This document shows, piece after piece, positions 1-64,000 of a stretch of 64,000 nucleotides of DNA (position 1 is its first letter; each line of letters starts with the position of its first letter). This DNA is from Dehalococcoidia bacterium (lineage in GTDB: Bacteria; Chloroflexota; Dehalococcoidia; Bin125), in contig OZ253504.1 of assembly GCA_965262235.1 (NCBI GenBank), positions 2,731,681-2,795,680 on the forward strand. The letters run 5' to 3'. A program made the translations under genes and the position numbers. Below the pieces are notes generated by a model. It searched no databases. It worked only from the letters and a program-made list of their open reading frames with translations, and was not told the DNA's origin.

Positions 1-18
1 TCGAACTACTGGCAGCGG

Positions 19-1878
19 ATGCGTCGGGAGCGCATGTCACGCCGCGGTCTGCTCTCAGCCGCCGGCCGCGCCGGAGTCGGCGCAGCCGGTCTGGCGCTGG
101 TGGGCTGCGGCGAAGGTGACGACGATGCCGCCGTCGCGCAGGTCGCCGAACAGGCCCAGGCCCAGGCCGAACAACAGGCACAGGCCGAACAACAGGCCCA
201 GCAACAGGCCGAACAACAGGCCCAGCAACAGGCCGAACAACAGGCCCAGGAGCAGGCCGAACAAGCCGAGCCGGCCGAGGAACAGGCTGAGGAGGAGCAA
301 GCGGCGACCGAGCCCGTGGCGGGCGGCCCCGTGGCGGGCGGCATGTACAGCTACCCCAGCGGCGACGGCGGCATCTTCGACCCGGCCGTCGTCATTCACG
401 GCGGCACCTCCGGCACAATCTGGAATGCCTACGATCGTCTGAACGAACAAGACGGCAACTATCGGATCACCGAGGCGATGGCCGATCTGGCGGAGGTCGT
501 GGACGAGCAGACCTTCGTCTACAGCATTAAGCCGAACGTGTTCTGGCACGATGTCGAGCCGCTCAACGGTCGCCAATTCACGGCCGACGACGCCTCGTTC
601 GGGCTGCAGCGCTTCGCCCAAGACAACCCCGAGTTCATCCACACCACCGCCTTCGAGCTGATCGACTCGTTCGAGGTCGTCGACGAATTCACACTGCGAC
701 TGGGCGCCAGCGCGCCGTTCGCCCCGCTGCTCACCAGGGTCGCGTCGACGTGGGCGCTGATGGTATCGCGCGACGCGGTCGATGCGTTCGGCGACACCGC
801 GATCGCCTCCGAGTTCGATAAGCAGATCGGGACGGGTCCGTTCATCGCGGACGACCGCACCGCTGATGCCGAAACGTCGTTCAGGCGCAACCCGAACTGG
901 TATCGGCCCGAGCAGCCCTACCTCGACGGCACCCGCAACGTCTGGTTCGCAGACTCGGCGATCCAGCTGTCGGCCTTCGTTTCGGGGCAGATTGACCAGG
1001 CGAGCTCCATGGTCGGGGGCAACCCCGCCGACCTCGCCACGGTCCAAGAAGAACTGGGACAGGACGAGGTCTGGGGCGTCCTCCGCTCGCGCACGACGCA
1101 AGGCAGTGGCGCCCACTTCAATGTCAACGAGGAGCCATACAACGATCCTCGCGTGCGGCTAGCGCTGCACCTTGCCGCGAACCGCGAGCAGCTCATCGCC
1201 GTCAGCCTCTCCACCAGGATCCCGCAAACGCTCGGCGGGCCTGTAGCCGAGGTCCTCCAGCCCTACGGCTTCACGAAAGACGAACTCGCCCAGATCCCCG
1301 GTTACCGCTCGGGCGCCGAACGCGACGAGGATGTCGCCGAGGCGCAAACCCTGCTCGACTCGACCGGCATCGACTTGGGGAATCTGCCGCCGGCGATTGT
1401 GTGGTCGGGCGGGGGTGGGATTGCCTCGAACATGACCCAGGTGATGCAGTCCAACTGGAACGAAATCGGCTTCAACATCGAGGTGCAAGAGGTCGGGACG
1501 GCCGACTTCCTCTCCATCCGCTCGAGCCGCGAGGGCTTCGCCTTCATCGTCGGCGGCCACTCCGGTGGCTCCGACCCGGATTACATGCATGAGGAGCACC
1601 ACACCAACGGCGGTCAGAACTACGGCCATTACTCCGACCCCACGGCCGACGACCTCCTGATCAAGGGCCGAACGACCTTCGACATCGCCGAACGCAAGGA
1701 CATCTATGACGAAGCCCAGCGCTACCTGATGACAGAGAACCCGCCGCGCATCTTTGCCGGCCACTCGTTCGGCATGGTGATCGCACGGAGCTACGTCAAG
1801 GGCTTCACCGGCGTGGCGCACCACGGCTTCACTGGCACCCACCTGGCGAACATGTGGTTCGACGGCAAACCGACCTAG
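19..1878 (+). CDS. ABC transporter substrate-binding protein, family 5 (peptide/nickel type), Tat-exported lipoprotein
   Basis: SRRGLL twin-arginine motif, lipobox LVGC, SBP_bac_5-like motifs (IGTGPF, RRNPNWY, PYNDPRVRLAL, ERKDIYDEAQRYL). Confidence 0.9.
   Translation: MRRERMSRRGLLSAAGRAGVGAAGLALVGCGEGDDDAAVAQVAEQAQAQAEQQAQAEQQAQQQAEQQAQQQAEQQAQEQAEQAEPAEEQAEEEQAATEPVAGGPVAGGMYSYPSGDGGIFDPAVVIHGGTSGTIWNAYDRLNEQDGNYRITEAMADLAEVVDEQTFVYSIKPNVFWHDVEPLNGRQFTADDASFGLQRFAQDNPEFIHTTAFELIDSFEVVDEFTLRLGASAPFAPLLTRVASTWALMVSRDAVDAFGDTAIASEFDKQIGTGPFIADDRTADAETSFRRNPNWYRPEQPYLDGTRNVWFADSAIQLSAFVSGQIDQASSMVGGNPADLATVQEELGQDEVWGVLRSRTTQGSGAHFNVNEEPYNDPRVRLALHLAANREQLIAVSLSTRIPQTLGGPVAEVLQPYGFTKDELAQIPGYRSGAERDEDVAEAQTLLDSTGIDLGNLPPAIVWSGGGGIASNMTQVMQSNWNEIGFNIEVQEVGTADFLSIRSSREGFAFIVGGHSGGSDPDYMHEEHHTNGGQNYGHYSDPTADDLLIKGRTTFDIAERKDIYDEAQRYLMTENPPRIFAGHSFGMVIARSYVKGFTGVAHHGFTGTHLANMWFDGKPT
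139..300 (+). repeat. Gln/Ala/Glu low-complexity tandem repeat (CAGGCCGAACAA-like units) encoding a QAEQ linker
   Basis: Repeated caggccgaacaacaggcccag units directly visible after the lipobox. Confidence 0.9.
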
Positions 1879-1960
1879 GCCGTCGGTTCACGAGGGAGCA
1901 GGCTGGGGCGAGAGCGCCCCGGCCTGATCGTGCCGGCACGCTCCGCGGTGGTTCCGCAAC

Positions 1961-2602
1961 TCAATCCCGCTGCATCCGATCGACGATTCGCCGATCACGC
2001 GTGGCCGTGGCATCGTGGCAACGCTTGTACTTCTTGCCCGAGCCGCAGGGGCAATCGTCGTTGCGCCCGACGCCCGGGACTGTCACGTCCACGACGCCAC
2101 CGCCGCCGCGCTTGCCGTCGAACCCCCACCAGCCCTGGCGGGGGCGGCCCGAGGCGAGGTTGTCGGTGAGCGCTGCGGCGAGGAAGGTGTCGCAGCGGGC
2201 GGACCAGATCTGGCCCAGCTCGCCGGCCTGGATGCGGCGGCGGAGGGCCATGTAGCTGGGGACGTGGCGGAGCTGCTGGGCGACCATGAAGGTGACGCCG
2301 GCCTGCTCGGTGGCCTCGATGATTTGGCGGCATTCGTCGATCGAGACGGCCATCGGCTTTTCGAGCAGGACGTGCTTGCCGGCGCGGGCGGCGGCGATCG
2401 CAAGCGGGGCGTGGGTGTCGTGGATGGTGCCGATATCGACGGCGTCGATCTGGGCGTCGGCGGCGAACTGGCGGGCGGCGTCGGCGCGGATGTCACAGAC
2501 TGCGGTGAGGCGGACGCGATCAGGCGCGAGTTGGTAGACGGGCAGGTGGGCGCGGGAGATTGAGCCGGTGCCGATCAGGCCGACCTTGAATGGTTCTGTC
2601 AT
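1961..2602 (-). pseudogene. Truncated Gfo/Idh/MocA oxidoreductase fused in frame to a SEC-C zinc motif
   Basis: MTEPFKVGLIGTGSIS Rossmann start, KHVLLEKPMA motif; the C-terminal half is replaced by GRNDDCPCGSGKKYKRCH; an internal segment before IDAVDI appears deleted. Confidence 0.7.
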
Positions 2603-2676
2603 GGGCGCCACCGATCGCTGCGCAGGCGAGGATAGTGGCGCGAGGGCGGCGGGGGTGGGCGACTTAGACTGGATTC

Positions 2677-2753
2677 GGGCCCTTAGCTCAGTTTGGCAGA
2701 GCAGCGGATTTTTCATCCGAAGGTCCCTGGTTCGAGTCCAGGATGCCCCGCCA
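2677..2753 (+). tRNA. tRNA-Lys(UUU)-like, probably degenerate or hybrid
   Basis: GGGCCCTTAGCTCAG..GAGC D arm, GGTTCGAGTCC T arm, CCA end; anticodon loop TT-TTT-CA; acceptor stem has two mismatches (GGGCCCT vs ATGCCCC). Confidence 0.7.
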
Positions 2754-3200
2754 ACACGTACCGAACTCAGAACTCTGTCACCGAAGCCCACCTCAGCCGA
2801 GTCTGAGCGCCTGATCGGGCTGTCCTGCGGCATTGGAATCGTGTAGGGGATCACGGCCCGGCCGAACCGAACCGTGATCCACTTGACGAACGTCCGAATG
2901 AACGCCTTGGTCTCGGTGATGTCGCTGGTGAGCAGGAACGCGCTCATGTCTTCGGCGAATGCGGCGATCACATCGGCGCTGTCCAAGAGCTGACGCCGTG
3001 CCGCGAAGGCCATTCGCGCCTGGGCGGCGGCGAGCTGCGGCTGTTCCTTGCGCTGCTTGTGCTCTCTGATCCGCTCGCCGAGGTCTGAGACCTCCAGGCC
3101 GGTGGTTCCAATCGCCCGCCGGATCTGACCCCGCATGCGCTTGCCTTCGGCCGGTTGATGCTCGATCGTCTCCAGCCGCTCACGCTGCTCGTGCGCGGGA
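2754..3200 (-). mobile_element. C-terminal remnant of a large serine recombinase/integrase abutting the tRNA 3' end
   Basis: Coiled-coil HEQRERLETIE...ETKAFIRTFVKWITVRFGRAVIPYTIPMPQDSP resembles C-termini of Chloroflexota recombinase-family proteins (recalled); no catalytic N-terminus; frame runs into the tRNA. Confidence 0.65.
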
Positions 3201-3506
3201 CCATCCGCAACACTGACCGGCGGCCCGCCGTCCTTGGCGTTCTGGCCCCAGACCAGCGTGGCGGAGTAGGCCTCGTACGGGCAGACGTATGTCCGTGAGA
3301 TGGTAACGGGCGATTCATGAGGTCGTGCATATCGGCTCAAGTGAAATCAGCATGGATTCCTAGATGACCCCAAGGAACAGATTGCGATTCATTACGCCTT
3401 GCGAACGCCATCTGTACCCAACGTGGGAACAGCCCCTGGGACACCGTTCGGATTTCCCCGGGGTTCTGCGTCGAAGCGCCGATGACCGTGGCGACTGGCA
3501 CACGGG

Positions 3507-4643
3507 CTACGTGCGGCTCAGACGCTTCGACCGAACACGGCGGCCAACGCCCAAGCCGATCACAACGCTGACAGTGAGTGCCGGCAAGATCGCGAACAGA
3601 TACGTGCGCCAAGACCCGCTCTGACCGGAGGCGTTGGCCAAGCCGCAGCTACCGGCGTTCGGCAAGCTGATGCTCTCGGCCGCGGTTGATTCGTCGGTGA
3701 CCGGAGCCTCTGTGATGTCGACCTCGAGGGAAACATATGTTTGCCCCCAGCAAAGCACAACGCCGTCATCGCGCACCGCGCAACTATCTCGGTCGCCGGA
3801 GCTGATCTGAGTGAAGCGGCCGGATGGAGGCGGGGTCCGCCGGTACGGGTCATTCCCCCAACAAACCACGGCCCCGTCCTCTCGCAGCGCGCAACTGTGG
3901 TACTCGCCGGCGCTGATCTGGACGAACTGGTCCGGCGGCGCGTCCGTCTTGGCAAAGGCATTGTTCCCCCAACAGCCCACGCTTCCATCCGTCCGCAGCG
4001 CGCGAACGTACTCCGCCCCAGCGCTGAACTGGCTCAGCTGGCCCGACTCTGCATCGATCCGAGGATCGTGCCAACGTCCCCAGCAGGCGATATCGCCATC
4101 CTCGCGCAGCGCGCAAACTCATGATCGAGCCGGTGCCGAGCTGGCTGAAACGGCCCGACGGTACCAGCGTTTGGCCGAAATGGTTTCCGCCCCAGTAGGT
4201 GATCTCGCCGTCCAGGCCCAGCGCACAACTGTGGGATCCACCGGCGCTGACCTGACTGAAGCTCCCGGGCGGCGCATCGGCCTGGCCGTAACCCGCAAAC
4301 ATCCGATCGCCAGACCCGTCTTGATCGTCGTACTCTTCGCGCTCAGGCTGACGCGCCCCCAGCAGACCACCTTAGCGTCCGTTCCTAGCGCGCAACTGTG
4401 GTACTGACTCGAGCTGATCTGGGTGAATAGGCCTGGCCGCGTTTCCGTTGCGCCCCACGTGGCCTCACCCCAACAGAGCACGCTGCCGTCGACCCGCAGC
4501 GCGCAAGTATGACCGTTACCGGCGCTGACCTGGCTGAAGCGGCCCGGCGCTGGCTCTGCCGTCGCGGCGTCCGCGGACAGCAAGAACAGTCCAACCACGA
4601 GCGCCGCCAGCGCCGCCAGCGCCTGATGCCGACGAAAACCCAT
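3507..4643 (-). pseudogene. RCC1/BLIP-II-like repeat surface protein, two or more frameshifts
   Basis: Signal peptide, then repeated F.QVSAG..HSCALR.DG.V.CWG units spread over three ORFs (4119-4730, 3850-4302, 3507-3980); C-terminal TM helix with basic tail. Confidence 0.8.
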
Positions 4644-5075
4644 GTTCGGACCAATCATGTCGCCCGACGCCCGGATCGGCGCTAGCCCGCGTCCGAGCCG
4701 GACGTGAGGCTGCGCTCCGCTGCTCGGCAAGTCACGGGCAGCCCACTAGGGCGAAGACCGGGCACAGGCGGGCGAAGCGGCCAGGCGAGAGGGTGGGTCT
4801 CCGATTCTCGACGAACCGTGCGAGTCATCTGAGGTTCCCCGGTCCACTGGTTTAGTGCGAATTGGTCCGCGGGCATCGTTGGCTTAGTCGTTGTCCGGTT
4901 CGGCGGCGCGACGGACGATGGATTGCAAACTCTCGTAGCTGTCGGCGCATGTGATCGACGAGAGCGACTTCATCCCTCAGCAAGACGGCCCGCCTGGCGC
5001 GGGCGGTTCCCCGGGAGCATGAGGAGCCGCTTCGCCGGTCACGTATCGTGACACCGTCGATCTGAGGGACCAAGC

Positions 5076-5531
5076 ATGCCATCTGATCCTGATCCTGAGA
5101 CCGAGGCAGCGGCAGCGGCGGAACCAACAGTCAGTGACGACTCGCCGGCCGCCGATCGATCGGGGGTGCAGGAAGCCTCAGCGACGGTCGTGGCGACCCG
5201 TCTCCAGTTGAAGAACTGGTTGAAGTTGTGGCGGTTCTTCAGGGTCAACGGCAGAGTCCAACGCCAACTGAAGGCCGATCCTGGTCTGATCAGTTACTCC
5301 GTCAAAGCCGACTTTCTGCGGTTGCGCTTTTCCACGTTGTCCGTCTGGGCCGTTGACCCGACCATCGATGCGTTCGTGCGAACCGGCGACCATCGCCACG
5401 CGATCGCAGTGTTCGACGACATCGCAGTCCGTGATCAGTCAGTCTTTACGAGATGGCAGACGCCGGCGCCGCAGGATGTCACTTGGGAAGAAGCCGCTCA
5501 GCGTCTGGCTGCCGTACGTCCTTCTGCATGA
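5076..5531 (+). CDS. DUF3291/ABM-like dimeric alpha-beta barrel protein
   Basis: VATRLQL...PGLISYSVKAD...FSTLSVW...FVRTGDHRHA pattern. Confidence 0.55.
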   Translation: MPSDPDPETEAAAAAEPTVSDDSPAADRSGVQEASATVVATRLQLKNWLKLWRFFRVNGRVQRQLKADPGLISYSVKADFLRLRFSTLSVWAVDPTIDAFVRTGDHRHAIAVFDDIAVRDQSVFTRWQTPAPQDVTWEEAAQRLAAVRPSA

Positions 5532-5656
5532 TCCGGGATTGCACTTCTGGTCGGATCGGCTTGGTCACGCGCGTCGTCGTAGGGGGCAACTCCAATGCCA
5601 CGGCTATCATCAGCGGCTAACGGCTCGCAGACCGGTTCGAATTGGAGAGTCATCGC

Positions 5657-6361
5657 ATGCCCGACGGATTCCTGGCTCGCGTGAACTACCTGACCTTCGA
5701 CATCTTCGGCACCGTCATGGACCTGACCGGCAGCCTGGCCGGTCCCGCCGGAGAATTCATGGCGGCCCACGGCTCCGAGATGACGGGCCCCGCGTTTTAC
5801 GCCGAGTGGCGGGCCCGCCAGCGGATTGAACAGTACCAGGACAACCTGTTGATGCTGGGGCACAGTGGCTACCTCGAAACTTGCCGCCGCGCCTTCGTGT
5901 ACTGCCTGAAGAAGCACAACGTAAGCTATACCTCCGTAGCGGTCCAGGAGTTTATGCAGGTGTACCAGGGCCTGCAGCCTTACGCCGACGCCATTGAAGG
6001 GCTGCGGTCGTTGGCGGCGCGTTACAAGCTGGTCGCGCTATCCAACGGGGAGCAGTGGTACTTGGAGGAGTTGTTGGGCAACAACGTCCCGATCACGTTC
6101 GATGCCATCATTTCCGTGGACCAGGTTGGCGCATTCAAGCCGTCCCCCGGGATCTACCGCAAAGCGATCCAGCGCCTGGGCTGCGAGCCCGGCGAGATCA
6201 TGATGGTCGCGGCGCACGCGTTCGATATCCTGGGCGCCCAGACCTGCGGTTTCAAAGGCGCATACGTTAACCGGTACAACCTGCCGACGGAGGACTCGGA
6301 GTACCAGCCCGACATCATCGTCGACGACTTCGTCGAGCTGGCCGCCAAGCTCATGGCGTGA
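5657..6361 (+). CDS. Haloacid dehalogenase type II (HAD superfamily)
   Basis: TFDIFGTVMD motif I, LSNG, FKPSPGIY, MMVAAHAFDILGA. Confidence 0.9.
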   Translation: MPDGFLARVNYLTFDIFGTVMDLTGSLAGPAGEFMAAHGSEMTGPAFYAEWRARQRIEQYQDNLLMLGHSGYLETCRRAFVYCLKKHNVSYTSVAVQEFMQVYQGLQPYADAIEGLRSLAARYKLVALSNGEQWYLEELLGNNVPITFDAIISVDQVGAFKPSPGIYRKAIQRLGCEPGEIMMVAAHAFDILGAQTCGFKGAYVNRYNLPTEDSEYQPDIIVDDFVELAAKLMA

Positions 6362-6437
6362 GCGAGCGGTCATCCGCTCGACCCAACTGCCGTCTGCCGA
6401 CCGCCGCGGCCGGTGGCAGAAGATATCCAGCCCGCAA

Positions 6438-9400
6438 TCAGTTGGAGTCAGGCGTTTCAGGTGTGGTCACGACGACCATCTGGCGACTGGCGATCAGCGC
6501 TTCGTCCGGCGCGAGACCTTCAGGGAAGCGAGTGCCGAAGGGCCGGCTGATGAAGTCGGGCAGGTCCGCGGAAAGGAAGAGCGCCGTCCATACCCCGTCC
6601 AGCCGATGGTAGAACGCATCGATATCAAGGCTTCGGGCACAAGCTTCAAGGTCGCTCACAGTGCCGCCGGCGAACGTGACCTCGCTGAGCCCCTCATCTT
6701 TGAGTCCTTCCAGGCAGGGCGGTTTGCTCACTTGGATCACGTAGCTCTTGGTCCGGCTGCCATCCGCGGACCTGACCACGACGGTGATCGTCGTCTCTGA
6801 TTCCAGCGTCACCTGATGGCCGTTCTCGGGATCGCCGCCCGCGTCGGCCGGTTCGATCGTCACCGTGGCGGCCTCCTGGGTCGCCACAGCCGCGACGATC
6901 GTTGCCGCCAGATCGTAGGCACCGGAGGCCGCGTATTCGAAACGGTTCGACGAGAACTCTTCCAGCTCGAGTTCGTTCAAGCTGAGCGACGCGAGCTGCG
7001 CAATGATCGCGTCGGGCAGGTTGTAGGTGTAGACCTTGTCGTCCTGCTCATCCACCACGTACATGACATCGCCGTCCGACCAGATGCCGCGCGGACTGCC
7101 GTTCCCGGCCTTCAATAGGGAGCGGAACGTGAACTCCAGGTCTTCGTTGCGCGTCAGCGCTTCGCCGTCGACTTCGTATGCAAACAGCCGCTTGGCCCCG
7201 TCGTCGGAGACCCAGAGGGTGTCGCCGTCGGACCAGATGCCGCGCGGGCTGCGGTTGAGCTTGTCCAGCGCGTGCTCGATCAAGAGTTCGCCCGTTGCGA
7301 AGTTGTAGGTGAACAACGAGTCCTGGACGCTGTCGAGCACGTAGATCGTCTCGCCCTCGGACCAGATGCCCCGCGGGTCTCGATTGCGCTCGGCCAGTTC
7401 GACCTCTCGCGCTTCGTCCCGCTCCCCGCTCTCGAGGACGTAGGCGAAAAGCTGATCCTGGCGCTGTCCGCGACCCAGACGGTCTCGCCGTCCGACCAGA
7501 TGCCGTGGGAGAAGCGGTTGCGCCGGTCGAGTTCGAACTCGCGGTCCGGCTGACGCTCCCCGCTCAGCAGGTCGTAGGCGAACACCGAGTCGGCGCCGGA
7601 GGCGGCGTTTTCGAGGACCCACAAGATCTGACCGTCCGACCAGAGACCGGTCGGGATGTCGTTGTCGCGGTCGAGCGACTCGATGTCTCGGGTCACATTC
7701 CAATCGAAGTCGGCGTCTGACGGGATCGGGACCGGCGGTGGACCCCCCCCGCCGCCGCCGCCGCCGCCACCGCCGGATGGCGCCGATGAACTCGGCTTCA
7801 CCGCGTCTTCGACATTCTTGATTTGGACGGACAGGCGATCCGACCACTCCGATGTTTCGTCGAAATCCACCGCACGTAAGCGGAAGTAGTAGACCTTGCT
7901 GTCTGGCAGACCGCTGACGACGGCCCCGGTCCCGTCAAACGCCACTGTGATGCCGTCTCCGGGCAGGTCAATCCACTGGGTACTCTGGAAGTACTGGACC
8001 TCATAGGAGTCCGCGCCGGGGACATAGTCCCACTCCAGATCCACGACGCCTGGCGAGAGTACTTTCCCTCTGGGCCGAAGGTTCGGAACTTCCACGGTGT
8101 GTTCGAGTCGGTTCGAGAGCCGCCGTCCGTCACTGGTGCAGATGGCGCCAACCACCAGACATTTCCGATTATCGGCCAGAACCAGGGTTACGTCCCGAAG
8201 CCGGAAATTCGGGATGACATCAACCACCCACAGGTCCCTGCGGCGGTCCACCCGGCGGACACTCGGCACGCTGCCGCCCGTCACCGTCACCGCGTAGTCT
8301 CTGAAATCCTCGAAGCCGATAGTCAAGCGCTCGCTGAATTGGATCGTGGCACTGAATGGGATGCCGATATGAGTCTCCGGTACCTCTACAAATGCCCCCG
8401 TCAGAGCCTCCGCGCCGGGGTCCTCGATCTCGGTTGGGGAACCGCTGAAAATCCAGGGTCGGGCCTGCTTGATCGCCAGGATATTGTCGCTGGTGATCTT
8501 GAACTCGATCTCGATGGCGAATTGTTCGCCGTCCTCGATGCCGTACAGCTTCGCGAACCGCTCATGGATCGCGGCGAGGTTGCGGCGAAGCTGCCGCAGT
8601 TGATCGTCGGTCATGAGCAACTGGCCCGCTGGGACCTGATTGGAGAGCGCAACAACGGTGTACGTACCGTCCGGGTACAACAGGACTTCCTCCGGCACCG
8701 AGCGGGCGTCGGGGTTGGTGACCAGGTCCTCGCCGATCTGCGAGTTGACGTAGTAGGTCCCTTCCGTGCCGTAGGCGGGATCGATGCTGACTGCCACACC
8801 GTTGACTCGCTCGTCGGAGTAGTTGGGATGCACGAGCACGCCCATCGCCGCCGCCAGGTGGTCGACGCGGTAGAAGTCGCGTTCGATGAAGGCACGGAAG
8901 TTCCAGAGGCTGGCGTAGACCTGCTTGAGCGACTTGGAGATGCCGTCCTCCACGGTCTCCTCGGGATGCTGCGTATTGGAGTCGTACAGTCCGGCGCCGT
9001 TGAAGTTGGGCAGGTCCTCGTTGTTGGTGCTGGACCGGTAGCGCAGCGAGGTGCCCTCCGGGAACGTCGCGTGCATCGCGGTCAGCGCGGTATCAATCCA
9101 GTCCGGCGTCTCCGCCTTCTTGATCTTCTTGCGCAACTTCTTCAGTTCGTCCACCTGCGTGTCGTAGTCAGCCTGGAAATCGGAGTCGGCCAGCATCTCC
9201 TCGATCTCGTCGTAGAGGCCGTTGTGCTTCATGAACTCGTCGTAGAAGTAAAACGGGGCCGCAAACCCGTCGGGCACGGTCCCCGGCGGAAATCCCAGTG
9301 TCCCGATCACGGCCACGTTGGCCGCCTTGACGCCGAAGGAGTCCCAGCCGTCGAAGCCGATCTCGCTGAGAGCGGTGATCGAGGTAGCCGAGAGGTCTCG

Positions 9401-10720
9401 CTGCGGCGTCTGCGGCTCTGTGGGCCGGGAGGAGGCGTAGTGTTCGTCCACCTCCGATTGGCTGGCCGCTCGAATCGAGTAGCCGTCGTCGGTCACCGCA
9501 TAGTGGACGTAACTGTCGATCAGACCGCTGATGGTCTCGTCCTCGAGGGCGCCGGCGATGAAGGCGTTGGGCACGCCGTCCTGCAGCGCACGCAGGTTGA
9601 CATGCGAGAGCGGCGTCTGGGGCACGGTGCTGATGATGCCGGCAACGCGGGGCAACTCATTGGGCAGCGCCTCGTAGATCACCACATCGCGGGAGTGGGG
9701 ACGTTCGTCCGCGTCGAGGCTCCGCAGCAGGCCGTAGCCTTCCCCCGGGTTAAGCGCCAGGAAGTCGGTTTCGCCGAAGACAGACTCGTCGAACACGAGG
9801 TTGACTCGGGGTTCGCGGTACAGGGCCAGGTCGGCCTGGATCTGCGGAAGACGCCGGTTACTTACCCACAGGGCCAGGTTGTCGTCAAGCAGCGGCATGC
9901 TGGCCGCGAGCAGAGTGTAGACGCGCTGCCAGAGTCTCAGGGATGGGCGGCCGGCAACGCTGTAGTAGTAGAGTCCACGGCTACCGTCGGGCGCCACGAG
10001 TTCCGGGTCATAGAAGATCGTGCCCTCTGAGGCTGGTCCCAAAGGATCGAAGTTCAGGGCATCCAGAAAATAGTCGTGATGCAGGAACGTGTTTGTGTTC
10101 TGGAAGTAGAGACTGGGCCGGTCGCTGTCCCTGTCGCCCAGAACGAATTTGATTTGAAATGGGCCGCCGGGATCGGGATAGGCGAGCGTTTCGAAGGTTG
10201 CCCGATCGGGAATCGCTACGGCGCCGTGACTGAGCTCGAGGGCGATGCCGGGGTTCACTGGATTCATGCCCACCGGGTCTCCGAGTTCGGTGATGTCGTC
10301 GATGCAATCGCCGTCGACATCGGCCGGGTCGGCGATGAGGTATTTCTCAACGCGGTAGCGATCGACGGGCAGAGCCGCCACGCTCTCTGCAAGCGTGGTC
10401 GTGCCGTCTTCGCCCAGGACCACCTGGACCGGGGACCTGTACGTCGTGCCATCCACCTCGTGGCTCACGTAGAGGACGAAGTAGTCCGCCGTCGTGGACG
10501 TGACCACGATCGGCACGGCCGTCACAGGGACCGCAACTGGTGTGGGTGGATTGTCCGGGTCCGGACACGTCTGCGCGTGCGCCGGGCTCCCAAAGAGTGT
10601 CATTGCCGCGATGACGGCCGCAGCGACCGAGCACGCGATGAGCGCTGTTGTCAGAGACATCCGTACGCCATCAGAGATGAGTCTGCCTGGTGGTGTCCAG
10701 TTGCGCATCGTCATGGGCAT
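6438..10720 (-). pseudogene. Secreted PEP/pyruvate-binding (dikinase-like) surface protein with conserved C-terminal cassette; single 1-nt deletion at about 7462
   Basis: Signal peptide ending PAHA; QTPLSHVNLRA; RYRSSTNNEDLPNFNGAGLYDS; EIEFKI..KQARPW; Ig-like and FN3 domains; ORFs 7280-11188 and 6438-7847 join if one C is restored (AGC GGC CAG, DSGQD). Start could be 10660, 10714 or 10720. Confidence 0.85.
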
Positions 10721-10968
10721 CCTGAAGGGCTCCAGGAGACGGCGATGGTTCCGGGGGGCTCGCTGGTCAGCGTCAGACCGCTGATGGCGCCATCGGCTTC
10801 CTGAGCCTGGGCAACCGCGAAGACGCCCAGGAAGGTCACAATGGACGGCAGCAGGACCGCCGGCGTCAGGACAGATAGCGGCCTGGACCTTCCCGGGCGC
10901 ACTCCACCTTCGGATGTTCGGTGGAGCCGGCCGGAGGCGCGGGCGGACCGGGTCGTGGACTGCGTCAT
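10711..10968 (-). pseudogene. Orphan N-terminus of a surface protein (signal peptide plus first strands of an FN3-like domain)
   Basis: Hydrophobic stretch ending AVAQA, then GAISGLTLTSEPPGTIAVSW, then a premature end. Confidence 0.5.
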
Positions 10969-11334
10969 CAGATGACGTTCCTCGAGGATCGTTGTTCGGG
11001 CATGGCAAGCCGGCGAGTGGAGGGGACGTTGGTACCAGGTCGGTCATGACCGATCCTGCAGGCCAATGACGCCGGGTGCAGCACAGGCCACTCCATCCAC
11101 GAGACGCAGGCACGCCTCTGTCGCGCCTGCCCAACTTCACCGGCTGCGAATGGACAGCCAGGAGATAGGGTATGGCACCACGGGTCAACTCGACCCGGAT
11201 GATGTATACGGGGCGGTATAATATGACTGGATCCGCTGCCGGAGGACCCGCATCGCGACCGGGCGTGCTAGTCAGGGCGGGGCTACGCCCGCCCGGCGTC
11301 CACCATCCAGGCTCCGAACGAGGTAGGACAGTCC

Positions 11335-11460
11335 AGCGACCTGGAGCGCGAGCACCGGGCCCTTCGCGAGCGCCGCTCGCGCCTCAGCGAGGCCAGCCTC
11401 CGCATCAACGAGAGCCTCGACTTCGGAACCGTCCCCCAGGAGGCGCTGGACAGCGCACGC
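11335..11460 (+). pseudogene. Remnant of a GAF sensor kinase/regulator N-terminus
   Basis: Translates SDLEREHRALRERRSRLSEASLRINESLDFGTVPQEALDSAR, a coiled coil leading into a GAF first helix; no intact ORF. Confidence 0.5.
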
Positions 11461-11989
11461 CGTCGACGGGCGCGCTGTGCAACAGCTTGAGCCGAGGCGG
11501 TTGAACAACGGGCGCCACAAGCTGAACCGGCCACGCCAGCGGTCGCCCCGCAACCAGCTTGGGAGCGCATCGAAAGAGCGTTCGTGTTCGCCAGCGGTGA
11601 CGGCCGCGGCAAGCGGGAATCGCCGGACCGGCTCACCCTCCGGGGACTCCGTGCAACGAAGGGTTCAGGCCGACGGTCAGCACGCGGAGCGGCGATGCGA
11701 CGTACGCATCGACATCGCCGAAGCACTGGATGGGGATGGCTGGATGCACCCTCGACGCCTGCGCGGCACGCCCTGTCCATGGCCGCCGTCAGGGGTCGGT
11801 ACGGCCTCTGGACGGAAATCACTTGCTCCGATGGCGCAGCGTGTCAGGGCAAGCCGTGCGGCAAGTGAGCAGTACGCCTACTTTGACCGGTACCCCGCGA
11901 GGAGGAGTCACCGATGACCGAACGAGCCGACCCGCCGCCCGCCGCCCTTTAGGTCCGCGTCTCCAGCGACTGCCAGGACGTCGACGTCG

Positions 11990-12500
11990 CTGTCTCCGCC
12001 CAGCTCAGGGCACTCGCCGCCGACTTCCCCGTCCCCCTGCGGTCGGTTTAGGAATTCGCAACAGCGCACCTCCGACCCGACGTTGACATCGTCCGCGCGG
12101 TGGACAGTGGTGGTCAATGCGGAGGTGTCCGGATCACCAACTCGAGGGACCCACACGCCGCGGGGTGTGCGTTTCTCTATGCTCCAGTGCAGTCCACCCA
12201 AATCAGCAGCAGTATTGATGCCGCCATCCGGGTCTGAGAGCTCAACTACGATCGAATCTCCTACGGCCGGGTTCGGACGGCTCAGCGAGACGATGGTGAA
12301 GGACGACGCGTCGCCGCCGCTCAGCGTGTAGGTCAGCGCGTCGTTCTTGCCGTCCGATGCCGCGACCGCCGCCCCGACGTTCGTATCCGTTGCACTGCTC
12401 TCAGGCACGCTGCGCATGGCCATGTCGCTGCTGAATGTCGGCTCGGAGTTTCCGGCCCCGATCTGGGCAGTCACGCTGCTGGCGGACTTACCCGAACCGT
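11990..12500 (-). pseudogene. Two fused fragments paralogous to the giant cadherin-repeat gene
   Basis: 12290-12500 closely matches 21125-21335 at DNA level; 11990-12285 matches 17770-18030 at protein level. Confidence 0.8.
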
Positions 12501-13149
12501 GCAGGTCCGAGCCGTCGTCGTCGACGATGAAGAGGGTTGGATGCTCCTGCCGCGACTGACCCTCATCACCGAGGAAGGCCAGCCGTGCGCTATCGGGCGA
12601 CCAGGCAGGATCGGCGTCCGATGTCTCCGCCAGGTCGGTCAGAAGCCGTCGATCGCCGCCATCCAGGTCCGAACTGACCACGCCGAACGTTCCGGGCCGC
12701 TGACTGCGCCTGAGCGTTGCGTAGACGAGGCGAGCGCTGTCCGATGAGATCGTCGGCGAGGTGTCGTATGCGACCCTGTAGTCATCCGGCCCGCGCGGCA
12801 GGATGCGCATGTCGCCAACCGTGGGGCTGATTCGCTTGTGCTTGGCCCCGTCCGCGGGAATTGCGTAGAGGGTGCCGCGATTCGCCTCTTCGCCTCCCGT
12901 TCAGCGGACGATGATCACCTCGTGCTCGTCTTGGCTGGCTCATGTCGGGCGGTAGTGGCCGCCCTCGTACTGCGCTGAGAAGTAGAAGTTGTTCTCTACG
13001 GGATAGCGTGGAATACAGTCCGGCGGTACCACCAGCCAGACGAATCTGAAGAGCAAGAGCAGGGCCAGACATAGCTTGATTGCGAGCATGGGGACGCCCA
13101 CAACTGTGATCAGCAGCCTGCGTCCGTACCTGATCACGTTCGGATTCAT
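12500..13149 (-). pseudogene. TolB/PD40-like repeat membrane protein, disrupted
   Basis: N-terminal TM in ORF 12940-13149, RPT(TGA) likely from RPTW, then DTSPTISSDSARLVY and DADPAWSPDSARLAF in ORF 11908-12810. Confidence 0.6.
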
Positions 13150-13152
13150 CGC

Positions 13153-13398
13153 TCAGACCTCGACGCTTACCGACGGGCGCCGGAGCTCCCGAACAGCGTC
13201 GTTCCAGCTTCTCGGCGGGTGCCCTTGCCGCACTACGAACAGGTGATGTGCGGCGCGAAGGGAGTCGAGCCGGCCGCATTCCACCGTCCATACCACGTGA
13301 GCAATGGCCGACGAAGCGACGCTGGCCGACAGGACTACTGCCGCACGCAACCGGTGCGAGGCGAATGTCTGATCCGGTGCGAACTCCTGAAGCTGCAT
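13153..13398 (-). CDS. Small hypothetical protein
   Basis: 81-aa ORF with one hydrophobic stretch, abutting the next ORF; no motif. Confidence 0.25.
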   Translation of the reverse strand: MQLQEFAPDQTFASHRLRAAVVLSASVASSAIAHVVWTVECGRLDSLRAAHHLFVVRQGHPPRSWNDAVRELRRPSVSVEV

Positions 13399-13910
13399 CG
13401 CGGATCAAGGCTTCCCGAAGATCGTGACGTGCCATTGCCGCCGCGTCCTAGCGGAGGCTGTTGCATAGAGGTTGAGGCCTGGAGATGGTGCGGTTAGCGG
13501 GAAAGGGTCGGTTGGCGGCGGGTAGTTCTGCCGCGGCGCCGGCGAACGGGGCACGGGTTGCCCGGCTCGGCGCTGTGCCGGACTCGGCGACGCGAGTGGG
13601 AGTTCGGCGGCTGGCAGCCTGGGAACCCGGGCGAATGCTGGTTCGACCTGCGGCGACAGGGCTTGCGCCGCATCCGTTCGCGCACCGAGAGTCCGGCCGG
13701 GATGCGCCGGCGCGGGGCCGCGCCAGCCGCTGCGACCGGCTGCACGGCTCGGGCGGCAACGCGTCGCGCCGCTCCTCGCCTCGGCTGGTCTTCGGCGTCC
13801 ACCCGCTCCGCCCCCGCCGGAGCTCGGGGCCGGCTAGCGGCGAGACCAGGGTCGGACGGCCTCTGATGAGGGGAAGCCGACGCAGCGAGAGCAACGATGC
13901 GTTCGGTCCA

Positions 13911-16900
13911 TCAATTCGCGACAGACACGACTCCGCTCGCGACTAGGGCCGCGCCAGGCGGCAATCCTTCAGCGAAGCGAGTGCGGAAGGGCCGGCTGAG
14001 GAACTCGGGCGCATCGAGGAAGAAGGCGGTCCAGACGCCGCCAGCATGATGGTAGAGCGCACTGACATCGAGGCTGCGGGCGCAGGCTTCGAGCTCGCTG
14101 ACGCTGCCGCCGACGAACGTGACCTCGCTCAGACGCTCGTTGGTGAGTCCGCCCAGGCACGGCGGCTTGCTCACGTCAACCAGATAGGTCGTGGTCCGGC
14201 TGCCGTCCTCGGATGTCACAGTGATGCTGATTGCCGTTTCGGCCTCCAGACTGACCTGATGTCCGTTTTCGGGATCGCCGTCGGCGTCAGTCGGAGTGAT
14301 CGCGACCATCGCTGACTCCTGTGTAGCAAGGGCCTCGGCGGTCGTAACGGTCGCACTGGAGTCGGCCATAGCTGTGTATGCGCGGCGGCCGGATGAGAAC
14401 TCCTCGATCTCGATGTCGCTCAAACTGAGCGAGGCCAGCTGCGCAATGATCGCGTCGGGGATGTTGTACGTGTAGAGCTTGTCGTCCTGCTCGTCCGCGA
14501 CATAGATGACATCGCCGTCCGACCAGATTCCACGCGCATCGCTGTTGCCTGCTTTGAGCAGCGGCCGGAAGCCGAACTCCAGGTCTTCGTTGCGCTTCAG
14601 CGTGTCGCCATCGAGTTCGTAGGCAAACAGCCGCTTGGCGCCGTCGTCGGAGACCCAGAGCGTGACGCCGTCAGACCAGATTCCGCGCGGGCTGCGGTTG
14701 AGCTTGTCGAGCGGGTGCTCGGCCAATAGCTCGCCAGATTCGAGGTCATAGACGAAGAGCGCGTCCTTGACGCTGTCGAGCACATACATCACCCCGCCAT
14801 CGGACCAGATGCCCCGCGGGTCGCGGTTGCGCTCGGCGAGTTCGATCTCCCGCGGTTCGTGCCGCTCTCCGCTCTCCAGGTCGTAAGCGAAGAGCCGGTC
14901 CTGACCGCTGTCGGCGACCCAGACGGTCTCGCCGTCCGACCAGATGCCGTGCGAGAAGCGGTTGCGCGGGTCAAGTTCGAACTCGCGGTCCGGCTGACGC
15001 TCGCCACTTTCCAGCTCATAGGCGAACACGGCGTCGGCGCCGGAGGCGGCGTTTTCGAGGACCCACAGGGTCTGACCGTCCGACCAGAGATCGGTCGGGA
15101 TGTCGTTGTCGCCGTCCAACGATTCGATATCCCGCGTCACGTTCCAGTCGAAGTCCTCGTCCGACGGGATCGGCACTGGAGGCGGTCCGCCGCCTCCACC
15201 ACCGCCGCCGCCACCGCCCGACCCCGACCGCCTGACCACGGAGGGGGCGATCGTCACATCAATGATCACGTCCACCGTGGCGTCCGCGGCAGGGTCGGGG
15301 ATGTAGTTGGCGCGAAAGCCGTCGTGCACGGACACGGTGACCATGTAGGAGCGAGGCTCGAGGACGGCTTTCGTCCGTAGCTGGCCGCTGGCCGGATCGA
15401 TGTCGAAGCGGTCGGCGTCTCTCCCGCCCAGCGAGTAGGTGACCACGTCACCCTCGTCGGCATCGGTCGCGGCCACGGGCGCGCCGATCGACAGGCCGGC
15501 TGCTGTGGCCTGGCCGATGACACGGGTGTACCGCGCCTCGGCGAACGTAGGCTCGGTATTCGTCATGGGTCTGGCTTCGTCGATATGCACCGTCAGCGCG
15601 GCATCGGCACTCTTGTTGCTGCCTCGGCGGTCGGTGTAGGACGCAGTGGCACGCAGATACTGGTCAACGTCGTCGGCGACCGTTGAATACCTGCTTGACG
15701 TTGCGCCCGGAATGTCTATCCAGCTCGACCGGTTTGAGGACCGCGCCCACTGCCAGGTGACGCTGCTCAGACGGACATCGTCATCATCATTGAGGACCGC
15801 GGCAAATGCCGTTTGTGGACTCACCCAGCCCCGCGGCGGGGTGATGCTGACCCGTCCCTCTTCCTCGACGTCCGTCACGGCGACCGTCACGGCGAGGGAC
15901 CCTGCCAGGCCGCCCTCATCGGTGGCGGTAACGGTCACCTGGAAGGTGGTGTTGCTGTCCTCGAAGCTGGGCGGTGTGCGGAAGTGCAGCCGGCCTTGAT
16001 CGGTCATCACGAAGCGGCTGTCATCCACCGACCAGGCGAGCGTGTCGCGCTCGGGATCGGCCCCGGAATAGGACGCGACGGCGGAGCTGTCGTTCTCTCT
16101 GTAGGAGGGAGCGGTATCGCCCGTGACCACGGGCTTCTCGTTGACGTTCGTCACGGTGACGGTCACGCGAATGCGGGCGTCGATCACAGTGTCAGGGTCG
16201 TCGTTCTGGTCCGCGGCGTCGCTGACGGAGACGGTGACGGAGTAGGACCGCTTGCCCTCAAAGTCCAGTTGCACATTTGCCGCCAGCCGCAACTGCCCAG
16301 AGTTCTCGTCGATCGTGAATGAAGCAGCGTCCGATCCGCTGAGCGTGTAGGTCAGGACATCGTTGTTGAAGTCGGTGGCTTCGATAGCGGCTCCGATGGC
16401 GGCGCCGGAGGCGGCATCTTCCGGCACTTCGCGCTGACCGTTCTCCGTGGCCGGGAACGAGGGAGCCGCATTGACTGGTGGCGGTTCGTCGACGGCGCGC
16501 GGCGATATGCCGTGCGCGCTCTTGTTCGGTCCTTCGCCGTCGGTGTACGAGGCCGTTGCTCGAATGTAGCTGCGGACGTCTTCTAACGTTGGCGTGTAAT
16601 CGGCAGACGTGGCGTTCGCAATGTTGACCCAATTGGTCCGGCCGTTGGGCGAGCGGGACCATTGCCAGGTGACGCCGGTAGCGTTGTCGGGATCGCTGAG
16701 TTCCGCGGTCACCGGGACCCGAGCTTTGATCGTCGCGGTAATCGTGGTCAGGGCTACCATCCCCGGCTCTTCCAGGTTTTCGATCGTCACCGTGACACCC
16801 TGGGTGTCGTCCACGGTGGTAGACATGTTGCCCGCGCCGTCCCGCCCGTCGTGAACCTCGACCGTCAACCTGTACTCGGGCTTCAACTCGAAGTCGAGGG

Positions 16901-19900
16901 CCTCGCTGGTTCGCAGTTGACCGGTGGTCTCAACGATGGTGAAGGCGTCGGCGTCCGCGCCGGCCAGGGAGTAGACGAGCTGGTCGTCCTCGGGGTCCTC
17001 GGCTGCGATGGGGGCGCCGATGCTCACGCCCGTCCTGGTGTGCTCGGGCACGCTGCGCCGGCCGTTCTCGGAGGGCGGGAAGTTCGGCTGCCGGTTCTCG
17101 CTGGGGACAGAACTCGCCGTGACCGCCTCCGCGGTCTTGCCGTCGCCGCGGTTGTCCCTGTAGAGGGCGCTGGCTCGCAGGTAGAAGTCCCCGTCGGCGT
17201 TGACTGGCGTGTAGCCGCTGGAATTGGCTCCGGAGATATTGATCCAGCCGCTGCGCCCGTTTTCGGACCGCGCCCATTCCCACGTCGTGCCGCTGATGCT
17301 GCCGTCTCCGTCTTCGAGGTCGGCCCGCAGCGGCGTCCCGATCTCCGGCTCCTCCGCCGAGAGCGTGATGACCCCCGGCTCCTCCACATCCGCGACAGTG
17401 ATTCGGAAGGTCGCGGTGTGGTCGATCTGAGGATCAGTTTCGACGTTGCCGTCAGCGTCTCTGCCGTCATGGATGGTGACGAACAAGAGCTCGAAGCCGG
17501 TTGAGGTCTCGAAGTCCAGCGCTTCGGTGAGCATCAGCTGCCCGGTGGAGGTGTTGACGTCGAACAACCCTTGAATGCCCTGATGGCCGATCCCGAATGT
17601 CACGGAGTCGCCTTCGCGATCTGTGACTTCTATTGGGTTGCCGACGGGCCTGGGGTCGCCACCCTCTTCGATAGTCCCCCTCAGGCCCCCACCGCGGAAG
17701 CGGGGAGGCGCATTGGGGATCGGGTCCGCGGTTACCGCTGCGGTCGCTTCGCTCGCCGCCGACTTCCCACTTCCCCTGCGGTCGATGTAGGGATTCGCAA
17801 CCGCGCGCACCTCATTACCGACGTCGGCATCGATCGGAGTGTAGGCAGTGACAGCGAATCCGGTCTGTCCCGGAAACATAGTTTTGGGAACCCACGTTCC
17901 GCCCGGGACGCGAGTCTCTATGGTCCAACCGGGTCCACCCGTTATAGTAGAAGTATCGATGTCACCGTCCGGGTCTGAAAGCTCAAACGCAATCTGATCC
18001 CCCACCGCCGGGTTGGAATTGCTCACCGATACGACGCCGGCTTCCTCCACATCGGCAACGGTGACAACAACGTCGATGCTGGCGTTGCGGCGAGTTGTGC
18101 CGCTCTCCTCATCGGTGGCGACGACCGTGAACGAGTAGTCGTTGTCCCCGTTGGCGTCGATCGGGCTCTCAAAGCTGGGCGGAGCTTCGAAGCTGACATT
18201 GCCACCGGTATCGATGATGAATCTGCCCCGATCGACGCCGGTCAGCGTCCAGGTCACCCCGCCCTCCTCGTCGCGGGCGGCGTATACCGACACCGTCGCT
18301 GTCCCGTTCTCGTCGTAAGTGACAGTCGCCTGGGGGCTCCCCGTCAGTTCCGGCCTCTCGTTGATGTTGGTGACGCTGATGATGACGGGATATTGCCTGC
18401 GGTTCGAGGGAGATGCGTCGTCACTTGCCTCGACGATGATGTCGTACTCGTTGTTCGAGCCGTCGTCCGCAGCCACCTCGAAGTTGGGCCTGGCGGCAAA
18501 GGACAGGACGCCGGAGGCGGGGTCGATGTCGAAGTCGCCCGCGTCCGTGCCGCCCAGCGACCAGGAAATCACGTCGTCCGGTTCCTCGTCTCGCGCGGTG
18601 TAGGTCTCGACGGTGAGGTCCGGATCGACGGCATCGTATTCAATTTCCGCGAGGCTCGGCGCGTCGCTCCCGCCGGTCACCTCCGGGGTCTCGTTGACGT
18701 TGGTGACGGTGACGGTGACGGGGTAGTCCCTGGTGTTCCGGGGAGATGCGTTGTCACTCGCCTTCACAAGGATCTCGTAGTCGTTGTCTTGGTCGTTGTC
18801 CGCCTGATCCTCGTAGTTGGGCCGGGCGGCAAATGACAGGACGCCGGAGCTGCGGTCGATCCGGAAGTCGCCCGCGTCCGTGCCGCCCAGGGACCAGGCA
18901 ATCGGCTGGTCTTCCTCGTCTCGCGCCGTGTAGGTGCCGACGATGTAACTCATCGCGGTAAGGTCCGCAGCGGCGGTGTCGTACTCAATCTCTGCGAAGC
19001 TTGGCGAGTCGTCCCCGTCCGTGACCGCCGGGGTTTCGTCGAAATTGGTGACCCTGACGGTGACGACCCTCGTCCCGATGGCGTTGCTTTCGCCCGAGCC
19101 GTCATCCGCCTGGACGACGATGTCGTAGACGTTGTTGGAGCCCGTGTCGGCCGGATTCTCAAAGTCGGGCCGGATGTCGAAGTACAACCCTCCGAAGTTA
19201 TCGATGCGGAAGTGTTCACTGTCTGCGCCGCCCAGGGACCATGTGACCGTGTCTCCATCATCGTCAGTGAATGTGTATATGTCGGTGATATAGTCTATAC
19301 CGTCAAGCTCGCTGTCCATCCTATCGAATGCAATCTCCTCGAAGTTCCTGTTGCGTCTCCCACGAAGCACCGGCGTCTCATTGACGTCATCAACCGTCAC
19401 CGTGACTGTCGTCGTGTCGGTCAGGGAGCCATCCGAGACGATCACGGTCACGACGTAGTCATTCATTTCGTCGGCGTCGGCCGCCAGCTCGTAGTTCGGC
19501 GACACGCGGAACGTCAACTCGCCGTCCCCGTCGGCGTTCTTCGTGATCCTGAAGTCGCCGGTGTCCGGACTGACGGTGCTGTCTGGGTCCAGCGACCAGG
19601 TCAGCGTGGTCGAGGCGTCCACGTCGGACGCCTCGAAGGCGGCGATCGTCTCTGTGGTCGGCGTGTTCTCGTCTTTGCTGACGCTGCTTGGGCCGGCGTC
19701 AATCGTCGGCGCCTCATTCACGTTCATCACGGTCACGGCGACGCTTTGCGTGTCGCTGAGACCGCCGGCGTCGGTGACCTTGACCGTCGCGTTGTAGACA
19801 TTGTTTTCGCCGATGTCGGCCTTGGTCTCAAAGTCCGGCGCGCTAATGAACGTGAGCACGCCCGTCGAGGAGTCGATCCGGAACTTGCTTCCGTCGTCGG

Positions 19901-22900
19901 CGTCCTCCACCGACCAACTTCGTGTGTCGGACGCGTCCACATCGGATGCCGTGTAGGTGGCGACCGCGGTGCTGTTCTCTGCGACACTCCTGGTGGTGGG
20001 ACCGCCCGTGATCGTGGGCGCTTCATTCACAGGCTCCACTGTCACGGTGACGGCCATCGTGGCGGGCAGTGAACCATCCGAGACCTTGACCGTCACGTTG
20101 TAGTCATTCATTTCGTCGGCGTCGGCCGGCAGCTCGTAGTTCGGCAACACCCGGAACTTCAGCTCGCCCTCCCCGTCGGCGTTCTTCGTGATCCTGAAGT
20201 CGCCCCGGTCGGCGCCTTCCAACGACCAGGTCAGGGTGGTCGAGGCGTCCACATCGGAGGCCTCGAAGGTGGCGATCGTCTCTGTGGTCGGGGTGTTCTC
20301 GTCTTTGCTGACGCTGCTTGGGCCCGCGTCAATCGTCGGCGCCTCGTTGACGTTCGTCAGGCTGATCGTCACGGCGATGCTGTCATCGTCGTTGATGTCG
20401 GTGTTGCCGGCGGAGTCCTTGCTGTCGCGCACGGTCACGGTCACGCTGTAGCTGTTGTCGCCTTCGAAGTCATAAGTCTCACCGGCAATTGTTCGTATCT
20501 GTCCGTTCGACGGGTCGACCGCAAAGGACGAACGGTCGGCGCCGCTCCACGAATAGGTAAGCGTGTCGTTGTCGCCGTCAGTAGCCCTGACCGGCGTCCC
20601 GACGTTCGTGGCAGTGAGTCTGTTCTCCTGGACGCTGCGATCGGCCGTGTCGCCCTCGGTGAATTCCGGTTCGGCGTTTCCGGCGCCGATCTGGGCGGTC
20701 ACGCCGTTGGCGGACTTGCCCGAAGCTTGCGGGTCGGTGTACGACGCAGTGGCTCGCACGTATTTGGTCACGTCGCCGGCCACCAGCGTGTAGCTGTTGC
20801 TCGTCGCGCCGCTCAGGTTGGAGAAGGGCCCGCTTTCCGCATCCGCCCGCGCCCACTGCCACGAGACGGCGGTAGGGGTTCCGTCTATGTCGGTCACCGA
20901 CGCGGTTAACGTCGATCCTCCCGAAGTCGTGCCTGTAATCGCGACCGTGCCGTCCTCGTCGACGTTTGTGAGGCTGATCGTCACGGCGATGCTGTCATCG
21001 TTACTGCTGTTGGTGTTGCCGGCGGAGTCCTTGTTGTCGCGCACGTTGACGGTCACGCTGTAACTGCTGTCGTTCTCGAAGTTGTAGGTGACCCCGGACT
21101 TGGTCTGGATCTGGCCGCTCGTCGAGACAATGGTGAAGGACGACGCGTCGCCGCCGCTCAGCGAGTAGGTCAGCGTGTCGTCGTTGCCGTCTGTAGCGCT
21201 GACGGCAGACCCGACACTCGTTCCTGTCGAGCTATTCTCCTCGACACTGCGCATGGCCGTGTCGCCCTCGTCGAATTCCGGCTCGGCGTTTCCGCTTCCG
21301 ATCTGGGCGGTCACGGCGCTGGCGGACTTGCCCGGTCCTTCAGGGTCGGTGTACGAGGCTGTGGCCCGCAGGTATTTGGTCACGTCGGCGGCCACGGTCG
21401 TGTAGCCGGCGGACGTCGCCCCGCTGATGTTGGAGAACGACCCGTCTACAGTATCTCCCCGCGCCCACCGCCACGTGACTCCGGTGGGTGTCCCGTCCAG
21501 GTCGGTCAACGATGCCGTCAACACCGATCCTCCCGAGGTCCCGCCGTCAATCGTGACCGTGCCGTCCTCGTCGACATTCGTGATATTGATGGTCACGGCG
21601 ATGCTGTCATCGAATAAACGGTCGGCCGTGAAGCTGGGGTCGAAACTGTCGCTCACTTCCATGGTGAAGCTGTAGCTGCTCTTGTCCTCGAAGTTGTAGG
21701 TGTGGTCGGGCGAGATCGCCACCTGGCCGGTGGCAAGGTTGAATCTGAAGGAGGGCGCGTCCGCGCCTGTCCCCCCGTAGCGCAGCTCGTGGCTTTCAGG
21801 ATCCGTAGCCGAGACTGGCGTACCGATAGCCGCAAACCGAGCGGCGTCCTCAGGCACTTCGCGGGTGGCTGAGTCGCCTTCGTCGAATGTCGGTGCGAAG
21901 TTGCCTACCGCGATCTGGGCCGTCGTGGCGTTGGCGGTCTTGCCCGGTCCCTGTGGGTCGGTGTACGACGCCGTGGCCCGCAGGTACTTGGTCGCCTCGC
22001 CGGCCTCGAGCATGAAGGCGGCGGAGGTCGCCCCGCTAATGTCGGAGAAGGTCCCGTCTTCCGTATCACCCCGCGCCCACTGCCAGGTGACCTCGGAGGG
22101 TGTCCCGTCCAGGTCGGTCAACGATGCCGTGAGCGTCGATCCGGTCAAGGCGAAGCCCTCAAACGTGACCGTGCCCTCCTCGTCGACGTTCGTGAGGGTG
22201 ATGGTCACTGTGATCGCGTCGTCATAGTCGGGGTCGGGCGCGCCAACGCCGTCCTTGCCGTCTGTTACCTCAACGACTACCGTAAAAGTGTTGTCGCTCT
22301 CGAAGTCGAAGGTTATCCCGGGTCGGGTCTTCAACTGCCCGGTACCACTGTCGATAATGAAGTTTACACTTTCTACGCCGGTCACAATGAAGTTCAGCGT
22401 ATCGTCCGGGTCCGGGTCTGTCGCCGTGAACGCCGTGCCGATGTTCGTATCTGCCACGCTGTTCTCGGGTAAGCTGCGCGCGGCCGTATTGCCCTCGTCG
22501 AATGTCGGCTCCGTGTTCGGGTTGGCTCTGACGGTCGGTCCGCCGTTGTCTTCCTTGTCATTCGGCGGCGCGGGCATGGTCACCGCCTCGCTCGGGGCAG
22601 ACGCAACCAGCTCACGATGCTGTGCATCGTCGTTGAATGTCACGACCCCGCTGACGCCGGCGCCCGTATCGGCAGCGGTCAGCATGTAAGCCTCACCGGT
22701 CGCCCCAACGATCGGTTGGCCGCCGCGGTTCCACGAAGAGCAGTAGCCGGCGTTGGTCAGTCCGTCGCTGTCGCTGAGGCCGGAGAGATCCAGCGTCAGG
22801 GTTCCGCCTACCAGCGCGTCGCCGCTGATCGTGGGCACGCCGCCGGCCGCAGTATTCTCCGGCGCCGTCGACGGCGTCGTCGGCGCGATGACCGCGTTCG

Positions 22901-23303
22901 TCCACGCGCTATAGAGGTCGTGCTCAGTGCCACCGTCATCGGTGTATCGCACCGCTACCCGGATCGGCTTGGCCAGATCGTCCCAGGCCAACACAAGTGT
23001 CGAGCAGTTGCCGCCCGCGATGGCGGAAGCAGCCGGAGGGTCGCCGCTCCGTTGCTGCCACTGGTAGCTGAATGACGCATTGGACAAGCCGTCCGGGTCG
23101 GTGATGCCGGACACGTCGGCAGTGAGCGTCTGCCCCACCTCGGTCGTGCCGACGATCGTCGGCGTACCCACAGGCGGAGCGGCGGCGGCGGGCCGGGCGA
23201 GGGTCGCGAGCATCCCCAGGGCGGCGAGGGCCACAAGGGCCACAAGGGGTAGGAGCAGACCAATGCCGCCCAGGCTCCCAGAACGGGGTCTGGTGGGACT
23301 CAT
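13911..23303 (-). CDS. Giant cadherin-repeat surface adhesin (about 3130 aa) with conserved C-terminal cassette
   Basis: GGAGG RBS before ATG 23303, signal peptide ending PAAA, many NxxPxF..(E/D)N..D.D...Y.L.G.DA..F.I....G.L cadherin units, poly-Gly hinge, GIWSDG repeats. Confidence 0.92.
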   Translation of the reverse strand: MSPTRPRSGSLGGIGLLLPLVALVALAALGMLATLARPAAAAPPVGTPTIVGTTEVGQTLTADVSGITDPDGLSNASFSYQWQQRSGDPPAASAIAGGNCSTLVLAWDDLAKPIRVAVRYTDDGGTEHDLYSAWTNAVIAPTTPSTAPENTAAGGVPTISGDALVGGTLTLDLSGLSDSDGLTNAGYCSSWNRGGQPIVGATGEAYMLTAADTGAGVSGVVTFNDDAQHRELVASAPSEAVTMPAPPNDKEDNGGPTVRANPNTEPTFDEGNTAARSLPENSVADTNIGTAFTATDPDPDDTLNFIVTGVESVNFIIDSGTGQLKTRPGITFDFESDNTFTVVVEVTDGKDGVGAPDPDYDDAITVTITLTNVDEEGTVTFEGFALTGSTLTASLTDLDGTPSEVTWQWARGDTEDGTFSDISGATSAAFMLEAGEATKYLRATASYTDPQGPGKTANATTAQIAVGNFAPTFDEGDSATREVPEDAARFAAIGTPVSATDPESHELRYGGTGADAPSFRFNLATGQVAISPDHTYNFEDKSSYSFTMEVSDSFDPSFTADRLFDDSIAVTINITNVDEDGTVTIDGGTSGGSVLTASLTDLDGTPTGVTWRWARGDTVDGSFSNISGATSAGYTTVAADVTKYLRATASYTDPEGPGKSASAVTAQIGSGNAEPEFDEGDTAMRSVEENSSTGTSVGSAVSATDGNDDTLTYSLSGGDASSFTIVSTSGQIQTKSGVTYNFENDSSYSVTVNVRDNKDSAGNTNSSNDDSIAVTISLTNVDEDGTVAITGTTSGGSTLTASVTDIDGTPTAVSWQWARADAESGPFSNLSGATSNSYTLVAGDVTKYVRATASYTDPQASGKSANGVTAQIGAGNAEPEFTEGDTADRSVQENRLTATNVGTPVRATDGDNDTLTYSWSGADRSSFAVDPSNGQIRTIAGETYDFEGDNSYSVTVTVRDSKDSAGNTDINDDDSIAVTISLTNVNEAPTIDAGPSSVSKDENTPTTETIATFEASDVDASTTLTWSLEGADRGDFRITKNADGEGELKFRVLPNYELPADADEMNDYNVTVKVSDGSLPATMAVTVTVEPVNEAPTITGGPTTRSVAENSTAVATYTASDVDASDTRSWSVEDADDGSKFRIDSSTGVLTFISAPDFETKADIGENNVYNATVKVTDAGGLSDTQSVAVTVMNVNEAPTIDAGPSSVSKDENTPTTETIAAFEASDVDASTTLTWSLDPDSTVSPDTGDFRITKNADGDGELTFRVSPNYELAADADEMNDYVVTVIVSDGSLTDTTTVTVTVDDVNETPVLRGRRNRNFEEIAFDRMDSELDGIDYITDIYTFTDDDGDTVTWSLGGADSEHFRIDNFGGLYFDIRPDFENPADTGSNNVYDIVVQADDGSGESNAIGTRVVTVRVTNFDETPAVTDGDDSPSFAEIEYDTAAADLTAMSYIVGTYTARDEEDQPIAWSLGGTDAGDFRIDRSSGVLSFAARPNYEDQADNDQDNDYEILVKASDNASPRNTRDYPVTVTVTNVNETPEVTGGSDAPSLAEIEYDAVDPDLTVETYTARDEEPDDVISWSLGGTDAGDFDIDPASGVLSFAARPNFEVAADDGSNNEYDIIVEASDDASPSNRRQYPVIISVTNINERPELTGSPQATVTYDENGTATVSVYAARDEEGGVTWTLTGVDRGRFIIDTGGNVSFEAPPSFESPIDANGDNDYSFTVVATDEESGTTRRNASIDVVVTVADVEEAGVVSVSNSNPAVGDQIAFELSDPDGDIDTSTITGGPGWTIETRVPGGTWVPKTMFPGQTGFAVTAYTPIDADVGNEVRAVANPYIDRRGSGKSAASEATAAVTADPIPNAPPRFRGGGLRGTIEEGGDPRPVGNPIEVTDREGDSVTFGIGHQGIQGLFDVNTSTGQLMLTEALDFETSTGFELLFVTIHDGRDADGNVETDPQIDHTATFRITVADVEEPGVITLSAEEPEIGTPLRADLEDGDGSISGTTWEWARSENGRSGWINISGANSSGYTPVNADGDFYLRASALYRDNRGDGKTAEAVTASSVPSENRQPNFPPSENGRRSVPEHTRTGVSIGAPIAAEDPEDDQLVYSLAGADADAFTIVETTGQLRTSEALDFELKPEYRLTVEVHDGRDGAGNMSTTVDDTQGVTVTIENLEEPGMVALTTITATIKARVPVTAELSDPDNATGVTWQWSRSPNGRTNWVNIANATSADYTPTLEDVRSYIRATASYTDGEGPNKSAHGISPRAVDEPPPVNAAPSFPATENGQREVPEDAASGAAIGAAIEATDFNNDVLTYTLSGSDAASFTIDENSGQLRLAANVQLDFEGKRSYSVTVSVSDAADQNDDPDTVIDARIRVTVTVTNVNEKPVVTGDTAPSYRENDSSAVASYSGADPERDTLAWSVDDSRFVMTDQGRLHFRTPPSFEDSNTTFQVTVTATDEGGLAGSLAVTVAVTDVEEEGRVSITPPRGWVSPQTAFAAVLNDDDDVRLSSVTWQWARSSNRSSWIDIPGATSSRYSTVADDVDQYLRATASYTDRRGSNKSADAALTVHIDEARPMTNTEPTFAEARYTRVIGQATAAGLSIGAPVAATDADEGDVVTYSLGGRDADRFDIDPASGQLRTKAVLEPRSYMVTVSVHDGFRANYIPDPAADATVDVIIDVTIAPSVVRRSGSGGGGGGGGGGGPPPVPIPSDEDFDWNVTRDIESLDGDNDIPTDLWSDGQTLWVLENAASGADAVFAYELESGERQPDREFELDPRNRFSHGIWSDGETVWVADSGQDRLFAYDLESGERHEPREIELAERNRDPRGIWSDGGVMYVLDSVKDALFVYDLESGELLAEHPLDKLNRSPRGIWSDGVTLWVSDDGAKRLFAYELDGDTLKRNEDLEFGFRPLLKAGNSDARGIWSDGDVIYVADEQDDKLYTYNIPDAIIAQLASLSLSDIEIEEFSSGRRAYTAMADSSATVTTAEALATQESAMVAITPTDADGDPENGHQVSLEAETAISITVTSEDGSRTTTYLVDVSKPPCLGGLTNERLSEVTFVGGSVSELEACARSLDVSALYHHAGGVWTAFFLDAPEFLSRPFRTRFAEGLPPGAALVASGVVSVAN

Positions 23304-23916
23304 GGTCGCGCCTCCCAGCGGGGACAGCCCAGCGTTCCGTGGGCGGGGCCGTGGCGAAGAGAAGGAGCGGTCGGACCGGGCGCCAGCCGGGCACACGGGG
23401 CCAACCTGGTGCTGACCGTTGGCGTCAACACGACCAGTGCGGGACGGTCATAAAGATCAAGACAGTGATACATCAGGGTGGGACTTTCGGACGATCTGAA
23501 GGTCGAACGAACCGATACTACCACGATTCAATGTGACCACAATGGCAGGCATGGGCTACCCAGGTCCCTGTCGTTTCCCTCCGGAGTGAAGCATCCGCAG
23601 GCTGAAGGGGTTCCAGCTCGGCCCGCGACAGCCCTCGCTCAGGAGCTCCTGGCGGCCTATCCACGTCGTTCTCACCAGATGGGAGGAGCACATTGCAGCG
23701 GCGTCAAAGTCCGGCCCGCCGCACGCCCGCTGCAGCTGTGATCGCGTCTTGATCGAGACGGGCGAGCGGACGCGTCTGAGGCGGGCAATCAATGCTGATC
23801 AAACCATGCGCGTGAGTTCACCATCCGCCTTTATGTGGAGACGGGCCCGCTGCTGCCGGTCACTCCTGAAGGGTGTTGCGCTGCAATCCAGGCGTTCGTC
23901 GGGAGGGCGAACCTGG

Positions 23917-24420
23917 CAGGCTGTCGAAGAATCTGCGGGTGAGATTCGGAAGCGGCGTGATGCTTGGCTGAGCGGGTTCAATCGAGCGGATCGGTCGGGC
24001 CGGGTGGCGCGTTGGGGGGGTGTCCCGGCGGCGCAGGCGGCTGGTCGGGCGGTGTCTGGCTGTGCGGCGGCGGACTCGATCCAGGCCGGGCGGGTGCGGT
24101 TGTGGGCGGCGGCAGTCAACTCGGACCAGAGCGTGTTGCGCGCTCGGCCGAGCTAGCCCAGGCTGCTGCCGCCGCCGACGGTCTTGTTCCGGCCGAAGCC
24201 TTCCTCGATCCGCTTGCGTGGGCGCTGACGGTGGCCCTAGCCCTTGTACCTGGTCGCCCGACGGTCGATGGCGCCGCGCTGCCCGCGGTCGGCGCCGAGC
24301 GTGGCCGGCCCGCTCCGACAGCCGCCCGGTCGCAATGCGGCCGAGTCCCGGGGACTTCGAGTCCTCCGGGTAGAGCCGATCGCGCGTCGCGATGCTGCTG
24401 AGCGGCCGCGTGATCAACGT
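23917..24420 (-). mobile_element. Degraded IS5-family transposase fragment with probable terminal inverted repeat
   Basis: Minus-strand translation TIDRRATRYKG*...RKRIEEGFG..KTVGG...LTAAAHN resembles IS5-type C-termini; RLY motif upstream; CAGGCTGTCGAAGAA at 23917-23931. Confidence 0.6.
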
Positions 24421-25196
24421 CACGCGCGAGAGCTCTTCGCCGAACGCCGCCGATGCACGGCAGCGAAGACCGTCTGTTCCCCGGCGCTCCGCCAGCCGTC
24501 AGACCCGGCGGACGCACTCTCGCAGGAACGTCTCAGCGACAGCCATTCGCCCGCTCAAGGAATCGCCAGCCAAGCAGTGTTGATGCGGTTCGCGTCACAG
24601 CGCCGACGGCGAAATCGTCTTCGCAGCACGGGTCAAGCGCCCTGATCCGCTGACGGTCGAGGCGACAGCGAGTCCCGGAGCGCACGCTGTTGCCTGGGAG
24701 GTCGTGCAATTCGACGTAGCTCTGGCCCTGAATCAACCGCGGCGACAGAGCGGCGGTTTGAACAGTCACGCCCACAGCGGCCGCGGCCGAGCATTCCATG
24801 GACATGCTCGGTCCTGCTGCGGATTGTCGACGCCATCCGTTCGTCCTACGACGTATAAAGCGCATGCAGTAGTATCCGCCCTGCCCGTTTCAGAGGGTAC
24901 AGCACATCCGGTATAAATCGATGTATCGCTTCGAGAAATGAATCATTGCAAGCAGAGCATCCGATTGCCAGGGCCGGCAATGAACAGGGCGGCATGATGA
25001 CAGCATTCCGGTGTTGGGGTTCGCTAACGGGATCCATCCGTGGCCCTGCTCAGGTGTGCGCCGATCAGGCTGTTCATGTTCGCAGGCCCCGGTCCAATCC
25101 GGCGCTGTCCCATGTCCGCCTTGCGGTAGATGAGCGGCGCATCCGCGTCGCACGCCATCGGAGCGCCACGATGTCTGGTCGAAAGGGAGTAACCGT

Positions 25197-28100
25197 GTGA
25201 CAGATCACATTCAACGCCTGGTCAAGTGGTCTGCGCTGGCATTGCTGCTGGCGGTGTCATGCTTCGGATGGTCGATTGGCGCTCAGCCGGCCCGCGCCGA
25301 CGGTGGCGATGAACCGTCGGATTCAATCCTGGTCCCGCGCAATTGGAGCCTGATCCCCCGCGGCATCCCAGCGGGCGGAGAGTTCCGGCTGCTCGTCGTC
25401 ACCAAGTTGATGCGTGACTCGAGCTCCACTGAGATCGCCGACTACGACGCGCACGTGCAAGCGGATCTGGCCGCGTCGAATGCTCACCCGGGCATCGCGC
25501 AGTACGCATCCCTCTTTCGCGTCGTGGGCAGCACCACGACGGTCGCCGCGCGCGATCATATCGAGGCTGGGCCGGAGCACGAACCCGGTGTAGCCATCTA
25601 CTGGCTCAATGGGGCACGAGTCAGCGAAAGCTATCGCGGCTTCTTCAGCGGCAAGTGGCAGTCATACGACGCGAGTTGGAACAACGGGCGGACGGTCCCC
25701 GGAGATCGGCTCTACGGCTTCTACATTGCGACGGGATCGACCAACGCCGGAGGCAGGTCGTTTGGCGAAGAGTTGGGAACGCGGCGACAGCACTTTGGGC
25801 GTGACTCAGTCGCGTACGGTGTGCTGCAAGCCGGCGGTGTCTTCGATTACTCCCTTGAAGCCGACACGGTCGCTCCCGAAGCGTCGCGGCCGTTCTACGC
25901 AATTTCTCCCGTCTTTCGAGTAATGGATGACGGTACCCCACATACGGTCTCGGTCACGATCACGTCCGACGCGGGCAGCGACAACGACTACGGTCGCGGC
26001 GACACGATTCGCGCCAAAGTCACCTTCAACGAAGCGGTCACCGTGAGTGGTCAGCCGATCCTCCAACTCCGGTTCGGCAGAGATGAAGACCACAAGGCGC
26101 CGTACGCCAGCGAGGTGGTCGATGCCGCCTACGTGGCATCGGCGAGCACGGCCACGGAGTTGGTGTTCGACTACACCGTGTCGGCAGATGAGACGGACGA
26201 CGATGGATTGTCGATCGGCCGCGGCGCGATCCGGCTCAATGGCGGTTCGATCACCAAACAGAACGCCTCGACCAAAGCCAACGTCTACAACCGGCTCCTG
26301 AAAGATCAGCCCGAGCATCGTGTCAATCAGGCGCCCTTCGCGAGGAGACCTCAGATACTGTCCAGGCCGCTGTCGAGCAGCGACGAATACGGGCTGGGCG
26401 AACTGATCCAATTCGTCATTCCATTCAGCGAGTCCGTCGAGGTGAACACTGCGCCGGGGCGGCCGCAACTGAACATTCAGATTGGCAGACTGAAGGTCAA
26501 GGCTGATTTCCTCTACACCAACGGCTCGAAGGTCATCTTTGGTCACGTGGTGGCTGACCGCCAGATCGATGTCAACGGCGTTCGCGTCAAGAAGAACGGG
26601 CTGAAGCTGAACGGCTCAACGATCCGCAGCGTCGAGACCGGCCGCGACGCCAGGTTCACGTTCGGCTGGATCGATTTCTCCGGGCACGGAGTCGACGCGG
26701 GTCTGACGCCCCCAGCTTCCTCGAACGCGCGTTTGGCTTCATTCTCGCTGAGCGGTGTCTCCTTGCGCCCCGCCTTTGACCCGGATGTCACCGAGTACAT
26801 GGGAACTGCCCCAAATGGCGTCTCCGAGACGACCTTGCGTTCGCTCGCCTATGACTCCGCTGCGAGCGTGACCTTCTCCCACGCCGATGCGGACAGCGAC
26901 GCCTCCGGGAGGCAGATCAGCCTGCCGGTCGGCGATACCACGATCACGCTGACCGTCGCCGCGTCCGACCAGAGGTCAACCAAGACGTACACCATTAAGG
27001 TCATGCGCAGCATGGCGGGCAACCTCGCGGCGGTGTCGATTGTTGCGGACGAGGACTCCGTGGTGGAGGGGACAGCGACGAGCTTCACGCTCACGCGCAG
27101 CGCACCGCTCGCCGGCGCGTTGACCGTCGCGCTCGACGTGTCGCAGACAGGCGTCGTCGTCGCCACCGATGGCACATACGCACCGCCGACCGAAATCACA
27201 TTCACGGCCGGCTCCGCCACCGCGACGCTGTCCGTCCGAACGCAGTCCGACACAACCGACGAACCGGATGGCACCATCAAGGCCATGCTGATGCCGAAGA
27301 TCCACTACAACCTCGGCGAAGCGGACTCGGCCCAGGTGACCGTCAGCGACGACGATGACACCCCGACGGCGACACTGCAGCTCAGTTCCGCTTCGATCGG
27401 CGAGAACGGCGGCGTGAGCACGGTCACGGCAACGCTCGATCGAGCCTCCAGCGAGGGGACCACGATCGCACTCTCGGCGACTCCCGTCGCACCGGCCGCT
27501 GCCGCCGATTTCAGCCTCAGTCCGAACGCGGAGCTGTCGATTCCCGCAGGCGAAACCACCAGCGTCGGAACGGTCACGATCACCGCGCAGGACAACGCAG
27601 TTGGGAACGCCAGCAAAACGGTGACGGTGTCCGCCAGGACGACCAATGCACACAGCCTGAATCCGCCCGACGCGCTGACCCTGACTATCACCGACGACGA
27701 GTCGTCGCCGACGGCGCCGATGCACCTGACCGCGACGCCTGGCGACGCACAAGTCACCCTGTCGTGGGATGCGCCCGCCGCCGCCGCCGATGTCACCCGT
27801 CATGAGTACCGCCACCACGAAGTCGGCAGCCAGTACGCGAACAGTTGGACAGAAATCCCGGACAGCGCGCCGGGCGAAACCAACGAAGATGGCGTCACGG
27901 TGAGCGGGCTCACGAATGCGGCGTCGTACAACTTCCAGGTGCGTGCCGTGAGCGACGCCGGCGTGAGCGAATCGTCCATGGACGCCAGTGCGTTCGTGGG
28001 AGCGGGACAGGGCATCTGTGATCGAACTGATCAGGTTCGCACGCGTCTCCTGTCGCTGCTCGGCAACGTGTCCGAGATCGAAGATGTGTCCGACTGCGCC

Positions 28101-31100
28101 GATGTCACTGCTGCACACCTCGCGAAAATCACCGGCGAGGTCAAGATCGTCGGCTCGGACCTGGACAGCCTGAAGGCGGGGGACTTTGACGGCCTGACCA
28201 AGGTGACGCAATTGCTCCTCTACAAGCAGAACATCACATTCTTGCCGGATGGCCTGTTCTCTGACATGGCATCCCTGGAACTGCTTGACCTGCACGTCAA
28301 CCACCTCGCAACCGTATCGGCTCCGATTTTCACGGGCCTGACCGCCCTTGAGGAATTGGACTTGAGCTTCAACGAGTTGTACGAAGTCGAGGACTCGACG
28401 TTTGCCGAGCTCACCTCACTGCAGACGCTGAAACTGTTCTACAACCACTTGCCCAGGATCAGAGTCCAGATGTTTGATGGGCTCACGAATCTGACCGAAC
28501 TGGATGTGTCGCGCAACTGGATTGCCACCATTGAGGCCGACAGCTTCGAGGATCTGTCGTCAGTGACGAAGCTGCATCTGGACTTCAATCAGATCGTCCA
28601 CTGGTACCCGAACATGCTCGCAGGGTTGGAATCGATCAAAAGACTCCGGCTCGATTCCAACCCGTTCAAGGAGGCCACCGTCCACTCGCCCTTTGTCGAC
28701 CTATCGACGCTTGAGTACCTCAACGTCGACTTCGGCCAACTCCGATTCAAGTTTGCCCCCGGCATGTTCAAGGGACTCACATCGCTTGAGACGCTGGCGG
28801 CCATGGGCAACTGGCGCGAAGGCAACGTCCTGCCCCTATACATGCGACTGGAAATGGACACCGACCACACCATTCGGGTCGAGATTCCCGCCGGAGCGCC
28901 ATTCGACGTGGTTGCGGAAGTCAAGGTCCAGAATGGCAGTCTGGCGGACGGGGCAACGGCCATAACCGTGAATCGCGGCGAAACGAAGAGCGACAGCGTC
29001 GCAGTCACGCGAACGACAGGCACGACAGGGCCAGTCCGTGTCAGATTTGGTGAGCTCCCGAGCATTCCAGCCGGTGATCCTGAGGCAGACATCGGAGCAC
29101 ATGTGGGCTACGGGCTTTCCGATTCTGCAGGCAACCCACTTCTTGAAGTTATCCCCGCGCTGCCAACATTGAAGCTCGCTCTCTCTCCTTCCGGCGTCCT
29201 GGAGCAAGACGACACGGCCACTAGCGGTGTGACCGAGTCGATGACAACGGTTACCGCCACCCTGAAGGAACCGATCGGGACGCCATTCAGCGTCACTGTT
29301 TCCGTTGCAGCTGTTAGCCCGGCTACGGACGACGCGGTCACCCTGAGTTCAAACACCACCCTGTCATTTGCCGCAAATTCGACGACCAGCACCGGAACCG
29401 TGACGATCACCGCCGTCGACAATGACACAGCGACGGGTGATCGTCACTTCACCGTGTCGGGTACGACATCTGCCGCGGTCGCGCATGGGCCAGACGGCGT
29501 AACGCTGACTGTCCACGACGACGAGCCTCCGGTTGCACCATCAGATCTGTCGGCCTCGGCTGGCGACCGTGAAGTGATCTTGATGTGGGCGGCGCCGAAT
29601 GCAAATCATGGAGTTGAGAGCTTCGAGTACCGCTATCGGGCGTCGACGGAGACGGACTATCCCGAGACGTGGACTGCGGTGGGAGGCGGCTACCTGGGTG
29701 AGAGACAGCCGATCCCGGCCCTGGTCGATCCGCATCCCAGCTTGCTCAGTCCACGCTCTTCGTCGCGGGCGGCTGGCTATCGCGTCAGAAATCTGACCAA
29801 CGATGTGGCACACCTGTTCCAGGTGCGTGCGGTAAACATGGCAGGCACAAGTGGCGCCCCCGCTACTTCAGACGCGGCCACTCCGAGTGAATGGCCGCAG
29901 GTCGAGCTTGTCCTCTCCCCCGCCAAGATCGGGGAACAAGACGATTCCTCGACCCTCCTGGTGGACGAATCTGTCTCAATAGTCAGCGCGACGCTGACCG
30001 AAGCGGTCAGTGTTCCTTTCACCGTGACTGTGACTGCGGCAGACTCGCAAAGCTACTCATTCGGTCCAAACCGGGTACTCAGTGTCGCAGCCGACTCGAC
30101 CGCGAGTACGGGAACCGTGAGTATGAGCGCCGTCTACAGCACTGTTGCCGAACCGGATGCAATGATCACCGTGTCCGGCGCCGTTTCCTCCACAGGCCGT
30201 CGCGCGGGAGTCCAGACTCCTCAAGCGGTCACGCTGACGATCATGGACGCCGATAACTCACCGCCGACCTCGGAAGATGCAACCGTTCGAACTGACGAAG
30301 ATACGGCCTACACGTTCCAGGCTTCCGACTTCCCCTTCTTCGATGGGAACATTGACGACGCCTTGCAGAGCGTGGGCATTCTCAAACTGCCGCAGAGAGG
30401 CACGCTCAAGTTCGGCGAGGTCACCTTGTCCGACGGGTACAAGGTTGATGCGGCCAACATCGGCCAGTTGAGCTTCGAACCGGCCCCGCATGAGTACGGC
30501 AGTAAATACACCTCCTTTGCCTTCAACGTGAACGACGGCGAGGCGTCAAGCGTCCTCGCTTCGACCATGACGATCGCCGTCACTTCAGTGAACGATCGGC
30601 CGGTCTTCGACAGTGAGGCCGCCCCCTCTGCGGTGGAGGGTCAGACGCTGGCCGGCTACGTGGTTGCCAGCGACGCCGACCAGGGAGACGCGGTGCAATA
30701 TGCGATCAGCGGTGGCGCGGACAGTGCGCTGTTCGCGATCGACGCCAACTCGGGACAGCTGACCTTCGCGACTGCTCCTGACTTCGATAACCCCTCTGAC
30801 AGCGCAAGCACCGACCCGGCCAATGCCGCGGAGAACAATGAGTATGTGGTTGTTGTCACTGCGACGGGCGGCAGCGGCGACGCTGCCTTGACCGCCAATC
30901 AGACGATCATCGTCACCGTCACCGAGGCGATGGAGACGGTTCGGGCCGAGCGCGTGATCTCGTCGGTCAGCCTCACGTCGGCTCCCGGGTCGGACCAGTT
31001 CTATGGCATTGATGATCTGGTCACGCTTCAAGTGGCGTTCGATGGCGCAGTTTCCGTCGATCCGACTCCGCGCGCCAGCGTCGGTCTCAGCAGGACGAAC

Positions 31101-32723
31101 AACAACGGCAACACGACGACCGTCGACGCCGGCTCGGCTTGCTATGTGTCGGGCTCCGGTAGCTCTACATTGCTATTCCGATTCGCGATTCGCGAAGGCC
31201 AAGGTGGTCAATTGGTCGTGCAGAGTCTGACCTCCAACGAAGGTGAAATGAGCGTAACGGGCTCGATCTATGCCGGAGACAGAGACAACCCAGCCAATCT
31301 TGCATTCACCGCGACCACGCCCGGTAGCGGGCAAGCTGCCGATGGTATTCGGCCACAGCTCAGATCATCGCGGTTGAGCGCTGACCGCACGAGCATCATT
31401 CTCGTGTTGAGCGAAGATTTGTCGGCAACCACGGCGCCGTTAAGCGCGTTCACCGTGACGGTTGCAGGCGAGGCCGCCACGGTGAGTTCGGTCACGGCGT
31501 CCAGCACCGAGGTCACGTTGTCCCTCGCGGCTGCTGTGGCCGCCGGCGCTCGGGTTGAGCTCGCGTACAGCGAGCCCACGCCAGTGGACCAACTGCCCCC
31601 GTCGGACAGGATCTGCGGCCTCGACTTCGCCGGCAACAATGCCAACGCGATTCAGGACCTGGTGGGCAACGATGCGCGCGGCTTCAGTTCCGTCGTCGAG
31701 GCCGGCACGATGCCGGACCTCACGGCCAGCCTCGTTGACGTGCCGATCGAGCACGACGGCGACTCGCCGTTCTCATTCCGGCTCTCCTTCAGCGAGCCGA
31801 TCGCCACCAGTTTCGTGTGGATTCGGGACGGGGCGTTCAGCGTGGCCAACGGCGATGTGACCGCGGTCCATCGTGTCCAGGGGCGCAGCGACCTGTGGAA
31901 CATCACCGTTGAGCCGAGCAATCGCGACGACATCTCACTGACGCTCACCGTGCCTGCCTCTTGTTCCAACTTGAAGCGGGCAGTGTGCACCTCGGACAAG
32001 CGAGGGCTCTCTGCTGCAGTCTCCGCGAGCATGCCCGGTCCGCCTGGTGAACCGCCCGCGCTGACAGCGGAATTCCTGGATGTGCCGCCGGAACATGATG
32101 GCGCGAACCAGTTCTCGGTTCAGCTTCAGTTCAACGATCCGATCTCGATCAGCTTTTCCACGTTGCAGACCAAGTCCCTGTCCGCTGGCAACGGGTCCGT
32201 CAGTGCCGTTCGCAGAGTGGATGGTCGCAACGACCTGTGGGAGGTCGACATCACACCGAACCGCTACCAAGATGTGACCGTGGCGCTGTCCGCGGATGAG
32301 GGTTGCGGTGGCGACAACGCCGTCTGCACCAGCGACGCACGAGCACTGACCAACTCTCCTTCATTCCGGGTCAGAAGCCGGCCGGAGCCCTGGTTTGCAA
32401 TCAGCGACACTGAGGTACACGAAGGGCCGAACGTCGCTGCATCGTTTGAGGTGACGCTCAGCCACGCGGCCCCGATCCCGGTGACAGTTGACTACGCGAC
32501 CGCAAGCGGGCGAGCAACCGAAGGAGTCGACTTCGAGGCGACAAGTGGAACGTTGACGTTTGCGGTAGGTGAAGTCACCAAGACGATTACGGTGAACATC
32601 TTCGACGACTCCGTTCCCGAAGTAATTCACGGCGGTCCGGAGGCGTTCCAGCTCCGCATCAGCAACGCGGATGGCGCGTCGATCCCATCCGGCGTCTATG
32701 GGGTAGCCAAAATATGGGACTAA
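25197..32723 (+). CDS. Giant multidomain surface protein (2508 aa): lectin-like N-domain, cadherin-like, Calx-beta, FN3, LRR, cadherin, SwmB-like, Ig-like
   Basis: Signal peptide ending QPARA; LRRs at 28010-28810; FN3 (VTLSWDAP...YNFQVRAVS); Calx-beta (VTVDYATASGRATEGVDF). Confidence 0.9.
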   Translation: MTDHIQRLVKWSALALLLAVSCFGWSIGAQPARADGGDEPSDSILVPRNWSLIPRGIPAGGEFRLLVVTKLMRDSSSTEIADYDAHVQADLAASNAHPGIAQYASLFRVVGSTTTVAARDHIEAGPEHEPGVAIYWLNGARVSESYRGFFSGKWQSYDASWNNGRTVPGDRLYGFYIATGSTNAGGRSFGEELGTRRQHFGRDSVAYGVLQAGGVFDYSLEADTVAPEASRPFYAISPVFRVMDDGTPHTVSVTITSDAGSDNDYGRGDTIRAKVTFNEAVTVSGQPILQLRFGRDEDHKAPYASEVVDAAYVASASTATELVFDYTVSADETDDDGLSIGRGAIRLNGGSITKQNASTKANVYNRLLKDQPEHRVNQAPFARRPQILSRPLSSSDEYGLGELIQFVIPFSESVEVNTAPGRPQLNIQIGRLKVKADFLYTNGSKVIFGHVVADRQIDVNGVRVKKNGLKLNGSTIRSVETGRDARFTFGWIDFSGHGVDAGLTPPASSNARLASFSLSGVSLRPAFDPDVTEYMGTAPNGVSETTLRSLAYDSAASVTFSHADADSDASGRQISLPVGDTTITLTVAASDQRSTKTYTIKVMRSMAGNLAAVSIVADEDSVVEGTATSFTLTRSAPLAGALTVALDVSQTGVVVATDGTYAPPTEITFTAGSATATLSVRTQSDTTDEPDGTIKAMLMPKIHYNLGEADSAQVTVSDDDDTPTATLQLSSASIGENGGVSTVTATLDRASSEGTTIALSATPVAPAAAADFSLSPNAELSIPAGETTSVGTVTITAQDNAVGNASKTVTVSARTTNAHSLNPPDALTLTITDDESSPTAPMHLTATPGDAQVTLSWDAPAAAADVTRHEYRHHEVGSQYANSWTEIPDSAPGETNEDGVTVSGLTNAASYNFQVRAVSDAGVSESSMDASAFVGAGQGICDRTDQVRTRLLSLLGNVSEIEDVSDCADVTAAHLAKITGEVKIVGSDLDSLKAGDFDGLTKVTQLLLYKQNITFLPDGLFSDMASLELLDLHVNHLATVSAPIFTGLTALEELDLSFNELYEVEDSTFAELTSLQTLKLFYNHLPRIRVQMFDGLTNLTELDVSRNWIATIEADSFEDLSSVTKLHLDFNQIVHWYPNMLAGLESIKRLRLDSNPFKEATVHSPFVDLSTLEYLNVDFGQLRFKFAPGMFKGLTSLETLAAMGNWREGNVLPLYMRLEMDTDHTIRVEIPAGAPFDVVAEVKVQNGSLADGATAITVNRGETKSDSVAVTRTTGTTGPVRVRFGELPSIPAGDPEADIGAHVGYGLSDSAGNPLLEVIPALPTLKLALSPSGVLEQDDTATSGVTESMTTVTATLKEPIGTPFSVTVSVAAVSPATDDAVTLSSNTTLSFAANSTTSTGTVTITAVDNDTATGDRHFTVSGTTSAAVAHGPDGVTLTVHDDEPPVAPSDLSASAGDREVILMWAAPNANHGVESFEYRYRASTETDYPETWTAVGGGYLGERQPIPALVDPHPSLLSPRSSSRAAGYRVRNLTNDVAHLFQVRAVNMAGTSGAPATSDAATPSEWPQVELVLSPAKIGEQDDSSTLLVDESVSIVSATLTEAVSVPFTVTVTAADSQSYSFGPNRVLSVAADSTASTGTVSMSAVYSTVAEPDAMITVSGAVSSTGRRAGVQTPQAVTLTIMDADNSPPTSEDATVRTDEDTAYTFQASDFPFFDGNIDDALQSVGILKLPQRGTLKFGEVTLSDGYKVDAANIGQLSFEPAPHEYGSKYTSFAFNVNDGEASSVLASTMTIAVTSVNDRPVFDSEAAPSAVEGQTLAGYVVASDADQGDAVQYAISGGADSALFAIDANSGQLTFATAPDFDNPSDSASTDPANAAENNEYVVVVTATGGSGDAALTANQTIIVTVTEAMETVRAERVISSVSLTSAPGSDQFYGIDDLVTLQVAFDGAVSVDPTPRASVGLSRTNNNGNTTTVDAGSACYVSGSGSSTLLFRFAIREGQGGQLVVQSLTSNEGEMSVTGSIYAGDRDNPANLAFTATTPGSGQAADGIRPQLRSSRLSADRTSIILVLSEDLSATTAPLSAFTVTVAGEAATVSSVTASSTEVTLSLAAAVAAGARVELAYSEPTPVDQLPPSDRICGLDFAGNNANAIQDLVGNDARGFSSVVEAGTMPDLTASLVDVPIEHDGDSPFSFRLSFSEPIATSFVWIRDGAFSVANGDVTAVHRVQGRSDLWNITVEPSNRDDISLTLTVPASCSNLKRAVCTSDKRGLSAAVSASMPGPPGEPPALTAEFLDVPPEHDGANQFSVQLQFNDPISISFSTLQTKSLSAGNGSVSAVRRVDGRNDLWEVDITPNRYQDVTVALSADEGCGGDNAVCTSDARALTNSPSFRVRSRPEPWFAISDTEVHEGPNVAASFEVTLSHAAPIPVTVDYATASGRATEGVDFEATSGTLTFAVGEVTKTITVNIFDDSVPEVIHGGPEAFQLRISNADGASIPSGVYGVAKIWD
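28010..28810 (+). repeat. Leucine-rich repeat block (about 9 x 24 aa) with Cys-containing N-cap
   Basis: F.GLT.L..L.L..N.L pattern repeated; cap CDRT...DCADVT. Confidence 0.9.
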
Positions 32724-32895
32724 GGAGTACGCCAACGCGAGAACTGACAGGCGCCGCTGTGTCCGGCGCAGCCTGCCGCGCATGGCGATCGCTGCGGCGC
32801 GTCAGCGCTGTGACTGCCCGGCCACACACCAAGCGCCGGATCGGTGGGCATCCGACTGATCGCTGTCATCAACCCTCGGTCATAGGACGTTGGAG

Positions 32896-32930
32896 ATCCG
32901 TCATTCCAGGTCAAGCCTGGAATGACGGAT
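32896..32930. terminator. Perfect 15-bp hairpin between convergent genes (bidirectional terminator or REP-like element)
   Basis: ATCCGTCATTCCAGG-TCAAG-CCTGGAATGACGGAT; no poly-U tail. Confidence 0.6.
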
Positions 32931-33034
32931 GTGGATGCCGGTCGACCGGTGGGACACCCTCGTCGGCCTTCAGCAGCTTCCTTCCGAGAACGGGGAGTGC
33001 GGATCAGCCTCGTTCAGAGCGTCGTTTGCGCGCT

Positions 33035-36000
33035 CTAGTTAGCGTCGTTCGGGGTCGTACCCGGTCCCGGTCCAGGTTCACGCTTGGCGACCAGGCTTTC
33101 TGGGGCCGGCAGGCCGTTGGCGAATCGGTTGTAGAACAGCTGGTTGAGGAACGCTGGTGCGCCAAGGAAGAGTCCTGCCCAGCCTTCCTCGTCGTAGTGG
33201 TAGACCGCACTCACCCCGAGCCCTCTGGCGCAGGTGACCAGCTCGTCGACGCTGCCTCCGGTGTAGCTGACCAACGACAACCGCTCCCCGGTCAGTCCTG
33301 CGAGACAGCGGGCAAGCGCAACTCGGTAGACCCGCGTTCGGCTACCGTCCTCCGAGCGAACGGTGATTGTGACCTCGCCGCCATCCCCAACGCTGAGCTG
33401 ATGACCACTGTCCGGGGTGTCATCCACGTCCGCCGGCCGAATCGACACTGTCGCGCCGCTGTGTGTGGGCTTGGCCGTCACGGTCGTCTCGGTCAGGTCA
33501 TAGCCCACGAGCGCGCGATAGCCGATCCGCACGGGCGAGAACTCGCCGTACTCGATGCCGCTCAGCGTCAGCTCGGAGAGGCGGGCGTCGATCGCGTCGG
33601 GCATGTTGTAGGTGTAGACCCTGTCGTCCTGCTCATCGACGACGAAGATCACGCCACCGTCGGACCAGATGCCACGCGGATTGCCGTTGCCCGCCTTGAG
33701 CAGGGGTTTGAAGCCAAACTCCTCGCCCTCACGACGAGTCAGACTCTCGCCCTCCAAGCGGTAGGCGAAGAGGCGCTTGGCGCCGTCGTCCGAGACCCAC
33801 AGCGTGACGCCGTCGGACCAGATGCCGCGGGGACTGCGGTTGAGCTTGTCCAACGGGTAGCGGCTGAGTAGTTCACCGCTGCTCAGGAGGTAGCTGAAGA
33901 GCTGGTCCTGAACGCTGTCGAGCACGTATACCGTTTCCCCGTCCGACCAGACGCCGCGTGGGTCCCGATTGGCCTCGTGCAGTTCCAGCTCCCGCTCCTC
34001 CAGCCGCTCACCGCTCTCGAGGTTGTAGGCGAAGAGTCGGTCCTGCCCGCTGTCGGCAACCAGGACGGTCACGCCGTCGGACCAGAGACCGTGTGAGAAG
34101 CGGTTGCGCGCGTCGAGCGTCAACCCCTCCTCCGGCAGCCGCTCACCGCTCTCGATCTCGTAGGCGAAGATGGCGTCCGGACCGCTCTCGGCGTTCTCAA
34201 GCACCCAGAGTCCCGCGCCATCGGACCAAAGGCCTGTCGGAGTGTCGTTGTCTCGATCCAGCGCCTCAATGTCTCGGGTGACGTTCCACTCGAAGTCCTT
34301 CTCGGACGGGATCGGCACCGGAGGAGGACCGCCTCCGCCGCCCCCGCCCCCTCCACCAGATGCAGCACTGCTGGTAACGGATATGACTCGTTCCTTTGGA
34401 GGAACGATCAGCACTTCGGTCACGACGCTGATGGTGACCACGACGCTGCTCGACCGGCCGGTCAGGTCTCGTGCCGTGACGACCACGGTGTAGGTGTCCT
34501 TGGTCTCTTTGACCAACGGAGCGACCGTCTGTAGCTGACCTGATGCGGCGTTGATCATGAACGAGTCCTCGTCCGCGCCACTGAGCGTGTGCGTCACCTG
34601 GTCGCCGGCGTCATGGTCATCCGCGGCAACCGGATCGCCAACGTCGGTTCCTGCGGGCTTGTTCTCAAGCACCAGTCGAGTCGCGGCGCCGGGCGGGAAC
34701 ACCGGCGGCTCGGCCGCGTCGCTGACAACCACCGCGATCGCCCGCGACGCGCTGGCCCCCAACGAATCACTGGCAACGATCTTGAAGTTGTGGACGGAGC
34801 GTGTCTCGAAGTCCAGAGCGTCTCGGACTTGGAGCTGACCGGTGGATCCGTCAATTTGGAACCAATCGGAGTCCTCGCCGCTCAACGACCAGTAGATGCC
34901 GCTGCGGTGCTCAGGGTCGGTGGCGACAAACGGCGCACCCAGGATCGTTCCCGGCGCAGCGGTCTCGGCAACCGCGCGCTGCGCCACGGTCGTATCCGCA
35001 AACGCTGGAGGGTCGTTCGCCGGGCGATCGCCGAAGACCCAAGGCCGGGCCTGCTTGATTGCCAGGACGTCATCGCTGGTGAACTTAAACTCAATCTCCA
35101 TCGCGAACTCTTGATCGTCAGCGGGGTCGTACAGGGTCTCGAATTCGTCATGGATCACGGTCAGTTGCGGGACCAAGGCGTCGAGACGGTCTTCGTGCAT
35201 CAGGAGCACGCCAGGGTCCACCTGGTTAGAGGTGAACGCCACGATCGTCCAGCAACAACTCTTGGCCGTCAGGATCTCTTCCGCCACCGATTGGGCTTCG
35301 GGATTGGTCACAAGATCCTCGCCCAGCTGGGAGTTGATGTAGTACGCATCATCGAAACCGTACAACGGATCAAAGCTGACCGCGACGCCGTTGACCAGCT
35401 CGTTCTGGTAACTGGGATGGATCAGGATGCCCATCGCCGCCACCAGGTGGTCAATGCGATGAAAATCGCGCTCCACGAAGGCGCGGAAGTTCCACATGCT
35501 CGCGTAGACTTCCTTGAGCGACTTGGCCAGATCCTTTTCATCCTCGCTTGGCTTTTGGCTCTTGGAGTCGTACAGTCCCGCGCCGTTGAAGCCCGGCAGG
35601 TCCTCGGTGTTGGTGCTGGAGCGGTAGCGCCGGTTGATCCCCTCGGGAAACGACTGATTCATCTCGACCAAGGCTGCGACGATCCATTCAGGCGTCTCCG
35701 CATCCTCGATGTCCTTGCGCAACTTCTTCAGCTTCTTCGCCTGGACCGCGTAGTCGTTCTGAAACTCGGCATCAGCCAGCATCGTGCGAATGCGGGAATA
35801 GAAACCATTGTGCCGCATGAACTCGTCGTAGAAGTAGAAGGGGATGGCGAACCCGTCGGGCGCCGTGCCGCTGGGCAGACCGATCGAGCCCAACACGGCC
35901 ACGTTCGTCGCCTTGACTCCGAACGCTGTCCAGTCGTCGAACTCGATCTCGCTGAGCGGAGTGATCGCCGTCACCGCCAGGTCGCGCCGCGGCGTCTGCG

Positions 36001-37666
36001 GATGCGCTGGCCGGGCAGCATCATAGTGCGCATCGACCTCCGCACGGCTGGCCGCGCGCAGCGTCCAGCCGAGCTTCGTCACCTCGTAGTAGACGTAGTT
36101 GCCGATCAGCGCGCTGATCTCGTCATTCTCAAGCGCATCGCGAATATAGGCATTGGGCACGTCGTCCTGCATGGCGCGCAGGTTGACGTGGGCCAGCGGC
36201 GTCTGCTGGACGGTGGTGATGATCCCGGCGACCTTCGACAAGTCGTTGGGCAGCGACTCGAAGAGCACCACGTCACGCGGGTTCGCTCGTCCGTCCGGTT
36301 CCATGACGCGCAGCAGGCCATAGCCTTCCCCCAGGTTCATCGGGGCGAAGTCGGCTAACCCGTGGATGTCGTTTGGCACCAGGACGTGAATTCGGGAATT
36401 GTTGAGCTGATCCGTGACCCATTGGTGGTCGAGCAGATCGGCGTCACTGATAAAGTAGGACAGGTTGTCCGTGACCATCGGCATGCTCGCTGCGAGCGTT
36501 GTATAGGTCCGGTGCAGAAAGCTGAACGGATGTAGTGGCCAGTCGAGCCTGAAATAGTATACGCCCTGACTGCCATCGGGAGCGGGCAGCCGCGGCTGAA
36601 ATAGCATCTCGCCAATATCTCTGATGCCGGGTAACGGATGCTCAAGACCGGCGGCAGCGCGGAAACTCAAATGGGTGGGGTGCGTATTCATGTTCGCAAA
36701 ATGCAGACGCGGCCGGTCGCCATCCATGCCGGAGACGAAGAAATTGACGCTCAGAGTGCCGTCGTGAGCCTCAAACGCGAGCGTTTTGAACGTCTCATGA
36801 TCGGGGATGGCCAACACGCCATCGGACCTCGCGATACTCGCGGCGGGATGCAGCGGGTTCATCGCTGTGGGGCTGGCGAGCTCAGTGATGTCGTCGATGC
36901 AGTCCCCGTCGATGTCGGCCGGGTCAGCGATTTGGTACTGTTCGACTCGATAGCGTTCCTGCGCCAACGCCTCGATATTCTCTTCCAGGGTCGTTGTCCC
37001 GGCCTCGCCCCGCTTGACCAACACGGGCGACTCAATCGTGGTCCCATCGACGTCGTGACTCACGTAGAGCACGAAGTAGTCAGCGGTGGTGGAGGCGACC
37101 ACGATCGGCGCCGCCGTCACGCTGACATCGGTCGGCTCGGGCGGATCTTGATTTCCGCCGCAGGTGGTCGCCCGCGCAGATTGCAGCGGTTCCACGGACG
37201 CACCTTGCTCAGACTGGTCAATCGGCTGCGTGACCAGTGTTGGCGCTGAAACCGGCGCCGCCGGAGTGTCGGCATCGGTGTAGCCCGACTGCGGCGAGGC
37301 GCCGTGCGCATTGACCGCTTTAATCCGGTAGACGTAGCGGGTCTCTGCCGAGACCGTGGCGTCGCGGTAGCTGGTCTGCGCCGAGCCGGTGTTCTCGTTG
37401 ATCGTGATGAAATGGCCGGGCGCATGCCGGTCCGTCTCACGCCGCAGGATGATGTAGTGAGTGATCGACTCGTCGCTGCTGCCGTCCCAGCTCAAGGTGA
37501 CCAGATCGTGGGCGGCGATGCTCGTGAGGCCCGTGGGCCGTGCCGGAGCCAGGGTCCCGTCGGCCGACGCCGTTCCGGGGACGATTGCAATCAGCAGCAG
37601 GGCGGCGGCAAGCAGCAGGGCGGCTCCCCGTCGTGCTGCGACATCCAACCGCCATCTCGTCGCCAT
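33035..37666 (-). CDS. Secreted PEP/pyruvate-binding (dikinase-like) surface protein, paralog 2 (1543 aa), with FN3, cadherin and C-terminal cassette
   Basis: Signal peptide ending GTASA; QTPLAHVNLRA; RYRSSTNTEDLPGFNGAGLYDS; EIEFKF..KQARPW; two cadherin units; poly-Gly hinge. Confidence 0.9.
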   Translation of the reverse strand: MATRWRLDVAARRGAALLLAAALLLIAIVPGTASADGTLAPARPTGLTSIAAHDLVTLSWDGSSDESITHYIILRRETDRHAPGHFITINENTGSAQTSYRDATVSAETRYVYRIKAVNAHGASPQSGYTDADTPAAPVSAPTLVTQPIDQSEQGASVEPLQSARATTCGGNQDPPEPTDVSVTAAPIVVASTTADYFVLYVSHDVDGTTIESPVLVKRGEAGTTTLEENIEALAQERYRVEQYQIADPADIDGDCIDDITELASPTAMNPLHPAASIARSDGVLAIPDHETFKTLAFEAHDGTLSVNFFVSGMDGDRPRLHFANMNTHPTHLSFRAAAGLEHPLPGIRDIGEMLFQPRLPAPDGSQGVYYFRLDWPLHPFSFLHRTYTTLAASMPMVTDNLSYFISDADLLDHQWVTDQLNNSRIHVLVPNDIHGLADFAPMNLGEGYGLLRVMEPDGRANPRDVVLFESLPNDLSKVAGIITTVQQTPLAHVNLRAMQDDVPNAYIRDALENDEISALIGNYVYYEVTKLGWTLRAASRAEVDAHYDAARPAHPQTPRRDLAVTAITPLSEIEFDDWTAFGVKATNVAVLGSIGLPSGTAPDGFAIPFYFYDEFMRHNGFYSRIRTMLADAEFQNDYAVQAKKLKKLRKDIEDAETPEWIVAALVEMNQSFPEGINRRYRSSTNTEDLPGFNGAGLYDSKSQKPSEDEKDLAKSLKEVYASMWNFRAFVERDFHRIDHLVAAMGILIHPSYQNELVNGVAVSFDPLYGFDDAYYINSQLGEDLVTNPEAQSVAEEILTAKSCCWTIVAFTSNQVDPGVLLMHEDRLDALVPQLTVIHDEFETLYDPADDQEFAMEIEFKFTSDDVLAIKQARPWVFGDRPANDPPAFADTTVAQRAVAETAAPGTILGAPFVATDPEHRSGIYWSLSGEDSDWFQIDGSTGQLQVRDALDFETRSVHNFKIVASDSLGASASRAIAVVVSDAAEPPVFPPGAATRLVLENKPAGTDVGDPVAADDHDAGDQVTHTLSGADEDSFMINAASGQLQTVAPLVKETKDTYTVVVTARDLTGRSSSVVVTISVVTEVLIVPPKERVISVTSSAASGGGGGGGGGGPPPVPIPSEKDFEWNVTRDIEALDRDNDTPTGLWSDGAGLWVLENAESGPDAIFAYEIESGERLPEEGLTLDARNRFSHGLWSDGVTVLVADSGQDRLFAYNLESGERLEERELELHEANRDPRGVWSDGETVYVLDSVQDQLFSYLLSSGELLSRYPLDKLNRSPRGIWSDGVTLWVSDDGAKRLFAYRLEGESLTRREGEEFGFKPLLKAGNGNPRGIWSDGGVIFVVDEQDDRVYTYNMPDAIDARLSELTLSGIEYGEFSPVRIGYRALVGYDLTETTVTAKPTHSGATVSIRPADVDDTPDSGHQLSVGDGGEVTITVRSEDGSRTRVYRVALARCLAGLTGERLSLVSYTGGSVDELVTCARGLGVSAVYHYDEEGWAGLFLGAPAFLNQLFYNRFANGLPAPESLVAKREPGPGPGTTPNDAN

Positions 37667-38357
37667 CTCGTCTCTCCTGCTGCCTTCCTCGCCTCCCTCT
37701 CGACCGAATACACCACGGATTCTGTATTATCCGATCCCCTCAGATCGGACTTATACACCTCAGTAGTGAACCTTATTGTACAGCATTGGGATGCGTTTGT
37801 CCCGTCCGTTAGACATGAGGAGACGGCATGCGGGAGGTGTCATCCCGCCAGAAGGCATGCCGCGGGGAAGCCGACGCGAAACGGTCGCGGTCGAATGAAG
37901 TCGGCTGAGGGCCGACAACCGCCGACGCGTCAATGCTTGCCGCGCAGTTCAGACGATGCCGCAGTGACGGAGGGGCAGCGGCGGATGACTCTGAGCCAGA
38001 TTGGAAGCAGGGATCCCCTGCGGGCGGTTCTCGAACCGCCCCAACCCGTACTCAGCCGTGCCCAGCGCCGCACTGCCGTCGTTGCGCCGTGGGTGGCGCC
38101 GGTGCGACCCGAGGAAGGCAGACCGGGGGCTGGCGACATGGCGCGCACATGGCAAGCGGTCACGCGTCAGCCAGGTGCGTTCCGCCGCCGGCCGATTCGT
38201 CCGAACCGACAATTCCACGAGCGCGCGAGTGTCGGAGCGAGCCAGGGCAGACAGGGTGCTGCGATGCTAGCAATTCGACCCAATACAATCGTCCTGTATC
38301 AATGCCTTGTCCGTGCGCCCTGAGCAACACTCGAGATACTAGTCAACCTATCGGCGT

Positions 38358-39734
38358 GTGCCTCGCGGTTGTAGATTTCACGTCTGGAGCTTGGCACGCA
38401 GAGACGTTCTCGATCGGTCAGGAGTGCAGCACATTCTTGGTCGTTCGAGCACCAGGCAGGATTCGAATCTCGCCACCAGGGAGCGGTTCGCGGCGCGGCG
38501 TGTGTTCAGCCGGCTGATCGGGTCGGTCGAGAATATCTGGCGGGAAGAGTTCAGCAACCCGCCGGGCAGCGGCTCCGATGAGTGGCGGCATGCCGCCACG
38601 ATTTCCGTGTGGGTACGATGGTTTGCCTCGCTGACGAGCATCTTCCAACTGTTGTACCGTCCCGATCTGATGTATGAGGCGTACCTCCCATACATCATGA
38701 TCCATGTGCCGTTGGTGGTCTTGAATGCCAGCCTGCACTATCGCCTGCGTTCGCGCCGTCCGATCACGCGCCGCTGGGTGATGGCGCCCAGCGTTCTGGA
38801 CTTTGTGGTGATCACGATCGCGATCCTCGTCGGTGGCGGGTTCCAGCCCTATTTCTTCCTTGCGTACTATCCCGCGCTCGCATTGTTTTCCGTGATCTTC
38901 ACCTCGTTCCGGCTCATCCTGGCCTGGACGACCGTTGTCGCGGTGGTCTATGTGCTGGGCAGCGTGTTCCTGGGCGACGGCCTCGATCTGGTGGCGAAAG
39001 ACGAGAAAGTCCTGTTCGCCCGAGTCGTGATGATGTACGCAGTAGTCGCCGCGGTCAATCAGGTCGCCCGATTCGAACGGCTTCGACGCCGGGCAGCCGT
39101 GGAGCGCGAGCGCGAGTTGTTGAGCGAACACCTTGAAGCGTCCCGAACCATCCACAACACGACGGCACAGGTCGCCTACATGATCGGAATCGGCATCGAT
39201 AACGCGATCCATCTTGCGGGTGATTCGGTTCCTCAACTGAAGGCCTCGTTGGCGGCGACGGCGCGGCTCTCCAGATCGGCCATGTGGGGGCTTCGCAGAC
39301 CGATCGATATCGGCCAGATTTTTGAGGGACGACCGCTCTCCCAAGTGCTCACGACGCACACAGCGACCTTCAATTCGATCACTTCGATCTCGGCAGTATT
39401 CAGTCAAGCAGGCGAGGAACCGCCGCTCTCGATCGAGGCCAAGGCCCGTCTGTTCTCGGTAGCACACAATGCGCTCGCGAACGCGTTTCGTCATGCCCGG
39501 GCGAACCAGGTCACGGTTCGGCTCGAGTTCGAGGCAGGCCGGATTCGGTTGGCCGTCAGCGACGACGGAATCGGGCTGCCCCCCGATTATGCGCAGCGCG
39601 GCCACGGGTTTGGCAACATGCAGGCCGACGCCGAGGTCCTGGGCGGTACGCTGGTGGTGCAATCGGAGCATGCTCGCGGCGGAACCACGGTGATCTGCGT
39701 CATCCCGAACGACCGGAATCAAGAAGGAACGTGA
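38358..39734 (+). CDS. Membrane-bound sensor histidine kinase, HisKA_3 (NarX/DesK-like)
   Basis: Several TM helices, IHNTTAQ H-box, AHNALANAFRH N-box, DDGIG and GHGFGNM G-boxes; start codon uncertain. Confidence 0.85.
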   Translation: MPRGCRFHVWSLARRDVLDRSGVQHILGRSSTRQDSNLATRERFAARRVFSRLIGSVENIWREEFSNPPGSGSDEWRHAATISVWVRWFASLTSIFQLLYRPDLMYEAYLPYIMIHVPLVVLNASLHYRLRSRRPITRRWVMAPSVLDFVVITIAILVGGGFQPYFFLAYYPALALFSVIFTSFRLILAWTTVVAVVYVLGSVFLGDGLDLVAKDEKVLFARVVMMYAVVAAVNQVARFERLRRRAAVERERELLSEHLEASRTIHNTTAQVAYMIGIGIDNAIHLAGDSVPQLKASLAATARLSRSAMWGLRRPIDIGQIFEGRPLSQVLTTHTATFNSITSISAVFSQAGEEPPLSIEAKARLFSVAHNALANAFRHARANQVTVRLEFEAGRIRLAVSDDGIGLPPDYAQRGHGFGNMQADAEVLGGTLVVQSEHARGGTTVICVIPNDRNQEGT

Positions 39735-40408
39735 CAGTGGCTTCCACAACACAGATCAAGGTCTTGCTCGTCGACGACCATCAGATCGTCAGGGAAGGCC
39801 TCCAGCAGCTACTCGAGATGACGGGCGACTATCAGGTGGTCGGCCAGGCCGGCGACGGGCACGAAGCGTTGGCCGCCGCGAAGGAACTGACGCCTGACGT
39901 GATCGTGATGGACGTCTTGATGCCCAACATGGACGGCGTCCAGGCCTGCCGCGAGATCCTTGAGCAGCTGCCCGATACCCGGGTCCTGATCCTCACGGCC
40001 TCCAATCAGGATGAAGCAGTGATCGACGCCGTGGCGGCCGGCGCAGCCGGCTATCTGCAGAAGTTCTCCGGCCGGGACGAGTTCCTCTCAGCCTTGCGAG
40101 AGGTCGCCGACGGACGATCGCGGATCCCGCTGAACGTCGTCAAACGCGCATTCGACTCGATCCGCAATGCGCCCGCAACCCCAGCCAAACCACAAAGCGT
40201 GACACTCACTGCTCGCGAGGAGGAGATCCTCACGCATTTCGCCCGGGGAAACTCCTACGCGCAGGTGGCCAAAATTGCGGGCAACAGTCCCATTACGATC
40301 AGAAATTCCATCTACCGCATTCAAGACAAGCTGGGCGTCAAGACCAAGCAGGAAATCGTCGTCTGGGCCGTACGCAACGGGCTGTTGGACGCCCCAGCAG
40401 GCTGCTGA
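39731..40408 (+). CDS. NarL/FixJ-family response regulator (REC plus LuxR HTH)
   Basis: VLLVDDH, DVIVMDVLMP, LTAREEEIL...IQDKLGVKTK; 4-nt overlap with the kinase gene. Confidence 0.95.
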   Translation: MTVASTTQIKVLLVDDHQIVREGLQQLLEMTGDYQVVGQAGDGHEALAAAKELTPDVIVMDVLMPNMDGVQACREILEQLPDTRVLILTASNQDEAVIDAVAAGAAGYLQKFSGRDEFLSALREVADGRSRIPLNVVKRAFDSIRNAPATPAKPQSVTLTAREEEILTHFARGNSYAQVAKIAGNSPITIRNSIYRIQDKLGVKTKQEIVVWAVRNGLLDAPAGC

Positions 40409-40887
40409 CGAAGTCGGGCGACCCGCCTGACGACCCAATGTGTGCAGGGGCATCCGATCCCTTCCCCATGTCGCCCCCCGAGGAGACCTGCGCGTAATCT
40501 CCATTTCCCCTCTCCCCCCGCTCGGCGGGGGGAGATGCCGAAGGCAGAGGGGGGCCGCGGTCCCGACTCACCGCCGTGCCTGTAGCTGGCCAAGCGGGGG
40601 CGCCCCCCTCTGTCACTCCGTGACATCTCCCCCCGCTGTGCGGGGGGAGAGGAGATCCGGATTCCGCTGACCACTCAATGTGGTCAGCGGGAGGCCGCGG
40701 TCCCGACTCACCGCCGTCCCTGTAGCTGGCCAAGCGTGGGCGCCCCCCTCTGTCACTCCGTGACATCTCCCCCCGCTGTGCGGGGGGAGAGGAGATCCCG
40801 ATTCCGCTGACCACTCAATGTGGTCAGCGGGAGGGAGAGTGATCCAGAGCTTCCCCAACTCCCACCGGCAGATTCTTCAGCACCCCG
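40398..40887. mobile_element. Candidate non-autonomous miniature element carrying REP-like hairpins
   Basis: Imperfect terminal inverted repeats CAGGCTGCTGACGAA (40398) and TTCTTCAGCACCCCG (40873); no ORF. Confidence 0.4.
40553..40834. repeat. Tandem 140-bp direct repeat (2 copies, 3 mismatches) with internal palindromes
   Basis: Units 40553-40692 and 40693-40832; TCTCCCCCCG-N5-CGGGGGGAGA hairpin at 40511, 40626 and 40766. Confidence 0.95.
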
Positions 40888-41294
40888 CCCGGAATCCATC
40901 CGCCGCAATGACGCCGATTCTGGATAACCGATTCTTCCAATCCCCTCTGCGGTCGGATGAGACCGTGCCCTGAGTCCGATGAGACCACACTGGACAAGTG
41001 GATATCCCGGGCAGTCCGACGAGCTGCCCCGACAATCAGGTGGACTGTGGTCATTTGTGATGGTAGATTCCCACACTCAGTAGATACAGAACGACCGCAG
41101 TGCGGTGAAGCGGTGAGGAGTGCCCCACGGAGATCGGCTGGAGCGGTTCGACCGCGCGGGCGCCGGCGTTCAGCGAGCGCTGCCAGCCATCCCCAGGGTC
41201 CCATGACTCTCAGCGACGATCCCGTGCCGCCGAGGCCAGCAGGGGCGAACGCGCTCGCGCTGCCGCCGCTCGCCGCACGAGCGAGCGCGGACGA

Positions 41295-44200
41295 GTGAAC
41301 GCCGAGTCGGCGCGCGGCGGCGGACCTGGCTGGGCCGGCTTCTGGCCGCAGCTCGCGCTGATCCTGCGCGGCGTTGCGGGCGCCGGGTGGGCGCGCGCAC
41401 GGGCGAGCTGGGCGCTGGCCCTGCTGGCCCTGCTGGCCCTGGCCGGGTTGGCGGCCGCCTGGGTGTTGCTCGCCGCGCCGGTAGCCGCTCAGACGCCCAA
41501 CGCCGATCTCAGCAGCCTCAGCGTCAATGGCACGCCGGTTCCCGACTTCGATGCGGACACCACGAGCTACACCGTCGGCGTCGCGCACAACGCCGCCAAT
41601 CTGATCACCGTCCTCGGCGTCGCCGCCGACAATAGCGCTTCTATCGCCTGCGAGGTCGACGAAGATATGAGCACCGACGGGTGCCAGATCGAGCTCGTAG
41701 CGGGCGGCGCGGACGATCTGATTCTGACCGTGACCAACGGCACTGCGACGGAGACATACACCGTCAGACTCAGCCGAGGCCGCGGCGGCGAAAAGCAGTG
41801 GAGACCCGAGCACGACATCTACGGCTTCGAGGACATCGGCCCTGGGCTCGGCATCGTGACGGACGGCGTCACGCTCTGGGCGGTGGATCCAGTGCCCATG
41901 AGTGGGAATGACAGGCTGGTTGCCTTCAACGTCGCGACCGGCGCGCGCGACGCGGCAAAAGACTTCCTGGTTCGCAACACCACGACGGTGTCCAACAACA
42001 ATCCCTTGACCGCGACGTTTGACGGCAAGTTCATATGGGTATCGAGACTAAAGAGCGGAGACGGAGCTAACAATAAATCGCGTGTGTATCAGTACGACTT
42101 GAACGGCGGTCAATGGCAGCCAATAGCGCAAGATCGACCGCTCGTGGCCATGAGCGAAACCGGGAAGCGAAGCAGAGGCATCTGGACCGACGGCGAGATC
42201 ATGTGGGTCGTCGACAAGGGCAACCAAGATAATCCGATGCCCGGAACCAAGTTCGGCAAGATCCTTGCCTACACCATCGACGGTGACACGGCTCTGGCAT
42301 CGCAGAACTTCGGATCGCTCGCCGATGCGAACGACGCTCCCCGAGGCATCTGGTCCGACGGCGTGACCATGTGGGTCGCCGACAGCGACGACAAGAAACT
42401 CTATGCCTATGTCTTGGCCACGAAGGCGCGAGATTCAGGCAAAGACATCGATCTTCGCTTGAGCGGCAATTCGAAAGTCTTTGGCCCGTACGGCATTACC
42501 TCAGACGGCCAGATCATCTGGGTCATGGGCGAGACCGGCGTCATCCACGCCTTCGACCTGCCCAACTCCGGCAACGCCAATGTGCGCACGATCGAGCTCG
42601 ACGGCAGCAGCGTCGAGGGATTCGATTCGAGCATGCTCAGCCAGACCTTCGGCTTCGACAACGACGCCCGTCCACAAATGCTGACGCTGTTCACGCAGCA
42701 GCACTACGCCACCGTGGCGATCAACAACGCTGCGATCGATTCGGGCTTGCTCGGGACGTACGACCATGAGATCGATCTGTCCTCGGCGAGCGCCGTCCTG
42801 AATGTCCGGCTGACTGCATCGAGCGGCAACACCACCAAGGTCTACACCTGGAGCTTCGGGCGCAAGCCTGCCCAGACCACCGTTGCCACCGTGGTCCCGG
42901 CCGGAGATGCGTTGGCGTTGGCGGTGACCTGGACGCAGCCCAACAGCGGGACTTCCGCCGTCACCGCCTACGACGTTCGCCACATCGCAAGCGACGCGTC
43001 GGACCAGGATGTTGAAGCGAACTGGACGGTGCAGCAGAACGCCTGGCAGACCGGCGGCGACGCTCTGACCTACACGATCGCTTCCGGTCTCACAAACAAT
43101 CAGGAGTACCGCGTGCAGGTGCGCGCGCGCAACCAATTCGGCGACGGACCCTGGCAGTCCCCGGAAGACTCCGCGACGGGCACGCCGGTGTTTGCTTCGA
43201 TCGATGTCACCGGTCTGGAAGTGGCGGGCCGCTCGGTCCCCGAATTCGCTGCCACGGACCTGACCTACACCGTCGGCGTCTCGGGGGAGGACAGCAACAG
43301 CACAGTCAATCTCGTCGCCATCGGGGACTCCAGCGGCGCCACCCTGAGCTGCAGCACCGACATCGACAGCGATGCCGACAACGGTTGCTCGGTCGCGATC
43401 GCGAAGGGTGGAACGGCCACGGTGACGCTGACGGTGTCGGCCGGCGGTGATTCGGATGCCTACAGCGTCACGATCAACCGGGGACACGACGAAACGTTCA
43501 AGTGGAAGGCCAGCGAGGACATCTACGGATTCGCCGGCACCGATCCTGGAGACCGATTCGGCCGGGGCATCACCTCCGACGGGACGACCATGTGGGCCGT
43601 CGATAGCGCGAGCGGCGTCAATAGGGACAATAGGGTCCTGGCCTTCCTGTTGCCCAAGGACCCGGCCAACTACGAGCGCACGGATGACCTGGACATCCCG
43701 ATCGCAACCCTGAGGACCCACATAGCGTCCACCGGGATCACAAGCTTCGGCGACAGCGTCCTGGTGGTTCGCTCGCCGCGAGAGGCCAATCAAACCGGGG
43801 CCAGAGTGTACATCTACCAGCGCATGGGCGGCAGTTGGCAGTCGACCACCACACTGGACGCGATGAACGGCCTGAACAGGGACATCCAGGGCATCTGGTC
43901 CGACGGCGAGACGCTGTGGGTGGCGGACGGCGGCAGCACCGCGCGGATCCTCGCGTATTCCATTGCTGACGATCGCACGGACTCCAGCAAAGACTTCAAC
44001 ACACTCGCCGCCGCCGAGAACGAGAGTCCCAGGGGCATCTGGTCGGACGGTGAGACGATGTGGGTGGCCGACTCCGCTGAGAAGAAGCTGTACGCCTACG
44101 ACATGACGTCCAAGGCCAGAGTCGCGGGCAAGGAATTCTCCAAGGCGAATCTGATGGCCCGAGGCACCACCGCTGGCACTGCGATCGACCCCTGGGGCAT

Positions 44201-47200
44201 CTGGTCCGATGGCGAGACGATGTGGATCGCTGACTCCAGCGAGAATATCTACTCGTTCACGATGCCCGTGTCGACCAATGCCGATCTGCGCCGGGTACAA
44301 GTCAATGGCACAGATGTGGAGAACTTTAATCCCGATTCGGCCGCCCAGTCCTTCAGCGTCGCCAATGAGCTGACCGCGCTGACCGTGACGCCGATCACGC
44401 GGCAAATCAAGGCCACGGCCGCATTCACCTCGACCGACTCCGACCTGAACACCGACGGGCACCAGATCGACCTCTCGACCAGCGCTGCCGCGGTCAATAT
44501 CACCGTGACGGCGCAGAACAGTACGACCACGAAGACCTACGCGCTCACATTCGGACGTCTGCCGGCGCTGGCGACGATCGCCAACGTCACGCCCGGCGGC
44601 AGCAGCCTGACGATCACCTGGACGGCGCCCGACCGGGGCACCTCGGCGATTACGTCCTACGATGCGCGCTATATCAAGAACTCCGCCTCGAGAAAGGATG
44701 TCGACGGCAACTGGACAGTGCAGACCTCGATCTGGCCGAGTGGCCCCCTGAGCGCCACGATCAGTGGTCTGGAGAACGACATCGAGTACTTGGTCCAGCT
44801 GCGAGCTGTCAACAGCAGCGGCGCCGGCCCCTGGCTTCCGTTCTCACGGATCGACGAGTCGGAGACGGGAACGCCCGCTGCGGTGGCGACGCCGCTGAGC
44901 AGCATCACCGTCAATAGCGCAACGGTGCCCAACTTCGATCAGAGCGAGACGAGCTACACCTTCGGCCTGGCCGACGGTGTCGCCACGGCCACCGTGGTCG
45001 GCACGGCGGCGAGTTCGTCGGCGACCGTCACCTGTAGCAGCGACACCGACGGTGATCCGTCCAACGGTTGCACGGTCGCCGTCGGCGCCGACACTGGGGT
45101 CGATCTCACTCTGACCTCCACCATCGGTACGAACTCCACGGCGTACACCGTGACGCTTGATCGCGGCGCGACCGGAACGTTTGGTTGGGATGCCGACGCC
45201 GACCGCTATCTGAAGAACCAGGACGTCACGGTCGGCTATCGCGGGATTTGGTCCGATGGCACGACGATGTGGGTGGCCTATTCGAACTCGGCGAGTTCGG
45301 AGCTGCAGGCCCTGGTCCTGGCTAGCGGCGTGCATGACCCGTCGAACGACATTCCGATTGGGACGATGATCCACACGATCGACGGGTCGGACTTTAGAGC
45401 CCAAACGCCGGTCGGAATCATGGGCATCGCGGGCATGGGCAACCGCCTCTGGGTGGCCGACATCAACACTGGTGTGGGTGGTACCACTCAGAAGGTGCTG
45501 GCCTTTGAGCTGAATGACCAGGACGAATGGGTTGTCAGCCCAGGGTGGGCGCGAAAAGGGACGAAAGAATTCCTGGGCAACACCATGCGGGGCATCTGGA
45601 CCAACGGGGAGCTGTTCTGGGCTGCCTCGGACGACACGGACGGAATTGATGCCGTCGATAACTACGACGGCAACCTCCTGGCATTCGTCCTGTCCGGCGA
45701 GTTCTCCGGCTCCAAGCCGGACAGTCTGGTAACTAGCGAGAGATTCTACCCGCCTAGGCCGGCGGGAAACCTCAGCATGCGCGGCGTCTGGGCGGATGGC
45801 GAGACCGTCTGGGTCGCGGACCAGACAGACGGCAAGGTCTACGCCTACAACATGGTGAGCAAAGCCCACGTCGAGAGCAAGGACTTCCCACGTGCGCAGC
45901 TGACCATCAAATCCGAGACGCCTTCGCCCTGGGGCATCTGGTCCGACGGCGAGACGATGTGGGTGATCCACACCGGGACGGCGGTCGTGCGCGGCTACGA
46001 GATGCCGGTCTCGGTCGGCACCGGGCTGCGCTACCTCCGCTCGCAGGACAAGAATGTCAACGGCTTCAGAACGACGCTTACCACCCAGTCGGTCGGCGTC
46101 CCCCACGATTCGGCGATGCCGACGATCACGGTGGGTCCGCGCAATCGCTTCGCGAGCGTGGCCATCAGCTCGACGGACGCCGACGAGAACGACGACGGGC
46201 ACCAGATTGACCTGAGCTCGGGAACCGCGACGCTCAACTTCAGCGTGACCGCCCAGGACGGCACTACGACGCAGGCGTACGTGATCACCATCGGGCAGGC
46301 GCCGGACGAAGTGTCGACCCCGGGCGTGACCCCCGGCGCCGGCAGCCTCACGGTGACCTGGACCGTCCCCGACGAAGGCGGTTCGACCATCACCGGCTAC
46401 GACCTGCGCCACGCCAACAGCAGAGAGGGAGACGACCTGAAGTACTCGGGCCCCTGGACGGTAATCGATGATGTCTGGGTGACAGACGGCGGCGACCTGA
46501 CGGCGACGATCACCGACTTGACCGTTGGCACACCGTACTACGTCCAGATTCGGGCCAAGAACAGCTTTGGCACGGGCGCCTGGCTGCCCTTCAGCCGGAT
46601 CGATGAGTCCGGCGAGGGCACGCCGCTCATGGTCGGGTCCGACGACACCACGCTGAGCGTCCTGTCGTTTACGCCGGGAACGATGACCCCCCCATTCAGC
46701 CCGATGCAGCAAAGTTACACCGTCAACGTGAGCAAGACCACCGAGCAAGTCACGGTCGTCGCCATGCCGACGAACAGCGCGGCCGAGCACCTCATTCGCC
46801 AAAACAACATGACGATCACCGACGAGGACACGGGAACCCCGGGATTCCAGTTGAAACTCACGAACGGTGCGACCAGGACGGTAGTGGTACAGGTCACCGC
46901 CGGGAATGGCGCCACGCGCGACTACGTCATCGGCATCGTGCGGCCGGCGCTGTCGAGCGAAAACAGGCTGAGCAGCGTGACGATTACCCTCGGGACGCTG
47001 GACCCCTCATTCGTATCCGGTACCAAAACGTATACCGTGGCGATAACGGACGCCTGTGCGAGCCGGATCACTGTGGTGGCCGTCGCGCAGAATGAGTTTG
47101 CCACGCTCAGGTTTACTTCAGGGGCCGGCGACACTCCGGTGCTGACCGATGCCGACACCGTACTGCCTGGCTTCCAGATCGACGTGCCGAATGCCTCGAC

Positions 47201-50200
47201 CATCTTCCGCATCTACGTTGTAGCGGAGAATGGCGACGAAACCCACTACCAGTTCACCGTGACAAAGGTGGGCGTATGCCGGGCGGAGCTACCGCAAGTC
47301 AGCATCGCCACCAGCACGATGGGCAGCCCTGATGAAGGCGACAGCATCGCCTTCACCGTCACCCGCGATGAGGGCAGCGAGGACGCGCTGGCTGTCCTGG
47401 TCAATGTGACCGAGTCGGGCGGACCGATGCTGGCGAGCGGCGACAAGGGATCACAGACCGTGACCATCGCTGCGAACGCAACCGCGGCGACTCACACGAT
47501 CACGACTCTCTCGGATACTACATTGGAGGACCACACGACGGTTACGGTTGCGATCAGCACCGCCGCCGACACGTACAGGATCGATAGCGCGGCGGCTTCG
47601 GACTCGATCGAGGTGCTGGACGACGATGTACCATCGAGCGTGAATACCAGTTTGGGCGTCAGCCCGAGCAGCACCATCGAAGGCAGCACAGTAACGGTTA
47701 CAGCCACGTTCTATTACACCGAGAAACTTCTGCCCCATGGAGACGTTGGCCCGATCAGGCTGCACACCGGCGCTGCAGGCGACTCGGCCACGTCGCCGGC
47801 GGACTACAATGCGTTTGATCGGACGATCGTGCTGCAGCCGGGGGAGTTCGCGTTGGTGAACGGTCTATACACGGCGACTGTCACCGAAACGATCGATATC
47901 GTCAAAGATGAGGAGGCGGAAGGAGATCACGACTTCAAGGTCCAATTGTCAAGTGTGGGCACGCCCAACACCACGTTCAATCTACCGTCACCGATCACGA
48001 TCACAATCACAGAAAGTAGTGAAGCCCGGCTCAACGCTCTGACTCTGGACCCGGGCGTGTTCGATAACACTACGCCGTTCCATCCGGGCACGCTCATTTA
48101 CCGCGTAGCCGTTCCCACCATTGCCTCGCAGATCACCGTTGCTGCTACCCCGACGAACACATTTGCCACCTGGGTGGTGCTGGACGGCGGCGACACGGAG
48201 CTAAGCGATGCTGACAGCGTGCTGGACGGTTTTCAGGTCGCGGTCCCGTTCGGCGACAGCACGATCACGATCAAGGCGACGTCGCAGGATGCTACAGCCA
48301 CGAAACTGTACGTGATCACCCTGACGCGCGTTGCGCCGGACGTCCCGTTCGTCGAAGATGCGGCGTTGAGCGACATTTCCGTCAACGGCACGTCGCTCCG
48401 CGGGTTCTCCCCGGATCGGTCCGCATACGTGTACGAGACCGGTGCCAGTGCGGTGACCGTCGCGAGGACACCGCGCTCACATCTCGCAGATGTGACCAGC
48501 GAGACCGCCGACAGCGACGACGGCACGGACGGGCACCAGGTCGCCGTCGCGGGTGAAATCTCGCTGTACGAGGTGAGTCTGGAATCAGAAGACAACAACG
48601 CCACTATGTCGTACCAGGTCCTGTTCGGCTCCGGTGTGACGACGGATTACGGATGGTCGGTCGAAAAGGACATTCATGCGTTGGCGGATGGTCAAGTTAC
48701 GGATGCCGGCATTTCGGGCGATGCGTCGTCCGTGTACGTTGTCGACGACGTACACGACGACGTCCGCGTCCACAGGATCGAGAACGGGGCTTACGAGGTC
48801 AGCTTCGCTCTTGCGACGGACAACGAGGACCCGCGCGGCATCTGTATCGCCGGCGACATGATATACGTGTCTGACTACGCGGACGGGAAGGTCTATGCCT
48901 ACCACGAGCTCCAGAAGCACCATTTGGCTGATGAAGACATAGACCTGGCGGGCGCCAGTCCGCAGCCGATGGGCATCTGGTGCGACAGCGAATGGCTCTG
49001 GGTGAACCAGGCCAGTACTGGCACGAATCGAGAGATGCGTGCGTATCGTCTGTCGGACGGGTCCGAGGACGCCAGCAAACGAATCACGATCAATGATGCG
49101 ACCTATTTCTGGTCTGATGGCGAAGTGATTTGGGTGAACTCGAGCCAGGGCGTATCGCCCGCGACGGTGACGTTCCCTGCGTACAACCTCAGTGGCGGTG
49201 CGCTGAACTCCGATCGCCACATCAGCCTGTCGGCGGAGGCGGTCGCCGCGGGTCTGGGGGAGGTCGCCGGCGTCTGGGCCAACCGGCAGACGCTCTGGGC
49301 GGCCAGCCCCATGTACCACCGGTTCCTCTCCTTCAATGTGCCCGAAGTGCCTGACGTGAGCATCGCGGCGCCGAGCGGCACGCCGACGGAGGGCGAGGCG
49401 TTGGAGTTCGTCATCAGCCGCACGGGTTCCACGACCGAAGCGGTGACGATCAATCTGGCCGTCAGCGAAGATGATGCCGGCGATATGGTCGCGGCCGGCG
49501 ACGAGGGATCGAAGACGCTCGTCCTGGGCGCCGGCGTCACCTCGGCGACTTACTCGTTGAGCACGGTCAACGACACCGACTGGGAAGAACAGTCGACCGT
49601 CACCGTGCGCCTGCGGTCAGGCGACGGCTACACGGTCAGCATGACGGCGGGCAGCGCGAGCAAGCAGGTGTTGGACAATGACTTCCCTGTGACCGAAGTC
49701 GTCCTAAGCATTAAAGAGAATCCGGTCGACGAGGGCATGAGCGTTAAGGCGACGGTTACGATGACCACGAGCGGGGACGAAGGCCCGCACGCCCACAGCC
49801 CGACGGTCACGCTGCAAACTGAGGATGACACGGCCACGGCGCCGGGTGACTACGCGGCGCTCGCGTCGACGGAAGTCAGCTTTCCGACCAGCGAGTTCAA
49901 GCGAGAGGCTCTCAACGATCTCCCGGCCGAAGAGGACTTCCGTTTCGTAGCGAGCCGAACGCTGACCATCCAGACGGTCAACGACTCGGCGCCCGAGAAT
50001 AGCGAGAGCTTCCGCGTCGTCATGGCCAAGGATCAGACCAGCTCGCAGGTCGACAAGCTAACCCTTATGGGCACCCCGGCCGAGGTGATGATCGCGGCGA
50101 GCGATTTCCCGGCGGTCAGTATCCGCGGCCCCACAGGGACATTCACGGAGGGTGACACCCTCGAGTTCACCGTCTCGCGTTCGGCGGCCCACAGTACGGA

Positions 50201-53200
50201 GCTGGTTGTCAATCTCAAGGTCTCCCGTGGGGCCGCGATTATCCACCCGGAAGATACAGGTTCAAAGACCGCCAACATCGCGGCAGACGAACGGGAGGGC
50301 ACGTTCACTGTCAGGACAACGGCTGACACGGACTATGAAGAGCACACCATGATCATGGTCGAGGTGCTCGATGGCGACGGGTACACGATCAATTCGTCGT
50401 CGCAGCGCGTCGAGATCGACGTACAGGACGACGACATCGCACCCGCCACAGCGTGGTTGACGGTGTCGAGTAAGGAAGTGAGCGAGGGTCAAAGCGTCAT
50501 GGTCACGCTGACCGTGGAGACGAAGGCCGACCTTGTGCCGCACGGTGGCAGCGGGGAGATCCGTCTGCGGGCCGTGTCCGATACGGCCACGTCGGGCGAC
50601 GACTTCGAGGCGCTGGACGAGAAGATCACGTTCGCCGCGAACAGCTTGATCGCTACCGGTGTTCCGAACACGGACGATAATCGATATCGAGGAAGCGTCA
50701 CGCGGACGATTCTGATCATCGACGACACTCGCAGTGAGAACGCCGAGCAATTCGCCGTGAAGCAAGAGCCGGTGTCCGGGGGGTCCGATCCCACTGCGTC
50801 CGGATTGGATCTTGTCTCCCCGACCAGCATCAATGTCGAGATTCGTCGCAGCGACTTCCCGCAAGTCAGCATTTTGTCCACAGCCCCAACGGGGCCAATC
50901 GTCGAGGGTGCGGCTGCCAACTTCTCGATCACACGGTCGGCAGACACAGCGGGCAGCGCGTTGATGGTCAACGTGAATGTTTCGGAGAGCGGAGCGATGG
51001 TCGAGACCGGCGAGGGACCTCGCATAGCCAGCTTTGACGCCGGTGCCACCACGTTCGACCTGACCATCAACACTGACGACGACGACACGTGGGAGGCCGG
51101 CTCGACGATCACGGTCGAACTCGAAGACGGCGACATGTACTCCGTCAGCGCGTCGAACGGCAGCGCAACCAGGGCTGTGACGGATGATGACTTCCCCGCA
51201 GCGAATGCTGTACTGATGGTGGACCCGACATCGGTGGACGAAGAAGACGGGAGCGTCACGGCGACGCTGACGATCACCACCGCGGGGGACCAGCAGCCCA
51301 ACGGCCCCGCGGGGGCATTCACGATCGCGACCAGTTCGCCAACCTCCGTGAGTAGCGCGCTGCCGGGCACGGACTACACGACGGTCAATAGCACGCTGGT
51401 GTTTGCGCTGGCCGACTTCGCCCAGACGGACGTGTCCGACACCTCCTCCCCGCCCGACCTCCGCTGGGAGGCCAGCAAGGAAGTCACGATCACCACGCTG
51501 GATGATGAGCTCGATGAGGGCGACGAAGTCTTCAACGTGGGGATGAGCGCCAATTCGACGCACGCGACTCCGGCGAGCCCCAACGTGACGCTGGAGGCTC
51601 CCACGTCGATCCCGGTCACGATCAATGCCAGCGATAAGCCGGAAATCAGCCTCACTTCGGGTACGGGTGACATCGCTGAAGGCGACGCCATCACGTTCAC
51701 GATCTCTCGCGGCACGGCGACGACGAGCGAGCTTGTCGTCAACGTCACTGTTGCCGAGACCAGCACGTTGATCGCCGACACGCAGGAAGGTGCGAAGACG
51801 GTAACCATCACGGCGAACCAGCCCTCGGCGACGTTGACCATTCAGACGGAGACCGATACGGCCTGGGACGAGCACGGCACGGTGACCGTGGCGCTGGCCG
51901 CTGGCGATCGCTATTCGCTCAGCGCGACCGCGAATAGCGTGACTCGCGACGTCAAGGACAACGACCTTCCCGCCTCGACGGCGAGATTCGAGTACTCCGG
52001 CACGGGCGTAGAGGGCACGAGCGAGACACTCTATCTCGTGATCGATACCGATGGGGACCAGCAGCCGCACAAGGACGCCGGGGGCTTCATCGTTGCCACC
52101 AGCGCTGGCACGGAGACATCCGAAACCGACTTCACCGCGATCGACGACGTGAAGGTGGTCGCTGCGCTGGGCGACTTCACCCGCGTCGCCGCCGACGAGA
52201 CTGATGCGGAGGATTGGCGCTGGCGTGCGAAGAAGTCGGTGGCCGCGTTGGCGATCACTGACGACGAAGTCGAGGAAGAAGCTGAGGCCTTCACGATCTC
52301 GGTCAGCCGGAGCACCGAGGGCGACGACATCGGCGATCCGAACGTCACACTTCCCAGCGATCTCACCGTGACGATTCCGAAAAACGACACCCGCCTCGAA
52401 TCGGAGGACGCGGAACTGTCGGCGCTCACGATCACGTCAGTCACGCTGAGCCCGAGCTTCAGCCGTGACCGAACCAGCTACACGGGAACCGCTGCCGGAT
52501 CGGTCGCACAGGTCACCGTGACGCCGACCAAGAGCGACGACAAAGCCTCATTCAAATACCTCGACGTCGACGACATGCCATTGACGGACGCCGACAATGC
52601 GGCCGGATTCCAGGTCGACCTGGACCAGGGACCGAACACGATCAAGATCAAAGTGACGGCGGAGGACGACCGGGAATCCATGACGTACACCGTCACGGTG
52701 ACTCGAGAACCGCTGGTCAGCATCAGTGTTGCCGCCGGCGACGTCATCGAGGGCGGCGATGTGGTGTTCACCGTCACGCGCGGTCACGTCACCGATAGCG
52801 CGCTGCTGGTGAGGATCATGGTCAGCGAAGACGGTGACGTGGTCGAGCGCATCGACCCGAATGGTGAGTATCGGGAGATCTTGGCCGATGCGGCCACGAT
52901 CCAATTGACGGTGAGCACCGTTGACGATGATCCGTTCGAGGCGCACTCGACGGTCACCGGCACTGTGGTTGCGGCGACCGGTTACGCGCCGCACGGAACC
53001 GAGGCCAGCGCCTCCAGGCAGGTGCAGGACAACGACTTCCCGGCCAGCGAGCTGAGCATCACGCTGTTGAACGGCGAGGTCGAGGAAGGCGACGAGGTGA
53101 GTCTGACCGTGAGGATGCTCACGGACGGCGGCGAAAGGCCGCGCACGACCACCCCGAGCGGCGAGTTCCGGTTGGTGGCCGCCAGTGGAACAGCAATCAG

Positions 53201-56200
53201 CGACATCGACTTCATGGCATTCAGTGCGAGCAGAGAATTCGGAAGCAATTCCTTTACACACGAGGTCATCGATCCCGACGACGGCGTCGAGGACTTCCGC
53301 TATCGGGCGGAACATGTGTGGACCATCAGGACCACGCAAGACGTGGTACCAGAAGGGGACGAGACGTTCACCGTGACAGCCGAGGATGTCAGTCTGCATC
53401 CCAATGTGCGGATTGCGTCGGGATCCCGCCAGGTCACGATTCTCGCCAATGACTCGGCCGACACCACGCTCGCCAGCTTGAGTGTGACGGACGGTTCGGT
53501 TGATATCGGCTACATGTCGCCGGACTTCAACGCCGCGACGACCGAGTACACAGCCGGCGTGGGCTACGACATCATGCAGATCACGATCTTGGCCAGCGCC
53601 GCACATGATGACGCAGTGATCGTCTACCAGAATGCGTCAGACCAGACATTGACCGATGTCGATAGCGAGGCCGACGGGCACCAGGTCAACTTGACGATCG
53701 TTGGCGTGAATGTGATCAAGGTGGTAGTGACCGCGGAGAACGAATCGGACACGGGCACGTACACGCTCAGAGTGACGCGCACGCCCCAGGATGAATCGCT
53801 CACGCCGGCCGCCAGCGACCCGTCAACGTCGTATCCCACCACGGTCGAATACGACATCACCTTCACCGGTCGTTGGAACCAGTTGGTGACTCCGGGCGGT
53901 GTCCCGGGCAGCGCACATTTCTCAACGCTGATCGGCGCTGTGCACAATGATGTGATCAGTTTCCTGCAAAGCGGCATGGCCGCCACCGCGGCGATCGAGA
54001 GCATGGCCGAGGAAGGCACGATAGGAGCGCTCAGAACATTGGTTCAAACCGCGATCGACGCCGACCCGAACACCGCACTGAGCGTCCTCAGCCGACCAGT
54101 CAGCGGACGCGCGACTGGCAGCGCGACGTTCAGCGGCATCGAGCTGACCAGCGAGTTCCCGCGGGTGACGTTGACGACCATGATCGCGCCGTCGCATGAC
54201 TGGTTCACCGGCGTCTCGGGGCTGCTGCTGTTGGACAGCGGCGGTCACTGGCTGCAGTCACATCAGCTCGACCTGTTCCCCTGGGACGCCGGGACCGAGG
54301 AGGGCGGCGACTTCGCGTTGACGCCGGACACTGACACCGACCCACAGGGCGTGATTCACAGCCTGCGCGGAATCGGCAAATTCACCACACATCGGATCGC
54401 ATCGATCCGGTTCGAACTCCAGTCAGTCAAGACGACTCGGGTGCTGAACGAGAACACTGCGGCGAACATGAATATTGGCGCTGCCATCAAGTCGCCGGTG
54501 GTCTTCTCGGCGGAAAGCGGCTCGGTCACGTATGCCATCAGCGGCGCCGACGCGGCATCGTTTGACTTCAACACCAACTCCGGCCAGCTGCGCACGAAGA
54601 CCGACGAGGACTACGACTTCGAGACGAAAGATCGCTACGAGGTGGTCGTCACCGCGACCAAAGGCGACGAGTCGGTGGGGGTCGATGTCACGATTGATAT
54701 CGCAAACCTTGAGGAGCCGGGAACGCTGACGGTGACGCCAACGACAGCCCGGGTCGACGTGTTGCTGACGGCCACGCTCGTCGATGGCGATGAGCCAGAG
54801 AATGTGGCCTGGAAGTGGCAGCTGTCGGCAGACGGAAGCAGCGGTTGGACCGACATCAGTGGCGCGACATCAGCGACCTACACCCCGGTCATGGCTGATG
54901 AAGATGACTACTTGGGTGTCATCGTCACATACGACGACAACATCAGCGATGGCAAGACCATCATAACGACGCTGGGGCCAGTATTCGAGAGCAACCTGGA
55001 GAGCGACGACAACAGCCTGAGCGCTCTGGGACTGAGCGGATTGACCCTGGCGCCGGGCTTCAGCTCGGCTGGCACCACCTACACGGCAGCGGCCGTTTAC
55101 ACGACAAGCATCACGACAATCACCGCGACGCCAACCCACGATCGAGCCACGGTCGAGTTGCTCGACGACGAGGACGAGGCAATCGTTGACGCCGACTCCG
55201 ATGTTGATGGGCTGCAGATGGCGATTGCCATCGGCAGCAACACGATCAAGGCGACGGTCACTGCGCAGAACGGAGCGGTCAACACGTACACGATCACTCT
55301 GACTCGCGCCAAGCCGACTGTGTCGTTGTCAATCAGCGACGATGCAGTGACCGAGAGCAGCACGGATGGCATCGGCTTCACCATCTCCCGCAGTGACAGC
55401 GCGGCGGATGCGTTGGCCGTCAACTTGTCGGTCAGCGAGTCGGGCGCGATGCTCGGCAGTATGCAACTAGGCGCCCGGACCGTCACCGTTCCGGGCGGTT
55501 CAGCCACGGTAATGGGAACCATCGTAGTCGCGGGCGACGACGCATGGGAGGCGCACTCGACCGTCACTGTGACGATTGAGAGCAAAAACAGCTACGAGAT
55601 TAAATCCGACGCCAAGATCGGAACCAAGGTAGTCGCAGACGATGACTTCCCCGCGGCCACGGTGGCGATGGAAGTGACAACACCCGTCGATGAAGGCGCA
55701 GCGGTCACGGCGATGGTCACGCTGACCACCGACGCCGATCAGGAGCCGCATCGCGCTTCCGGCGACATCCTGGTCAGCACACAAACGGGGACCGCCGGCT
55801 CAAGCGATTTCACCGCCCTCACGGCGGACACGGGCAAGGTGGAGTTCAGCGTTGCCGACAACAGTCTGGAGCGCGTCGACCTCGACACCAACGATCTCGA
55901 CGAGATCTACGACTGGCGCTGGCAAGGTGAGCGGGAGGTCAGCATCCAGACCACCGTGGACACCGTGAACGAGCCGGCGGAGACATTCCAGGTCGCGATG
56001 GCGAAAGTGACCACGGGCATGTCGCCCACGGCGCGGAACATCCAAGTGGATAGTGATACCACGCCGCTTACCGTCACGATCAACGAAAGTAATCGCTCCA
56101 CCGAGGCCTCACTCAGTGCCTTGGGCATCAGCCCCGGAACTCTGTCACCCGGGTTTGTATCGTCGACCAAATCCTACAGTGCAGATGTAACCCTCACCGA

Positions 56201-59200
56201 TCTAGAGATCACGGTGTCCCCAACGCTGGCCGATACTAACGCGAGCCTGGAATACCTTGACGAAAACGGCGACCAACTGGACGACTCAAAGGGCGGCATG
56301 GGCGGATTCCAGATCGCACTCGCCCTCGGTGACAATGTCTTCCAAATCAAAGTGACCGCGCAAGACGGGATGGCGACCGACACATATAGCGTCACCGTGA
56401 CCCGTGCCTACCCTGAACTGACGGTCAGCGTCGACAGCGAGAGCGTCCCGGAAGGCGATAGTGCGATGGTCACTATTACGCGCAACGGTCCTGTACCAGA
56501 GACGACGGCGTTCCGGCTCGAGGTGAGTCAGAATGGGTCGGTCCTCGACGACGGTAGCGTGGGCACGCAGATGCTGGAAATTGCCGCAGGCCAGGAGCTA
56601 CTTGCCGTCACCATTCCCACCGTCAACGACGAAGTCTGGGAAGAACACGGCGAAGAACACAGCGCAGTGCTGGTCACTGTCACAGTCGACGCGCCGACGA
56701 CCATCTCGGGCCCCGCGAGCCTAGCAATCGAGGTGCGTGACGACGACTTCCCGCAGGCCACCGCCGCACTCTCCGTCTCGCCCAACCCGGTCTCCGAGGA
56801 TGAGAGCGTGGAGGCGACAGTCACCATCACCACCGCCGGTGACGAGCAGCCGCACGAGGGTAGCGGCACGATCCTGCTCTCGACGGCCGTTGGGACGGCG
56901 ATGGCGGCTGACTTTACGGCGCTCAATGCCACGACTGGCGCTCTCAGCGTGGCGGTGGAAGATTTCGACGGAAATCGTATCGACCTCGACGATAATCCGA
57001 ATGACAACGTCCACGATTGGCGTTGGCGTGCCACCAGCGAACCCATCACGATTGCAATCACGGACGATACCGACAAGGAGAGCGATGAGACGTTTACGGT
57101 CTCGATGGCCAAGGTGACCGACGGCGACTCGCCGACGGACACGGCGATCACGCTCGCCTCGCCCGCATCAGTTGACGTGACTATCAGTCAAAGTGACAGA
57201 TCAAGCGTCGCCTCACTCGCCACGACCGACGGATTGACTCTCAGCGCTGGCAGCCTCAGCCCCACCTACAGCACTGGCACTCTGAGCTACACCGCCGAAG
57301 TGCCCTTCGGAGCCGAGCAGGTCACCATTACCGCCGTGCGCAACAATGAGTTTGCGACGATTAAGTTCCTTGACTCAGACGATATGGAACTCGCGGACGT
57401 GGGCATAGGCACCGCCGAACGTCAGGTGAATCTGGGAGTCGATGAGGCCAAGCTGATCAAGATCGAGGTGACCGCAGAGGACGAGATCACCAAGCGGATC
57501 TATCAGGTCGAGATCACGAGGCAACAGCCGATCCTCAGCATCAGCGTGGCGGATGGCGACGTGAGCGAAGGCGGGGATGTCGTCTTCACGGTCACTCGAA
57601 ATGCCGCCGCTGCTGAGACGACCGCATTCAGCTTCGTAGTCAGCCAGGCGGACGACGCGGGCGACGTGGTCGATGCCTCGCAACTCAGGATGGTCGAAGA
57701 TGTCATCCAGGCCGATGCGGACACATTCGAGCTGACCGTGCCAACAGTGGACGACGACACATGGGAAAAGAACGGAGTGGTTCACGCTGAGCTGGCACCG
57801 TCCACGAACTACACCACACAAGGCGCTCTCGAGGTGACGAAGGAGGTCGTGGATGATGACTTCCCCAGTGCAGTCGCAGTGATTACGGCGTCGCCGAATC
57901 CCGTCGATGAGGGTAGAGGTGTTGTGGTCACGGTCACGGTCACCACTGCTCGCGAAGAAGAGCCGCACGAGGATGCCGGCAGCATCCAACTCACCACAGC
58001 GGACGGTCCCGCGCAACCGCCTGGCAATGCGACTGCGACTGCCGGGCAGGACTACGTCGCCCTGGCGGGCGCCGACGGCCTGTTGACATTCGAACGGGGC
58101 GACTTTGAACCGGACGATATCCCCGGGGTCGGGATGTTCTATCAGGCCAGTAAGCAAGTGACCATCGATACGATGAATGACGACGAAAGCGAGCGCGAAG
58201 AGACCTTCTCGGTCATTATGGCCCGTGTCACGATTGGCGACTCGCAGACGGATAGTTCGATCACGCTGGGCTCTGGCACGCCTGCGAGTCTTCGCGAGAT
58301 TGTCCAGTTCATCGCCAGTGACCTGGACGAGAATCCGGCGCTCAGTCGCGTGGAGTTGAGCGCCGGGACGATTAGCCCAGACTTCGTCAGCACGACACTG
58401 GTCTACACAGTCAGTGTCGACTTCGGCAATCCTCAAGTCACATTGACGCCCGTGCCCGGCAGCACCGGCACTACCTTCGAGTATCTAGACGCGGACGACA
58501 TGACGCTCGATGATGGGAACGACGGGACCGACAGCATCGAGGTCGCTTTGCCTGTTGATGCCCCAGTAGTGGTGAAGATCAAGACGACATCCGAAGACGG
58601 CATGCACCACGAGACCTATACGTTGACGCTAACCAGGCAGTTCCCGGTCGCCGGCATCACCGCGGCCGACGCCGAGGTGACTGAGGGCCAGCCGGTGAGC
58701 TTCACGGTGACGCTGAACGGTCATGTCGAGGACGCTGCCGGACAAGCTGTCGTCGTGAATATTAGTCAAGGTTCAGGGGAAGATGTCCTGACCGGTTCGA
58801 CACGAACCGTGACGGTCAGAGTGGCTGAGGGTGACACGACGGTCGACTTCACAGTCGATACGGCTGACGATCACTTGTGGGAAGAGCATCCGACCGTCAC
58901 CGCGACGCTGGCCGCCCGCGCCGGCTATTCAGTTGACAGCGCCGCGGGCGCGGCGTCGAAGCAGGTATTGGACAACGACTTCCCCGAGGCGCAAGCCGAA
59001 CTCACAGTGACGCCCAATCAGGCCGACGAAGCGGCCGCGGTCACGGCCAAGGTCACGATCACCACGTCGCGCGATGAGGCGCCTCGAGAGATTGGTGGAC
59101 AGATCCTGGTCAGCACAGGTCACGCCGACGACACCGCAATGGCCCCTGATGACTACACCGCGCTGACGGCAACGACCGGCCTGCTTACATTTGGCGAAGT

Positions 59201-61718
59201 CGGGCTACAGCCGTCCGACTTCCAGCGGGTCGACACTGACGATGACGTCAATGTCGAAGTCTGGCGCTATCGGGCGACCGCGACGGCGACGATCGCGATT
59301 GCGGACGAAACCGAAGAAGAGGAAGACGAGACGTTCACGATTTCGATGGCCGAGGTCACCGACGGCGACTCGCCGACGGACTCGGAGATCACGCTGGCCG
59401 GCCAGCTATCACAGTCGGTGACCATCAATGCGAACGATGTGCACGAGGTGACCCGTGTGGCGGTGGACCCGAGCGATACCCTTGCCGATGTCACGGTCGA
59501 GATCGCCAATCCGAGTAGCAGCGAAGTAACCGTCTTCCTGCGCTGGAAGCAACAGTCGGAGCCGGAATGGACCGATCTGGACGAGATGGACCGTCAAACA
59601 ACAGCCGGCACGCCTGTGACGTACGCGGTGACAGGCCTGGAGCGCGCTAAGCGATACGTGGTTGAGGCGTCACTGAATGATCTGTTCCCCCTCGACCGAA
59701 CTACAGAGGCGGAGTTCACTACTCTCGGCCTGCTTCCGGCCGTCCAAAAACTTGAGATCGAGGATCCGGAGCAGACGGGAGCGCAGGTCAAGGTATTCCT
59801 CGCCAATACTGACCCGATGGAGATGTATACCGTGCGCCTGCAGTATCAGGTCGAAGGCGCGCTAACGTGGACCAGGGCGGAAGATCAAGATGCGCCGGCC
59901 GGCTCGTCTGATGTGACATTCGACCTCACGGGGCTGCGTTCCGGTACGCACTATTTGGTAGAAGCGACGCTCGAAGATAACTTCGGCGAAGGGCGCAAGC
60001 AGTCTAACTCGTTCGACACGGAACCGCCACGGGTCACCGAGATTGGCATCGCGACGAACGGCGGTGGCGGAAATGAACTGAAGATCGAGCAGACCACGGC
60101 GACCGTCAAAGTGACGGTCAGCGCCCCCAATGGCGAAGAAGTCAATCTGCGCTCGATGATTCGCGGTGGAGAGTGGGTGCAAGAGGATGGAATGATCGCT
60201 GAATCGGGGGCGTCCTATGTCAATGAGACGATCGAGGGTTTGACGCCCGGCGCTACCTATGAGGTGCAAGCGTCCTACGACAACACGTTCGCGCAAGCGG
60301 AGGCGGTGCAGTCAGTGAGCTTCGTCACCGCCACGGACACGCAGCCGGGTCGCCTGGTGCTCGCTCGCTCGGGCACCGGAGGCGGCGGCGGAGGCGGCGG
60401 TGGTGGTGGCGGCGGGCCGCCGGCTGCGCCGGTGCCGTCGGTGGTGGAATTCGAATGGAACGTGATGCGAGACATCGGGTCGCTCGGCGAGGAAAATGAC
60501 TCACCGACCGGGTTGTGGTCGGATGGCGAGACGATGTGGGTGCTGGAGAACTCGGAGAGCGGCAACGACAAGGTGTTCGCCTACGCCCTGGCGAGCGGCG
60601 ACCGCCGCGAACGCCGTGAAATCGAGCTCGACCGCCGCAACCGGTTCGCGCACGGGCTCTGGTCGGACGGCGAGACCATGTATGTGGCCGATAGCGGGCA
60701 GGACCGGATCTTCGCCTATCAGCTCAGCGATGGCATGCGAGCAGAGGAACGCGAGGTCGAGCTGGCCGAGTCCAACCGCGACCCGCGCGGCATCTGGTCG
60801 GATGGTGACACCCTCTATGTACTCGATAGTGTCAAGGACGCCCTGTTCATCTATGACCTGGAGACAGGGGAGCTGGTCGGCGAACGTGCGTTGGACAAGC
60901 TGAACGGCAGTCCCCGCGGTCTGTGGTCGGACGGCGTCACGTTGTGGGTCTCGGACGACGGGTCGAAACGCGTCTTCGCCTATCAGCTTCAGGACGAGGT
61001 CCTGCAGCGGATCGAGCCGCAGGAGTTCACCTTCCAGCCGCTGCTGAAGGCGGGCAACAGCGATCCGCGCGGGATCTGGTCCGACGGTGATGTGATCTTC
61101 GTCGCCGATGCGACTGATGACCGCGTCTACAGCTACAACATGCCGGATGCGATCGATGCGAGCCTGGCATCCTTGGACCTGAGCGGTGTCACGATCGACG
61201 CCTTCTCGCCAGGTCAGACCGAGTACGCCGGGGTCCTGTCGGCAGGGCTGCGAGAGACCACGGTCGTGGCAACCCCCTCGCAGAGTGGGGCGCAGTACAC
61301 GATCGCCCCGGACGACGCCGATGCTGAAAAAGATGGCCACCAGGTGGCCGTCATCGCCGGCAACGAGGTTGTCGTGACAGTGCAGTCGGCCGACGGCAGC
61401 CACACACAGCAGTACTCGGTGCGACTGGGCGACTGTCTGACCGGTTTGGGCGAGACGGGCTTGATCAATGTGCGCTATGGCGGAGGCAGCGTTGATCAGT
61501 TGCTCGCGTGCGCCCAACAGGGATCGGTCGAGGCTATGTACCACTACAGCACCGAGGGTTGGGTCGCGTATTTCCTGGATGGCCCAGAGTTCATCAATCA
61601 GCTGTTCCGCGACAGGTTCGCCAGCGGATTGCCGGCCGACACCGCGTTAGTTGCCAAACGTGAGCCGCCGGTCGCGACCGTTGCTTCGTCAGTGCCGACC
61701 TCGGCAGCAGGAAATTAA
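41295..61718 (+). CDS. Giant surface protein (6807 aa): GIWSDG propellers, cadherin-like, FN3, Calx-beta arrays, Spondin_N, C-terminal cassette
   Basis: Uninterrupted 20.4-kb ORF, long signal peptide ending PVAA, modular repeats. Confidence 0.92.
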   Translation: MNAESARGGGPGWAGFWPQLALILRGVAGAGWARARASWALALLALLALAGLAAAWVLLAAPVAAQTPNADLSSLSVNGTPVPDFDADTTSYTVGVAHNAANLITVLGVAADNSASIACEVDEDMSTDGCQIELVAGGADDLILTVTNGTATETYTVRLSRGRGGEKQWRPEHDIYGFEDIGPGLGIVTDGVTLWAVDPVPMSGNDRLVAFNVATGARDAAKDFLVRNTTTVSNNNPLTATFDGKFIWVSRLKSGDGANNKSRVYQYDLNGGQWQPIAQDRPLVAMSETGKRSRGIWTDGEIMWVVDKGNQDNPMPGTKFGKILAYTIDGDTALASQNFGSLADANDAPRGIWSDGVTMWVADSDDKKLYAYVLATKARDSGKDIDLRLSGNSKVFGPYGITSDGQIIWVMGETGVIHAFDLPNSGNANVRTIELDGSSVEGFDSSMLSQTFGFDNDARPQMLTLFTQQHYATVAINNAAIDSGLLGTYDHEIDLSSASAVLNVRLTASSGNTTKVYTWSFGRKPAQTTVATVVPAGDALALAVTWTQPNSGTSAVTAYDVRHIASDASDQDVEANWTVQQNAWQTGGDALTYTIASGLTNNQEYRVQVRARNQFGDGPWQSPEDSATGTPVFASIDVTGLEVAGRSVPEFAATDLTYTVGVSGEDSNSTVNLVAIGDSSGATLSCSTDIDSDADNGCSVAIAKGGTATVTLTVSAGGDSDAYSVTINRGHDETFKWKASEDIYGFAGTDPGDRFGRGITSDGTTMWAVDSASGVNRDNRVLAFLLPKDPANYERTDDLDIPIATLRTHIASTGITSFGDSVLVVRSPREANQTGARVYIYQRMGGSWQSTTTLDAMNGLNRDIQGIWSDGETLWVADGGSTARILAYSIADDRTDSSKDFNTLAAAENESPRGIWSDGETMWVADSAEKKLYAYDMTSKARVAGKEFSKANLMARGTTAGTAIDPWGIWSDGETMWIADSSENIYSFTMPVSTNADLRRVQVNGTDVENFNPDSAAQSFSVANELTALTVTPITRQIKATAAFTSTDSDLNTDGHQIDLSTSAAAVNITVTAQNSTTTKTYALTFGRLPALATIANVTPGGSSLTITWTAPDRGTSAITSYDARYIKNSASRKDVDGNWTVQTSIWPSGPLSATISGLENDIEYLVQLRAVNSSGAGPWLPFSRIDESETGTPAAVATPLSSITVNSATVPNFDQSETSYTFGLADGVATATVVGTAASSSATVTCSSDTDGDPSNGCTVAVGADTGVDLTLTSTIGTNSTAYTVTLDRGATGTFGWDADADRYLKNQDVTVGYRGIWSDGTTMWVAYSNSASSELQALVLASGVHDPSNDIPIGTMIHTIDGSDFRAQTPVGIMGIAGMGNRLWVADINTGVGGTTQKVLAFELNDQDEWVVSPGWARKGTKEFLGNTMRGIWTNGELFWAASDDTDGIDAVDNYDGNLLAFVLSGEFSGSKPDSLVTSERFYPPRPAGNLSMRGVWADGETVWVADQTDGKVYAYNMVSKAHVESKDFPRAQLTIKSETPSPWGIWSDGETMWVIHTGTAVVRGYEMPVSVGTGLRYLRSQDKNVNGFRTTLTTQSVGVPHDSAMPTITVGPRNRFASVAISSTDADENDDGHQIDLSSGTATLNFSVTAQDGTTTQAYVITIGQAPDEVSTPGVTPGAGSLTVTWTVPDEGGSTITGYDLRHANSREGDDLKYSGPWTVIDDVWVTDGGDLTATITDLTVGTPYYVQIRAKNSFGTGAWLPFSRIDESGEGTPLMVGSDDTTLSVLSFTPGTMTPPFSPMQQSYTVNVSKTTEQVTVVAMPTNSAAEHLIRQNNMTITDEDTGTPGFQLKLTNGATRTVVVQVTAGNGATRDYVIGIVRPALSSENRLSSVTITLGTLDPSFVSGTKTYTVAITDACASRITVVAVAQNEFATLRFTSGAGDTPVLTDADTVLPGFQIDVPNASTIFRIYVVAENGDETHYQFTVTKVGVCRAELPQVSIATSTMGSPDEGDSIAFTVTRDEGSEDALAVLVNVTESGGPMLASGDKGSQTVTIAANATAATHTITTLSDTTLEDHTTVTVAISTAADTYRIDSAAASDSIEVLDDDVPSSVNTSLGVSPSSTIEGSTVTVTATFYYTEKLLPHGDVGPIRLHTGAAGDSATSPADYNAFDRTIVLQPGEFALVNGLYTATVTETIDIVKDEEAEGDHDFKVQLSSVGTPNTTFNLPSPITITITESSEARLNALTLDPGVFDNTTPFHPGTLIYRVAVPTIASQITVAATPTNTFATWVVLDGGDTELSDADSVLDGFQVAVPFGDSTITIKATSQDATATKLYVITLTRVAPDVPFVEDAALSDISVNGTSLRGFSPDRSAYVYETGASAVTVARTPRSHLADVTSETADSDDGTDGHQVAVAGEISLYEVSLESEDNNATMSYQVLFGSGVTTDYGWSVEKDIHALADGQVTDAGISGDASSVYVVDDVHDDVRVHRIENGAYEVSFALATDNEDPRGICIAGDMIYVSDYADGKVYAYHELQKHHLADEDIDLAGASPQPMGIWCDSEWLWVNQASTGTNREMRAYRLSDGSEDASKRITINDATYFWSDGEVIWVNSSQGVSPATVTFPAYNLSGGALNSDRHISLSAEAVAAGLGEVAGVWANRQTLWAASPMYHRFLSFNVPEVPDVSIAAPSGTPTEGEALEFVISRTGSTTEAVTINLAVSEDDAGDMVAAGDEGSKTLVLGAGVTSATYSLSTVNDTDWEEQSTVTVRLRSGDGYTVSMTAGSASKQVLDNDFPVTEVVLSIKENPVDEGMSVKATVTMTTSGDEGPHAHSPTVTLQTEDDTATAPGDYAALASTEVSFPTSEFKREALNDLPAEEDFRFVASRTLTIQTVNDSAPENSESFRVVMAKDQTSSQVDKLTLMGTPAEVMIAASDFPAVSIRGPTGTFTEGDTLEFTVSRSAAHSTELVVNLKVSRGAAIIHPEDTGSKTANIAADEREGTFTVRTTADTDYEEHTMIMVEVLDGDGYTINSSSQRVEIDVQDDDIAPATAWLTVSSKEVSEGQSVMVTLTVETKADLVPHGGSGEIRLRAVSDTATSGDDFEALDEKITFAANSLIATGVPNTDDNRYRGSVTRTILIIDDTRSENAEQFAVKQEPVSGGSDPTASGLDLVSPTSINVEIRRSDFPQVSILSTAPTGPIVEGAAANFSITRSADTAGSALMVNVNVSESGAMVETGEGPRIASFDAGATTFDLTINTDDDDTWEAGSTITVELEDGDMYSVSASNGSATRAVTDDDFPAANAVLMVDPTSVDEEDGSVTATLTITTAGDQQPNGPAGAFTIATSSPTSVSSALPGTDYTTVNSTLVFALADFAQTDVSDTSSPPDLRWEASKEVTITTLDDELDEGDEVFNVGMSANSTHATPASPNVTLEAPTSIPVTINASDKPEISLTSGTGDIAEGDAITFTISRGTATTSELVVNVTVAETSTLIADTQEGAKTVTITANQPSATLTIQTETDTAWDEHGTVTVALAAGDRYSLSATANSVTRDVKDNDLPASTARFEYSGTGVEGTSETLYLVIDTDGDQQPHKDAGGFIVATSAGTETSETDFTAIDDVKVVAALGDFTRVAADETDAEDWRWRAKKSVAALAITDDEVEEEAEAFTISVSRSTEGDDIGDPNVTLPSDLTVTIPKNDTRLESEDAELSALTITSVTLSPSFSRDRTSYTGTAAGSVAQVTVTPTKSDDKASFKYLDVDDMPLTDADNAAGFQVDLDQGPNTIKIKVTAEDDRESMTYTVTVTREPLVSISVAAGDVIEGGDVVFTVTRGHVTDSALLVRIMVSEDGDVVERIDPNGEYREILADAATIQLTVSTVDDDPFEAHSTVTGTVVAATGYAPHGTEASASRQVQDNDFPASELSITLLNGEVEEGDEVSLTVRMLTDGGERPRTTTPSGEFRLVAASGTAISDIDFMAFSASREFGSNSFTHEVIDPDDGVEDFRYRAEHVWTIRTTQDVVPEGDETFTVTAEDVSLHPNVRIASGSRQVTILANDSADTTLASLSVTDGSVDIGYMSPDFNAATTEYTAGVGYDIMQITILASAAHDDAVIVYQNASDQTLTDVDSEADGHQVNLTIVGVNVIKVVVTAENESDTGTYTLRVTRTPQDESLTPAASDPSTSYPTTVEYDITFTGRWNQLVTPGGVPGSAHFSTLIGAVHNDVISFLQSGMAATAAIESMAEEGTIGALRTLVQTAIDADPNTALSVLSRPVSGRATGSATFSGIELTSEFPRVTLTTMIAPSHDWFTGVSGLLLLDSGGHWLQSHQLDLFPWDAGTEEGGDFALTPDTDTDPQGVIHSLRGIGKFTTHRIASIRFELQSVKTTRVLNENTAANMNIGAAIKSPVVFSAESGSVTYAISGADAASFDFNTNSGQLRTKTDEDYDFETKDRYEVVVTATKGDESVGVDVTIDIANLEEPGTLTVTPTTARVDVLLTATLVDGDEPENVAWKWQLSADGSSGWTDISGATSATYTPVMADEDDYLGVIVTYDDNISDGKTIITTLGPVFESNLESDDNSLSALGLSGLTLAPGFSSAGTTYTAAAVYTTSITTITATPTHDRATVELLDDEDEAIVDADSDVDGLQMAIAIGSNTIKATVTAQNGAVNTYTITLTRAKPTVSLSISDDAVTESSTDGIGFTISRSDSAADALAVNLSVSESGAMLGSMQLGARTVTVPGGSATVMGTIVVAGDDAWEAHSTVTVTIESKNSYEIKSDAKIGTKVVADDDFPAATVAMEVTTPVDEGAAVTAMVTLTTDADQEPHRASGDILVSTQTGTAGSSDFTALTADTGKVEFSVADNSLERVDLDTNDLDEIYDWRWQGEREVSIQTTVDTVNEPAETFQVAMAKVTTGMSPTARNIQVDSDTTPLTVTINESNRSTEASLSALGISPGTLSPGFVSSTKSYSADVTLTDLEITVSPTLADTNASLEYLDENGDQLDDSKGGMGGFQIALALGDNVFQIKVTAQDGMATDTYSVTVTRAYPELTVSVDSESVPEGDSAMVTITRNGPVPETTAFRLEVSQNGSVLDDGSVGTQMLEIAAGQELLAVTIPTVNDEVWEEHGEEHSAVLVTVTVDAPTTISGPASLAIEVRDDDFPQATAALSVSPNPVSEDESVEATVTITTAGDEQPHEGSGTILLSTAVGTAMAADFTALNATTGALSVAVEDFDGNRIDLDDNPNDNVHDWRWRATSEPITIAITDDTDKESDETFTVSMAKVTDGDSPTDTAITLASPASVDVTISQSDRSSVASLATTDGLTLSAGSLSPTYSTGTLSYTAEVPFGAEQVTITAVRNNEFATIKFLDSDDMELADVGIGTAERQVNLGVDEAKLIKIEVTAEDEITKRIYQVEITRQQPILSISVADGDVSEGGDVVFTVTRNAAAAETTAFSFVVSQADDAGDVVDASQLRMVEDVIQADADTFELTVPTVDDDTWEKNGVVHAELAPSTNYTTQGALEVTKEVVDDDFPSAVAVITASPNPVDEGRGVVVTVTVTTAREEEPHEDAGSIQLTTADGPAQPPGNATATAGQDYVALAGADGLLTFERGDFEPDDIPGVGMFYQASKQVTIDTMNDDESEREETFSVIMARVTIGDSQTDSSITLGSGTPASLREIVQFIASDLDENPALSRVELSAGTISPDFVSTTLVYTVSVDFGNPQVTLTPVPGSTGTTFEYLDADDMTLDDGNDGTDSIEVALPVDAPVVVKIKTTSEDGMHHETYTLTLTRQFPVAGITAADAEVTEGQPVSFTVTLNGHVEDAAGQAVVVNISQGSGEDVLTGSTRTVTVRVAEGDTTVDFTVDTADDHLWEEHPTVTATLAARAGYSVDSAAGAASKQVLDNDFPEAQAELTVTPNQADEAAAVTAKVTITTSRDEAPREIGGQILVSTGHADDTAMAPDDYTALTATTGLLTFGEVGLQPSDFQRVDTDDDVNVEVWRYRATATATIAIADETEEEEDETFTISMAEVTDGDSPTDSEITLAGQLSQSVTINANDVHEVTRVAVDPSDTLADVTVEIANPSSSEVTVFLRWKQQSEPEWTDLDEMDRQTTAGTPVTYAVTGLERAKRYVVEASLNDLFPLDRTTEAEFTTLGLLPAVQKLEIEDPEQTGAQVKVFLANTDPMEMYTVRLQYQVEGALTWTRAEDQDAPAGSSDVTFDLTGLRSGTHYLVEATLEDNFGEGRKQSNSFDTEPPRVTEIGIATNGGGGNELKIEQTTATVKVTVSAPNGEEVNLRSMIRGGEWVQEDGMIAESGASYVNETIEGLTPGATYEVQASYDNTFAQAEAVQSVSFVTATDTQPGRLVLARSGTGGGGGGGGGGGGGPPAAPVPSVVEFEWNVMRDIGSLGEENDSPTGLWSDGETMWVLENSESGNDKVFAYALASGDRRERREIELDRRNRFAHGLWSDGETMYVADSGQDRIFAYQLSDGMRAEEREVELAESNRDPRGIWSDGDTLYVLDSVKDALFIYDLETGELVGERALDKLNGSPRGLWSDGVTLWVSDDGSKRVFAYQLQDEVLQRIEPQEFTFQPLLKAGNSDPRGIWSDGDVIFVADATDDRVYSYNMPDAIDASLASLDLSGVTIDAFSPGQTEYAGVLSAGLRETTVVATPSQSGAQYTIAPDDADAEKDGHQVAVIAGNEVVVTVQSADGSHTQQYSVRLGDCLTGLGETGLINVRYGGGSVDQLLACAQQGSVEAMYHYSTEGWVAYFLDGPEFINQLFRDRFASGLPADTALVAKREPPVATVASSVPTSAAGN
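53835..54420 (+). other. Spondin_N domain within the 6807-aa protein
   Basis: YDITFTGRW...AHFSTLIGAVH...SMAEEG...TMIAPSHDWFTG...LFPWDAGTE. Confidence 0.85.
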
Positions 61719-61986
61719 GCACCACAGGCACGAGTGGGAAAAGTTGGTCGAAAACACGGGGAGCACGGACGCGAGCTACCGGGCGATGGGAAAGTAGCCT
61801 CGCCCACCGGAGTGGTAGCTCGCGCCGCCCTGCGGCGCGGGGGTGCGACCCTGGGGCTGGCAGTGGCGGTTGAGGCCGTGAACTCGGTCATGTCGTGCGA
61901 TACGAGTCCGCCGTATGTTCACACGTCGGCTTGACCGGCGGGTGAGGCTGGGCGTCGGAGTTCGAAGCAGCCTTGTGTGGACCTGG

Positions 61987-62048
61987 GGAAGCTCTGCATG
62001 GCTCCCCCCCCCCGCGCGGCGCGGGGGGGGGGGTGTTCAGAGGCTTCC
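61987..62048. mobile_element. 62-bp IS5-like miniature inverted-repeat relic
   Basis: GGAAGCTCTG...CAGAGGCTTCC ends, TGG on both flanks, internal C-run/G-run hairpin. Confidence 0.45.
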
Positions 62049-62115
62049 TGGCTGGTCGGCAACGGCTTGATCGACCGCTCCTACGTTCCTGATCCAGGCG
62101 CCGTACTACGACGAG

Positions 62116-63396
62116 TTATTCGCTCTCGTACAGCTCACTCAGGCGATCAACTTCTTCCCTGAATCGTTGGTGTCGTTCGGGCAAGATCGCCGCGAATTCG
62201 TCGGTCAGCAGGTTCGCCGCATCGGCTTTCCTCACGATTTGCGGAGCAGTGACGAACGACCGCGTGCCCGAGAGCAGGCCCTCGGACCCGAACGGCAAGC
62301 CGTGCACGAGCAGCATCACCGAGGGCACAACATGGCCCTGGTGGAAAGGCTGATCCCAGACGGCGAATTGCACGATCCCGAGATAGATCAGCGCCTGCAG
62401 GGTCGGCTGATTGGAGCCGACCGCGCCGAGCAGCACGTCCTCGCGGCCATGGGCGGCATCGACCGCGTGCAGAGTTGTGTTGTAGTTCAGCGTCAGCACG
62501 GCGCCGACATCGTCATTGAGCGCAGCGGCGATGGCGGCGACGGGATCGTCGGCGCCGGAGATGTCGAGCCGAATGACTTCACCGTTGTCGTAGCTCTCGT
62601 CGAGTGCATCGCAACGTTGGTCCAGGCCCACGTTGACGGGTTCGTGGATCACGCAGAGGATGTCGCCGCTCGCGCCCCGCTCGATGAATGCGTTGGCGGC
62701 CATCGTCCCGGCGGCGCGCTCGTCGAGCCCGACGTGGGCGATCGAGTCAACGCTGCGGGCATGATCGGCGCCCGAGTTGAAGGTCACGATCCGGGTGTTG
62801 GTCCCCTGGGCCTGCAACAACGCCGGCCGGAGCGTGTCGGGGTCGGCCAGTGTGGTGGCGATCACGGCGGCGCCGTCATTGATGCACTGCCTGATCGCAT
62901 CAGCCTGGTCGTCGCTCTCAGGGTGAATCGAGGCGCGCAGGTTGAGTCCGAGTTGACGCGAGCTGACGGAAGCGGTGTGGAAGGCGAGTCGCCAGAAACT
63001 GTCGCTTTCGGACCCGTGAGCGATGAAGCAGAAGAGCGTGTCGCGATCGGTCGGCCTGGTAGCGGTCAGGGCCTCGGGGTACTCGAACGGTCCCAACGCG
63101 TGAGGTCCGAAGACATCAGCCGGAACGCCCTCGAATGCGAGCCTGATCGGGCTGCTCGAGTACCAACGCCCCTGCTCCGCGTTGACCGGGACGAAACGGG
63201 CCGTGGGCCTGTTCCGGTCGCCCCAGCTGCCGTTGGCGTCGCGTTGTTGGAGCGCGACTTCGATGCGTCCGTTGGCGTCGGTGCGAGCCTGGATACGGAC
63301 ATCGGCTGAACCGCTGAGCGCCCAGGCGGCGCCCACCGAGATCAGACCGACCAGGATGCCGACCGCGAAGATTATGAGACTGGCTGATTTGCGCAT
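62116..63396 (-). CDS. Sugar-type ABC substrate-binding protein (Peripla_BP_4-like) with extra N-terminal domain
   Basis: Signal peptide ending AAWA; FWRLAF...QADAIRQCI..GAAVIATT...IVTFNSG...HVGLDERAAG...WDQPFHQG. Confidence 0.8.
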   Translation of the reverse strand: MRKSASLIIFAVGILVGLISVGAAWALSGSADVRIQARTDANGRIEVALQQRDANGSWGDRNRPTARFVPVNAEQGRWYSSSPIRLAFEGVPADVFGPHALGPFEYPEALTATRPTDRDTLFCFIAHGSESDSFWRLAFHTASVSSRQLGLNLRASIHPESDDQADAIRQCINDGAAVIATTLADPDTLRPALLQAQGTNTRIVTFNSGADHARSVDSIAHVGLDERAAGTMAANAFIERGASGDILCVIHEPVNVGLDQRCDALDESYDNGEVIRLDISGADDPVAAIAAALNDDVGAVLTLNYNTTLHAVDAAHGREDVLLGAVGSNQPTLQALIYLGIVQFAVWDQPFHQGHVVPSVMLLVHGLPFGSEGLLSGTRSFVTAPQIVRKADAANLLTDEFAAILPERHQRFREEVDRLSELYESE

Positions 63397-64000
63397 GTTT
63401 GCTCCCTGCGATGGAACTGCCTGCGATGATGAAAATACTATATCTCGCGGTCGCACAGTTCGGTTTGTTTGAACCGGCGACGCATCGAGCCCGAATCTGC
63501 AGGTCGGGATGAATCACAACACCGGTCGCTCCGTACATGTGCCCGCAGTGACAGGCGACACGTGGTGGCAGCCGCACGGGTGCGAGGCGGGCGTGGCTGA
63601 ACAGACCGGAGCCACGAATCAAGCCACCGTCGCCGCGCAGGACTCTTCCCCCCAGGCTCGCGGCCCCAAATCTGAAGCGGGCGAAGAAACCACGGACCCG
63701 TTGGCGTTGACGTTCACGCCGAGGGTTGGTCTCGGGTCAGCTGCGCCCTCGTCATTGGCGAGACGTACTTCCGTCTGCATGTTCCGAGTGGCGACTACCG
63801 GCGGCGCTATCACCGCACGGAGCCAACGGTTGATTCGTGCCGGAAGGCGATCGCGAGGTGGTGACGGACGCGGCTGGCAATACGGCCGCAGCTTCGACCG
63901 AGGTCTAGGTGCTGCTGATCGTCAACAGCGGAGGCAGGGTGTTGCCCTCGGGTGAGACCTACCGCGCGGAGTGTGCTGCTGACGATTCCTGAACGCGTGG

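Follow-up and report, generated by a model that had tools for sequence, protein, structure and literature searches.

Small folded modules at the ends of unrelated exported proteins of one organism, often in two to four tandem copies, are known from the SLH (PF00395), CWB2 (PF04122), SPOR (PF05036), LysM and GW families, which bind the envelope of monoderm bacteria non-covalently. The C-terminal domain (CTD) of the T9SS in Bacteroidota is ~80-100 amino acids long, strictly C-terminal and found on many diverse, often giant, Sec-exported proteins. It is an all-beta sandwich, present in a single copy, which is cleaved and requires an outer-membrane translocon. In dockerin-cohesin display (cellulosomes) one small terminal module, shared by many enzymes and binders, docks onto a common scaffold. 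A beta-propeller followed by an Ig-like domain is found in the archaeal S-layer YVTN beta-propeller and PKD unit of Methanosarcina mazei (1l0q), which comes from the cell surface of a prokaryote that is wall-less (non-murein).

The window analysed here, a stretch of 64,000 nucleotides from a Dehalococcoidia bacterium (Chloroflexota), contains four genes (A to D) that encode giant proteins with a common C-terminal tail, which has some features of each of the systems above. The tail begins with a poly-Gly/Pro hinge, which is followed by a predicted five-bladed, NHL-like beta-propeller, then by a PF12733 sandwich and last by a two-Cys end domain of ~80 amino acids. The features are as follows (positions in the window, strand).

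6438-10660, minus: gene A, encoding a signal peptide (MSLTTALIACSV...AHA/Q), a PPDK_N-like passenger and cassette copy A, with a frameshift near 7461
7742-7774, minus: copy A, poly-Gly hinge of 11 Gly, then PPPVPIPS
7020-7711, minus: copy A, five-bladed propeller with a 1-nt deletion at ~7461-7462, which puts profile positions 1-85 and 84-231 into successive frames
6726-7019, minus: copy A, PF12733 cadherin-like beta-sandwich (Pfam HMM match)
6438-6725, minus: copy A, two-Cys terminal domain; domain proper 6474-6725, then an Asn-ending tail and stop codon
13911-23396, minus: gene B, likely start MSPTRPRSG at ~23303, encoding a signal peptide, nine Cadherin and other Ig-like domains and cassette copy B
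15186-15218, minus: copy B, poly-Gly hinge, then PPPVPIPS
14463-15155, minus: copy B, five-bladed beta-propeller (pLDDT ~90 over residues ~30-241 of the AF2 model)
14169-14462, minus: copy B, PF12733 sandwich (Pfam HMM match and AF2 model)
13911-14168, minus: copy B, two-Cys terminal domain; domain proper 13926-14168, AF2 pLDDT 95, tail ...VSVAN and stop codon
33035-37666, minus: gene C, encoding a signal peptide, fn3, a PPDK_N-like passenger paralogous to that of A, two Cadherin domains and cassette copy C
34328-34357, minus: copy C, poly-Gly hinge
33605-34297, minus: copy C, propeller
33311-33604, minus: copy C, PF12733 sandwich (Pfam HMM match)
33035-33316, minus: copy C, two-Cys terminal domain; domain proper 33071-33316, tail ...PNDAN and stop codon
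38358-39734, plus: HisKA_3-type membrane histidine kinase, adjoined by a LuxR-type response regulator (39731-40408)
41295-61718, plus: gene D, an ORF of 6807 aa (start position approximate), encoding a signal peptide, two divergent extra propellers, 14 PF12733 domains, fn3, Calx-beta, Spond_N and cassette copy D
60378-60416, plus: copy D, poly-Gly hinge of 13 Gly, then PPAAPVPS
60447-61139, plus: copy D, propeller
61140-61430, plus: copy D, PF12733 sandwich (Pfam HMM match)
61425-61718, plus: copy D, two-Cys terminal domain; domain proper 61425-61670, tail ...SAAGN and stop codon

Translation of the four stretches revealed in each the series of motifs that an earlier note on this DNA had described: a run of 10-13 Gly, PP(V/A)PxPS, F(D/E)WNV(T/M)RDI, five G(I/L)WSDG blades of ~45 amino acids, the sandwich and the two-Cys domain. 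The tails share 60-70% pairwise amino-acid identity over ~430 residues, homologues were found at E-values as low as 1e-217, and PF12733 was matched in all four copies with 29.8-46.2 bits (Pfam HMM; gathering cut-off 24.2 bits); their similarity is therefore far beyond chance. The four regions thus encode one modular tail at the C-termini of giant proteins exported by Sec, in paralogous copies of old origin, and a recent duplication or an assembly artefact as their source is ruled out by the DNA identity of only 59-77%. The AF2 model of the whole tail has a pLDDT of 87 and a pTM of 0.75, with the PF12733 region (residues 250-339) all-beta. The tail of ~430 residues is not one indivisible cassette: propeller and sandwich also form tandem arrays inside proteins, where the end domain is missing, and they precede two further terminal modules, likewise unannotated, that stand in its place. 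The propeller is the most conserved part of the tail, with a mean pairwise identity of 69% vs 47% for the end domain.

The content of the passengers agrees with the earlier description: A and C carry PPDK_N, B has nine Cadherin domains, and D contains PF12733 (14 copies), fn3, Calx-beta and Spond_N. They had, however, been taken for four unrelated passengers; those of A and C are paralogs (56% identity over 757 amino acids), so there are three kinds. The deletion in copy A lies in blade 2, where it reads 'GACAGCG-CCAGGAT' and the other copies have GGC, and it is the reason why the gene is covered by two overlapping ORFs in different frames, 7280-11188 and 6438-7847. Copy A is either a pseudogene or the product of a sequence error.

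The end domain, as had been proposed, matched no characterised family by sequence or fold (Pfam, NCBIfam, PDB sequences and Foldseek). Its AF2 model (pLDDT 95) has the element order beta-alpha-beta-beta-alpha-beta, which is also that of the SPOR domain, and the Foldseek search of the PDB gave no fold match with an E-value below 1. SLH, CWB2, LysM, SPOR and dockerin models gave no Pfam match to the tails at E≤1 or to 39 diverse end-domain copies at E≤10. Both Cys residues are invariant in all 39 of these copies, which suggests an extracytoplasmic disulfide. Ribosomal protein bS6 was matched weakly and without significance by the profile in the end-domain region (E 0.029), which is at most compatible with a ferredoxin-like order of elements. 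No description of the tail module was found in the literature on sponge SAR202 and on cadherin/fn3 proteins; the end domain is previously unannotated, as is the tail itself as a unit.

The earlier note had proposed a check for restriction to C-termini, and the end domain proved to be terminal in 94/94 representatives and in 93/93 ORFs from 1.46 Mb of related DNA. It is carried by 105 of 120 homologues in one to four tandem copies per protein and, in the cases examined, always stands behind a propeller and an Ig-like sandwich. The exhaustive search was made with a profile of the whole cassette (413 positions), so that end domains without a propeller lie outside its reach; this profile matched 6342 cluster representatives. 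Matches of 74-144 amino acids that resemble a stand-alone small protein are truncated gene calls, whose start lies within the end-domain copy before. On one chromosome of 3.65 Mb at least 20-22 genes encode the tail. Dehalococcoidia MAGs, some of them from the sponge Aplysina aerophoba, show a great expansion of the family, and the bacterium of the window, whose relatives include sponge symbionts, is probably one itself.

The best fold matches of the propeller are glutaminyl cyclases (3mbr, 2iwa, 3nol and 2faw), which share its five blades, with TM-scores of 0.65-0.70 normalised to the target, ~240 aligned columns and E-values of 1e-9 to 4e-8. Together with the AF2 model, the fold matches point to a propeller of five blades. 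The resemblance is by predicted fold only, the identity being 13-17%, and the plant/bacterial-type glutaminyl cyclase family PF05096 gave no match to the tails at E≤1. The archaeal S-layer unit 1l0q ranked second in the fold search (TM 0.33-0.35); it has seven blades where the tail has five, and no equivalent of the two-Cys end domain. Among Pfam families, Lactonase, SGL and DUF5128 all matched the propeller below threshold. The sole significant match of the profile to a PDB sequence was the designed propeller Pizza6 (E 1.5e-6), which derives from NHL-type repeats. The motif NRxPRGIWSDG recurs in each blade. A tachylectin-2-like five-bladed lectin (five blades of ~47 amino acids) was considered and rejected, as it is absent from the best 50 PDB fold matches and has no Pfam match. 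PF22729 (NCH3) scores up to 41 bits, above its cut-off, but this match is likely spurious, since the matched stretch forms propeller blades in the AF2 model and a NACHT domain is absent.

A Kyte-Doolittle scan of A to D identified a single N-terminal hydrophobic, signal-like segment followed by an AxA-type site, in agreement with the Sec-type signal peptides reported for them earlier. Likewise as reported, the tail has no transmembrane helix or LPXTG motif (no hydrophobic 19-mer in the same scan; no motif in the last 120 residues) and no match to SLH, RTX, dockerin or sorting-signal models of Pfam and NCBIfam. For PEP-CTERM, PGF-CTERM, GlyGly-CTERM and sortase-type signals no transmembrane helix, basic tail or NCBIfam match was found in the tails. 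T1SS/RTX giant adhesin features were not seen either, there being no HemolysinCabind or RTX match and N-terminal Sec-like segments being present. The tail had also been thought a possible export signal. Chloroflexota are generally held to be without an outer membrane; as Sec signals are already present and the end domain can be repeated, an export role is unlikely.

The end domain differs from the known terminal modules in several respects. It has no sequence match to the SLH, CWB2, SPOR, LysM and GW modules and no significant fold match in the PDB, and it always follows on a propeller and an Ig-like sandwich. Unlike the T9SS CTD (TIGR04183 and PF18962, neither matched with NCBIfam or Pfam) it is predicted to be alpha/beta, is repeatable and occurs in Chloroflexota. 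The Ca-binding repeat of dockerin is missing, the fold is different and no cohesin-like partner was found. The surroundings of the tail genes revealed neither a partner nor a sorting enzyme nor a gene for secretion; the pair of histidine kinase and LuxR-type regulator also adjoins cassette genes in related genomes, which makes it a possible regulator.

A role in surface retention or docking is the best-supported reading of the tail, although we would put it somewhat short of an even chance. After export by Sec, the tail would tether the N-terminal passenger, which differs between the proteins (arrays of cadherin or of Ig/fn3/Calx domains, or PPDK_N-like enzymes), to the envelope of the producing cell. 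The end domain or domains, possibly together with the propeller, would attach without a covalent bond to a repeating component of the envelope, for example an S-layer protein or a glycan, with tandem copies providing avidity, and the Gly/Pro hinge would be a flexible tether from which the passenger projects outward. Genes for peptidoglycan synthesis are reported to be absent from sponge SAR202 genomes (PMC6306507), which may not hold for the organism of the window. SLH, CWB2, SPOR, LysM and GW modules have peptidoglycan or wall polymers as their ligands. These are reportedly not made by sponge SAR202 (PMC6306507); anchoring of the sortase/LPXTG, LysM or SLH type would be unavailable to them, so a different anchor would be needed. 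The occurrence of the same tail on many different passengers, and of no other hydrophobic segment in A to D, would count in favour of anchoring, and the one to four tandem end domains may by analogy be likened to multivalent wall-binding modules. Alternative terminal modules behind the same propeller and sandwich are as expected for interchangeable anchors. The surface-display or docking unit of the earlier note therefore stands in so far as the end domain belongs to no known family, is strictly terminal on Sec-exported proteins with diverse passengers and is repeated in tandem as binding modules are; no partner was found nearby, and display, like the anchoring role, is something we infer from architecture alone.

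The polarity of the proteins could also be read the other way. Giant adhesins of the T1SS type bind their ligand with the conserved part at the C-terminus, and an anchor is therefore not proved by polarity alone. Conservation is higher in the propeller than in the end domain, and the propeller also occurs in internal arrays; the key function may therefore reside there and may be something other than anchoring. The propeller, perhaps with the end domains, would then bind a common glycan or protein of the sponge matrix or cell surface, with the N-terminal arrays as spacers or secondary binders. This is unlikely but has an appreciable chance, as the single motif in each blade of so conserved a propeller recalls multivalent lectin propellers, the unit is repeated internally in tandem, and proteins rich in cadherin and fn3 domains are enriched in sponge symbionts, where they are thought to mediate attachment to the host (PMC8163846). 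Glutaminyl cyclases and generic propellers, and no lectin, head the fold matches, however, and host binding leaves unexplained both the PPDK_N enzyme-like passengers with the same tail and the strictly terminal, swappable end domain; nor do these proteins have any other element that could retain them on the cell. That the propeller is instead an enzyme related to the five-bladed glutaminyl cyclases, giving the exoproteins a common catalytic activity, is highly improbable: these cyclases are its best fold matches, but besides the low identity and the missing PF05096 match, its conserved residues repeat in every blade, a pattern that one expects of repeats with a structural or binding role and not of a single active site, and internal tandem arrays would be unusual for an enzyme.

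It is distinctly unlikely that the terminal domain and tail are a new sorting signal, recognised by a dedicated processing or attachment enzyme and leading, possibly via a C-terminal Asn, to covalent attachment or maturation. Asn is the last residue of 48/88 tails (55%) vs 8/365 control ORFs (2%), and of all four copies in the window, behind a stretch variable in length and sequence; this excess may hint at processing. The strictly C-terminal position would suit such a signal. The poly-Gly hinge, present in 78/78 non-redundant tails and encoded by mixed Gly codons, which indicates that it is maintained at the protein level, would be a possible cleavage site. On the other hand, the domain is folded and can be present in two to four copies, unlike known sorting signals, 45% of tails do not end in Asn, a transmembrane helix and basic tail are absent, and the neighbourhoods of the tail genes have no recurrent gene of the sortase-like, peptidase or ligase kind. 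Similarly improbable is a scheme in which the two-Cys end domain and the Asn-ending tail are the recognition element of a new sortase-independent, possibly covalent envelope-attachment pathway in peptidoglycan-less Chloroflexota, with the poly-Gly hinge as a regulated release site. Tails that bind each other or join an S-layer lattice could form a proteinaceous coat or inter-cell matrix embedding the passengers, for which we see little probability. The tail is common to dozens of paralogs per genome, the archaeal propeller and PKD module stands second in the fold search and the pTM of the whole-tail model may mean a fixed arrangement of domains; the TM-score to 1l0q is nevertheless low, and the giant size and diversity of the passengers are atypical for lattice-forming S-layer proteins.

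The tail module bears on how proteins are retained at the surface of Chloroflexota without peptidoglycan and outer membrane and on how abundant sponge symbionts (SAR202/Dehalococcoidia) make contact with the host matrix. It marks a very large set of giant exoproteins that present annotation hides as hypothetical proteins or under a misleading 'NCH3', and its small, confidently modelled end domain offers a testable handle. As an anchor, the tail would represent a new principle of surface display and give annotation a new domain family; as a head that binds the host, it would be the main adhesin of the symbiont. Should the envelope-attachment pathway be real, it would be a protein-sorting system of a new kind, by which sponge symbionts display giant, host-mimicking proteins by the dozen.

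Five giant ORFs are present in the window (61-66% G+C over 64 kb), and four of them, genes A to D, terminate in a common series of ~430 residues. In order, this tail (the cassette) comprises a poly-Gly run (10-13 residues), the motifs PP(V/A)PxPS and F(D/E)WNV(T/M)RDI, a propeller of five ~45-residue blades that each contain (N)RxxxG(I/L)WSDG, a PF12733 cadherin-like sandwich, an end domain of ~80 residues with two cysteines and a short stretch with a final Asn. The translated ORFs confirm the shared C-terminal series that the earlier note had described at these four sites.

6438-10660, minus strand: gene A
6438-6473: Asn-ending tail of A
7455-7470, minus strand: frameshift site in copy A, from alignment to the other copies
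7790-10660, minus strand: passenger (variable N-terminal region) of A, PPDK_N domain behind a Sec signal peptide
13911-23396, minus strand: gene B
13911-13925: Asn-ending tail of B
25197-32723, plus strand: fifth giant exported protein, among the four; LRR, fn3, PF12733, SWM_repeat, Cadherin, Calx-beta
33035-37666, minus strand: gene C
33035-33070: Asn-ending tail of C
34373-37666, minus strand: passenger of C, PPDK_N domain behind a Sec signal peptide
38358-40408, plus strand: multi-TM HisKA_3 membrane histidine kinase and LuxR-type response regulator
41295-61718, plus strand: gene D
41793-42548 and 43347-44102, plus strand: extra propellers of D, same type, near the N-terminus
61671-61718: Asn-ending tail of D

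The four copies are 60-70% identical in protein and 59-77% in DNA sequence, and are therefore old paralogs; the DNA identity rules out an assembly artefact. Their poly-Gly runs are encoded by mixed Gly codons. Within blade 2 of copy A, one nucleotide is deleted at ~7461-7462 (GACAGCG-CCAGGAT vs GGC in the other copies), leaving two overlapping ORFs (7280-11188 and 6438-7847) in place of one. Gene A is therefore a pseudogene, unless the deletion is an error in the sequence.

In Pfam, the sandwich was the only credible above-threshold match to the tails, with generic propeller matches falling below threshold; the NCBIfam scan found nothing. PF22729 ('NACHT C-terminal helical domain 3', NCH3) exceeds its gathering cut-off and is precomputed on most homologs. 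The matched stretch (14463-15155 in copy B and its equivalents) is clearly beta-propeller blade, which makes the match implausible and the annotation likely to be misleading. From a 103-sequence alignment, AlphaFold2 models the whole tail (pLDDT 87, pTM 0.75) as a propeller (residues ~30-241), an all-beta domain (250-339) and an alpha/beta domain (343-418). Foldseek against the PDB ranked five-bladed plant and bacterial glutaminyl cyclases first (3mbr, 2iwa, 3nol and 2faw; TM-score 0.65-0.70 on the target, 13-17% identity), followed, with a low TM-score, by the archaeal S-layer YVTN-propeller+PKD module 1l0q. The only significant match of the sequence profile in the PDB was Pizza6 (E 1.5e-6), a designed propeller based on repeats of the NHL type.

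Modelled by itself, the end domain (pLDDT 95, pTM 0.83) has the order beta-alpha-beta-beta-alpha-beta, and its two cysteines are invariant in 39/39 copies. As the earlier note had supposed, it matches no recognised family: none was found in Pfam (E<=10, 39 diverse copies), among PDB sequences by profile search, or among PDB (best E 1.3) or viral folds. No description of it was found in the literature searched.

Hundreds of close homologs of the tail exist, nearly all unnamed, the named ones being hypothetical proteins of Chloroflexi MAGs. An exhaustive profile search, with the whole cassette and not the end domain alone as query, retrieved 6342 cluster representatives (E<=1e-3), of which 1569 remain at the stricter E<=1e-30; many are 2000-6000 residues long. 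Scanning a single genome for each species gave 472 encoding stretches, the best 80 of which are almost all in Dehalococcoidia MAGs with chromosomes of 3-3.8 Mb. At least 22 tail-bearing genes, often in arrays, are found on chromosome OZ253456.

The C-terminal restriction that the earlier note had proposed to check was found in all cases examined. Among the best 145 new representatives, 94 have the end domain (one copy in 19, two in 74, three in 1), always terminally; the distance between the last copy and the C-terminus is 0-15 residues in 90 of them and <=111 in all. Similarly, in stop-to-stop ORFs from 1.46 Mb of related loci plus the window, it lies <=25 residues from the stop codon in 93/93 ORFs bearing it, directly preceded by propeller and sandwich in all 87 that are full-length. 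The poly-Gly run (4-23 residues) and Pro-rich hinge are present in 78/78 non-redundant tails. Mean pairwise identity decreases from propeller (69%) to sandwich (53%) to end domain (47%). Genes with four end-domain copies occur in the related loci L041-L043, where an MMPL transporter directly follows them.

The other 51 representatives have the propeller-sandwich unit and no end domain, many with several internal copies (arrays of up to 12-27 matched stretches per protein). Elsewhere the end domain is replaced by 2-4 tandem ~50-residue repeats (RIAARRLxDGRVEFALQ...RWLxSSPL) or by a ~100-residue beta-rich domain (...VPGLRTLxTL...VTEPxTW), neither with a match in the Pfam scan.

L050:2219-11851, L057:2624-11686, L058:6968-11674, L062:2-11698, L009:1555-9297 (reverse complement); L052:1145-11314, L055:4643-11311: loci with alternative terminal modules

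As the end domain is replaceable behind the same propeller and sandwich, the cassette consists of a base that is conserved (hinge, propeller, sandwich) and a terminal module that is swappable and repeatable; the single conserved unit of the earlier note needs to be divided accordingly. A C-terminal Asn is found in 48 of 88 non-redundant tails (loci L001-L067) and in 4/4 window copies; among control ORFs taken from this DNA the figure is 8 of 365. The 0-17 residues preceding the Asn vary freely in length and sequence. The Asn may serve as a signal for processing or recognition.

The passengers differ in content, B being a cadherin array and D containing 14 PF12733 domains, fn3, Calx-beta, Spond_N and the two extra propellers, which are divergent (83-85 bits vs 464 bits for the terminal one). 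They are not four unrelated proteins as first described, since A and C are paralogs (56% identical over 757 residues), both with PPDK_N. This PEP-utilising, ATP-grasp-type domain is of an ATP-dependent type and is odd on an exported protein. Each of A-D has a single N-terminal hydrophobic, signal-peptide-like segment; no further hydrophobic segment, tail included, and no LPXTG-type motif was found in them, in agreement with the initial description. In the fifth giant protein the tail is missing and the C-terminal domain is Calx-beta.

The sponge Aplysina aerophoba is the source of a Chloroflexi bin, bin125, to which two of the loci (MPNM01) belong (PMC5649159). Judged by its closest relatives, with tails up to 76% identical, the window's organism is probably a sponge symbiont of this type. 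In sponge symbionts, proteins with cadherin and fn3 domains are over-represented, and a role in attachment has been proposed for them (PMC8163846); genes for peptidoglycan synthesis are reportedly missing from sponge SAR202 genomes (PMC6306507).

Neither a sortase nor a secretion-system gene was found in the window, nor any gene that would be an obvious partner. Across genomes, two kinds of neighbour recur. The HisKA_3 kinase is near cassette genes in 8 loci and the LuxR-type regulator in 7, window included (4-6 genomes); the pair is possibly a dedicated regulator. In at least 7 loci, the window not among them, a small protein is encoded immediately upstream, in which an acidic low-complexity linker follows an N-terminal membrane anchor and precedes a conserved ~150-residue C-terminal domain (no match in the Pfam scan). 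The TGA stop of this small gene and the GTG start of the giant one overlap, an arrangement that points to coupled translation, and the small protein is a candidate partner of the cassette protein. Bins assigned to other phyla contain cassette genes as well: L035 (CBDCVL010000012.1, labelled Vicinamibacterales) and P0082 (labelled Gammaproteobacteria). As L035 also has a small upstream gene of the Dehalococcoidia type (60% identity), the likely cause is mis-binning or lateral transfer. In several genomes, homologs of GPP34 (Golgi phosphoprotein 3), a family that a 2025 paper links to sponge symbiosis (PMC11706023), are found close to cassette genes. In the window, two neighbouring short ORFs with RCC1 repeats, at 3507-3980 and 4119-4730, look like one frameshift-split gene.

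L005:11719-12609, L022:3084-4010, L024:3045-4253, L031:3651-4250, L037:3474-4187, L020:12596-13828 and others: small upstream genes
L022:864-2363 (minus strand), L040:18068-20164 (minus strand), L041:1999-3498, L043:1932-4028: GPP34 homologs
3507-4730 of the window, minus strand: RCC1-repeat ORFs

Several functions can be considered for the tail. Its propeller is conserved highly and blade by blade and also occurs in internal arrays, as would suit a host-binding, lectin-like head, which we nevertheless consider unlikely. The C-terminal Asn would fit a processing or attachment signal, an improbable role for the whole tail, and self-assembly of the tails into a coat or matrix is given the same low weight. 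That the propeller is an enzyme like the glutaminyl cyclases ranked first by fold is very improbable.

The best-supported reading, held tentatively and on arguments that are all architectural, is that the tail is a module for surface retention or docking which these proteins have in common. The proteins have Sec export and no other retention feature; the small domain, presumably disulfide-bearing, is strictly terminal and repeatable, like multivalent wall-binding modules, and interchangeable with other terminal modules; one tail serves dozens of different passengers per genome, enzyme-like ones included; the flexible hinge is universal; and peptidoglycan-based anchors would be without a target in this lineage. 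The docking proposed in the earlier note thus stands as the leading candidate among these rivals, with its envelope binding conjectural: the tail would bind the envelope, the end-domain repeats would supply avidity and the hinge would act as a tether. Diverse exoproteins that share one C-terminal module are familiar from SLH, CWB2, dockerin and T9SS CTD systems, which the tail resembles in this respect, although the end domain has none of their defining features. The tail is real, widespread and unannotated, with a putative function in surface retention or docking.

Follow-up and report, generated by a model that had tools for sequence, protein, structure and literature searches.

In textbooks, dikinases of the PPDK/PEP synthase/GWD superfamily belong to the cytoplasm or to plastids, and beyond the bacterial membrane ATP is generally held to be absent. 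Among the closest known systems to the proteins described here is GWD1, which phosphorylates starch in plants, with PWD counted alongside it. GWD/PWD enzymes transfer the beta-phosphate of ATP through a His to C6 or C3 of glucans; in GWD a phospho-His segment lies directly N-terminal to a C-terminal ATP-grasp of the PPDK_N type, and no TIM barrel is present. In the cytoplasmic enzymes PEP synthase (PpsA) and PPDK the order is reversed and the ATP-grasp comes first. RPH (PDB 5hv1, 5hv2, 5fbs), also cytoplasmic, is built of three parts in the order ATP-grasp, rifampin-binding domain and C-terminal His domain, the TIM barrel being replaced by a dedicated acceptor-binding domain. The phenol-phosphorylating dikinases HpeI/HpeH and phenylphosphate synthase, in which this type of ATP-grasp serves varied small-molecule acceptors, are cytoplasmic, are encoded in catabolic operons and carry the His domain and the ATP-grasp on separate subunits. 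All characterised PPDK_N-type ATP-grasps known to us work with a His carrier. To our knowledge, the family described below, predicted to be exported, is the first prokaryotic group with the GWD-type order of His segment followed by ATP-grasp.

The window, i.e. the whole stretch of 64,000 nucleotides of a Dehalococcoidia bacterium that was analysed (OZ253504.1:2731681-2795680), carries two paralogous genes of this family, both on the minus strand. Paralogue 1, for which the ATG at 10720 is an alternative start codon, was translated from that position; its product is not on record as a called gene. The four motifs named in an earlier sequence-only reading of this DNA were all recovered where they had been placed on the minus strand: VAGIISTVPQTPLSHVNLRA in the His segment (9587-9646), GVKAANV (9314-9334), FAAPFYFY (9242-9265) and RSSTNNEDLPNFNGAGLYDS (8978-9037). 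The candidate catalytic His is encoded by the codon CAT at 9602-9604, and is His373 when counted from the ATG at 10720 and His323 in core numbering. PF01326 (PPDK_N) is the sole Pfam domain in this reading frame (aa 461-756, E=1.4e-23), and the His motif (aa 359-378) lies ahead of it, as the same reading had proposed. Its statement that a PEP/pyruvate TIM barrel is missing also held, since PF02896 had no match in either paralogue. The span of 8450-9780 given there takes in no more than the His segment with the ATP-grasp; the start of the conserved unit lies near 10264, about 500 bases farther upstream on the gene.

In its PPDK_N ATP-grasp (8447..9382, minus strand) and the catalytic residues therein, paralogue 1 agrees with the PEP-synthase/PPDK-type dikinase superfamily. 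The domain scores 84 bits in Pfam, where the cutoff is 27. PEP synthase was the best sequence match of the domain, with 9e-14 for E. coli PpsA (BLASTP) and 1.8e-9 for Neisseria PEP synthase 2ols in a comparison with PDB sequences. By structure, Foldseek ranked RPH first (5hv6, 4e-9), next to 2ols (5e-9), and HpeI 9goj was matched significantly as well (5e-8). NCBIfam gave only sub-threshold matches to the ATP-grasp, namely to PEP synthase (PEP_synth, 1e-19), RPH (NF041857, 48.7 bits with the cutoff at 999, ATP-grasp only) and PigC/RedH, and holds no dedicated model. The catalytic motifs shared with PpsA and PPDK (G-V-K, RYRSS..ED, E.E and Q.R) are all conserved in the family: among 42 aligned homologues G413-V414-K415, R510-P521, E687 and E689 are invariant, while Q702 and R704 are kept in at least 90%. 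We take K415, R510/R512, E687/E689 and Q702/R704 to be the counterparts of K22, R92, D321/E323 and Q335/R337 of PPDK.

For the comparison with GWD, the protein of Olea europaea (XP_022892008.1, P0416) was used as reference. The GWD motif LSHVSVRA, which the sequence-only reading had quoted, is real, as the Olea protein reads VLSHVSVRARN; it corresponds to LSHVNLRA in the exported family, with His aligned on His. The domain order of the family is of the GWD type and colinear with GWD. An hhalign comparison of His segment plus ATP-grasp with the GWD C-terminus gave 96.6% probability (P=6e-10) over 397 colinear columns, again His on His, with His373 aligned to His1103 in Olea numbering. The distance from the His to G[AV]K is 90 residues in both, and the motifs GAGLYDS and V(W/Y)AS(K/L)WN.RAF are common to both. 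The proposed likeness to GWD stands as regards order, motif, spacing and colinear alignment, but not as regards the GWD-specific His-domain model PF22973 (GWD1_pHisD), which matches Olea GWD at 1.3e-52 and found nothing in paralogue 1 at E<=10 or in paralogue 2 at E<=1. For the His segment alone the likeness to the GWD His domain is modest (P about 0.005-0.01): hhalign gave P=0.0049, His on His, and three of 300 column shuffles reached this score.

The ATP-grasp is only 23% identical to that of GWD (E=7e-5), and since it is nearer to bacterial PEP synthase (9e-14) the protein is not a GWD orthologue. The starch-binding CBM45/Ig_N_CWD1 (PF23166), found in Olea GWD at 3.3e-68, is absent from paralogue 1, as is DUF7067. 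The N-terminal repeats and long helical region of GWD are missing in the exported family, which has an unrelated N-domain of 150 aa instead, and the CFATC redox disulfide is missing too, with GVPNAF in its place. The element RS.S..EDL...GAGLYDS follows VWAS in GWD1, while in the exported family it precedes it, which is the canonical position. Finally, GWD is a plastidial protein of plants and algae, whereas this family is prokaryotic and predicted to be exported.

The His-bearing segment, a putative phospho-histidine swivel domain (9395..9805, minus strand), was delimited by its invariant motif, an AF2 model and hhalign, and contains in order NPGEGYG, LPNELPRVAGIIS, QTPLSHVNLRA and GVPNAF. By eye it follows a pattern like that of PPDK/PpsA, with PG...G, a hydrophobic strand and (T/S)H....A....P. 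The His and its surroundings are invariant across the 42 aligned homologues, LSH[VI]NLR is present at 73 of 77 genome loci, and 74 of 80 metagenome relatives keep PLSHVNLRA unaltered at an overall identity of only 44-59%; such conservation argues that the motifs did not arise by chance. Known His domains were sought with several methods. PF00391 did not match the segment at E<=10 (hmmscan), a Pfam search with the N-terminal half plus His segment returned nothing relevant at E<=10, and the His-segment profile had no match among PDB sequences at E<=10. With nine canonical swivel domains as targets (E. coli PpsA, PtsI, PtsP and FryA; PDB 2ols, 9dae, 8a8e, 2e28 and 5hv2) hhalign gave 0.3% probability, not significant in local or global mode. 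The positive control, the GWD His domain against the same set, reached only 18% with these thin alignments, so this test is low in power. No genes for canonical swivel domains were found at the family loci compared.

The AF2 model of the His segment was of moderate quality (pLDDT 69), and the predicted fold is only weakly swivel-like. Its best Foldseek match was RPH 5hv2, at a probability of 0.54 and E=0.26 with the aligned part of RPH unspecified, and the next matches with TM >0.3 were AF0055, MccF, RraA and AcnX, which we take to be swivelling beta/beta/alpha folds (SCOP). A model of the whole core was mediocre (pLDDT 65) and matched ATP-grasps only, apart from weak matches of the N-domain.

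This N-domain, a conserved alpha/beta unit of about 150 aa recognised by alignment conservation (9806..10264, minus strand), is a candidate acceptor-binding domain. Among 82 sequences whose identity falls as low as 44%, K141-F142, Y155-F156-x-N158, H165, F168, G183, P194, G196, G199 and P226 are each kept in 95% or more. The domain had no Pfam match at E<=10, and Foldseek returned only weak MHC-platform-like matches (E 0.1-0.7). Like RPH, the exported family would have three parts, with a putative acceptor-binding domain in place of the TIM barrel, although the order differs and no similarity to the rifampin-binding domain was detected in the family.

Upstream of the N-domain lies a beta-rich module (10265..10570, minus strand; AF2 strands) that contains an EF-hand-like loop and a pair of conserved Cys. 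Cys2 is found in 34 and Cys89 in 39 of 42 sequences, and in the loop D-x-D-x-D-x-x-x-D-x-x-E (10286-10321, minus strand) D86, D88, D91, D92 and E95 are invariant, so that by the EF-hand consensus it may bind calcium. The module is specific to the clade of MAG proteins of sponge type and is not kept in the ocean relatives, where EF-hand pairs occur. It is preceded by a predicted signal peptide, MSLTTALIACSVAAAVIAAMTLFGSPAHA/QTCP (10574..10660, minus strand), recognised by eye from its hydrophobic core followed by AHA-Q; the homologue P0009 has the same arrangement (ALA/QACPG).

At the other end of the gene, a poly-glycine linker of 11 Gly (7742..7774, minus strand) is followed by PPPVPIPS-DADFDWNVTRDI, where a C-terminal module begins; the poly-Gly/PPPVPIPS junction is common to paralogue 1, paralogue 2 and a protein of 6807 aa. 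Paralogue 1 is probably frameshifted ahead of this anchor module. With paralogue 2 as tblastn query, the alignment leaves frame -1 at 7457-7460 and goes on in frame -3, pointing to a probable deletion of one nucleotide inside the WSDG repeats (7455..7460, minus strand), where GCC AGG ATC is read instead of the expected GCC CAG GAT (AQDQLFAY). The reading frame as it stands stops at the codon 7280-7282. The out-of-frame rest (6438..7460, minus strand) is 58% identical to residues 1208-1530 of paralogue 2, and consists of WSDG repeats, a Cadherin-like beta-sandwich (about 6723-6995, minus strand; PF12733, 9.7e-11) and a Cys-containing terminal domain of about 90 aa.

Paralogue 2 (33035..37666, minus strand) is intact, encodes 1543 aa and has a core 55.6% identical to that of paralogue 1, with LAHVNLRA as its His motif instead of LSHVNLRA. 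Its order is signal peptide, fn3, core, two cadherin domains, poly-Gly, WSDG repeats, Cadherin-like domain and C-terminal domain. A two-component system is divergently oriented to it (38358..40408, plus strand), comprising a membrane histidine kinase (38358-39734, Pfam HATPase_c) and a LuxR-type response regulator predicted as an ORF (39731-40408). Homologous pairs lie beside the dikinase gene at 11-12 Dehalococcoidia loci, a synteny that suggests a Dehalococcoidia genome for this DNA too, and they are the only recurrent neighbours; no partner gene that is conserved across phyla and would point to a substrate was found at the loci compared. The HAD hydrolase adjacent to paralogue 1 (5642-6361) does not recur at other loci, and no catabolic operon context as for HpeI/HpeH was seen at the loci compared. 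The window is also rich in giant cadherin, LRR and Calx-beta surface proteins.

Export of the family is well supported by sequence features, in agreement with the claim of the sequence-only reading that the protein is secreted and displayed on the surface. A strongly hydrophobic 12-mer lies within the first 57 residues in 172 of 239 family proteins (a heuristic count), and relatives carry the anchoring or sorting domains Por_Secre_tail (T9SS), CHU_C, SLH, three CWB2 repeats and PKD. Domains of the fn3, cadherin or SLH type occur in relatives, and Cadherin-like and fn3 domains in the present paralogues; the EF-hand-like loop and the conserved Cys pair were counted as further support. Every member examined is predicted to be exported by some route, be it a Sec signal peptide, a T9SS tail or an SLH/CWB2 anchor. 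The core of about 600 aa is, from these domain arrangements, apparently a portable unit that lineages have joined to their own secretion and anchoring modules: it is N-terminal, central or C-terminal in proteins of 426-3769 aa, and in this genome the attached module consists of poly-Gly, WSDG repeats, a cadherin-like domain and the C-terminal domain.

The family is very large, with 1867 representatives at 50% identity (E<=1e-30). In a search of 1.84 billion representatives the matches listed all came from the family itself, the GWD/PEPS tail not being visible among them. MAGs from many bacterial phyla and a Cenarchaeum genome share the core at 57-71% identity, with several copies per MAG genome. 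The MAG taxa are typical of sponge microbiomes, and the family belongs to marine and probably sponge-associated microbes. Confinement to sponge symbionts was considered and ruled out, as ocean metagenomes hold relatives with 44-59% identity, including TARA (one on a TARA scaffold) and deep-water JGI sets. None of the family proteins listed is named by any source and literature searches found no paper on the family, in line with the earlier remark that such proteins are generically annotated and have no characterised function.

The reading we favour, with slightly more confidence than doubt, is an exported, surface-tethered His-relay dikinase of GWD-type architecture. Its firm parts are the ATP-grasp fold with its catalytic residues, the invariance of the His, the colinearity with GWD and the export signals. 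The C-terminal ATP-grasp would bind a nucleotide triphosphate and pass the beta-phosphate to the invariant His373, located at the start of a helix in the small swivel-like domain just upstream. The phosphorylated domain would then swing to the N-domain, which would take the place of the PPDK TIM barrel or the GWD CBM region, and the phosphate would be handed to an acceptor. By analogy with GWD, our leading guess for this acceptor is a hydroxyl group of a glycan or matrix component outside the cell; phosphorylation of glycans or host matrix is pure inference. We know of no ATP source outside the cytoplasmic membrane, which leaves the proposed chemistry without an evident donor at the predicted site of the protein. 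The family is puzzling for this very reason, as ATP is not expected outside the cell.

One way out of the donor problem is that the same chemistry takes place inside another cell, the protein being an effector or toxin on an adhesin-like stalk delivered into a sponge host cell, a phagosome or a competitor, where it would use the ATP of the target to phosphorylate a target molecule or burn it to AMP and 2 Pi. We regard this as unlikely. It fits the several copies per symbiont genome, the many giant cadherin, LRR and Calx-beta surface proteins of the window and the position of the core in Latescibacterota, where it lies at the very C-terminus behind 1000-2100 aa of repeats, much as in polymorphic toxins. 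However, most members have cell-wall or T9SS anchors downstream of an N-terminal or central core, which keep a protein on the producer, no translocation domain was recognised, and a conserved immunity-like neighbour gene was not found at the loci compared. A little less probable still is an ecto-ATP consumer acting without an organic acceptor, an 'ATP, water dikinase' or pyrophosphohydrolase converting ATP to AMP and 2 Pi for scavenging phosphorus from seawater or quenching ATP danger signalling in an animal host. Dissolved ATP exists in seawater and animal tissues, the family is widespread in ocean metagenomes and multi-copy in MAG genomes of sponge-typical taxa, and the ATP-site residues are all invariant. 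Ambient ATP is, on the other hand, at nanomolar levels, 5'-nucleotidases and apyrases are simpler enzymes that already do this job, and it is difficult to account for an N-domain of 150 aa in which K, Y, N and H residues are invariant unless there is a specific acceptor.

The failure to detect PF00391 and PF22973, the null comparison with canonical swivel profiles and the non-significant fold match of the His segment alone would also suit a protein with no His relay at all. The ATP-grasp would then be a stand-alone ligase or kinase or serve to sense or bind nucleotides, the His motif would have a structural role or coordinate a metal, and the likeness to GWD would stem from convergence or be too faint to count. 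This we hold to be the least probable of the three alternatives, as LSHV-x-[LV]-RA is shared with GWD at the identical distance to G[AV]K, the family and GWD profiles align colinearly, the motif stays unchanged while the sequence around it diverges far more, and the characterised relatives known to us use a His carrier.

An ATP site and a candidate His that are invariant in exported proteins indicate either an unrecognised extracellular phosphorylation chemistry or a new type of effector. A wider possibility, which we offer tentatively and consider rather doubtful, is a new class of extracellular phosphotransferases, surface His-relay dikinases that would draw on outside nucleotides from host tissue, particles or lysing cells and phosphorylate polymers or host matrix. 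The family appears to have spread horizontally through symbiont communities, probably of sponges, and into an archaeon too, and may represent the prokaryotic stock behind the domain arrangement that GWD/PWD show in plants and algae. No structure of GWD or PWD has been solved (PMC12892837), and a soluble core from bacteria, about 600 aa long, could therefore stand in as a model for the structure of the GWD-type arrangement. The family is a candidate symbiosis factor, being multi-copy, 57-71% identical in its core across unrelated phyla and an archaeon among the MAGs found, and joined to adhesin-like modules that other giant surface proteins carry as well.

Paralogue 1 is located on the minus strand in an open frame running from 11188 to 7280, with candidate start codons at ATG 10720 and ATG 10660, the latter being the more likely true start. 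After translation from 10720, the four motifs of the sequence-only reading were found precisely where it had placed them, i.e. VAGIISTVPQTPLSHVNLRA at 9587-9646 (His codon CAT, 9602-9604), GVKAANV at 9314-9334, FAAPFYFY at 9242-9265 and RSSTNNEDLPNFNGAGLYDS at 8978-9037. A six-frame motif scan of the window revealed one further copy (LAHVNLRA) in paralogue 2 (33035-37666, minus strand), and the cores of both proteins share 55.6% identity. The N-terminus of paralogue 1 carries the signal peptide MSLTTALIACSVAAAVIAAMTLFGSPAHA and then QTCP, followed by a beta-rich module with two conserved Cys and an EF-hand-like loop (D84-x-D86-x-D88-x-x-x-D92-x-x-E95, core numbering). Next come an alpha/beta N-domain (~150 aa), which matched nothing in Pfam or among PDB sequences, then the His segment, and then the ATP-grasp, recognised as PPDK_N (PF01326; E=1.4e-23 over aa 461-756). 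C-terminal to the ATP-grasp, an fn3-like stretch was recognised by eye only, and the C-terminal part consists of an 11-Gly linker, PPPVPIPS-DADFDWNV and 'GIWSDGxTxWV' repeats. Directly upstream, a small ORF (10711-10968, minus strand) encodes a signal peptide and the first fn3 strands only before a stop; it appears to be left over from an ancestral fusion of fn3 with the core, such as that of paralogue 2. In the closest relative (protein P0002, locus L078) the fn3 part is likewise split off as a separate overlapping ORF.

The domain order of paralogue 1 was compared with that of the glucan, water dikinases. A GWD C-terminus served as database bait and led, via cluster look-up, to a full-length protein named as GWD from Olea europaea (XP_022892008.1) with the Pfam order Ig_N_CWD1, DUF7067, GWD1_pHisD (1041-1154) and PPDK_N. 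Its catalytic region reads VVAVLTPDMPDVLSHVSVRARNSKVCFATC, against RVAGIISTVPQTPLSHVNLRALQDGVPNAFI in paralogue 1, and the distance from the His to G[AV]K is exactly 90 residues in both. Using hhalign, the His segment aligned with the GWD His domain over 46 columns with His on His (P=0.0049), a score reached by 3 of 300 shuffled-column controls. His segment and ATP-grasp together gave one colinear alignment of 397 columns with a 148-row alignment of GWD C-termini (96.6% probability, P=6e-10), in which SPVEAIG and LSHVSVRA of GWD fall under NPGEGYG and LSHVNLRA of the family. In our judgement the GWD-type arrangement proposed earlier, His segment before ATP-grasp, is established. The ATP-grasp is nevertheless nearer to PEP synthase (9e-14, BLASTP with E. 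coli PpsA) than to GWD (7e-5). These scores rule out a GWD orthologue and indicate a family of its own that shares the domain permutation of GWD. GWD and PWD are still without experimental structures (2026 review, PMC12892837). Many short metagenome contigs encode fragments (proteins P0310-P0399, e.g. P0380, HYA32169.1) 56-66% identical to the plant GWD C-terminus, one of which is on deposit as a protein of a Thermodesulfovibrionales MAG. Their source may be algal or protist DNA, or else genuinely bacterial genes resembling GWD.

The ATP-grasp is a true one and looks active. It matched PEP synthase 2ols among PDB sequences (1.8e-9) and the NCBIfam model PEP_synth (about 1e-19), the latter far under the curated cutoff because a single domain matches. 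Foldseek with the AF2 model retrieved RPH 5hv6 (4e-9), 2ols (5e-9) and HpeI 9goj (5e-8). Across 42 homologues there is little or no variation in G413-V414-K415, R510-Y-R512-S-S-T-N-N-E-D-L-P, E687-x-E689-F-K and K-Q702-A-R704-P-W, and the same holds across 82 sequences with identities as low as 44%. Their counterparts in PPDK, known from mutagenesis, are K22, R92, D321/E323 and Q335/R337.

Less clear is the swivel-type fold that had been expected of the His segment. PF00391 and PF22973 were matched neither by paralogue 1 at E<=10 nor by paralogue 2 at E<=1, the family profile of the segment gave zero matches to PDB sequences, and hhalign against nine canonical swivel domains was null. In the positive control, 18% probability (P=0.0013) was all that the GWD His domain itself reached against the canonical set; such thin alignments are low-powered, and the null result towards PF00391-type domains is therefore weak evidence. 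Modelled with AF2 (pLDDT 69), the segment shows strand-hairpin, strand, strand, loop-His-helix, strand, which is the swivel-domain order. Its top PDB match in Foldseek was RPH 5hv2 (E=0.26, probability 0.54, 121 columns), not significant alone, followed by AF0055, MccF, RraA and AcnX, each non-significant by itself and all of the 'swivelling beta/beta/alpha' type. We judge it probable that the His segment is homologous to phospho-His domains.

At least 1730 proteins were found at E<=1e-5 by a word-indexed search (8000 candidates scored). The 119 listed relatives, excluding the window's own protein, show 63-78% identity over all or most of the 725-aa core (coverage 69-100%), and none carries a name. 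Among 50%-identity representatives, an exhaustive search gave 6066 matches with E<=1e-3, of which 1867 had E<=1e-30; the 150 best of the 6066 are all family members, mostly with the full core and a few as fragments, 426-3769 aa in length and a few with two cores. The core profile matched two separate stretches in P0136 (3227 aa), P0137 (2025 aa) and P0008 (1171 aa), which suggests two dikinase cores per polypeptide. Across 82 aligned sequences the conserved unit spans core residues ~105-708, the first ~100 residues being clade-specific.

The best 77 loci in GTDB species genomes (57-71% identity, often several copies per genome) stem from MAGs of Dehalococcoidia/Chloroflexota, Acidimicrobiia (Ca. 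Poriferisodalis, Ca. Aldehydirespirator), Acidobacteriota/Terriglobia, Latescibacterota, Binatia and Thermodesulfobacteriota, and from one Cenarchaeum chromosome. This taxon set is typical of high-microbial-abundance sponges, which would be the probable hosts. Confinement to sponges is ruled out by relatives in JGI, ENA and TARA ocean metagenomes, 44-59% identical and with PLSHVNLRA and RSSTNNEDLP.F.GAGLY intact. The copy in Cenarchaeum, a genus of known sponge symbionts, is a 2160-aa ORF (locus L037, 6576-13058; chromosome OZ242221.1) with a 66% identical core and a GC content like that of its flanks, and is a candidate case of gene transfer between domains. Identity is nearly uniform, at 60-70%, from phylum to phylum and into the archaeon, which suggests that the core may have spread horizontally within the symbiont community.

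The export postulated from paralogue 1 is well supported by its relatives. By a hydrophobicity heuristic, 172 of the 239 family proteins whose N-terminus is complete have a stretch resembling a signal peptide, and sorting or anchoring modules appropriate to the lineage are present: T9SS Por_Secre_tail or CHU_C in P0247, P0257 and P0264, SLH in P0231, three CWB2 repeats in P0245 and P0260, and PKD in P0218. In other relatives there are fn3, cadherin, SLH or Big-type domains, and in those from the ocean an N-terminal signal peptide leads into EF-hand pairs. Since the same core is joined to four unrelated anchoring systems, there is a strong argument that these predicted proteins are located extracytoplasmically. 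In two Bacteroidota-type contigs (L165 1465-5364, L166 4225-8124) a T9SS-tailed dikinase is preceded by an inorganic pyrophosphatase and a 232-aa T9SS-tailed protein, which could be a dikinase partner.

The frame of paralogue 1 breaks at ~7457-7460 (window 7455-7460), within a WSDG repeat. By tblastn, the match to paralogue 2 carries on in another frame through ORF 6438-7847 (minus strand), which encodes further repeats together with a Cadherin-like domain (PF12733, 9.7e-11) and a ~90-aa C-terminal domain. The break site has GCC AGG ATC instead of the expected GCC CAG GAT, hence a 1-nt deletion relative to paralogue 2, which leaves the C-terminal module out of frame with the enzyme core. Either paralogue 1 is truncated before its anchor module by what could be a real pseudogenising mutation, or the assembly is in error. 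No such break affects paralogue 2, which runs intact from signal peptide through fn3, core and two cadherin domains to the same C-terminal module.

Related C-terminal modules occur at 6438-7774 and 33035-~34300 in the paralogues, and at ~60400-61718 and 13911-~14900 in predicted surface proteins of 6807 and 3161 aa. In both paralogues and the 6807-aa protein, the module begins with poly-Gly, PPxxPVPS and (D/E)F(D/E)WNVxRDI and continues with five or six 'GIWSDGxTxWV' repeats, a Cadherin-like beta-sandwich and a ~90-aa two-Cys domain (C..GL...L..V.Y.GG.V..L..CA); at least the Pfam matches to the repeat type and the Cadherin-like domain recur at the C-terminus of the 3161-aa protein. The module, for which as a whole no Pfam model was found, probably serves for common anchoring or secretion. 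Giant predicted surface proteins dominate the rest of the window: the 6807-aa protein (41295-61718, plus strand) with at least seven cadherin-like domains, fn3, Calx-beta and many WSDG-type repeats, the 3161-aa protein (13911-23396, minus strand) with nine cadherin domains, and one of 2508 aa (25197-32723, plus strand) with LRR (LRR_8), fn3, Calx-beta and an SWM repeat. These three genes form a dense island of eukaryote-like adhesin genes.

No neighbour gene was conserved across phyla in the loci compared. The dikinase gene has a membrane histidine kinase and a response regulator of the LuxR type as neighbours in 11-12 loci of Dehalococcoidia MAGs (L002, L011, L012, L013, L040, L044, L047, L058, L061, L062, L071, L072); in the window this pair (38358-40408, plus strand) is divergent from paralogue 2. 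The adjoining two-component pair suggests that expression is regulated, and by a system dedicated to the dikinase; it also suggests that the window derives from Dehalococcoidia. A HAD-family hydrolase gene without a signal peptide (5642-6361, plus strand) adjoins the end of paralogue 1 and could encode a phosphatase; the other loci compared lacked it next to the dikinase gene.

Taken together, we lean modestly towards an exported dikinase working by a His relay. The ATP-grasp would load the beta-phosphate of ATP onto His373 (counted from ATG 10720; His323 in core numbering), the small His domain would swing toward the conserved N-domain (invariants K141, Y155, N158 and H165), and the phosphate would be handed on to an acceptor, for which a glycan can be named by analogy only. 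The source of nucleotide outside the cell is a serious difficulty for such an enzyme, and it keeps three rival readings alive. Delivery of the same enzyme into another cell as an effector is unlikely; an ecto-ATP-consuming enzyme that has no organic acceptor appears somewhat less probable still; and a function without any His relay is the most doubtful of the three.

As the sequence-only reading had supposed, the family has no characterised function on record: no curated model was found in NCBIfam and no publication in literature searches. For the exported His-relay dikinase that we favour, the dikinase superfamily and the GWD-type order are known features, and the extracytoplasmic location and the N-domain would be new.
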